A stretch of DNA of 64,000 nucleotides from Lepidodermella squamata (Eukaryota; Animalia; Gastrotricha), in the NCBI GenBank assembly GCA_047495785.1, contig JBLDXI010000017.1, positions 1,240,001 through 1,304,000 on the forward strand, given 5' to 3'. The notes below the pieces were generated by a model. That model worked only from the letters and a program-made list of their open reading frames with translations, was not told the DNA's origin and did not search any database. A program made the position numbers and the translations under genes. Position 1 is the stretch's first letter, and every line of letters begins with the position of its first letter. Positions 1 through 64,000 of this stretch are shown here, piece after piece.

Positions 1-496
1 AAAATGATTATGATGTCTTCCAAATTCTCAACATTATTAATATATTGGGAAAAAGTGTCTCTTTTATTGTAAAAATCGATGTTTTGTGGTGTTCGAAATT
101 CTTGTTGAAAAAATGAATAAAATAAAATTTGAATAAATCGAATTTTTTTGAATATCTGGTTTTTCGACGCATAAATTTCCCTATCGCCAATATTTTTCTG
201 CCGGTACGTTTGTAAATTCATATGCCGCGTGCTGGTATAGCACCATCGAAAAAATTAGCCGGCGTACTTTCGCACAGGTCGACGCGCCAATTTCTCGAAT
301 GAATAATTCAGCGCAGCTTTTTCACGCGTGCTATTGCTCTCCCCACGACAACGCCTTCGATCCGAAAATCGCAAGTCGTTTTGTCATAACAGCAGCAATA
401 ATAACCACCCTTAGAATGAATGAGCACTAAGCCCATTCTCAGCTGCAGTTTCTCACCTATACTGTTGGCTTTCGTTTTTGTGCGACGATCTAGTAA

Positions 497-2498
497 ATGA
501 AGACTGTCAATTTTTCCGAGCCAAATTCTGCTCCTTGGAAGTACTCCAAGTTCGACGAATGCAAGGAAGCTGAATGCGCCGTAGATGTGCTAGCTCCGCC
601 GCCCTATTCCCGACCTCCCGAAGACATCTGGCCAATGCATCGCTGTTCGGTACTTGATAAGGTCCTCCTCGATGACGGGACAAAATTCAAAAGCGCCCCG
701 GATATGTTGTTACCAAATTCCACCTACCGTAGCATGGTAACTACACGGAAGATCAAAAGTGCCTTCCCTACTACAACAAACGCTGAAGAAATCAAAGTTG
801 ACACTCAGAAGGCCGAGAAAATAATCAAGGTCCCTCAGCATCCCATTCAAATGGTTCCAACCCCGCGTCAACACCACGATTTGCGGTGTCGGAAGATGAA
901 AATGGAAGCCGAGGCTAGAATGTCGATGTTGTCGAAAAGCGACACAGTCTGTCCGAGTTCTGGCTTAACTGGCGGACGGGTTAACCTTGCGGAAAAGCCA
1001 ACCATCTGTGACCATCATCCAGATTCTAAGAAATGCTGGGCCAGAGTTCGACTACGTCAAAGTACGTCATGCGAGCCGATAAAACGGTCTATGCCTGCTT
1101 CAAAGCCCAAGATTCAAGTGACATCGTCTGAGTTGGCTGCTATAGACGATGACTATCTAATCACTAGCAAGGGTTACTTTGACGATGACGACCGTAAACT
1201 GTTACGCTTGAATGGAAGCCCTCCTCCGCCATCTCCAGAGAGTCAATTAACGAAGTTAGCGAAAACTGAAAACAAAACAGTTAGTAATCGTTCGAAAAGA
1301 ATCCCACCTAAAGTGGTTACCTACCCTACTCCGAACAAATCTCTCATTAAAGAGTCTAATGAGAAGTCCTTTTTTGTCGGATGTAGCAAAGAAAATTTGG
1401 ATAAAGATGACTTTGAAGATGATTCAATCCAATACTCAGCGTCTCCAAGTATCGGAAGCCCTGCAGTGTTCGATCCATCCCCAGTTTCTCCGAGGAAGAA
1501 AGGCCCTGAGCCTGAGAATCTTGTCCATCCATCCGTGAAGAAACTGGCAACAGGACCGATGAATAGAAGCCAGTCTGTTCCGTCAACTTACACCATGATC
1601 ACTCTCACGCCATCAGCAGTGCCACCACCAAACAGCGTCGCGCCGCCCCCATCTGCGTTTTTAGGATCCTTGGATAACTTGACATCCTCCGCATTGGTAA
1701 CAAGGGCCGTACGCCATGAAAGTGAGCCCGCCATTAAAAATGCAGTGACCGAACTGCCGACGCCAGTAGAGGAAGCTACCGTCGCTGGCCATTCAGGTTT
1801 GAGTTGCTTATTTCTTTTCGCCTCTGTAGTATTTAACTAGAACTGCATGATTTTGAGCTTGAATGAAATCCGGATGAATGATGAATGATGCTTTTTATGA
1901 TAGATGTCAAGAAGTGGGAAAGTCGACGAATTACTGATTCTGCGAAACGGAAACTTCTCGAAAACATTGCTGCAACTCAACAGAACGCTGCTGAGAGGAA
2001 AAAGTGGGATCCTAATAAAATTAAGGCGGGTTTAATGCCTTTCGGTGAGTTTCTGCCATACCACTTAATCCTCTTTAACTTTCGGTTGGTTTTACAGAGG
2101 AGTATTTCAGACTTCGTCTCAACCGAATGGCTGTACTGGAGAAAGAGTCGAAAAAGGCTAATGAAAGAATAGATAGCCGGCGAAAATCGCCTCAACGCGA
2201 TCAGCCAATGAATGCTAATAACCACAAATCGAAGAAGGATCGGAAGGTTAGCATCTCAAACGATGCGATGGTTATGAATTACCATCATGGCAGTAGTAAC
2301 TGGGCTCGCAGTACTATATCGGCGTCGTCTCGAGCTTCTTCGCGACTAACTTACGCGAAGCACACAACGCTGCACCGCTTTGAAGACCACAGTCAGACAA
2401 TTACGAAGCAGCTCATCGACTTTGTTCAGGGTGATAAGCCTCACATAACTGCTGCTACCTTAGTTTTTGCTAGTAACAGGACGGAGAAGGCGCATTGA
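497..2498 (+). CDS. Uncharacterised Pro/Ser/Lys-rich protein, 3 exons (497-1796, 1904-2044, 2098-2498); paralog of the 27196-29479 gene
   Basis: The 447-aa ORF joins the 1885 and 2127 ORF frames through GT-AG junctions that keep frame (CAG|gtttga...tag|AT; TTCG|gtgag...acag|AG). It shares APDMLLPNSTYR, PxHxCS and LNGSP motifs with the 27196 gene. Confidence 0.75.
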
Positions 2499-2592
2499 AA
2501 GTTTAGCTGGATGTTAATTTGGGTGCTTATTAGATCACTATGCTGAAAATGAATAAAACTACAAGATTTATTTGCTAGTCTCGAAAACAGGT

Positions 2593-3353
2593 CTATTTGA
2601 AAGCTGATTTTTCCCAGTCGCCCAAACAGCAGCAATAGGCACACGGGTAGATGACCATTACCGGAAAGAAGAAGATCCAGATCAATCTGAAAAATGGTTC
2701 ATTTTCAAGCATATATGCATAAGCTGCATTCGATGTTTTACTTACAATTGGGCCCACCACGGCCACTGCTCGGGCTGAGGTGTAACAGTTTTCACGATAA
2801 TCGTAGCATATCGTGTAACAGCTGAAATATGGCACGAAACTAGGTAGAAATGTCAGAGATTCAAAGCTAGCATTTACTCAAGGTTGTAGGTGGAGGCGTT
2901 GTAGTCCCTGGAACGCATCTGAAAGACATTACAGGAAAATGCAAGAATGACCAATGTCTTCTGTCTTCAACTCTCACTTTCCAGGCGAAGTCCATTGCCC
3001 AGATGGCTGGCAGGCTATTGTACTGCTTCCAGATGTTATGTAGCCGTTGTTGCAATTCAGCCAACGAAGGCTTGTGACTGAATTGCCACTGTCAGCACTG
3101 AATTTTCCATTGGCAACGGTTGGAATAGCTGAATCGGGACACTGCACGGCCTGACGTCTTTGGCGAATGAAATAATCAATCTGTAAAAAGAGACTGATAC
3201 TTGCTCATCTGCAACATCAACTGAAATAGTCACATTTCCATCGCTCGTTTGTGCGTTGCGCTGATGAGCTGATGATGCATGAACGCTATGGGATATCAGC
3301 AACAGCGCTAATTTTGCTACAATCACGTTCAAATGGGTTACCGGTAGAATCAT
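2593..3353 (-). CDS. Array gene A: signal peptide + Sushi/CCP + Thr-rich stalk + TM + Cys-rich tail, with no protease domain
   Basis: The spliced reading gives MILPVTHLNVIVAKLALLLI.., then VQCPDSAIPTVANGKFS..LNCNNGYITSGSSTIACQPSGQWTSPG (Sushi C-P..G..C..G..C...W), KTVTPQPEQWPWWAQL and IWIFFFPVMVIYPCAYCCCLGDWEKSAFK*. Confidence 0.7.
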
Positions 3354-3820
3354 TTTATATTTTACATGTAAATAAATAACATGTGTTTATAACCGATATT
3401 ATTGTTGCTGTAACGGTGCGTTACTTGATCCTAAAACCTAATACCTAATTCAGACGTTCACGTTGCTGTTTACATTTTCGCATCTGTTGAGAGTTTATAT
3501 GCTACTCATCGCGGCAAAGTTGTCACAAACAAAAACATTGAGGGAAATTGTTTTCGAGCAGCTTTGGCTCCCGTTATACGAAAAAACAGTTCCGGCAACT
3601 GGAACCAGCACATTGATGAACCATAGATATGAGGGGTCACTTGCCGCGTGGAAATAACATTCTTCACTTGAAGATGGCCATTGAACTGCTTCAAAGCTTG
3701 CTTCTACGGGTTATGACTTTCATGATGATTGAAAAGACGCGTCAGAAATCGAAAATTTAATTTTACTTTATTCATAAGGCTCTTTTTCCAAAAATGATCA
3801 ATAATTATTGAGTAAAAGTT

Positions 3821-5310
3821 CTATTTAGTGGTTCCATCCGGATTGTAGTGTCGCTCCCAAGCACACACTTGACAACTATACATTATGCAGTAGGTGATGA
3901 GCGATGGAAAGAAGAGCAGGCCCATGATCAGCATAGCCCACCACGGAATTTTCTCTGGCCTGGGCGCCGCTTTGACAACACGGACTTCAACATCCTTGGC
4001 TTTAATCAAAATAGTGAAAAATCGTTATCAGCCGCGTTTAAAAGAAGCTGTAACCAACCAAATAGAGTCGTGGTTTGATCGCCTCGAATGTTAGGTCCAC
4101 GACCACCGGATGCAGTTGTAGTTGACGGAATGATGCAGTTGCCACCTAAAACCCAACCGCCATTGGTGCACGACGCGCTATTCGCTCCTTGCAGAGTGTA
4201 CCCATTGTCACATGCGATTTCTCGAACAGCGCCATTTCCGTAAGCTCCAGGCAACGCATAGCCGTTCGGAACTGTCACAATAGGATTGCAGTCATCGGCT
4301 AAACATTGGATCTATTAATCACTGAAATTGCACGTGAGAAAACAAATACCCCCAGATTGCCTAGCGACAATCTTTTTGACCGCACGAGCTGTTGCTTGAA
4401 GATCTACAGCTATCCTCTTGATCCAAGGTAAGGCTCTGCAAACATTACTGTAGACAAGAGGTTTATCAGCTTTAAGGCATTTGGTATCGCGGTAGCTCGA
4501 CACGCCACCGATGTAGTAGGTTTGAGTTGAAAAGTCGCTGCACAGCAATGCGTAACCAGGAACCTCGGAAATGCAGCTTTCGGCATCTTCGACGGATTGG
4601 CGCGATGCACATAATTCCATTGCTTTTTCAGTTGAAGCCTCCTTAATACCGCAATCAGCCAAAGTCTGTAATGAAATTGCTGATTTCTCCAACACAGATT
4701 TTGACCCATTGAAAAGGCCGCTGAATGCAAAACCGGTTGGGCGGAGGCAGATAGCGGTTGAGTTTCGGCTGTCTGCTTCCGCGTCGCATTGTTCCGCGCC
4801 GGGAAGAGCAATCGGTAGTATCTTTTCATCGAATTCAGAGATCGGTCGTGTCAGGCGAATTAAGGCTAGGTTTATGCTGCCATGCGAGGGTTTAAGCTGT
4901 GGCTCTGTCCAAATTTTAATAGAAGAGTTCCTCGTTATTGTTTGACTTTGATCTTCGGGTAAATGGGCGAATTTGACTTGGATCCTGCGTAAACACAACT
5001 TTCGAAGCTCACATTCTCATACATGGTGACAATATTACTTTGATGCGTAGTGTGAACCGTTTTTCACGCAGTTAGCAGCGGTCAATAACCATGAGCTTGA
5101 AAGTAAGGTAGCCCCACAGTCGATCACCTTAGCATTAGGGAACGTGCTTGTAATCGAAACCTGGATGTACAAGGTCATAATGTATAAATTGGCTTTTTAA
5201 TTATTATAGGTTCATACAGTCCATGGAAACTCGTTCTTCGAGATTTTCTGCAACCCGTCGGCCATTACCGCAGTTGCTAGACAAGCCGTGACCAACCAGA
5301 GCCCAGCCAT
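3821..5310 (-). CDS. Array gene B (subfamily 1): inactive trypsin-like domain + Sushi + TM + Cys tail
   Basis: Signal MAGLWLVTACLATAVMA, then EFPWT and CGATLLSSSWLLTAANC (His>Asn), INLALI, VPGYALLC; Sushi ORF 4006-4278; tail WWAMLIMGLLFFPSLITYCIMYSCQVCAWERHYNPDGTTK*. Confidence 0.8.
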
Positions 5311-5403
5311 ACAGATAAATACTCTACAGGTATAAGACAAATCATCAACGAAGCTGTAATTTATCCTTTATAGACTCTAGGTATATAGGATCATTCGAAT
5401 CAA

Positions 5404-7362
5404 TTATTTAAAGTTCGCTTTCTCCCAGTCGTTTAGACAACAGCAATAGCCGCATGGATATATCACCATCACAGGGAAGAAGAAGATCCATATCAGCCTG
5501 TAATAACGGGGAAAAAAATGAAGGTGGAAATGAACTTATTCGATAACTCACAATTGGGCCCACCACGGCCATTGTTCGGGCTGAGGTGTAACAGTTTTCA
5601 CGATGATCGTAGCGTACCTCGTTACAGCTTTAAATATCATAGGTACATTTAGGTTAAATGAAGGCTTCTAGTAATTTCTTGGAGAAACTCACTGGCGGTA
5701 GTTGGGACTACGGTTGTTGTTCCTGGCACGCACGTCCCAGGGCTAGACCATTCCCCAGACGGTTGGCATACAACAGTGCTACTGCCCGATGTTATGAAAC
5801 CGTCATTACACAATAGTTTTCGAATGCTGGTGACTGTGTTGCCGCCATCGGGGCTGAAATTGCCGTTAGCAACTTTAGGCAGTGCAGAATCCGGGCACGT
5901 AGCGCTGGTGTCTAGGCTGCGCGATTCAACAACATAGGAGGAGGCGAGTGTGGTAGATCTGGTTCGCCTGGGTGGAGTTGTTGCAGCGGTTGTTTCTGAG
6001 TGTTAATAAAAATGATCTATCAGCACTGATTTTGTTTTTAATTTTAAAATGCTTAAGCGCCCAATTCATAATTTCAATATCATAAGATACAATTTCACGA
6101 CAGGTGAAGAACTTCAGGATAGAAGTGAAATAAGAGAGATAAGAATGCCAACTCATTAGCGGGTCGAAAATGAAAGGAGGGCATTTTTATGAGTTGCGTT
6201 AGTTACCCTCGGTGATTTCCCCGTTATCGATCTCCACAGGTGGCGTTGTTGGAGCCAATGTAGGCGTAGTTCGCCTTCGTGGTGTTGTAGTGCGGGCTTG
6301 ACGTGGTCTGATTTCTGAAAACAAATGGTTGTAATACCGAACGTAGATATTTGGATGAGTCAGCAAACCTTCCATTTGAACAGCTGATTCGGGTGCCATG
6401 GTTTCTAACCCGGTAGTCCGTTGAATCCATGTCAGTACCCTGCATACTCTCGCGTATACAGCAGGCTTATCTGACGCGGCCGAGCATGCTTCGCTCTCTC
6501 CATACGAAGCGATTCCGATCAAAGTAAGATAGTCATTGCAAATCAAAGGACTTCCCGAGTTGTCCCAGCAAAAGGGCTCAGCTGAGCCTCCGGCGCAAAT
6601 CTTAGCGTCCGTAAAAGATCCAAGGCCGATGTCCGAGCATTTAGAATAGGCATTTAGGTTTTGCTTGATTTTCTTCAAACCGTCTGAAACTAGCCGCTCT
6701 TCCCCCTCGGTGCCACTTCCAATGACAAACGCAGTCTCACAAGCGTCGACGAAACCCTCCTCAGTCCCGTTGTACTCGTTGGTCATACAAGATTCTTCCG
6801 ACGGAAGGTCTATCGGACGTAGCAAAGTGTTACCCAAGGTCTTCTTATCCAGTTGAAGCAGCGCGAGGTCAAAATTCGATTTCCCGCTGCGGCCGAAGTG
6901 CGGATAAATGATGATTGATGACCGGTTGAAGATCGTGAAGCTCATTTCGGTATCGTCACCAATTTTCAGGTTAGGCTTGATCCGAACTGTTACGCTGTTA
7001 TAAAGGTGATCTCAAATCAATTTGCGAGAGATTATTATGTTTGAAAGTTTACCTCATTGCGATGACATTGTGGGGCTGTCTGACGCAATGAGCTGCGGTC
7101 AAGACCCATTGATTAGCAACCAAAACTCCGCTACATCTCAATGTATGCCAGACATTGTCGATTAAAAATAAGCTCGTGATTGAACTCTAGAATAGACTTG
7201 GTTGATAAGTTCTATCATTGCGAAGGTTCAAATTACCATAAACGAATAGTCAGTTGTCGAAGCTCGTTGCAACCGATCTCCGGAAGCATCGGAATCATAC
7301 TCGAAGGCGTAGCTCGATGCAATGATAGCCGCCCCTAACAGCAGCAATGGATCTAGGCGCAT
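5404..7362 (-). CDS. Array gene C (subfamily 2): trypsin-like domain with intact His/Asp/Ser + stalk + Sushi + TM + Cys tail
   Basis: Signal MRLDPLLLLGAAIIASSYA; CSGVLVANQWVLTAAHC; NFDLALL; CWDNSGSPLIC; PAVYARV; Sushi exon at about 5715-5900; tail IWIFFFPVMVIYPCGYCCCLNDWEKANFK*. Confidence 0.8.
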
Positions 7363-7736
7363 TTCAAATCCGTCCGAGAGAAAGCGTTAATATACGGGAA
7401 AAATTCGGTATAACTATGGAAGATGGGTCACCTAGCTTGTTGTTTTCGTTTGTTACCTTCGGTGTTAATGATTTAGCGCGGTGTTATAACGATGTTTTGC
7501 GAGAAACTCGTATGTCACTGTAAACAAAAAACAATGCCCCCTATTAAATGTGAGCACAAATAAGGCACGATGTACCCTCCAATGCAAATGCTGGATAGAA
7601 ACAACACTTTACCACATCATTCGATTCTGTTTTTTTTACTTCAAATTTTTGGAATAGGTATGTTCTGAAAAATAAGCTGAGAAGCCAAACTGCTCATACC
7701 CGTTTTTTCATAAAATGATTAATGACGTTGAGCTAT

Positions 7737-8899
7737 TCAGATAATAACTGTTCCATCGGGCCTGTGATGTCGCTCCCAAGCGCAAATTTGACAGCCGTAC
7801 ATGCACAGGTAGCAGAAAAGAGCTGGAACGCAGAAAATTGACATGAGGAGCAAAGCCCACCACTCGACCAATTGAGGCTTTGGAGCTCCTTTAACTACCG
7901 GCACTTCGACGTCCTTTGCTGAAAATGTGAATCATCTTATTGCGATTATTTAGATTGATAACTTTAGTTTACTTATATAAACCACTTCAGGGCCTCCTCC
8001 AGCAGCATGTTTAGCCATAGCTTTCTTGACACTGCCATTCGCCGAATTAGTTTCCCGTATATTGAACCTGATCCATTCAAGGGCGCTGCAAACCCAGCTA
8101 TATGAGAGAGGCTTGTTAGCGGTATCACACAGCTTTTCTCGATCACTTGTAATGCCACCGAAGAAATATGACCCATGCGGAGATTCCTTGCACATTAGAG
8201 CTTGTCCTTCGACTTCTGAAACACAACTTTCGTCATGGTCTAGCCGCGCAGCACAAATTTTTCCCGTGTCGTAAGTTTCAATTCCGCAGTCGTCTAGAGG
8301 TTTTAACAGCATGTTCGACGCAGTGAGAACAGCTCCGCTTCTATCGCGGCTGCTCTGAAAGCCAAGCACTGAGGGAAAGGCACAGTTATCAATGGCATCG
8401 CATTGTTTATCGCTGGGGAGTGCGATTGGCGAGACGCTCCTATCGAATCTCGAAATCGGGCGAGTGAGCCGTAATAACGCGAAGTTTAAATGACTGCTGG
8501 TCTCGTTGTTCTGCTCCTCGTCAGCGAAAATCTTTATAAAGCTGCTTCTTGAAATCATATGAACTTGATCGACCGGCGAGTTGGCGAATTGAACCTTCAC
8601 ACTAAGGCGGCATTAGAATAGAGAGCAGGTGGAAACTCCAACATACTTCGAAGCTAAGGTTGTCCCGTTATGAACACAGCGAGCTGAAGTGAGCAACCAT
8701 GCGCTGGATATTAAGGTAGCCCCGCAGTGTGACGATGCTCCGTCAGCAAAAGTCGAAGTTATCCAAGCCTGTTGATAATGAAAGCCATGATATCTGCAAC
8801 TTGTTTTCGACTATATTTTACCGTCCATGGAAACTCGACAGCTCCTTCAGACATCGCAATATCGGGAAGGATGGCCAGTATCAGCCACAACGCAGACAT
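7737..8899 (-). CDS. Array gene D (subfamily 1): inactive trypsin-like domain + TM + Cys tail (no Sushi)
   Basis: Signal MSALWLILAILPDIAMS; EFPWT; CGATLISSAWLLTSARC; ORF 7950-8600; last exon EWWALLLMSIFCVPALFCYLCMYGCQICAWERHHRPDGTVII*. Confidence 0.8.
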
Positions 8900-9028
8900 T
8901 GAGATTAACTTGAAACCTATAACTACGAATAAAAGCCTTTCAAATTTGAATTAGGTAATGTTATCGCTTTTAGAGTTTTGACAAACTTCAGTTCAAAATA
9001 GCAGGGAGTTAAAAAGTTTCTGTTAAAG

Positions 9029-11400
9029 TTATTTTCTAAATTGAGCAGCCTCCCATTGATCGATACAGCAGGAGTAACAACATGGGTAGAAACACATGAC
9101 TGGGAAGAAAAAAATCCAAATCAGCCTGAAATTATAAAATTTTATGAATTGATAAGATTTACTCACGAAGAGTGACTTACATCTGAACCCACCACGCCCT
9201 AAAGAGTATAAAAATATGAATTTAATTTACTGAGTATTTACAATTAATTACCATTGTTCAGGTTGCGGCTGAATCGTCTTAGTGATCTTAGTCACCATTC
9301 TAGTCACAACTGAATGTAAAGCAATGTAATATCCACGTACATCTCCCGATGAAACCGATAGGACTTACCTACGGTGATAGCAGGTGGTGGTGTGACGGCT
9401 GAACTTGGAACCTGTTTCAAGCATGATTGGCCAGTAAATTGAAGATAATGCTTGTAGCAAAAACAAACGCAAGCTCCAGAAGTTGACCATTGGCCTGTTG
9501 ATTGGCAAACGATGAAGGGGTTCCCAACCAGAACGAAACCGTTCGTGCAAGTCAACGTTCTGATGCTTGACGCGGTATTTCCACCCGAGCTGAATAGGCC
9601 ATTCGGAATAGCTGGAATCATGCCATCGTAACACGTTACATCGTCAACGACAAGATCGCGAGGAGCAGGGGGTTCGTGTGTTCGGCGTCTTGTTGTTTTC
9701 TTGGGCACTGAAGACATCGATTCATTGAAAAAAGAGGTAAATGTATTTGAGAATGCGAATTACCTTCGTAATCGTCTTCAAGATCACGAGGAGGAGTGGT
9801 AGGAGGGCCTCGGCGTCTTTTGGTTGTCTTAGGCGCTGGAGAAATCGATTAAATTACAAAGAAGCTACTGAATTTGAAAACGCGACTTACTTTCAATGTC
9901 GTCTTCTAGATCACGAGGAGGAACGGTGGGGGTGCCTCGGCGTTTTATGGTTGTTTCGGTTGCTGGAAGTCGATTATATTAAAGAGAAGCAGATGAATTT
10001 GATAGCACGACTTACCTTCGTTGTCATCTTCGAGATCACGAGGAGGAATGGTTGGAGTGCCTCGACGTTTTTTTGTTGTCTCAGGTGCTAGAAAAATTGA
10101 TTAAATTACAAAGCAGCTAATGAATTTGAGAACATGACTTACCTTCGGTGTCGTCTTCAAGATCACGAAGAGGAGTGCTTGGAGGGCCTTGGCGTCTTGT
10201 ACGTGCGGTTGTAATGGGCTCGGGTTCTTGGGAATCAATTCAAATAAGGATGAGTAAAATTTGACAACACAACTTGCCATTGGTCTCGTCATCAAGGTCT
10301 CGAGGGCCAACCGTCGGGGTTGCGCGACGTTTCAGTGTAGTTCTTCCGGTTGTAATTAGTTCACTTCCTTGATGATTCGATGTATGCGTAAAAGAGAGGA
10401 ATGTGAGAGTGCGACCTACCGTTGGTTTTGGCAACTTCTGCTCAAGAAAACGTCGTTGAAATTATTTGAACTACTAATCATATAAGCAAACCTTCCATTT
10501 GCAAAGCCTGAAGAGGGTTTGTAAGACCAGTTATTCGCCGAATCCAGGTTAGTACGCGGCATATCCTGGCGTAGACGTAAACAGCCGGTTTGCCGGGCAA
10601 GCACTCATCGTTTTCTCCATATGACGCGATTCCAAGCAGCGATTTAGTGTTCTCGCTAACCAAGGGACTCCCGGCATTCGCCTTTATACTACAGAATGGC
10701 TCAGTCACTTCTCCAACACATAATTTCGTGTCAGAGGAATATTCCAGGTCACATTCTGAATAAGCTTTGAGCTGAAGATTCAACTTATTCAAGTTCCCAT
10801 CTGCATCGATGATTAAGGAAAATTGTTCCTCGGGAGCCTCATCTCCGCCCTTTATCGAACACGATCCGCCGTCGGGCAGGCTTATAGTTTCAAGCTCAGT
10901 TCCATACAGGCTATCTCTGCCTAAATCGATTAGAGCAAAATCGAAGTTGTATTTACCATTCCTGCCAAAGTGAGGATGAATGATGATTGATGATTTGCCG
11001 GCGACTTGAATCGTCTTTGAAAGGAAACCAAGCTGAACAGTAGCACTAGAAAACGATTGAGAATACAGTAATAGCCAAGGGGATTGTAGATGTACTTCGA
11101 GGCAACGATGTTATTGTTATTTCGGAGGCAATGGGCCGCTGTCAATAACCAGTGATCACCAATGAGAACGCCGCTGCATTTTACTTTTTCCCGCAAGTCG
11201 CCAACACGAAACACACTGCTTACGGTTGCCTGGTGACAAAAAGCTAGCATATCAAGTAATTGGAACGTTAACTCGATCCGAACCAAGTAAGGATATTCGC
11301 TGAAGGCAGATTTCACTGTAATGACGTCGACAGAGAAAACCAAAGCGACAAGCGATGCAACAAATATCGATGAAAGAAAATTGCTTCTATTACCAATCAT
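9029..11400 (-). CDS. Array gene E (subfamily 2): trypsin-like domain (Ser>Ala) + repeated stalk exons + Sushi + TM + Cys tail
   Basis: Signal MIGNRSNFLSSIFVASLVALVFS; WLLTAAHC, NFDFALI, ANAGSPL; tandem stalk exons at 9764-10360; Sushi at about 9470-9640; tail IWIFFFPVMCFYPCCYSCCIDQWEAAQFRK*. Confidence 0.8.
9764..10226 (-). repeat. Tandem 126-bp exon+intron units encoding the stalk of gene E
   Basis: Splice donors recur at a 126-bp period (about 9763, 9889, 10015, 10141). Each exon encodes xPxTT(K/R)RRGxPxxPPRDLEDDxE. Confidence 0.8.
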
Positions 11401-12357
11401 CTCACATATAGTCAAAAACATTTAATAAACATAATTTTAAACTTGTTTCGACCCAAGCTTTATACCCTTCGCCAATGTACCGGTATAAATAAATAGGGAT
11501 CCATTTAGCTCGTGTTTTCGAAAACAAAGATGCCTAGGCAGGCAAACTTTTGCGATTTCGCATGGTTAGAATTTTGGCTCCCAAATAATTGCCGTGGCCC
11601 AGGTTCGAAATTTTTACATGTATACTGTAACCGAACGTGGACGCTACCCGAGTGATATCATGTATTTTATCTTCCACATTAAAATAAACAAAAACAGCGC
11701 ATAGGTAAACAGGCAGGACCTCATAATACGACACTTTGGTTATAATTAACCCTTGCGCCTCGTTTGAGACACTTTGCGCCACTGCGAGAGGTGACTCGCG
11801 GCTCAACATAAAAATGGCTTTAAGATTTACGCATTTATATAATAGGATAAGTAGGATGTGCTTGAATTGGCCACTATCTGAAGAGCTTGCGGTGCTTCAT
11901 GATACAACAATTGTCCCTAGGAGAACAAGCAAAAGCTGTCATAGCTGCTGATTTTACTTCCAACCCCCGCTTTTATGTGTTTAGCTCGCCAGGCTTTCAA
12001 CTAAGTGCCAATCGCCTGAAATTTGATGGAGATTTGATGCGATTTCAACGAACATATTCTTACCTTGACCGAAAGAGTTTCAAGTTTCGGCTGCTTTGAA
12101 ATTGAGGTTGTCGTTAGGAAGTCAGTTACAATATCTCAAATATCAAAGCCCTTTCGCGAAAACTCAAATGCCATTGTAAACATAAAGCAAAGACTCTTTA
12201 GGTTGCGAGCGCGCATGTGTTACAGTGCCCCAGATTTCGCGACCACGCGATTTATTTGTACTTCAACTTTTTTTATTAGAAATCAATAAGCCGATCAGAT
12301 CGGTGCCAAACTTCGCATGCAATTTTTTACAAATAACGTTTCAGGATACTGATTTAT

Positions 12358-13532
12358 TTAGAGGAGAGTTCCATCCGCCTTGTGATGTCGCTCCCAAGCG
12401 CACATTTGACAGCCGTACATTATCGCGTAGCAGGCGAGCGCAGGAAGGCAGAGCAGGCCCATGATCAGCATAGCCCACCACTCGATCAATTGAGGCTTTG
12501 GAGCTCCTTTAGTTACCTCAACTTCGACGTCCTTTGCTGTTGAGAAAAATTTATACATCACGTATCGTACAGCGCTCATAAAATGGCTCACTTATAATGG
12601 GCCCACCAGAGGCTTCCTTAGCTACTACAGCCTTCTTCACATTACCATTAGCTGCCGGATTGACTTGCCGTATAGTAGACCTAATCCAGTGCAAAGCATT
12701 GCATAGCCAATTGTAAGACAACGGCTTATTAGTAGTATCGCAGAGTTTGTCCCGATCACCAGCAATCCCACCGAAGAAGTATGTTCCATGTGGAGATTCC
12801 TTGCACAAGAGAGCTTGGCCTTTAACTTCTGAGATGCAGTCCTCGGCGTGCTCCTGCCGCGCAGCACAAAGGTTCAAAATATTGCCTGACTCATCCAGTT
12901 GAATGTTGCATTCCTCCAGGGGTTTTAATAACATTTCTGACGTGACAACGGTCTCGCCATTTCGACCCCGCATACTCTTAAAGCCGGTCGTCTCGGGAAA
13001 GGCACAGTTATCAATGGCCTCACATTGCTTATCGCTCGGGAGGGCAATAGGTGAAATTGCCTTATCGAATCGAGAAATCGAACGCGCAAGATGTAGCAGT
13101 GCGAAATCAATGTGACTTTTTGAGCCGTTGTTTTGCTGATCCTCGGCAAAAATCTTAATGGAACTACTTTTCGAAATCGTGCGATATTGTTCAACCGGTG
13201 AGTTGACGAATCGGATCTTCACGCTATACCGTATACACAGTCAATGATGGTTAGATTCAGGGGTTCAACACACTTGAGAGCGGGAGATGTTCCGTTATGA
13301 ACGCAGCTAGCGGAAGTAAGCAGCCAGGCGCTGGAGATTAAGGTAGCGCCACAGTGAAAGGACGCGCCATCTGCAAAGGACGATGTTATCCAGGCCTGTG
13401 TGTAAAAATATGCGATTAATGTATATTATTTTATCATGATCAAGATCTTACTGTCCATGGAAACACTGCGACTCCTTCGGATATCACCATGCTTGGTAGG
13501 GTGGCTACACTGATCAGCCATAACACATCCAT
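12358..13532 (-). CDS. Array gene F (subfamily 1): inactive trypsin-like domain + TM + Cys tail
   Basis: Signal MDVLWLISVATLPSMVIS; VFPWT; WLLTSASC; HIDFALL; EVKGQALLC; tail EWWAMLIMGLLCLPALACYAIMYGCQMCAWERHHKADGTLL*. Confidence 0.8.
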
Positions 13533-13675
13533 TAAAGCTAAAATGAATCCTAAGATAGTGTATTTAAATGTCTAGCAATTAATATCTGTTCGGTTTATAC
13601 AGCTTTTAGAGTTTCAAAAAACTTCGTTTCCCACTGAAGCCTTCACTTTAAAATTTAAATGTTAGGTGTAGCAGT

Positions 13676-15936
13676 TTATTTTTTGAACTGAGTAGTTTCC
13701 CATGTATCGAGGTTGCAGGCGTAACAGCATGGATAGATAAGCATGACTGGGAAGAAGAAAATCCAAATCAGCCTGAAACGGAATTATTTTAGGTTCTTTA
13801 AGATTCGCTAAACCATTCACTTACAATTGAACCCACCACGGCCTTCAAGGAAAATAAACATGTTATATAACCATAAATAGATTACAACATGCACAAATTT
13901 ACCATTGTTCAGGCTGTGGCGCTATCGTTCTAGTGATTTTAGTCACCGTTCTAGTCACAACTGAAAGCAAGGCAATGTAATTACCACGTAAGTTTCTCTG
14001 TGTAACTAGGTCTTACCCATGGCAGTTGATGGTGAGGTAGGTGGTTCTGTGGCGGCTGAATTTTGCACCTATAGTAGGCATCGACCAATAAAATGACGAA
14101 AATACTTGTGGGGAAAACAAACGCAAGATCCAGGACTAGACCATTGACCGGCTTGTTGGCATACCATGTAAGAGTTTCCAACCAAAACGAAACCGTTTGT
14201 GCAAGTCAAAGTTCTGACGCTTGCGATAGTGTTTGTACCCGAACTGAATACTCCATTCGGAATAACTGGAATCATGCTATCTGAACATTGCACATCATCC
14301 ACTAGGTCACGTGGAGCAGCCGTTGGCGGCCTTCTTGTGGTCAGTCTGGTCGCCGGCTCTTGTATTCCGAATTACATAGATGTCGAAAAAACAATTTCAC
14401 AGCTAAATTTACCTTTAGTCGACTCATTTTCTGCTCAAAAAATGTGTTAAAAGATTGCTCAAAAGATTGAACAATCCTCTTAGAAAACTCGTTGACTTTT
14501 TTCAGAAATTTTTTTCATTAAGTTTCCTCTCTGGTTGATCTGATCTCTATGCACGTAAGTTTCTCAGTGTAACTAGGTCTTACCTATGGCAGGTGGTGCT
14601 GTGGCAGCTGAATTTTGCACCTATAGTAGGCGTCGAGCAATAAAATGACGAAAATATTTGTGGGGAAAACAAACGCAAGATCCAGGACTTGACCATTGAC
14701 CGGTTGTTTGGCACACCATGTAAGAGTTTCCAACCAAAACGAAACCGTTTGTGCAAGTCAAAGTTCTGACGCTTGCGACAGTGTTTGTACCAGAACTGAA
14801 TACTCCATTCGGAATAACTGGAATCATTCTATCTAAACATTGCACATCATCAGCCGATGCAGCCTTTGGTAGTGATGGCCATCTTCTTGCGGGCTGTCCG
14901 ACTGGCGCGGGTTCTTAAGTTCGGATTTACGTAGATAATATACGCATCATAATTACTCAGCTATACTTACCTTTGGTCGACTCATTTTCTACTCGAAAAA
15001 TGTGTTAATGATACCATTGAGTAATAATGAAACAAAGCAACCTTCCATGTGCAGTGCTCGAAGTGGGTCAGCAAGACCGGTTACTCGGCGAATCCAGCTA
15101 AGAACACGACAAATCCTCGCGTAGACGTAAACGCCTGGTTTTCCTGTCGAACACGTCTCGCTTAGCCGATGAGAAGCGATCCCAAACAGAGATTTTGTAA
15201 CAACGCCAATCAATGGACTACCGACATTTCCATCCCTACAAAAGGGCGACGTCACTTCACCAACGCATAATTTCGCGTCAGACGACGGTTCCAAACCGCA
15301 ATCCAAGTGAGCTTTGATCTTGATATTTGATTCACTCGGCATCCCAGCTTCATCGATTGCAACAGCAAATGCTTCATCGGGGCTTGTCGAGCATGATTCT
15401 GCAGTTGGTAGGCTTAATTTCGCAAGCTGACTTCCAAACTTGCCATCCCGACCCAAGTTTAGCAGAGCGAAATCAAAATTGTATTCACCACCCCTGCCAA
15501 AATGTGGATGAATGATGATTGATGATTTGCCTATAACTTCAATTGTCTTGGATAGGAGCCCGAATGCAACAATAGCGCTAAAAAGGTTCAACATACAAAA
15601 GCAGCGAAGGAGGTTTAAATATTACTTGCTGGCAGTGGTGTGATTATCATTTCGAAGACAACGAGCCGCAGTCAATAACCAGTGATCACTGATAAGAACG
15701 CCCATACATTCAACTTTTTCAAACTTGCTACCAACAGGTATCACACTTTTAACGTTCGCCTGGTTGGATTGTCAGTAAATGATAAATAAATCAAACACGG
15801 ATGTGAATTTTATTCGAACCAAATAGGAGAATTCGCTGAAGGCTGGATTGACCGGAATGACGTCGAGAGCGGCGCCCAGGGTGATGAGTGACGCGGCTAA
15901 TAAATTAGAAGGAAACAAATTGCTTCGAATATCCAT
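13676..15936 (-). CDS. Array gene G (subfamily 2): inactive trypsin-like domain + two Sushi domains + TM + Cys tail
   Basis: Signal MDIRSNLFPSNLLAASLITLGAA; WLLTAARC; NFDFALL; GNVGSPL; near-identical Sushi exons in ORFs 14621-14845 and 14069-14302; tail IWIFFFPVMLIYPCCYACNLDTWETTQFKK*. Confidence 0.8.
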
Positions 15937-16905
15937 CGCCTCAAGTCTAGCCAAAAAAGTTCGCAAAATCTCGCGGCTAATTTCGAGTTGGCGTAAAACA
16001 CAGGCTTTATACCTTCCCATTGTACCGGTATCAGTAAATACGGTTATATTCGGCTCTTGTTTTCGAAAACAACTATGACTCTCACCCGTACCGATTTGTT
16101 TAGGGAGCAACTCTTTTACGACCTGTGATGTTGGCCGCGGCCCTGGATGCCTCTAATAGTTGCGCGGAGTTGCGGAACATTAGATTATAAATAACACAAT
16201 TGTCGTCATATAATAATTGTCATCTTCAAGTTGAATACCAACAAGTAAACTTATAGGCTGAATCATTGTAGGCGACAATTTGTGATATAAATAACTCTCA
16301 CATTATACACGTTATAACTAATGAAACTTGGTAAATGAGCGAAATTGTGCTAAAAATTGGCCGGATGAAGAAACAATTGGAGCAAAAACATGTTTTTGTG
16401 AAGCTGATGAAGCGGGCACTTTGGACAACTAGTATTCGGTGTAATCGATGGGTTGTCAAATTTAACCTGAATCCTGAGTACTATCCTTTCGCTTTCACTG
16501 AATGAAGCCGCGAGATCCAAACCCGATAAAATAACATTGGGATATACAGTCATAGGTCAGAGGTCTCATACGCAACCGCAGCAGGTACGGAAAAGTAGGA
16601 CATGGTGTAAAGCCCGACCTTTTGGACTCAAGATTTCACCAGCACCATGAAATACTAATCAACTATATTAAAATATCAATAGGAATGAAAACCCCGGGTA
16701 TGCAGCGTATGATTTTCCAATGTATGATTTTCCAACCATTTGTCAACGTCACGCCTATTTGATAAGATTTTGCATCGGGTTTGCTCCAGGATTTTGCGAA
16801 AATTCAATGTGAACTGTTTATAGTAATCCACAAAATTGACGTTTCATTATATTTTTATTGAAAATTTATGCAAGCATCTCATTACATCGAATACTATGGT
16901 ATGGG

Positions 16906-16993
16906 ACGCGGAATTTCCACCCGAGCTGAATACGGGATTCGGTGTCAGTTCATATTCGGCGCTTCTTACGTGATCATTCCATACAAGTAACAT

Positions 16994-17051
<58 letters not shown>

Positions 17052-18011
17052 TAATGAGCATGATATCCAGGAAGGAAGCTCGACAGTGAAAAAAGAAAGT
17101 GCAGCCGCAGCAGAGTAGTCAGAGTGCCATGGTGGTATCAGTTCCGTTTCAGGTTTCCGGTGAATTATTTTATGATTTTTGAATTATTAGAAAAGCGAAT
17201 GGTTTTTTCAGGAGTTCCAGGTAAGTTTGTTGGCGGCAGCTATTAGCCGAGATAGCACTTTGCGCATCAGTGGAAAGATTGTTGAATAGTATCGCCCCTC
17301 GATACGTCGATATTTGACAACACGACTTGCCATTGGTCTCGTCATCAAGGTCTCGAGGGCCAACCGTCGGGGTTGCGCGACGTTTCAGTGTAGTTCGTCC
17401 AGTTGTAATTAGTTCACTTCCTTGATGATTCGATGTATGCGTAAAAGAGAGGAATATCATGAGGGTGCGACTTACCGTTGGTCTTGGCAACGTCTACTCA
17501 AGAAAACGCCATTGAAATTAGGTGATATTCTAGTCATATAAGCAAACCTTCCTTTTGCAAAGCCTGAAGAGGGTTTGTAAGACCAGTTATTCGCCGAATC
17601 CAGGTTAAAACTCGGCATATCCGGGCGTAAACGTAAACAGCCGGTTTGCCGGGCAAACACTCATCGTTTTGTCCATATGACGCGATTCCAAGCAGCGATT
17701 TAGTGTTCTCGCTAACCAAGGGACTCCCGGCATTCGCCTTTATACTACAGAATGGCTCAGTGACTTCTCCAACGCAAAATTTCATGTCAGAGGAAGAATC
17801 CAGGTCACATTCTGAGTAAGCTTTGAGCTGAAGATTCAATTTATTCAAGTTCCCATCTGCATCGATGAATACGGCAAATTGCTCCTCGGCACCCTCATCT
17901 CCACCTTTAGCCGAGCACGATCCCCCATCAGGAATGCTGATACTAGTTTCAAGCGGGGCTCCTTCCCTGCCTAAATCGAGTAGAGCGAAATCGAAGTTGT
18001 ATTTGCCATTC
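16906..18011 (-). pseudogene. Array gene H: truncated copy of gene E
   Basis: 17312-18011 closely matches E 10260-10961, and a Sushi-exon remnant at 16906-16942 matches about 9569-9606. The 5' exons are replaced by the MULE, while E-like promoter sequence resumes at 20261. Confidence 0.75.
16997..17051. repeat. (ATT)n microsatellite, about 17 units
   Basis: Read directly from the sequence. Confidence 0.95.
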
Positions 18012-20260
18012 AACTGTGTTGGGGATTTGATTTTTCAGATTTTGATTATCACGATTTTAGACCGTTTTGGGCTGTGATTTCATTTGAAGGGATTGATTTG
18101 AAAGAATCAAGATTTGATTGGCGCAAAAAACTTGATTTAAGGGATTCCAAAATCAAAAACATCGTGGGAAAATAGCGATCCGTATGTGCAAACTGCCGGG
18201 AGGATGAGAAGATTCCAGGAATTTTTCTATTTTTCCAGGAAGTCGTTGTCTGACGAAGTTATTCAAATGATAAGAAATGGTTTCAATCTGGCTAATATTT
18301 CCGGGCTTAAAGCCATGATGCAACACATCGAACGAGCATTTGCTGACCTTGGCCGCGCACATGAATATTTCCTCGTGAAAAAACACGCAGTCAAATACCA
18401 ACTTGAAAAGCTGAAAAATGCCGGGCGGGTGGCTAACTATAAATTGTAAGATTTGATCGATTTTCACGAGACATTCAAAAAAATCGCCGGTGATGATCAA
18501 GCGTTTTCCCTCGCCGTTGAGACTTCGCCCGAAACAGCTACCCAAACCCAGAGTTTTGGGATCGTGTTATCAACCCCGAGACTTATCCGGCACCTGGGGC
18601 ATGGTGGTCCCGTACACATAGACGGCACCTACAAGCTGAATTGGTCCGGCTTTCCAGTGTTGGTTATGGGTACAAGCGACAAGGAACGCAAATTTCACCC
18701 TGTTGCGGTGCCGTTACTGGAGGAGAGAGGCGGGAAGATTACCGTTTTGTCTTGAAGAGTGTGAAGGATGCTTATCTGCGAGTGTGCGGTAAGTGTGGCG
18801 CTTAATCCTCCTTAATATCGTTAACTCCACTTCATTATAGGTGTAGAGCAACCTAAGCCGCCTGTTGTCGTGCGCGATGGTGCGCCGGCTATAGCAGGTG
18901 CTATCGAGGACGTGTACGGCGCGGACGTTCTGTAGCAAATGTGTTACGCGCATGTTATACGTAATTGCGACACTCGTCTCAAATTGTAGCCTCAGGCCAT
19001 GAGCGCGCGCATGCGAAGTGATATTGGTTGCCTCCAGCTGGCCCGTTCGAGGGACATGTTCGATGAGTTCAAACCCCAATTTATCGCTCATTGGGCTGGA
19101 ATCCCAGAAGCCGAGGCTTTCTTGCTGTATTTCCATTCCGAGTGGCTTGACAACAAATGGCAAAATACTTGGTTTGAAGGGTACGCCCCAGGCTACCCTT
19201 CAACCAACAACGGCAACGAGTCCTACAACGAGGTCATAAAGAGAGACTTCTCTTCTCGGCACCGCATGCCCCTCGACAAGCCGCTGCCCCTTATCCGTAA
19301 CGAGATTTTGCCGTCATGGAGTCGTGATCGTCACCCTGACAATGTGAACTGCATCACCTATTCGAAACATGTTCTCTGGACTCATAGTGATTGGTGCAGC
19401 GGGTTGCCGTGGTCCGAGAAGCATATTACCTACATCACCTCCTCAATCCTCAAACGTTGGCGATTGGCTGAAAGTGCGGCTTTTCGTTTTTGACATGCTC
19501 GAGTGCTCGTGCAGTCGATATCAAAAGGTTGGGGTTTGTCGCCATTCCATTGGCATGGCCATTCGCCTGAAGCTGGTCACTGTTCCTACCAACGTTCTGA
19601 ACAGTCAGGTTGTCCAGAAAAAGCGTAAACGCGGCCGTCCTACTCTGGCTCAACGGGCTCTGCTCATGCAGAATGTGGAAAAGGCACCCAGCCCTGATCG
19701 CGAGTCGCTGGACAGTGATATTGGCGACACGGGTGGTGAACAATTCGAGCAACAAGACGATTATTTCGAAGAGTTGGTTGAGCCCGCGCCGGAGCTTTTT
19801 CCTACCCTGAGTGAGCCTGTTACCGGTCCAGCAACCATAGAGAACGACTTAGAGGTCGACGGTCGTGTTGCTCGAGGCGGCCGCGGTACTCGTGTTGGTC
19901 GCGGTACTCGACGCGGCCGTGGTGCTCGAGGCGGTCAAATCGCAGTTGAAGGTGAAGTCGAGACGCCAAAACCACGCCGAGGAAGGCCACCGCTGACCCG
20001 AAGCGTTTCAGCAGTTCCGCCCACAACAGCGCCGGCACCAAAACCGCAACGCGGCAGACGAGGGCGAAAATGCTGTTTTACTTAAATTTCATGATTTCAT
20101 GAATTTATTGATGTGATGTGTTGATGAATAAAATTTGGTTCCGCAAAAGTGAATTTAACATGGAAATATTATTTAAAAATTAAATCCAAAATTTGGTTCC
20201 GCTTACAGGCAAATTTGGTTCCGCAACAGTTAAATTTGGTTCCGCTAAAAGTAAGACCCA
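18012..20260 (+). mobile_element. Decayed Mutator-like (MULE) DNA transposon with SWIM zinc finger
   Basis: Broken ORFs carry HIDGTYKLNWSGFPVLVMG (first catalytic Asp region), STNNGNESYN (Glu region), CSCSRYQKVGVCRHS (SWIM) and KRKRGRP. They contain stops and frameshifts. Four AAATTTGGTTCCGC subterminal repeats lie at 20130-20246. Confidence 0.85.
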
Positions 20261-21059
20261 TTTTAAAACTTGTTTCGGCCCAAGCTTTATATCCCCGCCA
20301 ATGTACCGGTATAAATAAATAGGGATACATTTAGCTCGTGTTTTCGAAAACAAAGCAGTCTGGGCAAGCAATCTTTTGCGATTTCACTTGGTTAAAATGT
20401 TGGCTTCCAGTTAATTGCCGCGGCCCAGGTTCGGCATTTTTATATGCATACTGTAACCGAACGTGGACGCTACCCGAGTGATATCATGTATTTTATCTTC
20501 CACGTTAAAATAAACAAAAACAGCATAGGTTAAACAGGCAGGCCCTCATAATACGACACTTGGGTTATAATTAACCCTTGCGCCTCGTTTGAGACACTTG
20601 GCGCCACTGTGAGATGTGACTCGCGGCTCAACATAAATAGCTTCGAGATTTTTGGACGCTGAGTTATAAATTAGGATAAAAGTAGTACGTGTTTGAGTGA
20701 CCACTAGCTGGTCAGCGATCTCGTACTTCACGATACAACAATTGTCCCTGGGAGAAAAACCATGTAATAGTTTATTTGACTGTCGATTGGCCGCTGTTAG
20801 GTGTTTTACTTCCTTGAGCGATTCCAACGTAACATATTCTTACCTAGACATCAGTGCCCCAGATTACGCGAGCACGCATCTCGATTCGCGATTTATTTTT
20901 ACTTTTACAAATTTTTTATCAGAAATTAACAAGCCGATCTGATCGGTGCCGAACTTTGCATTCAATTGTTTACAAATAATGTTTCATGACGTTGATTTAT
21001 TTTTTTGATTTCACTATATAAAGTTAACATTACATAAAAATCGACATTATATACGACAT

Positions 21060-22242
21060 CTAGATGACAGTACCATCCGGCCTGTGATGTCGCTCCCAAG
21101 CGCAAAGTTGACAACCGTACATGCACAGGTAGCAGAAAAGAGCTGGAGCGCAGAAAATGGACATGATAAGCATAGCCCACCACTCGACCATTTGAGGCTT
21201 TGGGGCTCCTTTTGTTACCTCAACTTCGGTGTCCTTAACTGTTGAGAAAAGTTGATGCATTACAGATAATAATTGCTCACTCTTACAATGGCTTACATAT
21301 AATGGGCACACCCGCAGGAGCGCTTGCAGCTTCCTTAGCTACTACAGCCTTCTTCACATTACCATTAGCTGTCGGATTGACTTGCCGTATAGTAGACCTA
21401 ATCCATTGCAAGGCATTGCATAGCCAATTGTAAGACAACGGCTTATTAGTAGTATCGCAAAGCTTATCCCGATCACCAGCAATCCCACCGAAGAAGTACG
21501 TTCCATGTGGAGATTCCTTGCACAAGAGAGCTTGGCCTTGAACTTCTGAAATGCAGCCCTCGACGTGCTCCTGCCGCGCAGCACAAAGGTTCAAAATATT
21601 GCCTGAATCATCCAGTTGAATGTTGCATTCCTCCAGGGGTTTTAATAACATTTCTGACGTGACAACGGTCTCTCCATTTCGACCCCGGGTACTCTTGAAG
21701 CCAGTAGCCTCGGGAAAGGCACAATTATCAATGGCCTCACATTGCTTATCGCTCGGGAGGGCAATAGGTGAAATTGCCTTATCGAATCGAGAAATCGAAC
21801 GCGCAAGACGCAGCAAGGCGAAGTCAAGTTGGCTGCTTGAGCCGTTGTTTTGCTGATCCTCGGCAAAAACCTTAATGGAACTGCTTTTCGAAATCGTGCG
21901 ATATTGATCTACAGGTGCATTGGCGAATTGAACCTTCACGCTACACCGTATGTATGCAGACAATGAAGAATAGGTTCATAGGTCCAACTCACTTGACAGC
22001 GGGAGATGATGCATTATAAACGCAGCTAGCCGAGGTAAGAAGCCAGGCGCTGGAGATTAAGGTAGCGCCACAGTGTGAGGAAGAGCCATCAGCAAAGGAC
22101 GATGTGATCCAGGCCTGCAGGCAAAGTGTTTATGCGAATAAAGTTCGTAATTTCGTATTACCGTCCATGGAAACACTGCGACTCCTTCAGATTGCACCAA
22201 ATTGATTAGGGTGGCTACAGTGAGCAGCCACAACGCAGCCAT
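21060..22242 (-). CDS. Array gene I (subfamily 1): inactive trypsin-like domain + TM + Cys tail
   Basis: Signal MAALWLLTVATLINLVQS; WLLTSASC; ORF 21283-21963 is nearly identical to F; tail EWWAMLIMSIFCAPALFCYLCMYGCQLCAWERHHRPDGTVI*. Confidence 0.8.
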
Positions 22243-22381
22243 TAAAGCTAAAAACCTAAGACGGAATAATAACATTTCTAGCTGGTAAAAGCTGTTCACG
22301 GCAATGGGTTTTATCAGCGTTTAGAGTTTCGAAAACCTTCATTTTTCTACAATAATTCATTTACAATTAAGGTGTAGCAGT

Positions 22382-24080
22382 TTATTTTTTGAACTGAGTA
22401 GTTTCCCATGTATCGATGCAGCAGGAGTAGCAGCATGGGTAGAAACACATGATTGGGAAGAAGAAAATCCAAATCAGTCTGAAAAGACATTTTTACGAAC
22501 TTTTTAAAATTTACTCCTCAATTCACTTACAGCTGAACCCACCACGCCCTGCGAAACGCAAATATACTTTAAATACATCGTTCTACATATTATTTACACA
22601 TATTTACCATTGTTCAGGCTGCGCTTGGATGGTTTTAGTGATCTTGGTTACTGTTCTGGCCACAACTAGAGGAAAGGCAGTTCGTATATAATGTCAGCCC
22701 CTCTATGAAATCATGACAAACCTATTGGTGTTGGTGGAGGAGGTGGAGCCTGGTTTTGAACCTGAAAAAAACGAAATAAGAAACGATTTAGGTTTGGCAT
22801 CAAAACAAACGCAAGTTCCGGGACTTGACCATTGACCTGTTGATTGGCATACAATGAAACCATTTCCAACCACAACGAAACCGCTATAGCAATTAAGAAT
22901 CCTTATGCTTGCTACTTGTGTTGCGCCCGGACTGAATGCTCCATTCGGAATAACTGGAATCATGCTATCGTAACATTGCACATCATCCACTAGGTCACGT
23001 GGAGCAGCCGTTGGCCGCCTTCTTGTGGTCCGTCTGGTTGTCGGCTCTTGTATTCCGAATGACATTGATGACAGACTATAAATTCTCAGCAAAACTTACC
23101 GTCGGTCACCTCAGCTTCTGCTCAAAAATAAGTGTAATGATACCATCGAGTAATGAATGATAAAACAAAGCAACCTTCCATGTGCAGTGCTCGAAGTGGG
23201 TCAGCAAGACCGGTTACTCGGCGAATCCAATTGAGAACACGGCAAATCCTCGCGTAGACGTAAACGCCTGGTTTTCCCGTCGAGCACGTCTCGCTTAGCC
23301 GATGCGAAGCGATGCCAAACAGAGATTTTGCATCCACGCCAATCAAAGGACTGCCGACATTCTCATCCTTACAGAAGGGCGAGGCCACTTCACCAGCGCA
23401 TAATTTTGCGTCAGACGTCGCTTCCAAACCGCAATCTAAGTGAGCTTTGATCTTGATATTTGATTCACTCGGTATCCCTGCATCATCAATTGCAACAGCA
23501 AATGCTTCATCGGGGCTTGTCGAGCATGATTCAACTGTTGGTAAGCTGATTTTTGCGAGCTGACTTCCAAACTGGTTCTCACGGCCCAAGTCCAGCAAAG
23601 CGAAATCGAAGTTGTAATCACCGCCCCTGCCAAAATGTGGATGAATGATGATTGATGATTTGCCAGCGACTTGGATCGTCTTCGTGAGGAAACCGAATGC
23701 AACAGTAGCGCTGAATAGGTTAGAAAATGTTAGAAATCGTAAAAGCAGGGGAGGAGGTTCAAGTATTACTTGCTGGCGGTGGTGTGATTATCATTTCGAA
23801 GGCAACGAGCCGCAGTCAATAACCAGTGATCACTGATAAGAACGCCCATACATTCAACTTTTTCCAACTTGCCATCAACTGGTATCACACTTTTCACGCT
23901 CGCCTGGTTGGATAGTCAGTAAATGATAAATAAATCAAACACGGATGTGAATTTTATTCGAACCAAATAGGAGAAATCGCTGAATTCTGGATTAACTGGG
24001 ATGGTGTCGAGAGCCGCACCCAAGGTGATGAGGGATGCGGCTAATAAACAATAAGGAAACAATATGCTTCGACTATCCAT
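22382..24080 (-). CDS. Array gene J (subfamily 2): inactive trypsin-like domain + Sushi + TM + Cys tail
   Basis: Signal MDSRSILFPYCLLAASLITLGAA; WLLTAARC; ENVGSPL; Sushi in ORF 22703-23092; tail IWIFFFPIMCFYPCCYSCCIDTWETTQFKK*. Confidence 0.8.
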
Positions 24081-24995
24081 CGCGTCAAGTCTAACCAAAA
24101 ATAATGTTCGCTAAATGTCGCGGCTAATTTGGAGTTGGCGCAAAACAGGGGTTTTATACCCTCCCTTTGTACCGGTATCAGTAAATACGAATGTAATCAG
24201 CTCGTGCTTTCGAAAACAAACATGGATCTCATATGCACCGATTTGTTTAGGGAGCAAGTATTTTGCGGCCTGTGATGTTAGCCGCAGCCCTAATGCTTGT
24301 GGCTGCCCCCAGTTGGGGAACATTGAGATAACTTGTGTCATCGCATGTAATAAGTCTCACCTTTAAATTGGATACAAACAAGCGGATGTGTAAACATATA
24401 CTCTGAAGCATTGCGGGCGACAGCTTGTGATATAAATAGCTCACATTAAGCGTTCCGCGCAATAACTTGGTAAATGAGCGAAACAGCGCAAAAAAACTTG
24501 GCCAAATGAACAGTGGAGCAAACATGTTTTTGTGAAGCTGAAGCGGGCACTTAGGACAGTAATTCGGTGTAATCGATGGGTTGCCACCTGAATCCTGAAT
24601 ACTGAACTTTCACTTTTACTGAGCTGAGATCGAAACTTGATAAAATAACCCGACATGCAGTCAGAGATGTCTCATACGCAACCGAAGAAGGTTCGGAAAA
24701 CTAAACTGTAGGACAGGGTGTTAAGCCCGACCTTATTGTCTGGGATGTTACCAGCGCCATGAAATCGCTATTCAGCTGTGGAAATGCCGATGGGAATGGA
24801 AAATCCGGGATATGCTTTTCCTCACCAGGAAAAATGCATGGCTTTCGAGCCGTTTTCACCGTCATGCTTATCGCATCTGGATTGCTTCTGGAATTTTGGA
24901 AAATCAGTTAAAGATATATTTGAACTGTTTAGTAATCCACAAAGTTGATGTTTCACTATTATTTTTTATTTATTTCTATTCAGCAAGATATGTTA

Positions 24996-26470
24996 TTACT
25001 TTGAGCAGCATTTGTCAAAGCCGCCGCAAAAGTAAACGATACCCAGAATAATTAGAACCCACAAAATCGAGCCAGAAACGATAATCCAAGGCAGGTCGTT
25101 GTAGGTCGGCCCGAACTCAGGTGGGCCATCAGCCGCCGCTTTAGCCTCGCCGCTTTTCGGGGCCGTCGCCTCGTGAACCGATTCGGGTTGAACAACTTCC
25201 GGAGGCGGGCGATTTTCCAGCTGTCGCAGTTTATTTGCCTGCTGATTTTGCGTCAAGCCGCTTTTAGGAGGTTCGCTAGCCACGCATCGGCCGGCTTTCG
25301 ACCAAGTTCCATTCGCTTGGCATGTTATGTATTCACTTCCTTGAGCGAGTCGATACCCATCGTTGCACTCAATTTGACGAACTGATCCAGGTGTCGCTTC
25401 GCCCGGCTTTACTGAACCATTCGAAATAGTCGGATTAGCTGCACAACCCTCATCTGAAAAATTTCGTTTAAATATCGAATAATCGATGTAAATATTTCTA
25501 CCTTGACTGAATTGCTTGACTGCTGCGGCTGCTTTGAAATTGAGGCTATCGTTAGGCGGCGGGATGTCGCTAACAACGTCTTGAATCCAGTTCGAAACAC
25601 GGCAAATTCGCCCGAAAACTAATGGCTTTTCAGGTTCGTGGCAAGCCGGAGCTCGATGGCTTGAAACCCCAATCAAATAATAGGACGTCGACCTGGAATC
25701 CTTACAAATCAAAGGATGCCCGGGCGTTTCGGCCAGGCAAGTTATTTCAGGATCAGCCACGCGACTAACGCATAGTTTTTGATAGTCACTCGCCCTTTTC
25801 CCGCCATCGCACGTGTTGAACGGTTGGAAATTAACGGGCGATTTTTTCAGAATTTTCGCCGCGGTTTGCACGCCATCTGTCGCGAGAGCAATAGCGTTGG
25901 AACACGAGGCGGCTTGGTGCTGTTGTTGTTGGCAAATCGCTTGGTTCGGCATTAGAAGGGGCTGAACTTTCGCGAGAGATTTCGGTAGTTTGATCAGTGC
26001 GAAATCGTAATTATCTCCGACTAGACTTCGGCTCCGGCCGAAATCTGGGTGAATTGTGATTGAGGAAACGTTAACATTGATTCCGCTTTGACCAGTCTGG
26101 CCAGGAATTTTCACAGTCACTCTGGAACCAAATTGCTCGTATTAGCTTTAAATTGTATAATGAGGAGACTTACGTGTTAGCAGTCGATTTTCCCTTTCGG
26201 ATGCAATGACCTGCAGTAATTAGCCAGGTCGGTGAAATTGAGGTCGCACCGCATTCGAGCTTGGATGAATCCCCCTCAAAGCTGGTCGAAATGTCAACCT
26301 ATAAATAATTGGCAAATAATAATTCCTGCTATTTGAGGCAATTTTAACTATTTTACCAGCCAAGGAAACTCGTCGTGATCGATTGGTTGTAACCTGGTGG
26401 GTGATTCACCGGTCAAACACGTGCGGCCGGTCAATATAATACAAATCAGCAATGCTAGGTTTTTTCTCAT
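24996..26470 (-). CDS. Array gene K (divergent member): inactive trypsin-like domain + Sushi + stalk + TM
   Basis: Signal MRKNLALLICIILTG; DEFPWL; WLITAGHC; NYDFALI; ETPGHPLIC (Ser>Pro); Sushi CAANPTISNG..CNDGY..CQANGTW; TM LPWIIVSGSILWVLIILGIVYFC; ends DKCCSK*. Confidence 0.8.
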
Positions 26471-27195
26471 ATTTTATTGATGAGATTGGATACTTGGAGG
26501 ATTTTATTTTAAAAAATGCAAAAATGGTCGCAAAATGTGCGGTCGAATGCAATTGTTTACAAGCAGGTGTTCATAAATACCTGAGAAGTAACATAACGGC
26601 CTCCACGGTAATTTTTGTATCATTTTCTCGCATTGTTAAACCGATGTTTACCACGCGGTTTTTGTCACAATAGTGTGCCGATAAAAATTGGCTTGAATTA
26701 CTTGCAGATATTATTCATCAATTCCGTTCCATTTTTAAAAATCAGGGTTAAAACATTAATCATCAAGCGATCTTCATGAAGCGAATGCGGAAATCTTGAA
26801 GCTTCGGTAATTTCTAGGAAATCGTTTTTTTACCGCCAACCTATTTGGTATCCTGTATAAATAATAAAACGCATGCGTTTTGTTATTATACGTGTCTTAT
26901 TTTCGATTTTTTTTCTCCCTCGTGTACGTATCGTAAACGGCCGTCGCGTAGTAGCCAAGCACGTGTGAGGAAATTTTGATTTTTCCCTCTTTCTTTTATG
27001 CGGCATCAAATCGCCGTAGAACAAGACGTGGATACACTTCACAGTTTTACGCGTTTGCTCTCTTAATATTACGACTTCATTTCCGGGTTGGTCTTAACTT
27101 CAAAAAAGGCCGTAAAAATCAAGTGGTTTGTTCTCTTATAGGGCAAAAAAAATCAGTTTGCGATAATATTTTTTGGAATTTTCGTAGAAATAAAA

Positions 27196-29479
27196 ATGTT
27201 CCCGACCTTGTACACGCGGTTTGAAGACTGCGCAGATAGCCGCTGCGAAACCTCACCAGCTTCGTCCGGCTATGAAAGCCTGTCAAGTGAATCATCTTCT
27301 ATTGACCTGCACAATGCGAAGAAATACACGTTTCCGAATCACAATTGCTCGCGGTTCAGGAACCTTGTCATCAAAATGGCCAATCCAATTGCACCGGACA
27401 TGTTTTTGCCGAACTCAACTTATCGCCACCGATTCGCAGAACCCGAGCGGAGTGATTCATCGGAAGAAAATGTTGAAAAGCCGTGGGTGCCGTGGTGGTC
27501 GAAAAGAGGCGCGCGCAGTCGACTTCAGTCTAAGGCTGAAATTTCGAGAAAAGTAACTATCAAATTTGGAGAGGACGGCGAAGAGGAGGAAGATGGCGGC
27601 TATGTGGCGACTATTGATGAGTCAAAAATTGAGCAGAAAGCCCCGGTTGATATCAGCGAAAATAACGACCCCGATCCGCCTGTTCCAGGGCCCAATGAGA
27701 TCGAAATAGCCCTACTGCCTCCACCAATAAGCCCTGTCTCTTTTTCAAGGCCGTTATCAACCCGAGATAGAAGTGCTAGATCGGCAGAATCGAGATCTGG
27801 AGCGGTAGTGGCGAACCTGGAAGAAACCCCGATTATCAACGCAAAAATCAAGAAGAAAAATACGAAAGCCTCGAAACCAACCCCAATCGAAAGTTCTACG
27901 ACTAAATTGCCTGTTTTGAAATCGAAAGAGGTTGAGGTCCACAAGGAGAAGCCAGTCATCAACTTTCCGGCTCGGTTGTACCAATCAAAGGGCAAAAATT
28001 ACAAACAGTTCGGCCGGTATCAGAAACATTCGAAAGTTGAAGTTTCTAGTACGTCGAATTACGAGCAAGACAGCGATGTTATGGCCGATCACGGGTCGGT
28101 TTTGGACTCGATTCTGACTGATGAAGAAGAAAATGGTCTAGATAATTTGGCGGTTCCGAATGAAGAGCCTTTGACGAGTACGCCGCTTCATGGCAGTCGC
28201 GCTTTATCGGCAAATGACGAAAATAAATCGGAACGAGTCGGCGAGGAGGATGATGACGATTACGTCAAAGAGTTCGAACGGATTGTTCATGAAAGTGGCG
28301 GCTTCACAATTTTTGGCCGAGGCCCAAATAGTCCTGGATTTATTTCAAAGTAAATTACTTCGATTTTCCTGGATTTTTTTACGATAATTTCGTATTTTTC
28401 AGGGGTAAGAATAATCGACCTCTCACGGACCGGAATTCGACTACGCCCAACCTCGGAAGTGCCATTCAGAAAGTCGCGAAACACCAGGCTATCCTGAATG
28501 GTTCGCCGTTACCTGCTAAACCGACTCCACAGCCAAGCAAAAGCCCGGCGATAAGCTACAGTTTGCTGCCGCGAGATTTCAAACGCCACCAATTGCAGTC
28601 GAGGCTGAATCATATCAACAAAGACGCCGAGCCAAAAACTCCGCAGCCTAATATACCAAATTTAATCCTACCTCCATCCAATTCTGATCTCGATTCGGCT
28701 GCGGGTAGCATGGAAACTGCTGGAACCGGGGCGACTGTACCCAGCACTGATACCGGCATAGGTTCAGGCAGCATGGACCTTACCAAATTTCTTGATAAGC
28801 GGCTGATCCCGGGTTCAATCAAAAGCAGTACAAGTGGCGTGAGGAGTTACGAGTCAAGCTTCAGGAGTTTGATTCAAAAAACTGCCGGTCCGCCAGTTCC
28901 AGACGGTGGCAAAACTGCTGTCTCGGTTAGCGCCAATGCTGGCCAGAAATTCGATGAAAGTATTCGCATGAATGCGGCTGATATCAGCCTCCTTAACCAG
29001 CTCATTTCCAACTACACCAGGAGCACTAGTGAATTGATGAGCAAATCTAGAAATGACGGTAATTCAAGGAATTAATTTCTAGAATTTTCCAGAATTTGTT
29101 TTGTCTAGGTACTCTTCCTGCTTTGGCGGAGTCGGATCAGAAATCAGCTGGGCGAGAGACTTCGGCTTCGCAAGTTTTACCCGAAATTTCTGGCGAATTG
29201 AACGATGTCGCAAATGATTTCAACAACATGGTACAGCGAAATCGAGCCAAGGAAACGCGGTTTACGTTACCGAAATTCAACGGCGGAATTTCGTCCTGCG
29301 GCAGCTTCGGCCACTGTTTCACTGACTATCGATTGGGGGCTAATCTGACGACTCAACTCGCCCACCCCAACGGATTTCGATTTTCTTCTATCACCGAACA
29401 ACTGCTTTATTATTTCAAATTCACCGAGGAGAGGCGGATGCAAACAGAAACCGAGCGGCTACTTGAGTTGCGATCTTAG
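27196..29479 (+). CDS. Uncharacterised Ser/Glu/Pro-rich protein, 3 exons (27196-28349, 28403-29058, 29109-29479); paralog of the 497-2498 gene
   Basis: Three ORFs are joined by frame-consistent GT-AG introns; the APDMFLPNSTYR motif is present. Confidence 0.75.
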
Positions 29480-29607
29480 ATTTACTTTCATCTACTTTAG
29501 AAAATACTTCCCATTTTTTCAAACATCAACCATTATTTTTTTATTCAAACTGAAAGATTTTTGAGTTGTTAAAAGAAACAAAAAAATGACGAATAAATTG
29601 AGAATGT

Positions 29608-31928
29608 TAAATCGGCGGCAGGCCCATTGGGGCTGTAAGTGAAGTTGACGATTTTTTCGGGTCTTTCACCGTGTATTTGTCCCACTTTTTCTCCGGGTCG
29701 AACGGCTTCCATCGAGACGCCGGGAATATATGCTTATTCCGCTCGTACCAGCTTCGCAGGCAAACTTTACCGGCGTGCGATTCTTCTTTTTCAATTGAAT
29801 CCTCCTAAAAATTAGGAAAAAACGTGTAAAATCACGAAAATTAATCGCGGCAGAAACTCACCTTAATAAACATGAGCTACTATCAACCACAGGCGAATTT
29901 TGCCTGGTATGGCATCTACGATTTTCAATATTCGGGGAATCAACGCCATTCGATTGAGCGTGTTGAATTTGTTAATTCCTCCAACGCTCATTTCACGCCC
30001 GAGCGAACTTATGGAGTAATTTAATTGAAGATTGTTTCAAAAAGTCGAATTAGGAAAAATTAATTAGTCGAATTAGGAAACGAAAAATAAAGAAAATTCA
30101 CAATTTGGCGCGGTGATTCATTGCCATCAGTGATTATGCAAAAATATAACTCCACCTACTCTTCCATATTATTCAATGTTTGAATGCGGGTAGAGTATAT
30201 TGAGGTCAGTAGTGAGAGTTGGAGGAATTACTAAAAAGTCAACGCGCTCTATCGATCGGTATTAATTTCCACGAAAATCGAAGATACCATACCCATGATC
30301 ATACCAGGTGGAATTCGCCTGTGTTTGAAAATGGGTCAAAGCTACCTACCCGAGCACAGATACTTATGAATTTAAAACTTGGGAAAAAAGTTGATCATTG
30401 CGAGCTTAAATGCCATCTTGTTCTCTTGTAAAAACTTCAAACTTCTAGCACGAAAGATTGATTGTTTGTCCAAACATCCCTGACCAAACTTTAATTTTCC
30501 GCAAGGTGGCCAAGGTGAGCGGCCACCTTGCGGTTTGAAACTGTCGGATGAGGGTCTAATTTTGGACGCTGAACACGATGGAATCAAGCAATCTGGGATA
30601 CATTTTTTGAGAAATAATCAGCCATTATAGCATTTTTTCACCTTTAAACTTTGAACCCAATTTTCTCAGCAACCCTGATAGCTAGCAACCTATTTTTGAT
30701 ATCGTTCGACTTCTCGTTCATTGATCTTGAAAGCGGTATCAAAATCTCACGATTCTAAACATGTTGCCAAACCCCACTACTCACTTTTTAACGGTCAAAT
30801 TTGAAATTTCCTAGAACAAAAGCTATTAGCGACCAAGCGCTAATTTTTTCGCGATTATAAAGATAAAGAAGTGGCTCATTTTTCTACTAATCGGCATCGA
30901 AATCGAAGAGAGTGAAAATTATTTATGGCTAAATGAAAATGTCAAAAAAACGCCGATCAAAACAATGGGGATTTTCTCGGTTCAAAAATAATACTAGTTT
31001 TGCATTTTTTTAAGGCGCGCTTTTTGAAAATTAATTAAAATTCGTTGCCATTACGTATGTGCAAGTGTTCCCTCTGATCACTTCGTTCTCTATGATCAAC
31101 GCCAACCACTCGCAATTCGTTAAATTCAGCACGCAGGGCTTCAAGAGCTTTTTGAAGAAATTGCTGGATTGAAAAGCCTTTCTTGATTTTAACCGATCGA
31201 CGATGGCCGGAACCGTCCCAGTAACTGTAAGTGATCTCGACGTCCTCATTTTTGATCATTTCTTGCGTATGCCGCCATTCAGCCGCTAGTTTCTGACGAA
31301 GCTTTGCCTCTTGCTCTTCTCGCTCTCGATCCGGGAGGAAACTAGTATCGACCTCAGGGTTCATACCGAAGCGTTTCTTTTGAAATGCGGCCGGTTTGTT
31401 GGTTTCTTGGTGCTCTCCACTGCTAACACTTGTGAAGCTTTCGTTTTTCGCCTCCTGGCTTTCTTCACCTTGGCTAGACGTGGCCTTGTCTTGGCTAACT
31501 TCACCTGCTGCGACGGTAGATGGTGAGGTAACCGCCTCCGAAGAACTTTCCACGTCATCTGTCTCCTCGTCATCAAAAGCGAATGAAAGTTTTGATTTAT
31601 CGACTGCCTTTTTCTTTTTAGCCTCATTATCACTACCACCACCTTGTTGCTTTCTCCGTTCGGCCCTTTTCTCGGTTGATAAAGCCATTTCAAGGTCATG
31701 CTCTTTCAACGCCTTCTCCCGCTTAGCCCGCATTTGATCGAGAGTAAGTAAACCGACGGATTCATTGCGAATTTTTTCCTCAACAGAGTCATATTTCGCC
31801 GAAAACCGACCGTCAATTGAGTTGAATTTCGTCTCATCCGCAATTTTCTTCCGTTGAAAAGCAGCCTCTTCCTGTTCTTTCTGTCGCTTTCTTTGAAGCT
31901 GTAAAGCTCTAGCAGCGTCGTCACCCAT
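29608..31928 (-). pseudogene. FAM50: FAM50/XAP5 homolog, apparently disrupted
   Basis: The XAP5 motifs [31 protein letters not shown] and [13 protein letters not shown] are present. The conserved GVDQLMFIK is split by about 1.2 kb of inserted DNA. The last exon has an internal deletion and frameshift before [41 protein letters not shown]. Confidence 0.75.
29880..31092. mobile_element. About 1.2-kb non-coding insertion in the FAM50 coding exon; probable non-autonomous transposon debris
   Basis: It sits between GTTGATCA and GCTCATGTTTATTAAG of FAM50 (minus strand) and contains a diverged inverted repeat (about 29885-29995 versus 30213-30330). Confidence 0.55.
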
Positions 31929-32687
31929 GATTAAAACCCTATGATAACGCGAATAGGCAGCGATTTGTCGAATCGACCGTTGCCGATTTTTATACGCGAG
32001 CTTTCTGCCTGGTTCAACTCGTCCAGCGGTCCATTGAACAAGCCGCTTCCAAGCCACAACAGGACGAAAAACCTGCCCCTGGTGCAATACTAACCCGCCG
32101 TGAAATCGCGAAATTGTTGGACTTGCGAAAATCTGACGGCGATTTATCGGTTCTGAATGGCCTGGGCGAGTTGCTGCAGCCTGGATTTTCAGACCTGCTG
32201 GAACGCTGCCCACCTTAAAACTGAACAATTATATATTTATTGTCAGTAATTATTTCGGATATTTACGCCCAAAATTCTTAGTTTTTTTAGCTATTCCGAG
32301 TTCCGATTGGATTGATGAATAAATATATGTATCAATTATTTCCTTTGCTTCGGATCAACAAGTTTCAAGCCGAGTGAAGTTGCTATCGCTGCGCTTCGAG
32401 TAATTTTATCTTGTATTACCGTATTACACCACCTATCGTCTTTCACGTTCGATATACATCGGCAAATGTGGCGTCGATAATGAATAAAGCTGTTCTTACA
32501 CATGTTTTCCGTGTTGTTGTTGTTGGATTTCTTCATTGATAGCGTATATTCCTTTCTGATGAAAGCCTTATAACGTGGATATGCAAGATATACCTATCTC
32601 GTCTTATATTATATGGTGCCCCCGTTTCAGCTGACTAAAGACGCCGGCGCAGCTGAATAGCCCGCCCACGCATCTATTTACGTACCA

Positions 32688-32759
32688 TCCCTGATGGTCT
32701 AGTGGTTAGGATTCCGCGTTCTCACCGCGGCGGCCCGGGTTCGATTCCCGGTCAGGGAA
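32688..32759 (+). tRNA. tRNA-Glu(CTC)
   Basis: TCCCTGA/TCAGGGA acceptor stem, CCGCG-TT-CTC-AC-CGCGG anticodon arm, GGTTCGATTCC T-arm, downstream T-run. Confidence 0.97.
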
Positions 32760-32830
32760 CATTTTTCGTTGAAGGGTGGCACAATCTGATACTATTCATA
32801 GTAATTAATTCAAACTCAGATTGTATGTAA

Positions 32831-32902
32831 TCCTTGGTAGTATAGTGGTTAGTATCCCCGCCTGTCACGCGGGAGACCAGGGTTCGATTCCCTGCCAAGG
32901 AG
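32831..32902 (+). tRNA. tRNA-Asp(GTC)
   Basis: TCCTTGG/CCAAGGA acceptor stem, CCCGC-CT-GTC-AC-GCGGG anticodon arm, GGTTCGATTCC, downstream T-run. Confidence 0.97.
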
Positions 32903-33679
32903 CATCATTTTTCGTTTTTTTTTTATTTTTTTTTCATTTTTTTTATTGTCATGAATAAACTAATGATTTGACGGAAAAGATGACTGCTAACTTGAGAATG
33001 GCATCGCAAATTTTTTGAGTTATTAATTAAGATCATACTTCTTGGGATCATTGCAATACTATGCTCTGCCCCAACGTCAGCCTCATCTGACGACAAACCC
33101 AAACCGCGATGACGAGGCGTGGTGACTGGTCCTGAGCGCGAACTTGGCCTCACCTGGCCGGCATCAGCCGATCTTGTGGGCCGTTGATGAACGTTCCGGG
33201 CTGGTGGCTCTTTAATTAGGGCCACTTCCGGAGGGATCAGTCGCTTTCAGAGCGGCTTTTTAAAAACAAAAAATAATGTATCGTATTTATTCCAATATAT
33301 GAGGGGTGAACTGAGGGCCCAATTGAGGGGTGAAGTCGGTTCGATATAAGAGAAAATAAACAAAAAAATTTCGAAGTTTTAGTATAGCCCACGCTGCTAT
33401 AGCAACAAATAATACGGTAGTTAGAATTTTCAGTGCCAGTCGTCTAGTGAAAGTTATGAACTAGTAAAATTGACATGAACTAGTAAATTTTCGTTTCGAG
33501 CCAAAATTGTCACCTGCGTTGAAACTATTATTGCGCAAGCTGCCTAGCAAACATGTCTGAGAGGTGTAACCTAACGTCGTAATTCAGCTTACTTACTCAG
33601 CAACATGACTCCAGCATGACTATAAAAAGCCAGATCGACTCATAGCTGTCAGTTATTTTCACCACAAATTCTCTAAAAA

Positions 33680-34702
33680 ATGATTGTTGGTTATCTTGCA
33701 GTCGTAATCTCGGCGTTCGTTGCCGCATCTTGGGCCGAAAAGCCGCTGCCCGTCGTTATTTGGCATGGAATGGGCGATACCTGCTGCCTCAGTTTCAGCA
33801 TGGGCTGGATCAAGAAGACGATCGAACAGGCCGTCCCAGGCATCTATGTCACCTCGGTTCGTATCGGCGAAGACGAAAAGTCCGATTTCTATCACTCGTT
33901 CTTCTACGACGTCAACAAAATGATCGACGAGGTATTTTTTAATTTTTTCATCGAAAAATCAATTATAGCCCGATTTCTTTATTTAAAGGTTTGTAAGCAG
34001 TTGAGTGAAGATGAGGCGATCAAGAATGCTGGTGGCTACAACGCGGTTGGATTCTCGCAAGGCGGTCAGTTTTTCCGCGCCGTCGCGCAACGCTGCCCGT
34101 CGCCACGCATGAACAACCTGATCACAATTGGCGGCCAGCACCAGGGCGTCTTCGGCCTGCCGAAATGCCCCGGCGTCGAGAGCAAGCTGTGCGACTACGC
34201 CCGGGTGATGCTCGACATGGGCGCCTACCTGCCGTTCGTTCAAAACGCCGTCGTCCAAGCTCAATACTGGCACGACCCGATCGATGAACAGAACTACGTG
34301 AAGCATAGCACGTTTTTGGCCGACATCAACCAGGAACGAGCGTTCAATGGGGACTACAAGAAAAATTTGTTGCAAGTCAAAAATTTCGTCATGGTCAAAT
34401 TCCTGCGCGACTCGATGGTTCAGCCGACCGAGACGGAGTGGTTCGGATTCTACAAACCTGGCCAGGACAAGGAGGTCTACAACTACACGGCAAGCGCAAT
34501 TTACAAAGAGGTGATTTCTCTTTTTTTTTATCAATTTTTTCCTAATTTTTTTTATTTTTTTCAGGATAAATTGGGTCTTCGCCAAATGGACAAGGAAGGC
34601 CGGTTGCATTTCTACAAGGTCGACGACGATCACCTGCGCATGTCAGACGAATTTTTTGTTAAAAACATTGTGAACAACTACCTTGTCGATAATAGCGCGT
34701 AA
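33680..34702 (+). CDS. PPT1: Palmitoyl-protein thioesterase 1 (introns 33932-33988 and 34511-34564)
   Basis: Signal peptide; PLPVVIWHGMGD, GFSQGGQFFRAVAQRCP (nucleophile Ser), GGQHQGVFGLPKC, QAQYWHDP, FLADINQE. TATAAAA lies at 33621. Confidence 0.95.
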   Translation: MIVGYLAVVISAFVAASWAEKPLPVVIWHGMGDTCCLSFSMGWIKKTIEQAVPGIYVTSVRIGEDEKSDFYHSFFYDVNKMIDEVFFNFFIEKSIIARFLYLKVCKQLSEDEAIKNAGGYNAVGFSQGGQFFRAVAQRCPSPRMNNLITIGGQHQGVFGLPKCPGVESKLCDYARVMLDMGAYLPFVQNAVVQAQYWHDPIDEQNYVKHSTFLADINQERAFNGDYKKNLLQVKNFVMVKFLRDSMVQPTETEWFGFYKPGQDKEVYNYTASAIYKEVISLFFYQFFPNFFYFFQDKLGLRQMDKEGRLHFYKVDDDHLRMSDEFFVKNIVNNYLVDNSA

Positions 34703-36342
34703 ATTTTTGTTATTCTCAGAAAAAAAATCAGAATTTGTTTGAATAAAAAGTTTCTGCAATTGCATGACCTTTTTTATTGCCACATTACTCACGTTCCATT
34801 CATTTTTTCGCGGCGTGCCAATTTCAGTGATTCATTAGATGATTCATGACATCGAGTTAAAAAATAACTAGCGATAAATGAGGTATGCTGAGAAGTGAGG
34901 AGTGGAGCGGCGGCATGAACGCGTGACAATTACGCTTTGCCGGTAATTACCGCAAGTCGCCGTTACACTTGGCTGGTAAGCGGGCAAATACGCCGTAATA
35001 ATCTGAGCCGGGTAAATATTATGACCATAAATAGTTGCTGTTTATATGAGCAGCGACGAGACGAGACACCCAAAACAGCGTGTAAAATGCAAATGAGGAA
35101 CAATAATAATTGTAACGCTTCACCAATTTTCGCCCGAGAGTCAACAACTTTGATGCACCGAAAAAACTCGTCGTTTTGCGTCAGATCAGTTTTTATTTTT
35201 GAATTTTTCAAAGGCAAACATCAGCGTTTTGACGTTGCGTTGACTTGTCGTGCACACGGCCGTTGAAGTAGAAGTTGAATTTTTTTTCAAATATCATCGG
35301 CAATCATCAAACACATTAAATAATAATTTTCATGAAGCAAGCAAAAGATGGCATGAATTTCGTCATCACTGTCTTATTTTACTTATCTTATCATGCAACG
35401 ATGATTTCATTTGAAAAAGTTTTCCATGATGTTGATGTTGTTGGCGCTAGAACACACACGAGTTTGAATTTTTTTCTTCCTTTGATGATGAATAAAGCAC
35501 CAGAATGAGCGTGAAGACAAACGCGCCGGTCGGTCGGCGCCGGTTCACAAGTTTTTTCCGCGTTTTGTTTTTCATTCGACAATAATAAAATTTTCATTCT
35601 CCGACAAGTGAGATGGGGAGATATTAGGAAGAGGCGCCTTCACCACACACCACATGCTTTTCTCATTAATTATTTTCTTACAAGTAAAATCAACTAGCTG
35701 ATGTTGCACATCGTTCAATCGAAAATAATGAGAAAACACACGTAATACGATGAGAGAGAGAAAAAAACACGTACACGTCAAGTGGCAGTATTTTCTTTTA
35801 TCGCTGAGTCGTCTTCGTCAACATAAAATTTGCGCCGAATGATTTCAGATAGAGAAACAACAGATGTTCGATATCAATGAGCACATTTTTTCTCTATATA
35901 GTCATCTCGCAGTCCATATAGCTGAAAATTTCCTATCATCGAAATGAAAAGTTGAGGAGTAAAAAACGAGGCGAACAACGACGAGACCGGCTGCGCATTT
36001 GTCATCATTCGACTCGAAGTTTTTCATCATACTCTCAGATCCTGAGGAGCCTGAAGGGCAGCAAAAAGCATTCAACGCAGTCTCAATTCAATCCAAACTA
36101 TGGCATTGTTTAATTAGATTAGATAATACGTAGCAGTAGCAAACATTGTGTTTCCAGTGAATATGAATTATATAATAATTCGAATAAGAACCGAAGTTAC
36201 AAAGATGTAATAGCAATATGAATATGAATAATAACGATAAGATTTTTTCGAAGTGTTTACGTGATTTAGATTCTATTTTTTCTTCCGGTGTCAGGACGGC
36301 TGTCTTGATGCGATGTTCGATGCAATGATGGTCTGTAGGCGT

Positions 36343-37618
<1,276 letters not shown>

Positions 37619-37920
37619 TTAAAACACAACGAGAGCTATTCAAATAAAAACGCAATTAAAAACAATCGTAGCAAGCTAAATTGAGCTAAATTCAGCTGGT
37701 ATTTGATATTAAGATGGGCTTTCTAAAAATAGCTAACACCTTTTCAAGACCAGGTATTCTGACTTAGTGACTTTGGGTTAGGGAAGGGAGGGGATTTCTT
37801 TGTTTTATTATTGATGAAGAGTGAAGAAGCACAGTCAGCCTAAGGCCTAAAGAGTATGGTTGAGAGAAAATATGGAGCGAGATAAACAGAGGCCTGCGAT
37901 TTAGCGCGAAACGAGCATTT

Positions 37921-37963
37921 CCATATATGGGCAAAACGCTCGCTCGCTCATGCCCATATATGG
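37921..37963. promoter_or_regulatory. Two CArG boxes (CCATATATGG at 37921-37930 and 37954-37963) upstream of actin
   Basis: Both are perfect CC(A/T)6GG matches; SRF sites are typical of actin promoters. Confidence 0.8.
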
Positions 37964-40900
37964 TAAAAAGCCGGCGCAACTCACAAACCGGCGCACACGA
38001 GCTTTATATGTGTATGTGTGTGTGTGTGCGTATGTGTGTGTAGACTGCGCAGTACTAATATTACTACCACACGAAATGAATAAGCTGATGGAACATATGC
38101 CAGAGTACTAACGCCGTTGATTCATCTATGCAGGAAAATGAAGAATCGATTGCACGTTGCGCGCTATGCATTTCATATGTCAGTCGTAAAGTCGCGTAAA
38201 AGATAATAAAAGAAGCGCTAGCTCGAAAGGCGGCGCGCGAGAAATCTCCATCATATGTTCAATCTCTTCAACGAATGCCAGCCAGACGTTCGTTCGTTGC
38301 CTGCCTGCCTGCCAGTGCTGGTGGTAGTAAGTAATAAAAGAAAAGATTGGTGAGTTCCTCCCGCTGCCGCCGCCGCCTGTAACGGCCCACCCAGCGGGCA
38401 CGTTTAGATAGATCTGCTTCTAGTTTATGTGTCTGACTGTTTGTAAAGACATGGCTCGAGTGCGCGAGGCTAACCACCACAATGCAAATGTAAATAATTG
38501 GGTTTGCGGGCTGCGGGCTTGAGCCGAGCGATCTCGAGCGCATCTTTTCACGCGCCTTTTATTGTTGTTTTGCATAGCACAATACTAATATTATTTATCC
38601 GAGGTACAAGCGAGATGCGCAATCGGGCAGCGTTCATTTCGAGGTTAGGCTGTTCGGTAAATTGGCCGGCGATGTAATAAAAGGCGAAATGTAAATATTA
38701 CTGCTACACACGGAAGAAAGCGATAACGAAAAGCAGAACGATTGCATCATACCTTGAACCTCCGCAAAAATGCAGTACTTACCGAGCGAGCGTGCGCGGA
38801 GATTTTAAAGAATATCATAATAAAAACAAGACAGCAAGCCTTAGATGGAAATAACGAGAAGATTTTCGGTGCATATGCTAATGATACTACCTATACCCGG
38901 GAAGTAATAAAAGTCGAACCGTCGACAGCGTGCAATTTCACCTACAAATGACCTCTTTTTCATCGCAATGCGAGCTACGAAGTTATCTATAAACATTTCC
39001 AAACTTGTAAAGATGGATGTAATATGAAAGGTAAAAGCTTTGAAGGGGGCCGGCTGTTAGTGTTATTTGCGGCGACCGGCGCCGGCATCGCCATGTAACT
39101 GTGAAGTGTCGAAATTTCGCGAAAGTGAACAATTTAACGCTGAAAACAACAACGGCGACGACGAGCAAGTGCGAGCAGCAGACAAGTGGGTTGTTGAACT
39201 ACTGGTGTTATAATTATTATTATTGAAAATAAAAGGGTTATATTTTCGACAAATATTGCGACAAGTGCCGCCGTCGTCGCCGCGTTTGGCGTGAAAAGAG
39301 TCGCGTATTTATAGCTGGTGTGGTCATGTGTTCAGGTGAGCGGGTATACTAGGGTGATACAAAGGCAAACATTGACGCGAGATGAGTGTTTGATGCTCGG
39401 GGGCGAGCTGGCATGACGGCGGCGGCGTGTTGAAAATCTTCAACAATAATTCACATCTCATCACTGTTACAGTGATGATTCATTAGAGCATGTTTTAAAG
39501 TTTGTTTTTCACCGCAACTGTTTACCTGCTGCAGTAGTATATTTCAGCAGTGCCTGGTGAGTCATCATCATCATCATCATCTCTCGAATTTACCTGATGA
39601 TCATGATGGCGTCATGAGAAAGACGGAAATGACGCAGCTCTTAATGGCTTTGTTTGCCCATTTTTATAGCCACGAAATCTGATATGCCCTTCGTAATTTT
39701 AGAGAAAAATAATTGTGAATAATTCATTATGGCGAGATCTATCGGTTTCATCAAGTGCTACAAGATATTTTTTTTCGTCGCCTTTTTATTCGTCATCATT
39801 GGCCGGAAATGAGTCTTGAGTAAAATTTCCCACCGTCTGGGGCTTCGCAATAAAACGCTATAGTGTAATTATTATTTAAAAATAGAACTCGACAGAACTA
39901 GATCTTTTTTCTAGACAGCCGGCGAATTATTTTTCATGGCGGATATAAATTCCAGACATTACGCATGGTTTCCTCGAGTTTCATCGCGTTATCCGAGACT
40001 TTTAAACTAGAAGCGGGAGTGCAGATAAAGCGGAACGCACTGATCTGATTAGATGAGAGGATTTCTCGAATCGAAATAGGACGGAAAAAGGGGATGTCGA
40101 TGTGTTGAATATGGCTAGCAAATTTACTCAAAAAAAGAAAAATTATATACAGCAGAGTATTAAAAAGTCCGTGTTCAGTATTGAAGCTTTTATATATATT
40201 TGACTGTTCGGAAATGCTGCAATTTTCGTGAGAGAAAATGCTACAAAATGGCATTATGTTGCTGGAAATTTTCTCCATATCCTGCCACGTGGCATTTTCT
40301 TACAGCAAAAAAAACATGGGAACAAAAAAATCGATTGGACCGTAATAATGTGGCTGATCGCCTGGATCAGGATGTTTTCATTGCGGTGAACGCCATGCCA
40401 AACCGCACTTTCCATATTATCAAAAGCTCGCTACTCAACTGATTTTTTAGACTATAACTGCAATAACTTTCTTACGGGTGTACCAAACCTAATTTGAGGC
40501 TCAGCACTAGATTTATCAAAGTTATGGCCATTCAAGCTTCACGTTTACATTGGATTATCAACCGACAGATCTTCGTATTATGCGTATTCTGCGCTGTAAG
40601 CGGTCAGTTTTCGAGTTATACTTCAGCCGATATATCGATTCCAAGTATCGATTTTACAAATCATTGATTTTTCCGAAATTCCCCGGCTTGGAACCCAACA
40701 CCGACAATTTTACCACATAGCTAGGGCACCTTGTAGCTATAGCTAGTTTAATAATTTTTCCAACTTTGAAACGCAACATTTGTCTAATTTCGAATACGTT
40801 TTAACAAACCTGAACTTCCGATTTGTCCTGCACGCGGAATTTTTTGAAACGGACAGAGTCTCCCGCAATCGTTAGAGGCGCAAAGCGGGTTTTAGGCTGA

Positions 40901-42334
40901 AATTGGGTGGTATTATCGATTGGACAATCCAACTTTGGGCTTTTAGTGTTGGTAAATCTTTCCGAAATCCTCGTCCCACATTGAAACCCGAAACTGCTCG
41001 TTTTCACTGCAATTTCGAGGTTGTAGGATTTTTATCCAATGTTAGAATCGCGTGAAAATTCAGTGGAGCCAATGAGTACATCTATAATTTCAGTTAAGGA
41101 TGCAGGAATTTTGATTATTTGGTCTCGAATTAATTCTGGGAGGATGAACGAGCAAATCTGTGATATTTTTTACCAGCAATTCGCGCGTTTAATGATTGCG
41201 GGCGACCCCTCAGGACATGCAGGACAAATACGAAACTCAGGGCTGCACATTGATATCGGGGTTGTTAGAAAATTCTTCCGAAATGGAAAAAATCGGCAAA
41301 TATTAACGCTTAACATTAGCGTTGCTACCTCATTTTCAGTGGTGAAAAAGTCAGGCTTTTGCATAGGCTTTTTTGTATAGGAATCTTGTATGGTATAGGT
41401 CGAGTACCAGTGGTATCCAATGCTTATTCAAAATGGGTCAAAACGTGTTCCAATGAAAGTTTCAGTAACAATTATTTTTTTCTCATTTGTGAGCATATTT
41501 GTTAGAACAAGAAAAGCCAAACCACTGACTGCCAAAAAATGTCGGAAACGCATTGAATGAGTCTCCCTGCTTAAGGTTTAGAGATATTGACGTAGGACGT
41601 AGATTGTCTCGATATTTGTAGTTGCAACGGTTAAGTGGAGAGGCATTTTTTATTGTTCCATCCTCCAGGATCCAGGATCAAGTTAAACTTATTGAACATT
41701 ATATAGCTCCGAATAATATTTTTTCGAGATGCGTTGACAGCCAGGTAATTCAAATGCTACAGTGGCTGATTCCCATAAAGCTGACTCAACGGCTGGCGGG
41801 TGACCCGGGGTCGCTGAGACCTGACTGCTGCTTGATTAGTATTGCTGGGATCAGTAGTCTGAGAATGTTGATCATCTGGATTGCAACTATAGGCGTGGGA
41901 TCCGGTCAGTTGTTGCAGGACATCAAAGAGTGAAAAGGATGGTAAGCCCAACTCATCTTCAGCAGTTGGAATTAGGAATTATAAGCTGCAAATGTTGCCC
42001 GATTATCACTCTGCGGAGGCTTAGAGACGAGTGTGGAGTATGTAGGCGGCGGGGTCGCCTCAGGTCACTACGTCGATCCATGCCTGTTTTGTTTTGCGGT
42101 CTAGTGCATAGGAAATCGTACTCGAAATCATCGTCCAAGTCTATGAAGTCTTCATCATCATCGTCATAAATCATAAAGTTATTTCCGACGACAATAAGCA
42201 GAAAATAGGAAGTTAGCTGTGTGTGTATACTTTCAGTAGGAAAACACTGTATCATATTTTTTAATTTTTCTAATTTTTTCTGGACAAGAGATGTGACTAA
42301 TTTTAGAGTTTTTGAACCCTTTTTCGTGTACATA

Positions 42335-42780
42335 CCGTATTTTATCGAATAGTATCCCGGGATATTATTTTTTCCCGAACTCGAAAAATGGTCAAAAAAA
42401 TCGGGCTATTATTCGAGGGGGCTTTTATTCAAGGCAGGATATTATTTATTCCCAACGTCACATATTCGCACCTCAACACATTAATTATAATCAGCAGAAA
42501 TATCATCTTCGTCGCTACAAAGCTCGAAGTCGCTGTCACTGTCAGCCTCGTTGCCGCAGTTTTTCTTTTCTTCTTCCTGGTCATCTTCTTCGGCAATGCT
42601 ACCCACCTTACCCATTTTTTCCATCAGCTGACCCATAGCCGATTCCAAGGGCTATTATCGCATGGCTATTATTCAAGGTGGGATATTATTAACCTTTGGA
42701 CCCAATATTTAAGTGATTTTTTGGGGCTATTATTCGAGGGGGTTATTATTCAAGGTTGGATACTATTCGATAAAATACGG
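42335..42780. mobile_element. Tc1/mariner-superfamily (pogo/Tc2-like) MITE
   Basis: TIR CCGTATTTTATCGAATAGTATCC / GGATACTATTCGATAAAATACGG, flanked by TA on both sides, with internal GGCTATTATTC(G/A)AGG repeats. Confidence 0.85.
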
Positions 42781-42920
42781 TATTTTCTTTGCTTGCGTTA
42801 CCTATGGGACACGCTGTATCTTCCCACAGTTAAGCCTAAATTCAGCAGCATATAATGCAGCAACAAATTTACCGACCATAAGATTACCAGAATCAGCAAA
42901 TTGCAAAGCCCAATACCTAT

Positions 42921-43220
42921 TGGGAATATCTTTTAGCGGAACCAAATTTACAGTGAGCGGAACCAAATTTGCTGTAGCGGAACCAAATCGTCGTTGGTGC
43001 GGCTCTATCTCCATCAAAAATCGAAATTGGGTTTTTTCCAGTCCCTGACTCAGTTTTTCACGCTGGTCAATAATATGAAAACCGCATTTCAAAATTCGCC
43101 AGGGATCAAAAGTCCTATCTCCACATTCGTGGATTTTTTTCCAGGTCATTCTTTTTCCATCAGAAAAAGTGCTATCTCCACAGCATGAGTTCGAATAGGG
43201 CACAAAAAGTGCTATGTGCA
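42921..43220. mobile_element. Terminal fragment related to the MULE end at about 20130-20260
   Basis: TGGG..CTTTTAGCGGAACCAAATTT followed by two more GCGGAACCAAAT repeats matches the reverse complement of 20190-20260. Confidence 0.6.
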
Positions 43221-45157
43221 TCACAAAAATTATTCGATCACGACAAAAAATGGCGATGACTCATCGAATCCCAAACAATGGAGCAGGGTCATTCATAAAC
43301 CGACGCGTCTCTAAAGGTCCCTATAATCCCTCCCAATTCTCACGTCTCGCTTCATATAAGGCGCCTTTCAATCTCCGTGTACCTCGGTAGCATGAGTTGC
43401 AATATAGTAATATTTTTGTCATTCGCGTTTGTCGGAATCAAGTAATGCATGAGTTGGGCCGTTGCGGAAGAATATTTTACGGAAGCAGAGACAAATTCAA
43501 AGCTTATAGCTCAAATTCTAAAGGTTGACCGAAAACACTTTTTGATAACTTACATCATCAAGTTTTTGCAATGATAAATGAACTTGGACAATCTTCGCAT
43601 TTTTTAATTCTATAATGATAAGTCATAATTTTTGGAATTCTTGGTAATTTGCCAACATTCTTCGCCGCAGTTCCGAGCAGACATTTTTGTGCTAAAAAAC
43701 ATTGGGCTTTGATGAAATTAAAGCCAAGAATAAAGCCCAAGAAAGGACTGCCTTTTGTCACATACCTATTTTTGTCAAAGGCTTGATAGAAGCTGATTTT
43801 CAAGTACAGAGTACAGGAATTTTCCCCACTCATTTTGCAACCTTTTTTACTGTGAGTTTAAAATTCATGCATACTTCGGCGAAATATGAGTGGAAACTTG
43901 TCCCTATGTCAGTTCTACAAGTAAGATGCCGTCTTTGCAGTAATCCTAGCGGAAATCTGAGCGATTAGATCGGAATAGTCAGCGAATCGTTAAATTGTTG
44001 TTTCCCCTGCGTTGAGAGCCAACAGCAAGCCACACAATGGTGTTTTCCTCAGCCAACTTGCTCTTTTCGCCGAAATATGTGCATTTGCGATGTCTTCAAC
44101 ATTTGCTGGATTCGTATGATCAAGTGAAAATCACTGCTCTTGCCTGTAGACCTTAAAGGTCGCGAGAGGCGACTCCCGTCTTCCCTTTTAATCGAAAAAT
44201 AAGATTCCCTGAAGCTTGGTAGCTTGGAGCACAATCATCTCTTAAAAGTACAAGTTTCCTGATTTTAACCATCTTCGAAATTGTCTTGGAATTAAGCCGA
44301 AGAATCTCTGACGATAAACTGGCACTTCTGGACTGTTGACGTTGGTACTGCACCAAACAACCAAACACCAAAAACAGAAAAAGAAAAAGAAAAGAAAATT
44401 TCATACGGCTAGAAAGACGTGTGAAAGTTTATAAATAAATAATTTTCAATTATTTTAACATTTTTATTACTGAAAATAATGTTTTATTTTTTGAATGTTT
44501 ATGTTTCACATTTATTTCTCAATTTTGGACAATCATTTCTCGATCAATCCTGCCAGTACCCATGTACTTGGGTTGTTTGACGTCACTTGAGTTTGGGTTA
44601 GCCACCAATCTCGCTTTAGCCACCCTTCTTGGGTGCTAGGCACTAAACAGCAAGTGCTAGTTATGCCTATTTCATATTTCATGCATTTCATAATGCATTT
44701 ATGCGCACTGACTGCGTCCAAGGCACTAAATGCCTTGGGGTATCTGTTTCCGACTTCCGGCGTGCTTGTTAGAATCGTCTTGACCGACGAATGTCTGCCG
44801 TAGGGACGATTGTCAATGTAGCATGCATGCCTTAATTGTCATGCATTGATTTCATGATGACTTTAGACATTGGCTTGCATCATTGATCAGGCATTGATCA
44901 GGCAGCTCGAATGGAAAAATGTTTTGCTTTTTTTATTTATTAGCCAAGTACTGATTAGCTCTTTGAACATTTTAATATTTGCTTTGTCTAAGTAAACATA
45001 TGTGAGCAGGAGACTAGAGTCTAGACTTCCGTCTTCATTCTTCATACCTCAGGCTAAAATCTCGATATATTAAGGTTCGACTTGTGTGATCTACCTATTG
45101 TATTATTTATTCATTTTAGGCCGTTACTTCACTGTTGTTTCTCTATACGAAATCAAC

Positions 45158-46519
45158 ATGTATTGTGGCTCTGCATCGCCATGCGGCTCTTCTGACTCAA
45201 AAGATGATTCTGGAGAATTTGATAATGAGAATTTGGAAGACGGTGATGATGGAGTGTGGAGCCCTGACATCGAACATTCCTTTCAAGAGGCATTGGCAAT
45301 TTACCCGCCTTGCGGTCGGCGGAAAATCATTCTTCCCGACGAAGGAAAAATGTATGGACGCAACGAGTTGATCGCGCGATACATTAAACTTCGAACTGGT
45401 AAAACACGTTCGAGAAAGCAAGTGAGCAGTCATATCCAAGTTCTTGCTCGGCGAAAAACAAAAGAGATTCATTCGCAGTATAAAGATGATCCGGTAGCAC
45501 GAGAAGAAGTAGTCCGAGCATTGCAAAGCATGCCAAGTTCTCATATCGTCTCATCCTCTGTTCCTCATCAGCCTGTCAATGTGATGGCTCAAGTTTCGAT
45601 TCTTGGTGCTCAGCAGCATCACATTGATTACAACATTACTCCACCGCCCAACGTCACGATGAGCGTAATGTCGTCATCGTCTTCTTCTTCGATATCTCCT
45701 GGACGAATAATGCCAATCACATCTCAACGCCTCAGAGTTGTGGATCTAAGTGTAGTTGTTAAAGATTTGACGAACCCGATTGCCAGCCCTCATGTTGTGG
45801 CTTATCTGAAACCGACCGCCGAATTACCCCTGGAAACAATTCAAATTTCGCAATTTGCAGACACCTTTCCTCGTGAATTTGTGGAGCAACACCGGAGAGG
45901 GCCTCCATCTTCTTTTTTCCTCGTTAAATTTTGGGTAAGCTTGGTAATAACCTCGCCAATATCATGGTAAACCGTTTCTTGCCTATAGGGTGATGTAACT
46001 TCGGATTTGATTAAACGAGACGGCGTATCTTTTGAACTCAATGCCAAATACGAAGGACTCGATGCGGGTGTCAATGCGATCGAGATCAGAACTCAGTTGG
46101 TTTCGTTCGGCAATATAGCCGTCGAAAAGATCGAAAGTCCAGTTGTAGCCTCGCCATTCGGACGAGGCGAATCGAGATTAGGAGGCGCTGTTCACAGCCG
46201 ATCCTCCAGCATCGTTGACGCAGCAATGAACGCTGCATCAAATTTCTCGGCGCCATCGATTTCGCCGCCTGCTTGCACTACCTTCGAACTACCGAACTCG
46301 CCGCTCTGCGGTTACATGGTTAAATTTATCCGAACCCTCAGCTCGTTAACCGATCGAGCTGATATGAATCGGGTGCTAGAGAATTTCTGCATTTTACAAA
46401 CAGTTTCTACGCCAATGACTGCGAATGGAGGCGGTGAATTGCTGCTTAGCACAGCTTACGTTTTTGAAGTTTCTCAGGACCGGCGGCCAAATAGTGTTGT
46501 GTACCGGCTTATCGCATAG
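45158..46519 (+). CDS. TEAD: TEAD/scalloped (egl-44-like) transcription factor; intron 45935-45988
   Basis: TEA domain [65 protein letters not shown]; YAP-binding domain motifs FFLVKFW|GD, SPLCGYM..FI, NRVLENF and AYVFEV. Confidence 0.95.
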
Positions 46520-49120
46520 AAATTTGATTTTTTTCTCCCTCGAAGAATTAATCGTCTATTATGTGTCTTATCGTGCTGCACTCCCGGTCGTGTTCGAAAA
46601 ATTCAATTTTCAGCGATGTTAATTTGTCTTCCATAAAAGTTGGTTCGATCGTATGTCCGGTTCGCTTGCTACTTTTGTTTCGTTGTCGAAGCAATAATAC
46701 AGCTGTTTTTAATACCAAATAATTATTGTTGTAATTTTTCTATCATATATTATTATTGCTATTGAAGGAAGATGATGAAAACCTGGTTAATGTTGTGTCT
46801 GTTTTTTTAACATCTGACAGTGCTATTTCCTCAATTGAACGGTTAATTTTTTTTCTAATTTCGATCGCTCTTGCTTTAAAAAACGTTTACCGTTGAATAA
46901 TTTCTTGAAATTGCATGTTACTCCTTGAGAAAATTTGATACCTACCTAAGAGTTGATTATTCGTGAGTTTATATGTAACATCCGTTTGTTTGAAAATTCT
47001 GCTGTCTGAAAATGCTGACCAAGAAATCGAGGCACATTCTACTTAGCTTTTGTGAATTCACCAGGAATTGATTGAAATCGATCAGAAACTTTACAACGTG
47101 CTCTCTCTGCTGCTTAGATTCGATATTTCAATGTTGTTCTACGCTTTTCTTGCTACTTCTTTGTAGTGTAAAAGTTGCGAATTTTTAACAACAACTTTCT
47201 ATGAGACCAATTTTAAAGCTTGATCAAGGAGAACATCGACAGATCAGTAATTGCATGATGATGATGGCCGTTATAATAATAATAATATAAAAATTGTAAT
47301 GATGAAAAAAACAATACACTTTGTTGTTGTCTTTTATGGTTTAATAAAAAAGCTCGAATTAAACGAAAAAATCGGATTTTTGTGGAAAATTGCTATTTTT
47401 AGTATTAAGGTGGCTGCCGCTGTCCCCATTTTTAAAAAAAATCCACCTTAACATTTCACTCCAAGGAATATTCCCGGTATACATTTGCAAACCGCTTAAA
47501 AAATTAAGCTGGGTTATATTTGTTTGAAATTTCGGTGTTTTTTTTTTCTCGAATAGCCGACGAAAACTGTCTTCATGTGGGTATCAACGGTTGCCATGAG
47601 AACGCGACATGTTGTGGTGCCGGAGAGCAAACAGTATCGAGATAAGAGTCGCATTCCTTCACGCTGCGTAAGGCCCAATTATCGATACGGCCGGCAGTCG
47701 CTCACTTAACGTCAACACTCGAGAGCAACTTGTAGTTGCCTCGCTGAAAAGCCACCACTTGATAGAGGCCTTTTTACTCGCAGCAAGTGTGAACAAGTGC
47801 GCTCGTTATATTGTTTTATTGCGAAACGACTGACCGCGTGCGCTCAAGATGGGCGCGCGTGAGTGTTGACGTGTGCCACTCGTCAACTGCCACCATAGGT
47901 GCTGGCCACGTTTTAAGCCGGCACTTATGCAATTGAGTCGCAGCCACAATAGATTAGCTCGACTTTGACCCAGGTGACCGGACGGCTACTTGAGTAGGTA
48001 CCAGGTGTTCATTTGACACACGACAATGGCGCATCTTGATTTTCGCGCGCGCCGAGATTTACCCGCTCACTTCACTGTATAGCTGCAAAATCACGTCTGG
48101 GATTTACTTTAGCGGTGACAGATGCTGCGCGCACGCTTCCGACGAATACTAATGTCAATTTACCTGAAGGAGACGTGTAATCTATATGCAAATTTACACT
48201 CGTAAAATCAGTTGCATGTAAGTGTTCAATTTCATAATGCAGAGGCGAGGCTAATCCGTACCAGCAAGTCAATTTTTAACAGCACGAAAGCGTTACTGAA
48301 ATAGCTTCATTTCGGGCTGAAAGAAAGCTGAATGACTTCGATTATTTTCGCCGCCACCCCTTTCCATGTGTCTGCACTGTCTGCGGAAGCCAAAAGATAA
48401 CGTGATGGAAATTTGATATTTCCTCGCCGTTGCCTTGTCGAATGACCTGTAAAACACAGAGTTCGTCCGCGCATCAATTAGGGATAGATTAGTTTATTTT
48501 TACGCGAAATCATCAGGCAATAACCGCAAACTGTTTGCCAAACACAAAAGTATGTGAAAAGTATGTCGGCATATTTGGCGTCTCGACTTTCGACATCAAA
48601 TAAACAAAGCCTGATCAAACAAAACGTTTAAAATTTAATAATATTACTTGTACTATATTGTATTGAAAATGCCACGAGTAAATTTGCCAGTGTAAAAGCT
48701 AAAATAATACGACCCTTGTTAAGCCGGTCGATTTGATAGACGCGATGAGAGGTGATGGGACGTTTCAAGGATGAAGTTTCTTGCCGATTTCATATCGGCT
48801 CAAATCCTTGCTCAAACCCGTGCTTAAACTCCGGGTTCCCAAGAGGGCGATTGAGTGCAATTGAATAACGATATTAAAAACTATATATGTTTTTGTTTAA
48901 TCGACCATAGAGATGATTGAAGTGACATCGATATGCCCAATATTTCCCATCTGAAGGTTATAGCTGATTAAGATATTTTTGAAAATCGATCAGGTTTTCT
49001 TGAAACCACAGGATACTCGGTGGTGTTGCGGGCATGCTTTAAAAACACCATTGTCATCTACTGGAGAGTGTCAGACATCATTTCATTGCTCACGTGCAAC
49101 TTGGCTGCATCGCCGCCGTG

Positions 49121-49559
49121 TTGCACTTCGTTATTTAAGTAACAAGCTCAGCTTATAGTCAGCTCAGCTTGAAGTCAGCTCAGCTAAACCATGAACAAGC
49201 TCAGCTAAACTAGCTCAGCTTAATAACTAACCAGCTTAGCTCAGCTTGTCAGCTCAGCTTAATAGTGTAATTAATAAGCTCAGCTGACAAGCTGAACTTA
49301 CGATCGGAGACAAACCAGCTCAGCGTACAAGCTCAGCGTGTTCCACTACACCAATATTCTCGTACTCTATATTCTACTACGCTGAGCTTGCCAGCTCAGC
49401 TTACTAGCGAGCAAGATAAGCAGCTGAGCTTGCTAAGGTTAGCTGGCTTCGGTTATAACAAGCTGAGCTTGAACGCTAAGCTAAGGTGTGAATACGCTGA
49501 GCTTGCCGTAAGCTGAGCTGACTTTAAGCTGAGCTTGATACTTAAATAACGAAGTGCAA
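49121..49559. mobile_element. Foldback/MITE element built from AGCTCAGC repeats
   Basis: About 50-bp TIR (TTGCACTTCGTTATTTAAGTA.CAAGCTCAGCTTA.AGTCAGCTCAGCTT) with 2 mismatches; the left arm carries AGCTCAGC repeats and the right arm GCTGAGCT repeats. Confidence 0.85.
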
Positions 49560-51352
49560 GGGGGCGCATCGCCAATCGCCAACCTCGCACTCGTCATCAT
49601 CATCATAATCTACATAATCTACACCATAATCATAACTTCTCGCATAAATTGCATGCCAAAACTGTTCAACCCCGATGAAGCAGTAAGACAAAAATAGTCT
49701 CGGAATTACCTCGAAGTTCTCGAAGCGATACGGAAAACTTGATATTGCGTTTGATATCCAACTGATACTGCGTCCAGTAACGAAAGGACAAACGAGAAAT
49801 GTATTTCTAAAAGACTTTGTTCGACGCCAAGCTTTCTGAACTAGCAGCCGCTTTCATTCATATTGTTTGCTTCATATTGTTTGAATTGAATTGTAGTTAC
49901 ACTATGCAACTCGTACTTTAATTACATTCGTCATGATATCTGATCTGCTCAAGAAAATAGGTCCTGGAAGGCTTCTTCGTGCATTCCAGCGGTAGTCGTT
50001 GATAGCCAAACTGTAGTTATCGGGCTCCGGCGGCATTTCAGTTTCGAAACGAGCTTAGTTTCAATGTTAGTTCTTAACACTACTCTCATTCTTTGGGTAT
50101 ATCTTGGCAGTGCTAGTTCACGAACATCCAGGATGTTTAGGAGGTTGGGAAGAAACAAAATTTCATATTTTTTTCGGATCAGGGTAACATTGATTACTTG
50201 GATTTTCATAAAAATGCTGAAAAGCGCGAAGATTATAGCCGGGGTGCTACATTCTTTTCCCGGCTTATCATTCTTTTATTAGTTCATTGATCTAACTCCA
50301 GCTTTTTACGTGCCATGCGCCCTGTGTAATCCGCTTTATCCAGGGTTTCGTCGTGTAACGTGTTTGGCGGCCTGGAGGGTCCTTTGTAGGTGTAATGGCT
50401 GGGTAAGATAAAGTCTCCTCGGCTGCGCTCAAGCAAACTAAGACCCCTCCAATTTCCTTTTGACGGGGCCTAAATATTCGGGTGCAATCTTACCACCGCA
50501 AGTTTTCGGGAAAAGGTTTTTTGAGGACATTAATAAGGTGTGGCATTTCATTTGGTCGCGGCAGACCTTATTCGAGAAATATCCGGTGAACACAAAAACC
50601 TAACTGCGGTAAAACACACAGTGGTGGTGTAACTTACGGATCATTTGCTAGCGCAATGAAACTAAAAATGACTCTTGGCCAAACACTCCACGCCGCACCT
50701 TTCGTTCGCAGCCTTTCAACACACACCAGAGTATTAGGTAACCGTGAATCCCAGAAGATTTATGTCGCGTCTGTTAGCGCTTCGATATGGCAGAGACACA
50801 ATTCTCCAAAACTGAGATTTCTCCTGAACGCCTTGAGAGCAAAAACTACTCGAGCGCATCAAACCATGCAACTCTTCACGGACAATATTTACTGCAAATA
50901 ATTTGTGCATATGATAAATAGACGTCGTATAAAATTATTTACTCGGAGTATTTTGGAGACGAAAAAAGTATTATTTTTGTTTGATGTTTGACCTTCACAT
51001 CGGAATCTGGCGGGAGTCGTGTTTGAATGTGGCGTCCTGTTTTTTCCTGTCAGAGTTTTTTCTTGCCATGGCCCCTGAGTGCATTTAAGCGGTGTGTATG
51101 ACATGCCTTATGACCTCGCTCTCGTCATTAACTGATGCCCATTGATACTAACACATCTGCACATCACATGGAGCCGGCTGAGCTCTGAGCTCGGATGTGC
51201 GGTTTACTCTTCTCCCTCATCTGTGTTTTCTGTTTCTCGCTCTCTTGGCTCGTTTCCAAGTGAGAGATAGAGGTTCAGGGCCGCGGATGTTAATTATGCT
51301 TCGCCCTAAAATATGAAACTTTTTTGTAGGAGATTGTATAGTTTCCAGAGGA

Positions 51353-52388
51353 ATGGCAACTTCCCCATCATCCCCGCGAAAAAGGCGTCGTATCACCGAT
51401 GCGGTTGAGGATACGACTTCCCCTTCAAAGCAAGCTTGCAAGTCTTGTGGCCACTGCGCTCCTGTATGGTCCACTATCCTCAACAAACCTGCTCCTTTCA
51501 GCGACGAGCCCGAAGCTGCTGCCGCTCGAGATGCAATCGATTACTCACAGAGAATAACGGTTGATGACGCTCGCGCTGGAAGAGTTACCAGACCCGTTCG
51601 CGTCTATGCTGATGGTATTTACGACATGTTTCATTCTGGCCATGCTCGTCAATTGATGCAAGTGAAAATGGCGTTTCCAGGCAGTGTTTACCTGATTGTA
51701 GGCGTGTGTAGCGATGCCATGACTCACGCAAACAAAGGTCAAACGGTGATGAGTGAAAACGAGCGCTATGAAATGGTTCGTCACTGTCGCTATGTCGATG
51801 AAGTTCTTCGCGACGCCCCGTGGTCTACAGATTGGGATTTTATTAACAAAAACAAGATTGATTTCGTAGCCCATGACGATATTCCTTACGGTGCCAAGGA
51901 CAGCGAAGATGTCTATAAATGGCTGAAAGATGCCGGCAAATTCTTGGCAACACAACGAACTGAGGGCATATCAACGACTGATGTCATTGCACGTATCATC
52001 AAGGATTATGACATGTATGTCAGGCGAAATTTGAAGCGTGGCTATTCCGCCAAGGAGCTGAACGTTAGCTTCATGAAGGAAAAGCAGCTAAAACTCGAAG
52101 AAAAAGTTGATTCAGTTAAAGACAAAGCTTCTCATATACTTGATCATTGGGAAGAAAAGTCGAGAGATTTAGTCTCTAGTTTCATCGGTAAGGCGTGTTT
52201 AGTTTTCTTTCAAGCTTGACAGTTTAATCTCTTCAGGCTTGTTCAACCCCGATGGCCGATTGAACAACTGGATCAAAGAGAAACGAGCGAAACTCGGCGG
52301 GCGCCGAGACGAGAGCAGCAGTTCCGAAGACGGCTTCGACACGAGTAGCAATCGCGGAAGTGCAACGCCGTCTCCTACCTTCCGATAG
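51353..52388 (+). CDS. PCYT1: Choline-phosphate cytidylyltransferase, copy 1 (exons 51353-52187, 52237-52388)
   Basis: [70 protein letters not shown]; N-terminal PRKRRR; Ser-rich tail. Confidence 0.93.
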
Positions 52389-54212
52389 AATTTTCCAAAG
52401 ATGTCCCCTTTGCGCACCGTGTTTACACAAAATCTTTCACGAACTATTATTTCCTTATCAAAAACTACGCTTGCTCCTCTGCTTCTGGTGCCAGTCTGGT
52501 GTGTGTCCGTATGTGTGTTGCGCTGTCACTTTCTGTCCTCATCATTTACGTTTGCGGAGATGCTATGTCATCTTGCCCAATTGACTGCCATCTTCTCATC
52601 TCGGTTATTTGAATTAATACCCTTTATTATATTTTAGTATTAAAGACATGCCGTTTGAAATGAGGTGCCCTAAGAAGATTCTGATTGGAGGTTGTACTTA
52701 TTGCACCGCGAATGATGTCTACCGTTTTTATACGGCATGTCTCATTTGGAATGTATTTCTATATGATACCATTTTGAGAGTGTTTTGTATTTATTACTAG
52801 GGCTTGTTTGAATTAATAATCTTCGAGGTTTATCGATTTTATGCTTTAAACCTTAATTTTACGATTTAAGCCTTTGAGATTCTAAGATTACCTAAGTAAT
52901 TTCTTACACTTTATATCGCTCGTATATAATGGTTTGTTGGGCAATTTCTTAGTCCTCTTTGTTGTTCTTGTACACTCACATTATTCGGTGAGCATGTGGT
53001 TGAATTGATAATTAATATAATTTTGCGAAGAACCTTCTTGAAATATTTCCATGTAACAGCGAAACCTCTAAATGGAAGAATTTATTGATTTCTCTGTTTC
53101 CGTTTGGAATCACACAAGCCTCAGCAAGGAAGGCTACTTGAAAGTATCTATAATGTATTTTCAAAGTTTATGCAATTTCACGTCCTGAGACCTTACTTGC
53201 TGCTTGGACTCGGATGAACTCAATGGAATGTTTCGTGCATCGATATTTATTCACCAAGAAAAAATTGCGGAGAAAAACGGCGCGGAGAAATTGATGACCT
53301 GCAAACATTTCTCTCACCCTCTCGTGAAATTTCAAGTTTGGCTGCTGGTGTTTTTTCTGATTGATTGACGGAAAAAAATGATGATATTCATAAATAATAA
53401 AAAGGTGCATTTTTATCACGATTTTTATTGCGCGTGCCAAAAACTCATTCGCCTCGTGGTTTTTTTCAGAATTTTAATTGAGCTGATAATTAGAAGCGCC
53501 GTCGTGAAAGCTGGAAGAGAGCCAAATCAGTAGTATCAAACAGGCATTAGAAAATTATCCAAAAAGCGAGATTAATGGATCCAGTGTTTTCGGATGAAAT
53601 TTCAAAGGTTATCAAATTTCCCCTCACAAATGTGATTCCAGAGAAATTTTATTCATTTCTAGACAATCCTGAGTTGAGTGTTCGAATTTCATTCCACGGG
53701 TCTTTTTAGCTAATATTTATTCAGATGGAGCCTGGTTTCTTTTTATCTGGATGAGACTGTCCGTTACTAACACTCCCACAAAAAACGTTCTACGTCACAG
53801 CCTTATAGCAGCGTACCTCTCCCGCCCACGACATTTGTTGTTTCAGCGTTTCCTCACATATTTGACTTGGCGCTTTTCGTCCATTTCAAGTTTTCGAAAA
53901 CCAAACATTTTTACCGGTAGTTTTTTATCACGGTATCAAAACTGCCTAGGTCACTTAGCAGCGTGGAGCGTTGAGATAAGGGCCCCGAAATGGGACTAAG
54001 CGCGATGAGTGCAATATAATTCATCGTGTTAATTAAGTGCAGATGCGCTTGGTTGGCGCGAGTGTTTACCATTACTTCACACACAACGATCATTGTTACG
54101 CAACTGTTGATTTGCACAAAAGCAGTGTTATTGCCGGCAATCGCCACGATGATTTATGACTCTCCGTTGAAGGGCCACGCTCTTAACCTCGCTCATTTTC
54201 ATTTCATTTTAA

Positions 54213-54881
54213 ATGGCCGCTAAATCGTTGCCTTATCCATCGAGCCCTTACGAACCGGCGATATTTAGCGACGATCAACGCGCGATGGATAATCGCGATT
54301 CGATAGATTTCTCGCAAAAAATCAGCCTGGACGATGCGCTGGCCGGGCGAAACACGCGGCCTATTCGCGTGTTTGCCGACGGAGTCTACGACATGTTCCA
54401 CTCGGGCCACGCGCGGCAGCTCATGCAGGCTAAAATGGCCTTCCCCGGCCCGGTTTACGTTCTAGTCGGCATTCCGAACGACTCGGAGACGATCGAGCAA
54501 AAAGGCACGATAGTCATGAATCAGTACGAGCGAGCTGAAATTCTACGTCATTGCCGCTATGTCGACGAAATAATTCTTGCATCGCCGTATTTAATCGACG
54601 ATGAATTCATGCAATTCCACAAAATCGACTTTGTCGCGCACGACGATGTGCCTTATCCGCAGGGCGATGTGGAGGATATTTACAAATGGCTGAAGGATTC
54701 GGGCCGATTTTTACCAACTGGCCGCACGAACGGCGTGTCAACGAGTGATATTATCACGCGAATTTTAAAAACAAACCCACCGCGCTCGTCATTATCGTCT
54801 TATCTCCACAGGGCGTTTGCATTTTTGTGGCAAACATTTTTCGAACGCAAAAATAATTCAAATTGCGAACTTTTTAATTAA
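54213..54881 (+). CDS. PCYT1: Choline-phosphate cytidylyltransferase, copy 2 (intronless, C-terminally truncated)
   Basis: [42 protein letters not shown], then a short unrelated tail. Confidence 0.88.
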   Translation: MAAKSLPYPSSPYEPAIFSDDQRAMDNRDSIDFSQKISLDDALAGRNTRPIRVFADGVYDMFHSGHARQLMQAKMAFPGPVYVLVGIPNDSETIEQKGTIVMNQYERAEILRHCRYVDEIILASPYLIDDEFMQFHKIDFVAHDDVPYPQGDVEDIYKWLKDSGRFLPTGRTNGVSTSDIITRILKTNPPRSSLSSYLHRAFAFLWQTFFERKNNSNCELFN

Positions 54882-55379
54882 GGCGGCTTTTTTACATTTT
54901 CAAGTGCGAATTATTTTGTTTATTCGATTCGCACTCAATTATTTAAAGAATGAGCTTGAGTACTAAAAAACTACTACTATCGATAATTTTTATTGTTCTT
55001 CAGCAATTATGACTAGCCTAATTTTTGTCGAAAGGTCGGAAATGTGGTGCCATATAGGAGCGTCTTTCGTGAATGGCCACGTGTTAATACGCCGCGTGAA
55101 ACGTGATGGATGACACAGCAGATGCCTCTCACAACCACACACATAAAACATAGCGTTTTTTTTAGCGTTGCTATTTAGTCCATTATTCAGTCCATAGTTC
55201 GTGTGCGGTGTTTAGCTTTTTTTTATCAGCAAAAACATCGTGTGAAAATAATACAATACCTAGTAATAATCAAGTAAATTTAGCCTAGAAAAGCATACAA
55301 TTATTTTTCTTTTATTCGTGAATAAAATAATACTCTTTAAACTTTTTTGTTCTCTAGATTTTTTTATTGAAGACTCAAA

Positions 55380-57440
55380 ATGTCGCGGAAGAACGGCGCT
55401 GGAAAACACAAGGGGAAAATTGCGAAAAATTTGGCGGCTAAAAAATCGCTATCAGTGTCCTCGTCCTCGCGAAAGCCCAGTTTAACCCCGGCGATAGCGC
55501 CGCCAAGTAATCTACAAACAGCGTTAGACCGCCCGGCTGTTTTCAGCGATGAACCAGAGGCGATAGCTCGCCGCGATGCCGTTGATTACACGGTTCGAAT
55601 TTCGCTTGAAGACGCGCGAGCTGGCCGGGCGAAACGCGTCATTCGCATTTACGCCGATGGTGTCTACGACATGTTCCATTCAGGTAAAAATCCACTCACA
55701 TACTTTTGCGATTCAAATAGAAATTTAGCACTTCTACGACTTGGACGATTATTATATTTGATAATGAATTTAATATAAATTAGAGTTTAAGGTTGATTAG
55801 CGAAGCTTGGCTTCCAGCCAATTTCGTATCGAAAATGGAATTTCTCCCAACTTTTCAGCAGATTTTATCTGTGAGTCTTCAAGAATGGCTCCGGAAATTA
55901 ATGCCAACTGTCCATTCTAAAAATTTTCAAGATTTGGGTTTTTTCGTTTGTCGCCATCTTGAAGCTCGAGATTGTTGCGAATATTTTCGGGTATTTAACC
56001 GGTTTTAGAGCCATATTTGGCGATGATTTTCCGTTCCTTGGGAATTAGCTCGCCTTGCAATTGAAAATTCTATGGTATCGAGGGACATACATTTCATTAG
56101 GAGCGGAGCAATTTGAAAATGAAACTCCCAAATCCTGTGTATTTTAAGACTTGATGACTCAATCAAATTATAGGAATTTGATGCATGCAATTTCCCTCAA
56201 AAAGGTCGATTATCGAACTGTTCACCTTTAGTTATCAATCAAATCGTTTAAAGACGGAGAAAATCTTTGAAAAATTGAATTTTTGGCCAAATTTATTTGG
56301 ATTCAAAATATATGCATATAGGGTAACTAGTATACACCTTAAATTTAGGGTTCCAGCACTGAATTTGAGGCATCAGCAATTGACTGTCTCAAAATATGGG
56401 TTTTCGAGTTTCAGCTATTCGTAAGAACCTCAGTATTTTATTGCCATGCCTAACCGATAGATCGCTAGGGTTCAGTTGTCGAGTTAGATCAGACCGCATA
56501 GCCGATATCGATTCCAAGTATCGATTTCTTAAATCAGTGATTTTCTTTCCGATACAGCCAAAGTCAACAAATTCCCGATATACATTGGGCTAACGGTTGG
56601 CTAAAATGAAAATTGTAATTGAAAAAATTAGCCCTGGAATCTCAATTTTAGCAGGCTAAATATTGACATCCAGAATTATTTCTTAATTTTGGCCAAATTA
56701 ACCTGGGCTCAACATTTTTTCCAAATTTTGCGAGAAAATTTTGATTTTTTTTTCATTTTTATGATTTTTTTCTTGTATTTTCTAGGTCACGCCCGCCAGC
56801 TGATGCAAGCGAAGGCGGCGTTTCCCGGCTGCCAGGTGTACCTCATCGTCGGCGTGTGTTCGGCCGAAAGCACGCACCGCTACAAGGGCCAGACGGTGAT
56901 GAGCGAGCACGAGCGCTACGAAATGGTGCGCCACTGCCGCTACGTCGACGAGGTGTACCGCGACGCGCCGTGGGTCACGGACATGGCGTTTATGCGCCGG
57001 TTGAAAATCGACTTTGTCGCACACGACGACATACCGTACGCGAGCATCGGCTCGGACGACGTTTACAAGTGGCTGAAAGACGCCGGCATGTTCCTCGCCA
57101 CCGAGCGCACGGAGGGCATTTCGACGACGGACGTTATCACTCGCATCATCCGCGACTACAACACTTACATCAGGCGAAATTTGAAGCGCGGCTATTCGCG
57201 GCAAGAGCTCAACGTTGGCTACGTCAAGGAGAAACAACTGAAAATCTACGACAAGGTCGAATCAGTCAGAAATCGTGCCAATCACCTGTTGCTGTATTGG
57301 GAAGATAAATCAGTCAAAATTATTCACGATTTTATCGGTAAATTTATTAACCAATTTTCGGAAGAATTTTTTTAATTTTTTTCAATTCAGGCATGTTCGA
57401 ACGAAATGGCTCCGTCCGCCGCTGGCTTCGCAATAAATAG
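55380..57440 (+). CDS. PCYT1: Choline-phosphate cytidylyltransferase, copy 3 (exons 55380-55683, 56786-57337, 57391-57440)
   Basis: HSG|H is split by a phase-1 intron; RTEGIST; [17 protein letters not shown]; ends [16 protein letters not shown]. Confidence 0.92.
56340..56620. repeat. Degenerate dispersed repeat shared with about 40490-40760
   Basis: AGCCGATA(TA)TCGATTCCAAGTATCGATTT..AAATCA.TGATTTT occurs at both about 40605 and about 56500, with similar flanks. Confidence 0.55.
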
Positions 57441-58407
57441 ATCTTCCCGTTGTTTTTTTTGAGAAAAAATTGACTTGCATAAAAACTTTGTAGCTATAAT
57501 CACAGTAATTTTAGCTTATTATAAGCAAAAAATGGTACTATATAATATAATGATTGCAATGATGCTACTTTTTCCTTCTTATTTTTCTCTTTCGGTTTCT
57601 GGTTTTTTCGGTCGTTTGCAAAATGCGCCTATAAATATGAATGAAATCGAAATTGAAATTCGTAATAATAATCATTTTTCGTAAAATAATTTTTTCCGGT
57701 GAGAATAATGTTCGACCGCGGCTGAATAAAAAAAACTGATAGTTGCCAATTTTTGCGTTTTTAAATTATTAATGTTGGATTTCTAATTTTAGAGTGTTTT
57801 TTAAGCACGTGAATGCGGCTGTTTTTTTCTCACACTGTTCCCGTGTTTTTATTGTCTCCACAGCGGGCGTTGTTTGATTGCTCGCCACTTATAATATTAT
57901 TGTTATAATAACCTACATGTGGCATCATAACGCCTGCAAAATGAATAAATAAACCTGGAATCTTATCCATGCACACGTGTACAACGCATCTGTTTCTTGC
58001 AGGTCGTGTGGCAATGTTACGCCGCCATGCGCTGGTCAAAAGGTCAAAGTCTATCCGAGTGTACGGTACTTGCATATTGGCCAGTACTACACTCATATTG
58101 TGGTACACTTTTATGTCTCTCGAGCCTTTTCATTTGCAGTCAAATCCCAGTTATTCCTATGAACTGAATTTAAGCGGGAATTTTTTTCATTTGAAATTGA
58201 GGTAACTCGAGCGTTTCTGGTATTAGCGTTTTCGCTGTATTTCGGCCTTTGCCCTTTCGACCCATATTTTTTCCTCTGAATCCTGGATTGGCCTTGTGCC
58301 TTATGGTGTGATGTGGCGTGTTTTTTGTCCTATCGCATGAGCAATCGCTATAGTCTTACTGTCTTCTTTTTTATTAGCTTAGTCATCTGAAATTGTTAAT
58401 CAAAAAT

Positions 58408-61400
58408 ATGAAAATTGACGCCTATCAAGATTTAGGCAGTTCAACCGCTTCGTCGTCGCCATCTCCCGCCAATGCATCGACCGGTACGTCGTCTCCGGTT
58501 TTCATCGACGTTAAGCCATCCAGTCATTCTAGCAATGAAGCCAACAACCGGAGTCGTTATCTCGAACCGGCGCCGTTTAGCGACGATCCTTTAGCTATAG
58601 CGAGGCGTGAATCTGTTGATTATTCGATCAAGGTCACGCTTGAAGAAGCTTTTTCCGGCAAGGCTCGGCGACAAGTCCGCGTTTATGCCGACGGCGTCTA
58701 CGACATGTTTCATTCAGGTAATTTTATTATTTTATGGGATTTACCTAAGCTGAATTTTAAATTTAAATTTGAATTTCCGTAACGTGTGGTAGTGTTGGAT
58801 CTGCAGTAATAGCTTTGCTGCGCCACAAAATATAGACACAATGTAAAATATTTACGTTTTATCATCTCCCGAGTGGCGTAAAACTTAGGGCATTTGGAGC
58901 GATAAGCAATTTTTGGAAAATTGAAATTAATTTCGAAAAATTGCAGAGCTATAATAATAATGTTTTTATTTTTCCTCTCATTCGACTGGTGCGTCTATAC
59001 CGTTTCCGGTTTTGGGGAGGGGGAAGGCAGGCGAAAGATGGAAATCACCCACCCCCACAGTTGAACATCTTACTTTCTCCCATTTCCCATGAATTCGTAA
59101 TTATCAAGCGAGTTGACAATCATGCGCCATTCGTCTCGGTCAAATGATAGTAATTCAGTCAATTGAAAATCAGGAATAATTTGGAATTGGTATTCATGTT
59201 TTTCTCCGGGTTTTTTTCTTTTTAGCCGGTTTTTCTCTTTTTGTTTTTTGGGTTGCCTTTTTCTTCGGAGAACCTCCTTAACAATGCCAGCCTTGTGTAA
59301 AGTACAGTAGAAGCAATTGCAATAGGCAATACGAAAAGCCGTTGTGTAACTGTTAATTTCCCGTAGCGGTGCTCACCTCTTTGTAACGCTTCTTTGTGCC
59401 TGTAAAACCCATTACAACCGCGCCACCCGTAAAAAGCATTACAAGTCGTTTTTTCTGCCATTCATTTCTAACTTTATTGAGCAATATTGTAAGGCATTAT
59501 AAGGTGCATATAACAAATGGAAATCTTAACAAAAGACATCGAATGAGTAAGACTCGTCGAGCAGTTTAAGGCAGGCATTAAGGTATATAAGGAATGAGCA
59601 ACGTCAGAATATCGTTGAGAATATCATTGAGCAAAAAGACTGAATTCGTATAAGAATAAAATAAGTTGGCCGTGGGTCGTGTGAGAGGCTCTGCTGGCTG
59701 CGTTTTGGTATTTCACGTAAATGCCAAACTGGGCACTTATCGGCAGAACTTTGCGAGCGTCTTCTGACGTTGGACGAATACCACAGAAGTAGTTGATGTA
59801 GTCCGCCATATCGAGACCTGCTGCTAAGCAGCGTTCGCCATAGCGTTTGAAGGCATCAAGGAAGACATCCTCAATGCATGGAGTCGACTCCGTCGCAAGC
59901 GATGACGTCAAATATTTCCGTTTCGAAGGGCAGATCGAACAAGGCTCAACGGCTTTGTTCACGAAGTTTGATAGCAACAAGCGCTCACGATTTAGCAAGA
60001 TCTTCAGTCTTCCGGTTTTTGATTCCAGTGAGTTGTTTGCCGAGCAAGAAACGCTGAAACAGCAAAATTAAGAAAATCAAACCTTCAAGATAGAGTTCCT
60101 GAAGGCTAACCAAGTAGCCGATAGTAACCGAATCGGTAACTTTCAGCCCGTTTCGTCCAAACTTTTCAGGCTTTTGGTAATCCAACCAAAATTAACCTCT
60201 TAATTTTCCAGGCCAAGCCGAAAAATTTCTAACGGGCTCAAAAATAAGGTAAAAATGGGAAAATTCTTTAAAATGTCGGGAAAATCACGAACCACTCGAC
60301 CCATCTTTGGTGAAAGTTTCGGAATTAAGAGGCTTAAATTATTAAAATGCAAAAACACTGTTTTGTCCAAAATTACACATGCTACGGCAAAAAATGAGTA
60401 AAAAATGACTAAATTATTACCGATTTTCTTTAGGTCACGCACGTCAATTGATGCAAGCGAAAACTGCTTTCCCGCCTGAAACCGATGTTTACCTGATCGT
60501 TGGCATGAACAGCGATGCCGAAACTCACGCCCTAAAGGGCAAAACTGTCATGTCCGAGGAGGAACGTTACGAAGTCGTTCGACATTGCCGCTACGTCGAC
60601 GAGGTGTACCGCGGCGGGCCGTTCTACCTCGACCGCGATTTCATTATCGAAAACAAAATCGACTTTATAGCCCACGACGATTTGCCCTACCCGACGGCGG
60701 ACGGGTCGGGCGATGCTTACGATTGGGTGAAGCGTGACGGCATGTTTTTATCGACGAAACGCACGCCCCACGTATCGACAACTCAAGTTATCACGCGAAT
60801 TATCAGCGATTATGATTCGTATTTGCTGCGGAATTTAAAGCGAGGATGTTCGAAATCTGAGCTTGGCTTGAGCTATGTCAAGGAGCAGCAGTTGAAATTA
60901 GCAGAAAAATCCGAAAAGGCTAGCCACATTCTCGACCATTGGGAATCTATGTCTCGAGAGTTCATCGGAAATTTCATTGGTGAGTACAAATTTTCGCAAC
61001 ATCGCAAAACGCCAAAACATTAAATCGCCATTGTTAGAATAATTTTTAAAATTATAAAAATACATTTTTCCCAAAGTCATATCGGAGAAAATTACGCAGA
61101 ATTTTAGGGAAATTCATCTGCATATCGAATAATTAATCATAAAATTCTAGAAAAGTTTGAAATCGCATTTTGGGCGAATAAATTACTTGGTATTATTGAT
61201 TAGTAGGATCCAAAATTTGTTGCTTCGTGAGAAAAACGAAAATTTCAATCATTAAGGAGGACTTTTTCCTTTTTCTATTTTTTTTTAGCATTTTTTAGTT
61301 TAGTCTCTTTTTAGGCCAAAATTCAATTTTTCGTAAAGCCTAATTCTTAATTTTTTCTCTTGATTTTAGGAATGTTCGAGCGTCATGGCCGGTTCGGATC

Positions 61401-61563
61401 GTGGCTGACCGGTCATTCCTATCACCGCCGCATTTCGCCGCCAAATTCCACGAATCACAGTTCAAGCGGAATCGACGTTCAAAGCTGCGATGACACGGAC
61501 AGCTTCGCAGACGAGTACGACGTGGCCGAAGCCCTTCACCTTGAAGTTCAGCCAGTCAACTGA
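58408..61563 (+). CDS. PCYT1: Choline-phosphate cytidylyltransferase, copy 4 (exons 58408-58717, 60434-60979, 61370-61563)
   Basis: HSG|H is split by an intron; [12 protein letters not shown]; RTPHVST; YLLRNLKRG; Ser/Asp-rich tail. Confidence 0.92.
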
Positions 61564-62235
61564 AATAAACATTGAAAAACAGCAAAAAATTCGAAAAAAT
61601 ATTTTAGTCATAAAAAATAAGCAGAACTGCCTTATTATTTACTTCGGCTCAATTTTTTGATGGGTTCTGTCTTTTGTTTTGCTTGTTATTTTGCGCACGT
61701 TTCATCTCTTATTGCATCGTGTTTACTGTTCGCAAATTCTTATTATTTGATGAAGGCCTTAATATTGCCTTTATTCGTTATCTCGAACTGGCCCGGAGGC
61801 TGAATTTTGTTACAAGTTAGCAAAATAAAAATGAAAAAAAAACAATGCATGTAATTTTTATTATCATGGATGATTCATTGCGGCGGGCGAAACCGCCATG
61901 TTTTTCACTATAAGGTCGCTCAAGTAATTTGAATGAATCATGTCGTTACACATGTTAGTACTGATGCCTGGATAAACGGCCTGAAAGTTTGCCCTAGTGC
62001 TGATGCTTGGGAACGCCACTAATATGCCCGCTATTGAAATAAATTACTCAGGGTAGTGTAACAGATGATTCAGTTTCAAGTGAGAAATTCCTGAACGCCA
62101 ATTCCGTCAATGGATGCCTGCCTCTAAAATTAACGTTATAGAGAAATTGCACGCAATCCGGTTAGACAAAGGGTATATAAAGCAGGGTTCCAGCAGTGGC
62201 TGAAATTATTAATTTTACAGTTTCTTAAAAGAAGA

Positions 62236-63303
62236 ATGGCAGACATGGGTTCGAACAATCTGCCACATCAAAATGACGAGAAAGCCACACCGCCTAGCAC
62301 TTCTGGATTGGTTTACGCTAATCTAACACCAATGCCGCAGGCAGGGACCAACTGCTACTTGCCACCACAAAACCAGCCACAGTTTGGCTACCCGAATCCA
62401 GCGCAATATCAGGTATTTTTTTTCGCAGAGGCTTTGAGGTTGATTTCTTCATAGATTCTCTACGTAGTTCTTCCAACCGATTCCAGTTTATGAATTTCCC
62501 CCAGGACAGCATATGATGATTCATCAGCACCCATTTGAAGGCTTTCCTATCGCCTTCCCGCAGCAGCCCATTATTCAATATCAACACCATGAGATCAGCC
62601 ACACAAGATCTGCCTCAGACTTTACGCCTAATCAGCCGATATCGGTTGAACCTCAACTTGTTGGTACAGCATCAGATGCGAAAACGCGATCGCTACCTAG
62701 TACACGCAGACCACGGCGAATCTCAGAATCACATCAGGTTTTTATTTAATTTTGTTTTGGTATAACATTTTTATTTAAATTATTAATTTCAGAGCGCTTG
62801 CAAAAATCTATTAACTCGATTAAGAAATCGCGATGCAGCTCGGCGATGCCGAGAGCGTAAAATGACGAAGATAAATGTTCTTCAGGAGGTAAGATTTTAT
62901 TAGTTTCCAACATCCAACACGGCGAAATTCATCATTATTTTTTTTGTAGGAGGTCAAAAAGTTGGAAGATGAGCAAAAATCGCTGAATGATATTATAAAT
63001 AATTATGTTCAACTTCCAGCTGAAATTCTAAAGCTGATTCAGTCGCCATCTCACGAGTGCTGTCTTCGGAATGAGCGGCAAAAAATCGTCGAACGACCCA
63101 AGTCTCTTACGCGACCTTCCGAGGAACCGATGGAAACCCTAACAGCAAGAATTGATAGCATGATGGAAACGCCACAGGAAAGTGGTGAGCTCAAGTCGTT
63201 TTCAGACGACGTTCAGCATTTGAGTTTCATGCTTTCAGGTGATTCCCTTCGAACGCCCGTCTCTGATGTGCCACATTTACCATTTGGGGCGTTCAAAAAA
63301 TGA
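62236..63303 (+). CDS. bZIP transcription factor (ATF/Fos-like basic region), multi-exon
   Basis: Exon 62793-62888 encodes LTRLRNRDAARRCRERKMTKINVLQE and is followed by EVKKLEDEQKSLNDII (zipper). The N-terminus is Gln/Pro-rich, and TATATAAA lies at about 62174. Confidence 0.8.
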
Positions 63304-64000
63304 CCTAGCTAGTTCTAAAGTTTAAAATTATTTATGAATAAAATGTGATAATATTATAAAGCTTTATCATTATGAATTTAGGAAGTGTTTTACCCCATGC
63401 ATATCTGGTTTAGTTCTTAAGGGTCTATTTGTATGGCCTTTTAAATTTTGGAATGGGTAACCGGAATATGAGTTCAAATAATAATAGACCTTTTGAATGC
63501 TCATAAATTAGCCAACAGTGCTAACAATTTCGGGGAGATGAGTAGCCAAAATTTAAAGGTGTGTTGGGGATGGCTAGATAAACTCTTATACGGACTTTTC
63601 CCATTTCCCATTCTTTGCCAATTTTTCCAATATGTTAAGACTAACATTACATTCGAGAGGGGGCATGGAACGTTCGCGATAGAGGTCTTGTTGGAAGCAT
63701 GTTATGATGGTGATTCATTTTAACCATCATAAAAATTGGCAGCGTTCGAGCACAGGTTCGCTCTTATAAATGACACCTGAATAGAACAGCTAGATAGCCA
63801 GCCAGGTGTGGGGTTTTTTGTATATGAATGACGACATTTTGATGCATAATAACGGGGAACAGCGGTTTGCCACTTTAACGCAGGTGTGGAAAACGGGCTG
63901 AATTGTTCAAGCGCATCTTGGCAACCATACCTACTATTCCTATGAATAAGAACTATCTGCGTCTTAGATTTCTATACTTTTTCTCCTACGATAAGCATAT

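Follow-up and report, generated by a model that had tools for sequence, protein, structure and literature searches.

Tandemly duplicated genes for predicted membrane-anchored S1 pseudoproteases with Sushi domains in the gastrotrich Lepidodermella squamata

Introduction

Catalytically dead S1 domains act as binding modules in haptoglobin, in HGF/MSP and in the arthropod serine protease homologues (SPH), and the known proteins of this kind are mostly soluble. Haptoglobin, HGF/MSP, protein Z and azurocidin use a chymotrypsin fold without a working triad for binding, as is proposed here for a gastrotrich gene array, and haptoglobin also resembles the array in combining its S1 domain with a CCP/Sushi domain. 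However, the CCP of haptoglobin lies before S1; the protein is secreted, and cleavage at an activation-like site still takes place.

Active S1 proteases with a C-terminal anchor are known as well (PMC8199346). The vertebrate transmembrane tryptase gamma and the GPI-linked prostasin and testisin share with the array an extracellular S1 domain and a C-terminal anchor (PMC8199346), but they are enzymatically active, with an activation site of the IVGG type, and have neither Sushi domains nor a Cys-cluster tail of the array pattern. The combination of Sushi/CCP and S1 domains recurs in C1r/C1s/MASP, factor B, Limulus factor C and the insect Sushi-SP/SPH “polypeptidases.” Insects possess many triad-less S1 homologues (PMC11172050; PMC1761132), and their modular S1 proteins carry Sushi domains in the pro-region that precedes each S1 domain, with L|IVGG-type cleavage sites (PMC11172050). 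Unlike the array proteins, both complement-type and arthropod modular S1 proteins have Sushi before S1 and are soluble.

Here we describe a tandem gene array within a 64,000-nucleotide stretch of Lepidodermella squamata DNA (the window). Judging from the sequence, we regard its products, with moderate confidence, as lineage-specific, non-catalytic type I surface binding proteins having a pseudoprotease S1 head and a Cys-cluster anchor that is probably S-palmitoylated. No description of a tandem family of membrane-anchored S1 pseudoproteases with Sushi spacers and a Cys-rich anchor was found in the literature searched. The array is a local variant of already known kinds of protein and has no bearing on any long-standing open question; if its products are receptors, they would represent another route by which animals reuse the trypsin fold for recognition, and would add to what little is known of gastrotrichs at the molecular level.

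Architecture of the array

Eleven tandem gene units, A to K, occupy the minus strand from 26470 to 2593 of the window (Table 1). A preliminary description had counted 11 tandem paralogs sharing signal peptide, S1, Sushi, transmembrane (TM) helix and Cys tail, which holds for the nine S1-bearing units with intact reading frames (A, B, C, E, F, G, H, I, and J), each encoding a signal peptide, an S1 (trypsin-fold) domain, zero to two Sushi domains, one TM helix and a short Cys-rich tail, but not for D, a broken fragment, nor for K, which has no S1 domain. ATG-to-stop models could be assembled for ten genes (these nine and K), and their 56 introns measure 45–225 nt, 55 being GT-AG (among them the 58 and 52 nt introns of the intact gene A model) and one, in gene G, GC-AG. 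Intron positions and phases are common to all nine S1-bearing genes (phase 0 after FPWT, phase 2 after the His loop), and micro-exons of 18 nt are conserved among the array genes. The reading frames, the splice signals and the conservation among paralogues indicate that the S1 exons are probably spliced to the TM exons. In gene G, the repeat unit consists of a linker mini-exon of 72–84 nt (TTxKRRGTPTxPPRDLEDDxE) and an intron of 53–56 nt, with phase 1 GTAAGT donors.

Table 1. Gene units and repeats of the array, in window coordinates.
Feature	Coordinates	Strand	Description	Basis
Gene A	24996..26470	-	3 exons, 454 aa: leader, S1, one Sushi, TM, tail VYFCGGFDKCCSK	Pfam Trypsin and Sushi on exon 3
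Gene B (type 1)	22382..24080	-	9 exons, 417 aa: leader, predicted dead S1, linker, one Sushi, Pro-rich stalk, TM, tail PCCYSCCIDTWETTQFKK	Pfam and model
Gene C (type 2)	21060..22275	-	4 exons, 352 aa: leader, predicted dead S1, no Sushi, TM, tail beginning CMYGCQLCAWERHH	Pfam Trypsin and intact model
Dispersed-repeat mosaic, 2.15 kb	18040..20190	.	stands in place of unit D exons 1-2	
Unit D	17173..18034	-	broken copy of gene G: S1 exon 3 and first linker mini-exon only	
Gene E (type 1)	13676..15936	-	11 exons, 513 aa; B-like, but two Sushi modules	
Gene F (type 2)	12358..13532	-	4 exons, 337 aa, without Sushi	Pfam Trypsin and intact model
Gene G (type 1)	9029..11421	-	14 exons, 562 aa: S1, five linker mini-exons, one Sushi, TM, tail	
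Tandem array within gene G	9682..10198	-	period 127 bp, 4.1 copies	Tandem Repeats Finder
Gene H (type 2)	7737..8899	-	4 exons, 336 aa, without Sushi	Pfam Trypsin and intact model
Gene I (type 1)	5404..7362	-	7 exons, 488 aa: S1, one Sushi, TM, tail	best Pfam Trypsin score, 67 bits
Gene J (type 2)	3821..5310	-	5 exons, 422 aa: predicted dead S1, one Sushi, TM, tail	Pfam and intact model
Gene K	2593..3353	-	5 exons, 177 aa: leader, Sushi, stalk, TM, type 1 tail; S1 absent	Pfam Sushi and intact model

In all ten S1-bearing units, the Pfam Trypsin profile (PF00089) aligns with the large exon, exon 3, over profile positions ~50–220, six units scoring above the cut-off of 20.6 bits (26–67 bits) and four just under it (18.4–20.5 bits), and the exon 1-2 reading frame of gene G, which covers exon 2, matches positions 22–50. 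A PDB profile search with the array S1 retrieved plasma kallikrein, enteropeptidase and similar generic S1 enzymes at ~70 bits, and AlphaFold2 gave a pLDDT of 34, too low to be of use, on gene I exon 3, a partial domain with a ten-row alignment. For Sushi (PF00084, cut-off 20.7 bits), eight domains were found at 25.6–43.2 bits, two in E and one each in A, B, G, I, J, and K, with none in C, F, or H in the Pfam search; the extracted domains show the four Cys and the Trp of the Sushi fold. On the coding strand, every Sushi exon is located 3′ of the S1 exons, and the haptoglobin/complement layout with CCP N-terminal to S1 does not occur in the array.

All ten models start with a hydrophobic leader and contain a single hydrophobic 19-mer near the C-terminus, followed by the Cys clusters already listed in the preliminary description. 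By hydropathy, the nine S1-bearing models have the predicted topology of type I proteins, with an S1 ectodomain and then a C-terminal TM segment. They do not have the type II layout of the TTSPs (N-terminal signal anchor, S1 at the C-terminus), given that S1 follows the leader and the other hydrophobic segment is C-terminal only. The Pfam matches and the hydropathy of the models agree with the earlier proposal of a type I membrane family with an extracellular S1 head, zero to two Sushi domains C-terminal to it, and a juxtamembrane Cys cluster.

The S1 heads

Alignments of exons 2 and 3 locate a complete His57/Asp102/Ser195 triad in gene I only, in the motifs TAAHC, FDLALL and DNSGSP; the other nine of the ten S1 domains have lost it. 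Even in gene I, the oxyanion-hole Gly193 is replaced by Asp and Asp194 by Asn. His57 is kept in A, G, and I only, the other copies having Arg, Ser or Asn (for example TAARC in B, TSASC in C and TAANC in J, with Arg in H), and Asp102 is changed to Asn in H and J. At Ser195 the same nine domains carry Pro, Val or Ala: Pro in A and Ala in G, both of which have His and Asp present, and Val in B, C, and H. Residue 194 is Asn, Glu or Thr in every S1 copy and never Asp.

As had been stated before, an IVGG activation site is missing: no I-x-G-G was found in any S1 copy, and FPW(T/L) follows only ~7–15 residues after the leader. In the active in-genome relative (SK|IYGG-x7-EFPWM), FPW stands ~9 residues past I-x-G-G. 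The preliminary description had overlooked the pseudoprotease state of the heads. From these substitutions, we consider the array heads to be pseudoproteases, mostly catalytically dead, that probably bind rather than cut.

The anchor and the cytosolic tail

At the end of the hydrophobic segment stand the Cys clusters PCCYSCC and CxMYGCQxC. A conserved W-E motif comes next, after which only ~10–16 residues remain. In the TM segment and tail, P, Y, C, Y, C and WE are spaced alike in types 1 and 2, the two subfamilies of the array, and the S1 head evolves faster than this part of the protein (TM and tail 63–84% vs. heads 45–61% in type 1, and 60–90% vs. 38–64% in type 2). Juxtamembrane cysteines are typical S-acylation sites, and the presumably cytosolic Cys cluster is probably S-palmitoylated. 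A Sprouty Cys-rich domain in the type 2 tail scored 18.8 bits against a cut-off of 25 and was taken as compositional, and C-terminal KKXX or PDZ motifs were rejected as tail signals, being unconserved across the copies.

Distribution and relatives

All ten S1 exons score 196–300 bits against the family profile, and in the 121 Mb genome such scores are confined to the array cluster; the best single-domain matches among 1.84 billion proteins reach ~95 bits. Homologous-protein searches of public collections with exon 3 of gene A found nothing, and those with the exon 3 profile gave two weak generic matches only. The nearest feature cluster in the protein atlas was “haptoglobin-like” at 0.83, under the reliable range of the tool, and a haptoglobin-like identity was rejected on this ground and because the PDB profile search had given generic S1 enzymes only. 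The preliminary description had recognised no named family, and the sequence searches likewise point to none that would match the array.

The order of S1 followed by Sushi had been called atypical. It is indeed unusual elsewhere, but it is common in the Lepidodermella squamata genome, and C-terminally anchored S1 proteases are already known (PMC8199346). In-genome active S1 proteases (contig C54, 2.456–2.462 Mb; locus L001) have, like the array, S1, Sushi, an S/T-rich stalk, one TM segment and a short Cys tail. The C54 gene consists of a leader and Sushi exon, followed by IYGG, an active S1 domain (176 bits), Sushi, S/T stalk, TM and the tail VYFCSPDCDGFYIK, which resembles the gene A tail VYFCGGFDKCCSK. 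In contrast to the array, these active proteases have the N-terminal Sushi exon, the I-Y-G-G site, a full triad (GDSGGP) and their S1 domain in a single exon, and they score 86–104 bits against the array profile, compared to 196–300 bits for array members. A search with the active relative returned generic S1 proteins only, at ≤38% identity and none with S1 and then Sushi.

Among metagenome proteins, P0087 shares with the array a leader running directly into HEFPWTV, the lack of IVGG and a dead triad (LTALEC, GDVGAP), with 15 Sushi domains after S1, and P0078 has HEFPWMV, TTANC and GDAGDP. Both of these and a third protein, P0064, are 36–38% identical to their best Lepidodermella squamata loci, all of which lie outside the array. 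Neither P0087 nor P0078 has a TM segment with an array-type Cys tail, and P0064 ends in a hydrophobic stretch and a different short tail. In the tree the three fall in one group with the array, the branching order within this group being unsupported.

Duplication and selection

The type 1 and type 2 genes alternate along the DNA, and their trees, (I,((B,E),(D,G))) and (A,(J,(H,(C,F)))), have supports of 99–100%, with gene A as sister of the type 2 clade (99/95). The type 1 and type 2 parts mirror each other, and this congruence indicates that a two-gene unit was duplicated. Types 1 and 2 fail to group as sisters in the tree, and their common origin is suggested by the intron positions and the tail pattern that both possess. 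Identities in exon 3 reach 87% between E and B and 90% between F and C.

For recent pairs, dN/dS of the S1 exon (Nei-Gojobori) was 0.18 (B-E), 0.22 (C-F), 0.24 (B-G) and 0.30 (D-G), which indicates purifying selection and does not support the earlier view of a rapidly diversifying family. The immune, host-interaction or gamete-recognition roles put forward in that view would be guesses.

Neighbouring type 1 and type 2 genes are separated by gaps of 93–143 nt. An operon was considered for these gaps and rejected, since most genes have their own TATA-like motif (~35–85 nt upstream of nine of the ten ATGs, that of gene H being only a weak match) and in B and E an AATAAA overlaps with the stop codon upstream; each gene more probably has a compact promoter of its own. 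The array offers a clear case of a duplicated gene pair, of a duplicated 127-bp exon-intron unit and of conserved 18-nt micro-exons in a small-intron genome.

Proposed origin and function

The most likely ancestor would be a membrane-anchored active S1 protease with Sushi, S1, Sushi, stalk, TM and Cys tail, of the kind still present in the genome. The pro-region with its I-x-G-G site, Asp194, and His57 and/or Ser195 in nine of ten copies would then have been lost, and the array would have grown afterwards by repeated duplication of the two-gene unit, type 1 and then type 2. In the present proteins, the S1 head would be a non-catalytic binding module borne on zero to two Sushi domains and Thr/Pro/Arg-rich stalk exons, and a single TM helix would anchor the protein, followed by the cytosolic Cys cluster and the W-E motif. 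The proteins would be located at the cell surface and may bind ligands through the former substrate cleft.

It seems unlikely that the array encodes functional membrane-anchored proteases (sheddases or activators) that are activated in an unconventional way, a reading that would apply to gene I at the least, and perhaps to A and G. Gene I does combine the three triad motifs with the best Trypsin score, the nearest relatives of this layout within the genome are enzymes of the active type, and active S1 proteases with a C-terminal anchor exist (PMC8199346). Nevertheless, His57 and/or Ser195 are gone in nine of ten copies, I-x-G-G and Asp194 in all, and the Asp at the oxyanion-hole Gly193 argues against activity even in gene I. 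Nor do we think it probable that the ectodomains are released as soluble decoys or cofactors, similar to haptoglobin or arthropod SPH, with the membrane form only a precursor. The Arg/Lys-rich linkers of type 1, with TTxKRRG five times in G, would suit such a release, as would the mostly soluble nature of known dead S1 proteins and the “haptoglobin-like” atlas cluster, the score of which is below the reliable range. However, the strict furin motif R-x-[KR]-R is limited to a single instance each in G and K, type 2 genes are without the basic linker, and conservation is highest in the TM segment and tail, which speaks for the importance of the anchored form.

The idea that the array consists of functionless, decaying duplicates of a protease gene would account for the lost catalytic residues, the disruption of D by repeats and the lack of S1 in K. 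We regard it as highly improbable, given complete frames in ten of eleven units across up to 14 exons, 18-nt micro-exons included, dN/dS of 0.18–0.30, and the conservation of the cysteines and the tail motif. The preferred reading of non-catalytic surface binding proteins can be extended, at the price of being quite speculative and rather doubtful, to heteromeric surface receptors formed by type 1 and type 2, in which proteins or peptides (for example ligands of microbial or self origin, or protease inhibitors) would be recognised by the dead heads and the conserved, acylated TM/WE tails would couple to a shared partner. This extension comes from the fact that the two types always lie side by side and were duplicated together; if true, it would amount to a previously unknown trypsin-fold receptor system in a poorly studied phylum.

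Disrupted and truncated units

Exon 3 of unit D scores 197 bits against the family profile and has three TGA codons in the extended match, with dS = 0.31 relative to G. The D locus has no leader, Sushi or TM exon, and no tail exons were found for it. Pieces of the repeat mosaic match many other contigs at 73–94% identity, and beyond it the G-like upstream region picks up again at 20183–20670. Gene K looks like a truncated duplicate of gene I, the tails of the two being 87% identical.

Gene content of the array

Self-comparison of all open frames in the window showed that minus-strand frames recur between 2.6 and 26.5 kb, where eleven tandem gene units (A–K) are read. The assembly containing the window comprises 121.2 Mb in 151 contigs; the published Lepidodermella squamata assembly has 122 Mbp in 157 contigs, and its paper makes no mention of “serine protease” or “trypsin” (PMC11660948). 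In Pfam searches, Trypsin (PF00089) matches the large exon (exon 3) of ten units, which codes for most of the trypsin/chymotrypsin-fold (S1) domain, and Sushi (PF00084) matches at eight places in the array. Introns were set by frame-keeping GT..AG pairs recurring at equal positions among paralogues, together with DNA alignment of the 3′ parts and junction reading; exons were joined only in a local script for frame and hydropathy checks, and single exons served as search queries throughout. ATG-to-stop models were obtained for ten units (A, B, C, E, F, G, H, I, J, and K) with 56 introns of 45–225 nt, 55 being GT-AG and one GC-AG, and each model opens with a hydrophobic leader and has a single hydrophobic segment at the C-terminal end, after which comes a Cys cluster. 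The architecture given in the preliminary description (signal peptide, S1 domain, Sushi domains, TM helix, Cys-rich tail) fits nine genes, to which its claim of eleven paralogs sharing this layout must be narrowed, D being broken and K S1-less (Table). The first 170 nt of the mosaic disrupting D have copies on more than 20 contigs at 75–90% identity, other pieces find 74–94% matches on contigs C11 and C74, and its open frames gave no Pfam match.

Table. Features of the window and related loci elsewhere in the genome (G000)
Feature	Position	Strand	Length	Description
Unit D	18034-17173	-		Broken copy of G; exons 1-2 replaced, Sushi and TM exons absent
Gene K			177 aa	Leader, Sushi, stalk, TM, tail; no S1 domain
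Repeat mosaic in D	18040-20190		2.15 kb	Dispersed repeats in place of exons 1-2
Microsatellite	16999-17051			Perfect (TTA)17.7 between D and gene E
Type 1/type 2 gaps	22275-22382, 13532-13676, 8899-9029, 5310-5404
Flanking open frame	497-1840	+	447 aa	No Pfam match
Flanking open frame	27196-28353	+	385 aa	No Pfam match
Second tandem family	51317-61020	+		Six related open frames; cytidylyltransferase-like domain (PF01467, 88-98 bits) in two frames tested
L001	G000:C54:2455500-2464500			Cluster of active membrane-anchored S1 proteases
L007	G000:C17:2151000-2156500			S1, Sushi, long ankyrin-repeat array, one frame
L008	G000:C13:1520000-1525500			As L007
L009	G000:C59:102500-107000			As L007
L002	1835-3304 of locus	+		Very divergent S1-like domain fused to C-terminal Kunitz/BPTI inhibitor domains
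L003	1738-3174 of locus	+		As L002

Catalytic state of the S1 heads

In the exon 3 alignment, Ser195 of the catalytic triad (His57/Asp102/Ser195) is present only in gene I, within DNSGSP; at this position A has Pro, D and G have Ala, and the remaining six (B, C, E, F, H, and J) have Val. His57 is present in A, G, and I, whereas B, E, and H have Arg in its place, C and F have Ser, and J has Asn; the Asp102 position is Asn in H and J. As the preliminary description had noticed for IVGG, no I-x-G-G activation site occurs in any array head; FPW(T/L) begins within about 7–15 residues of the leader, and position 194 is Asp in no copy. An active relative from the same genome carries SK followed directly by IYGGVYAQPAEFPWM, and GDSGGP. 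Given the triad losses, the missing activation site, and the absence of Asp194, the array family is best read as a set of S1 pseudoproteases.

Duplication history and selection

Two tail types alternate along the array DNA. Type 1 (B, E, G, I, K, with fragment D) has the tail ...PEQW[PA]WW[AV]Q[LM]LIWIFFFPxMxxYPCxYxC[CN]..WE...F[KR]K, ending ...FK in I and K, and type 2 (C, F, H, J) has ...WWAxLxM....P.L..Y..MY.CQxCAWERH.... Joint alignment reveals that both types place P, Y, C, Y, C, and WE at the same distances from one another, and the type 2 profile weakly matches a type 1 tail. All nine S1-bearing genes are interrupted after FPWT by a phase 0 intron and after the His loop by one of phase 2, whereas in the active relatives the S1 domain is one exon; these shared positions argue that A, type 1, and type 2 have a single origin, a point on which the exon 3 tree gives no resolution. 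The tree recovers (I,((B,E),(D,G))) and (A,(J,(H,(C,F)))) with 99–100% support, and the type 1 and type 2 subtrees mirror each other (I-J, G-H, B,E-C,F). Together with the alternating gene order, this mirroring shows that the type 1 and type 2 pair was duplicated as a unit.

The 3′ parts of type 1 genes are modular. The S1 domain is followed by an 18-nt micro-exon, and there are phase 1-1 linker mini-exons, of which G has five, arranged as a tandem array of 127-bp exon-intron units. The remaining modules are a linker-and-Sushi exon with a Pro-rich stalk exon, a pair that E has twice, and a pre-TM exon. A second micro-exon of 18 nt stands alone in B, E, and G, whereas I and K have it fused with the pre-TM exon. 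From a type 1 stop to the neighbouring type 2 ATG there are 93–143 nt. TATA-like motifs lie upstream of nine of the ten ATGs, the match at H being weak, and in B and E an AATAAA shares bases with the upstream stop codon; on these signals, array neighbours are read as separate, very compact genes. The motif GAAACTCTAAA.GC..ATAA is conserved in three of the four type 1/type 2 gaps.

The family had been portrayed as rapidly diversifying, however exon 3 dN/dS (Nei-Gojobori) is 0.18 for B-E, 0.22 for C-F, 0.24 for B-G, and 0.30 for D-G, and the regime is therefore purifying, not gene-wide diversifying, selection. The head evolves faster than the TM and tail, since identity is higher in the latter for H-C (90% vs. 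64%), J-C (60% vs. 38%), G-B (84% vs. 61%), and I-B (63% vs. 45%).

Possible function

The models combine secretory-type leaders, a head of S1 fold that lacks the catalytic equipment, Sushi and stalk spacers, one C-terminal helix, and a conserved Cys cluster and WE motif, and the proteins are under constraint. We propose that the array proteins sit on the cell surface. Other dead S1 domains bind ligands via the former substrate cleft, and by analogy the array heads may do the same. The tail Cys cluster would be acylated, and the very short tail would signal, if at all, via a partner, possibly the product of a neighbouring gene.

Real proteolysis could be argued from gene I, where the triad is intact but accompanied by Asp193 and Asn194, which would make it an unconventional enzyme at best; we consider it unlikely that the array encodes real proteases. 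A comparably small probability is given to shed soluble forms. The broken D might suggest an array in decay, which we hold to be very improbable for a family under constraint.

Distribution and relatives

Throughout the genome, the exon 3 profile scores 196–300 bits only on the ten S1-bearing units of the window, the next-best S1 genes reaching at most 106 bits, and both tail profiles found nothing outside the array save one marginal match on contig C9 (E = 0.67, 17.5 bits). Among 1.84 billion representative proteins, the exon 3 profile matched about 10,000 S1 proteins, with a best single-domain score of about 95 bits. The array family is real, intact, and lineage-restricted. The known kinds upon which it varies are S1 pseudoproteases and C-terminally anchored S1 proteins, and C-terminal membrane anchoring of S1 proteases has already been described (PMC8199346). 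Its nearest outside look-alikes are three unnamed metagenome proteins: P0087, in which a leader, HEFPWTV, and a dead triad are followed by 15 Sushi domains; P0078, with a dead S1 domain lacking IVGG; and P0064, whose active S1 domain is combined with ankyrin repeats and whose C-terminal end is hydrophobic. P0078 and P0087 share 36–38% identity with non-array loci of the genome, not with the array.

The S1-then-Sushi order, initially described as atypical, is so by comparison with insects, whose Sushi domains lie within the pro-region ahead of S1 (PMC11172050), and not one of the 120 top-ranking named relatives found for the active in-genome gene shows it; within this genome, however, it is common. 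A 713-aa frame carries S1 and then several Sushi domains, and the active C54 genes read Sushi, S1, Sushi, stalk, and TM. One of the three genes read in that cluster (L001) has the full layout, a leader-plus-Sushi exon followed by one S1-bearing exon with IYGG, full triad, second Sushi, S/T-rich stalk, TM, and short Cys-containing tail; another is without the C-terminal Sushi, and the third has no TM in the frame read. The genes at L007–L009 likewise place Sushi after S1, ahead of their ankyrin repeats, and their S1-ankyrin combination is also found in P0064. The S1-like domain of L002 and L003 scores 100 bits to the array profile with no Pfam Trypsin match, and metagenome protein P0132 joins Trypsin (Ser195 to Trp) with Kunitz. 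A protease-inhibitor module on a dead protease head is an odd pairing.
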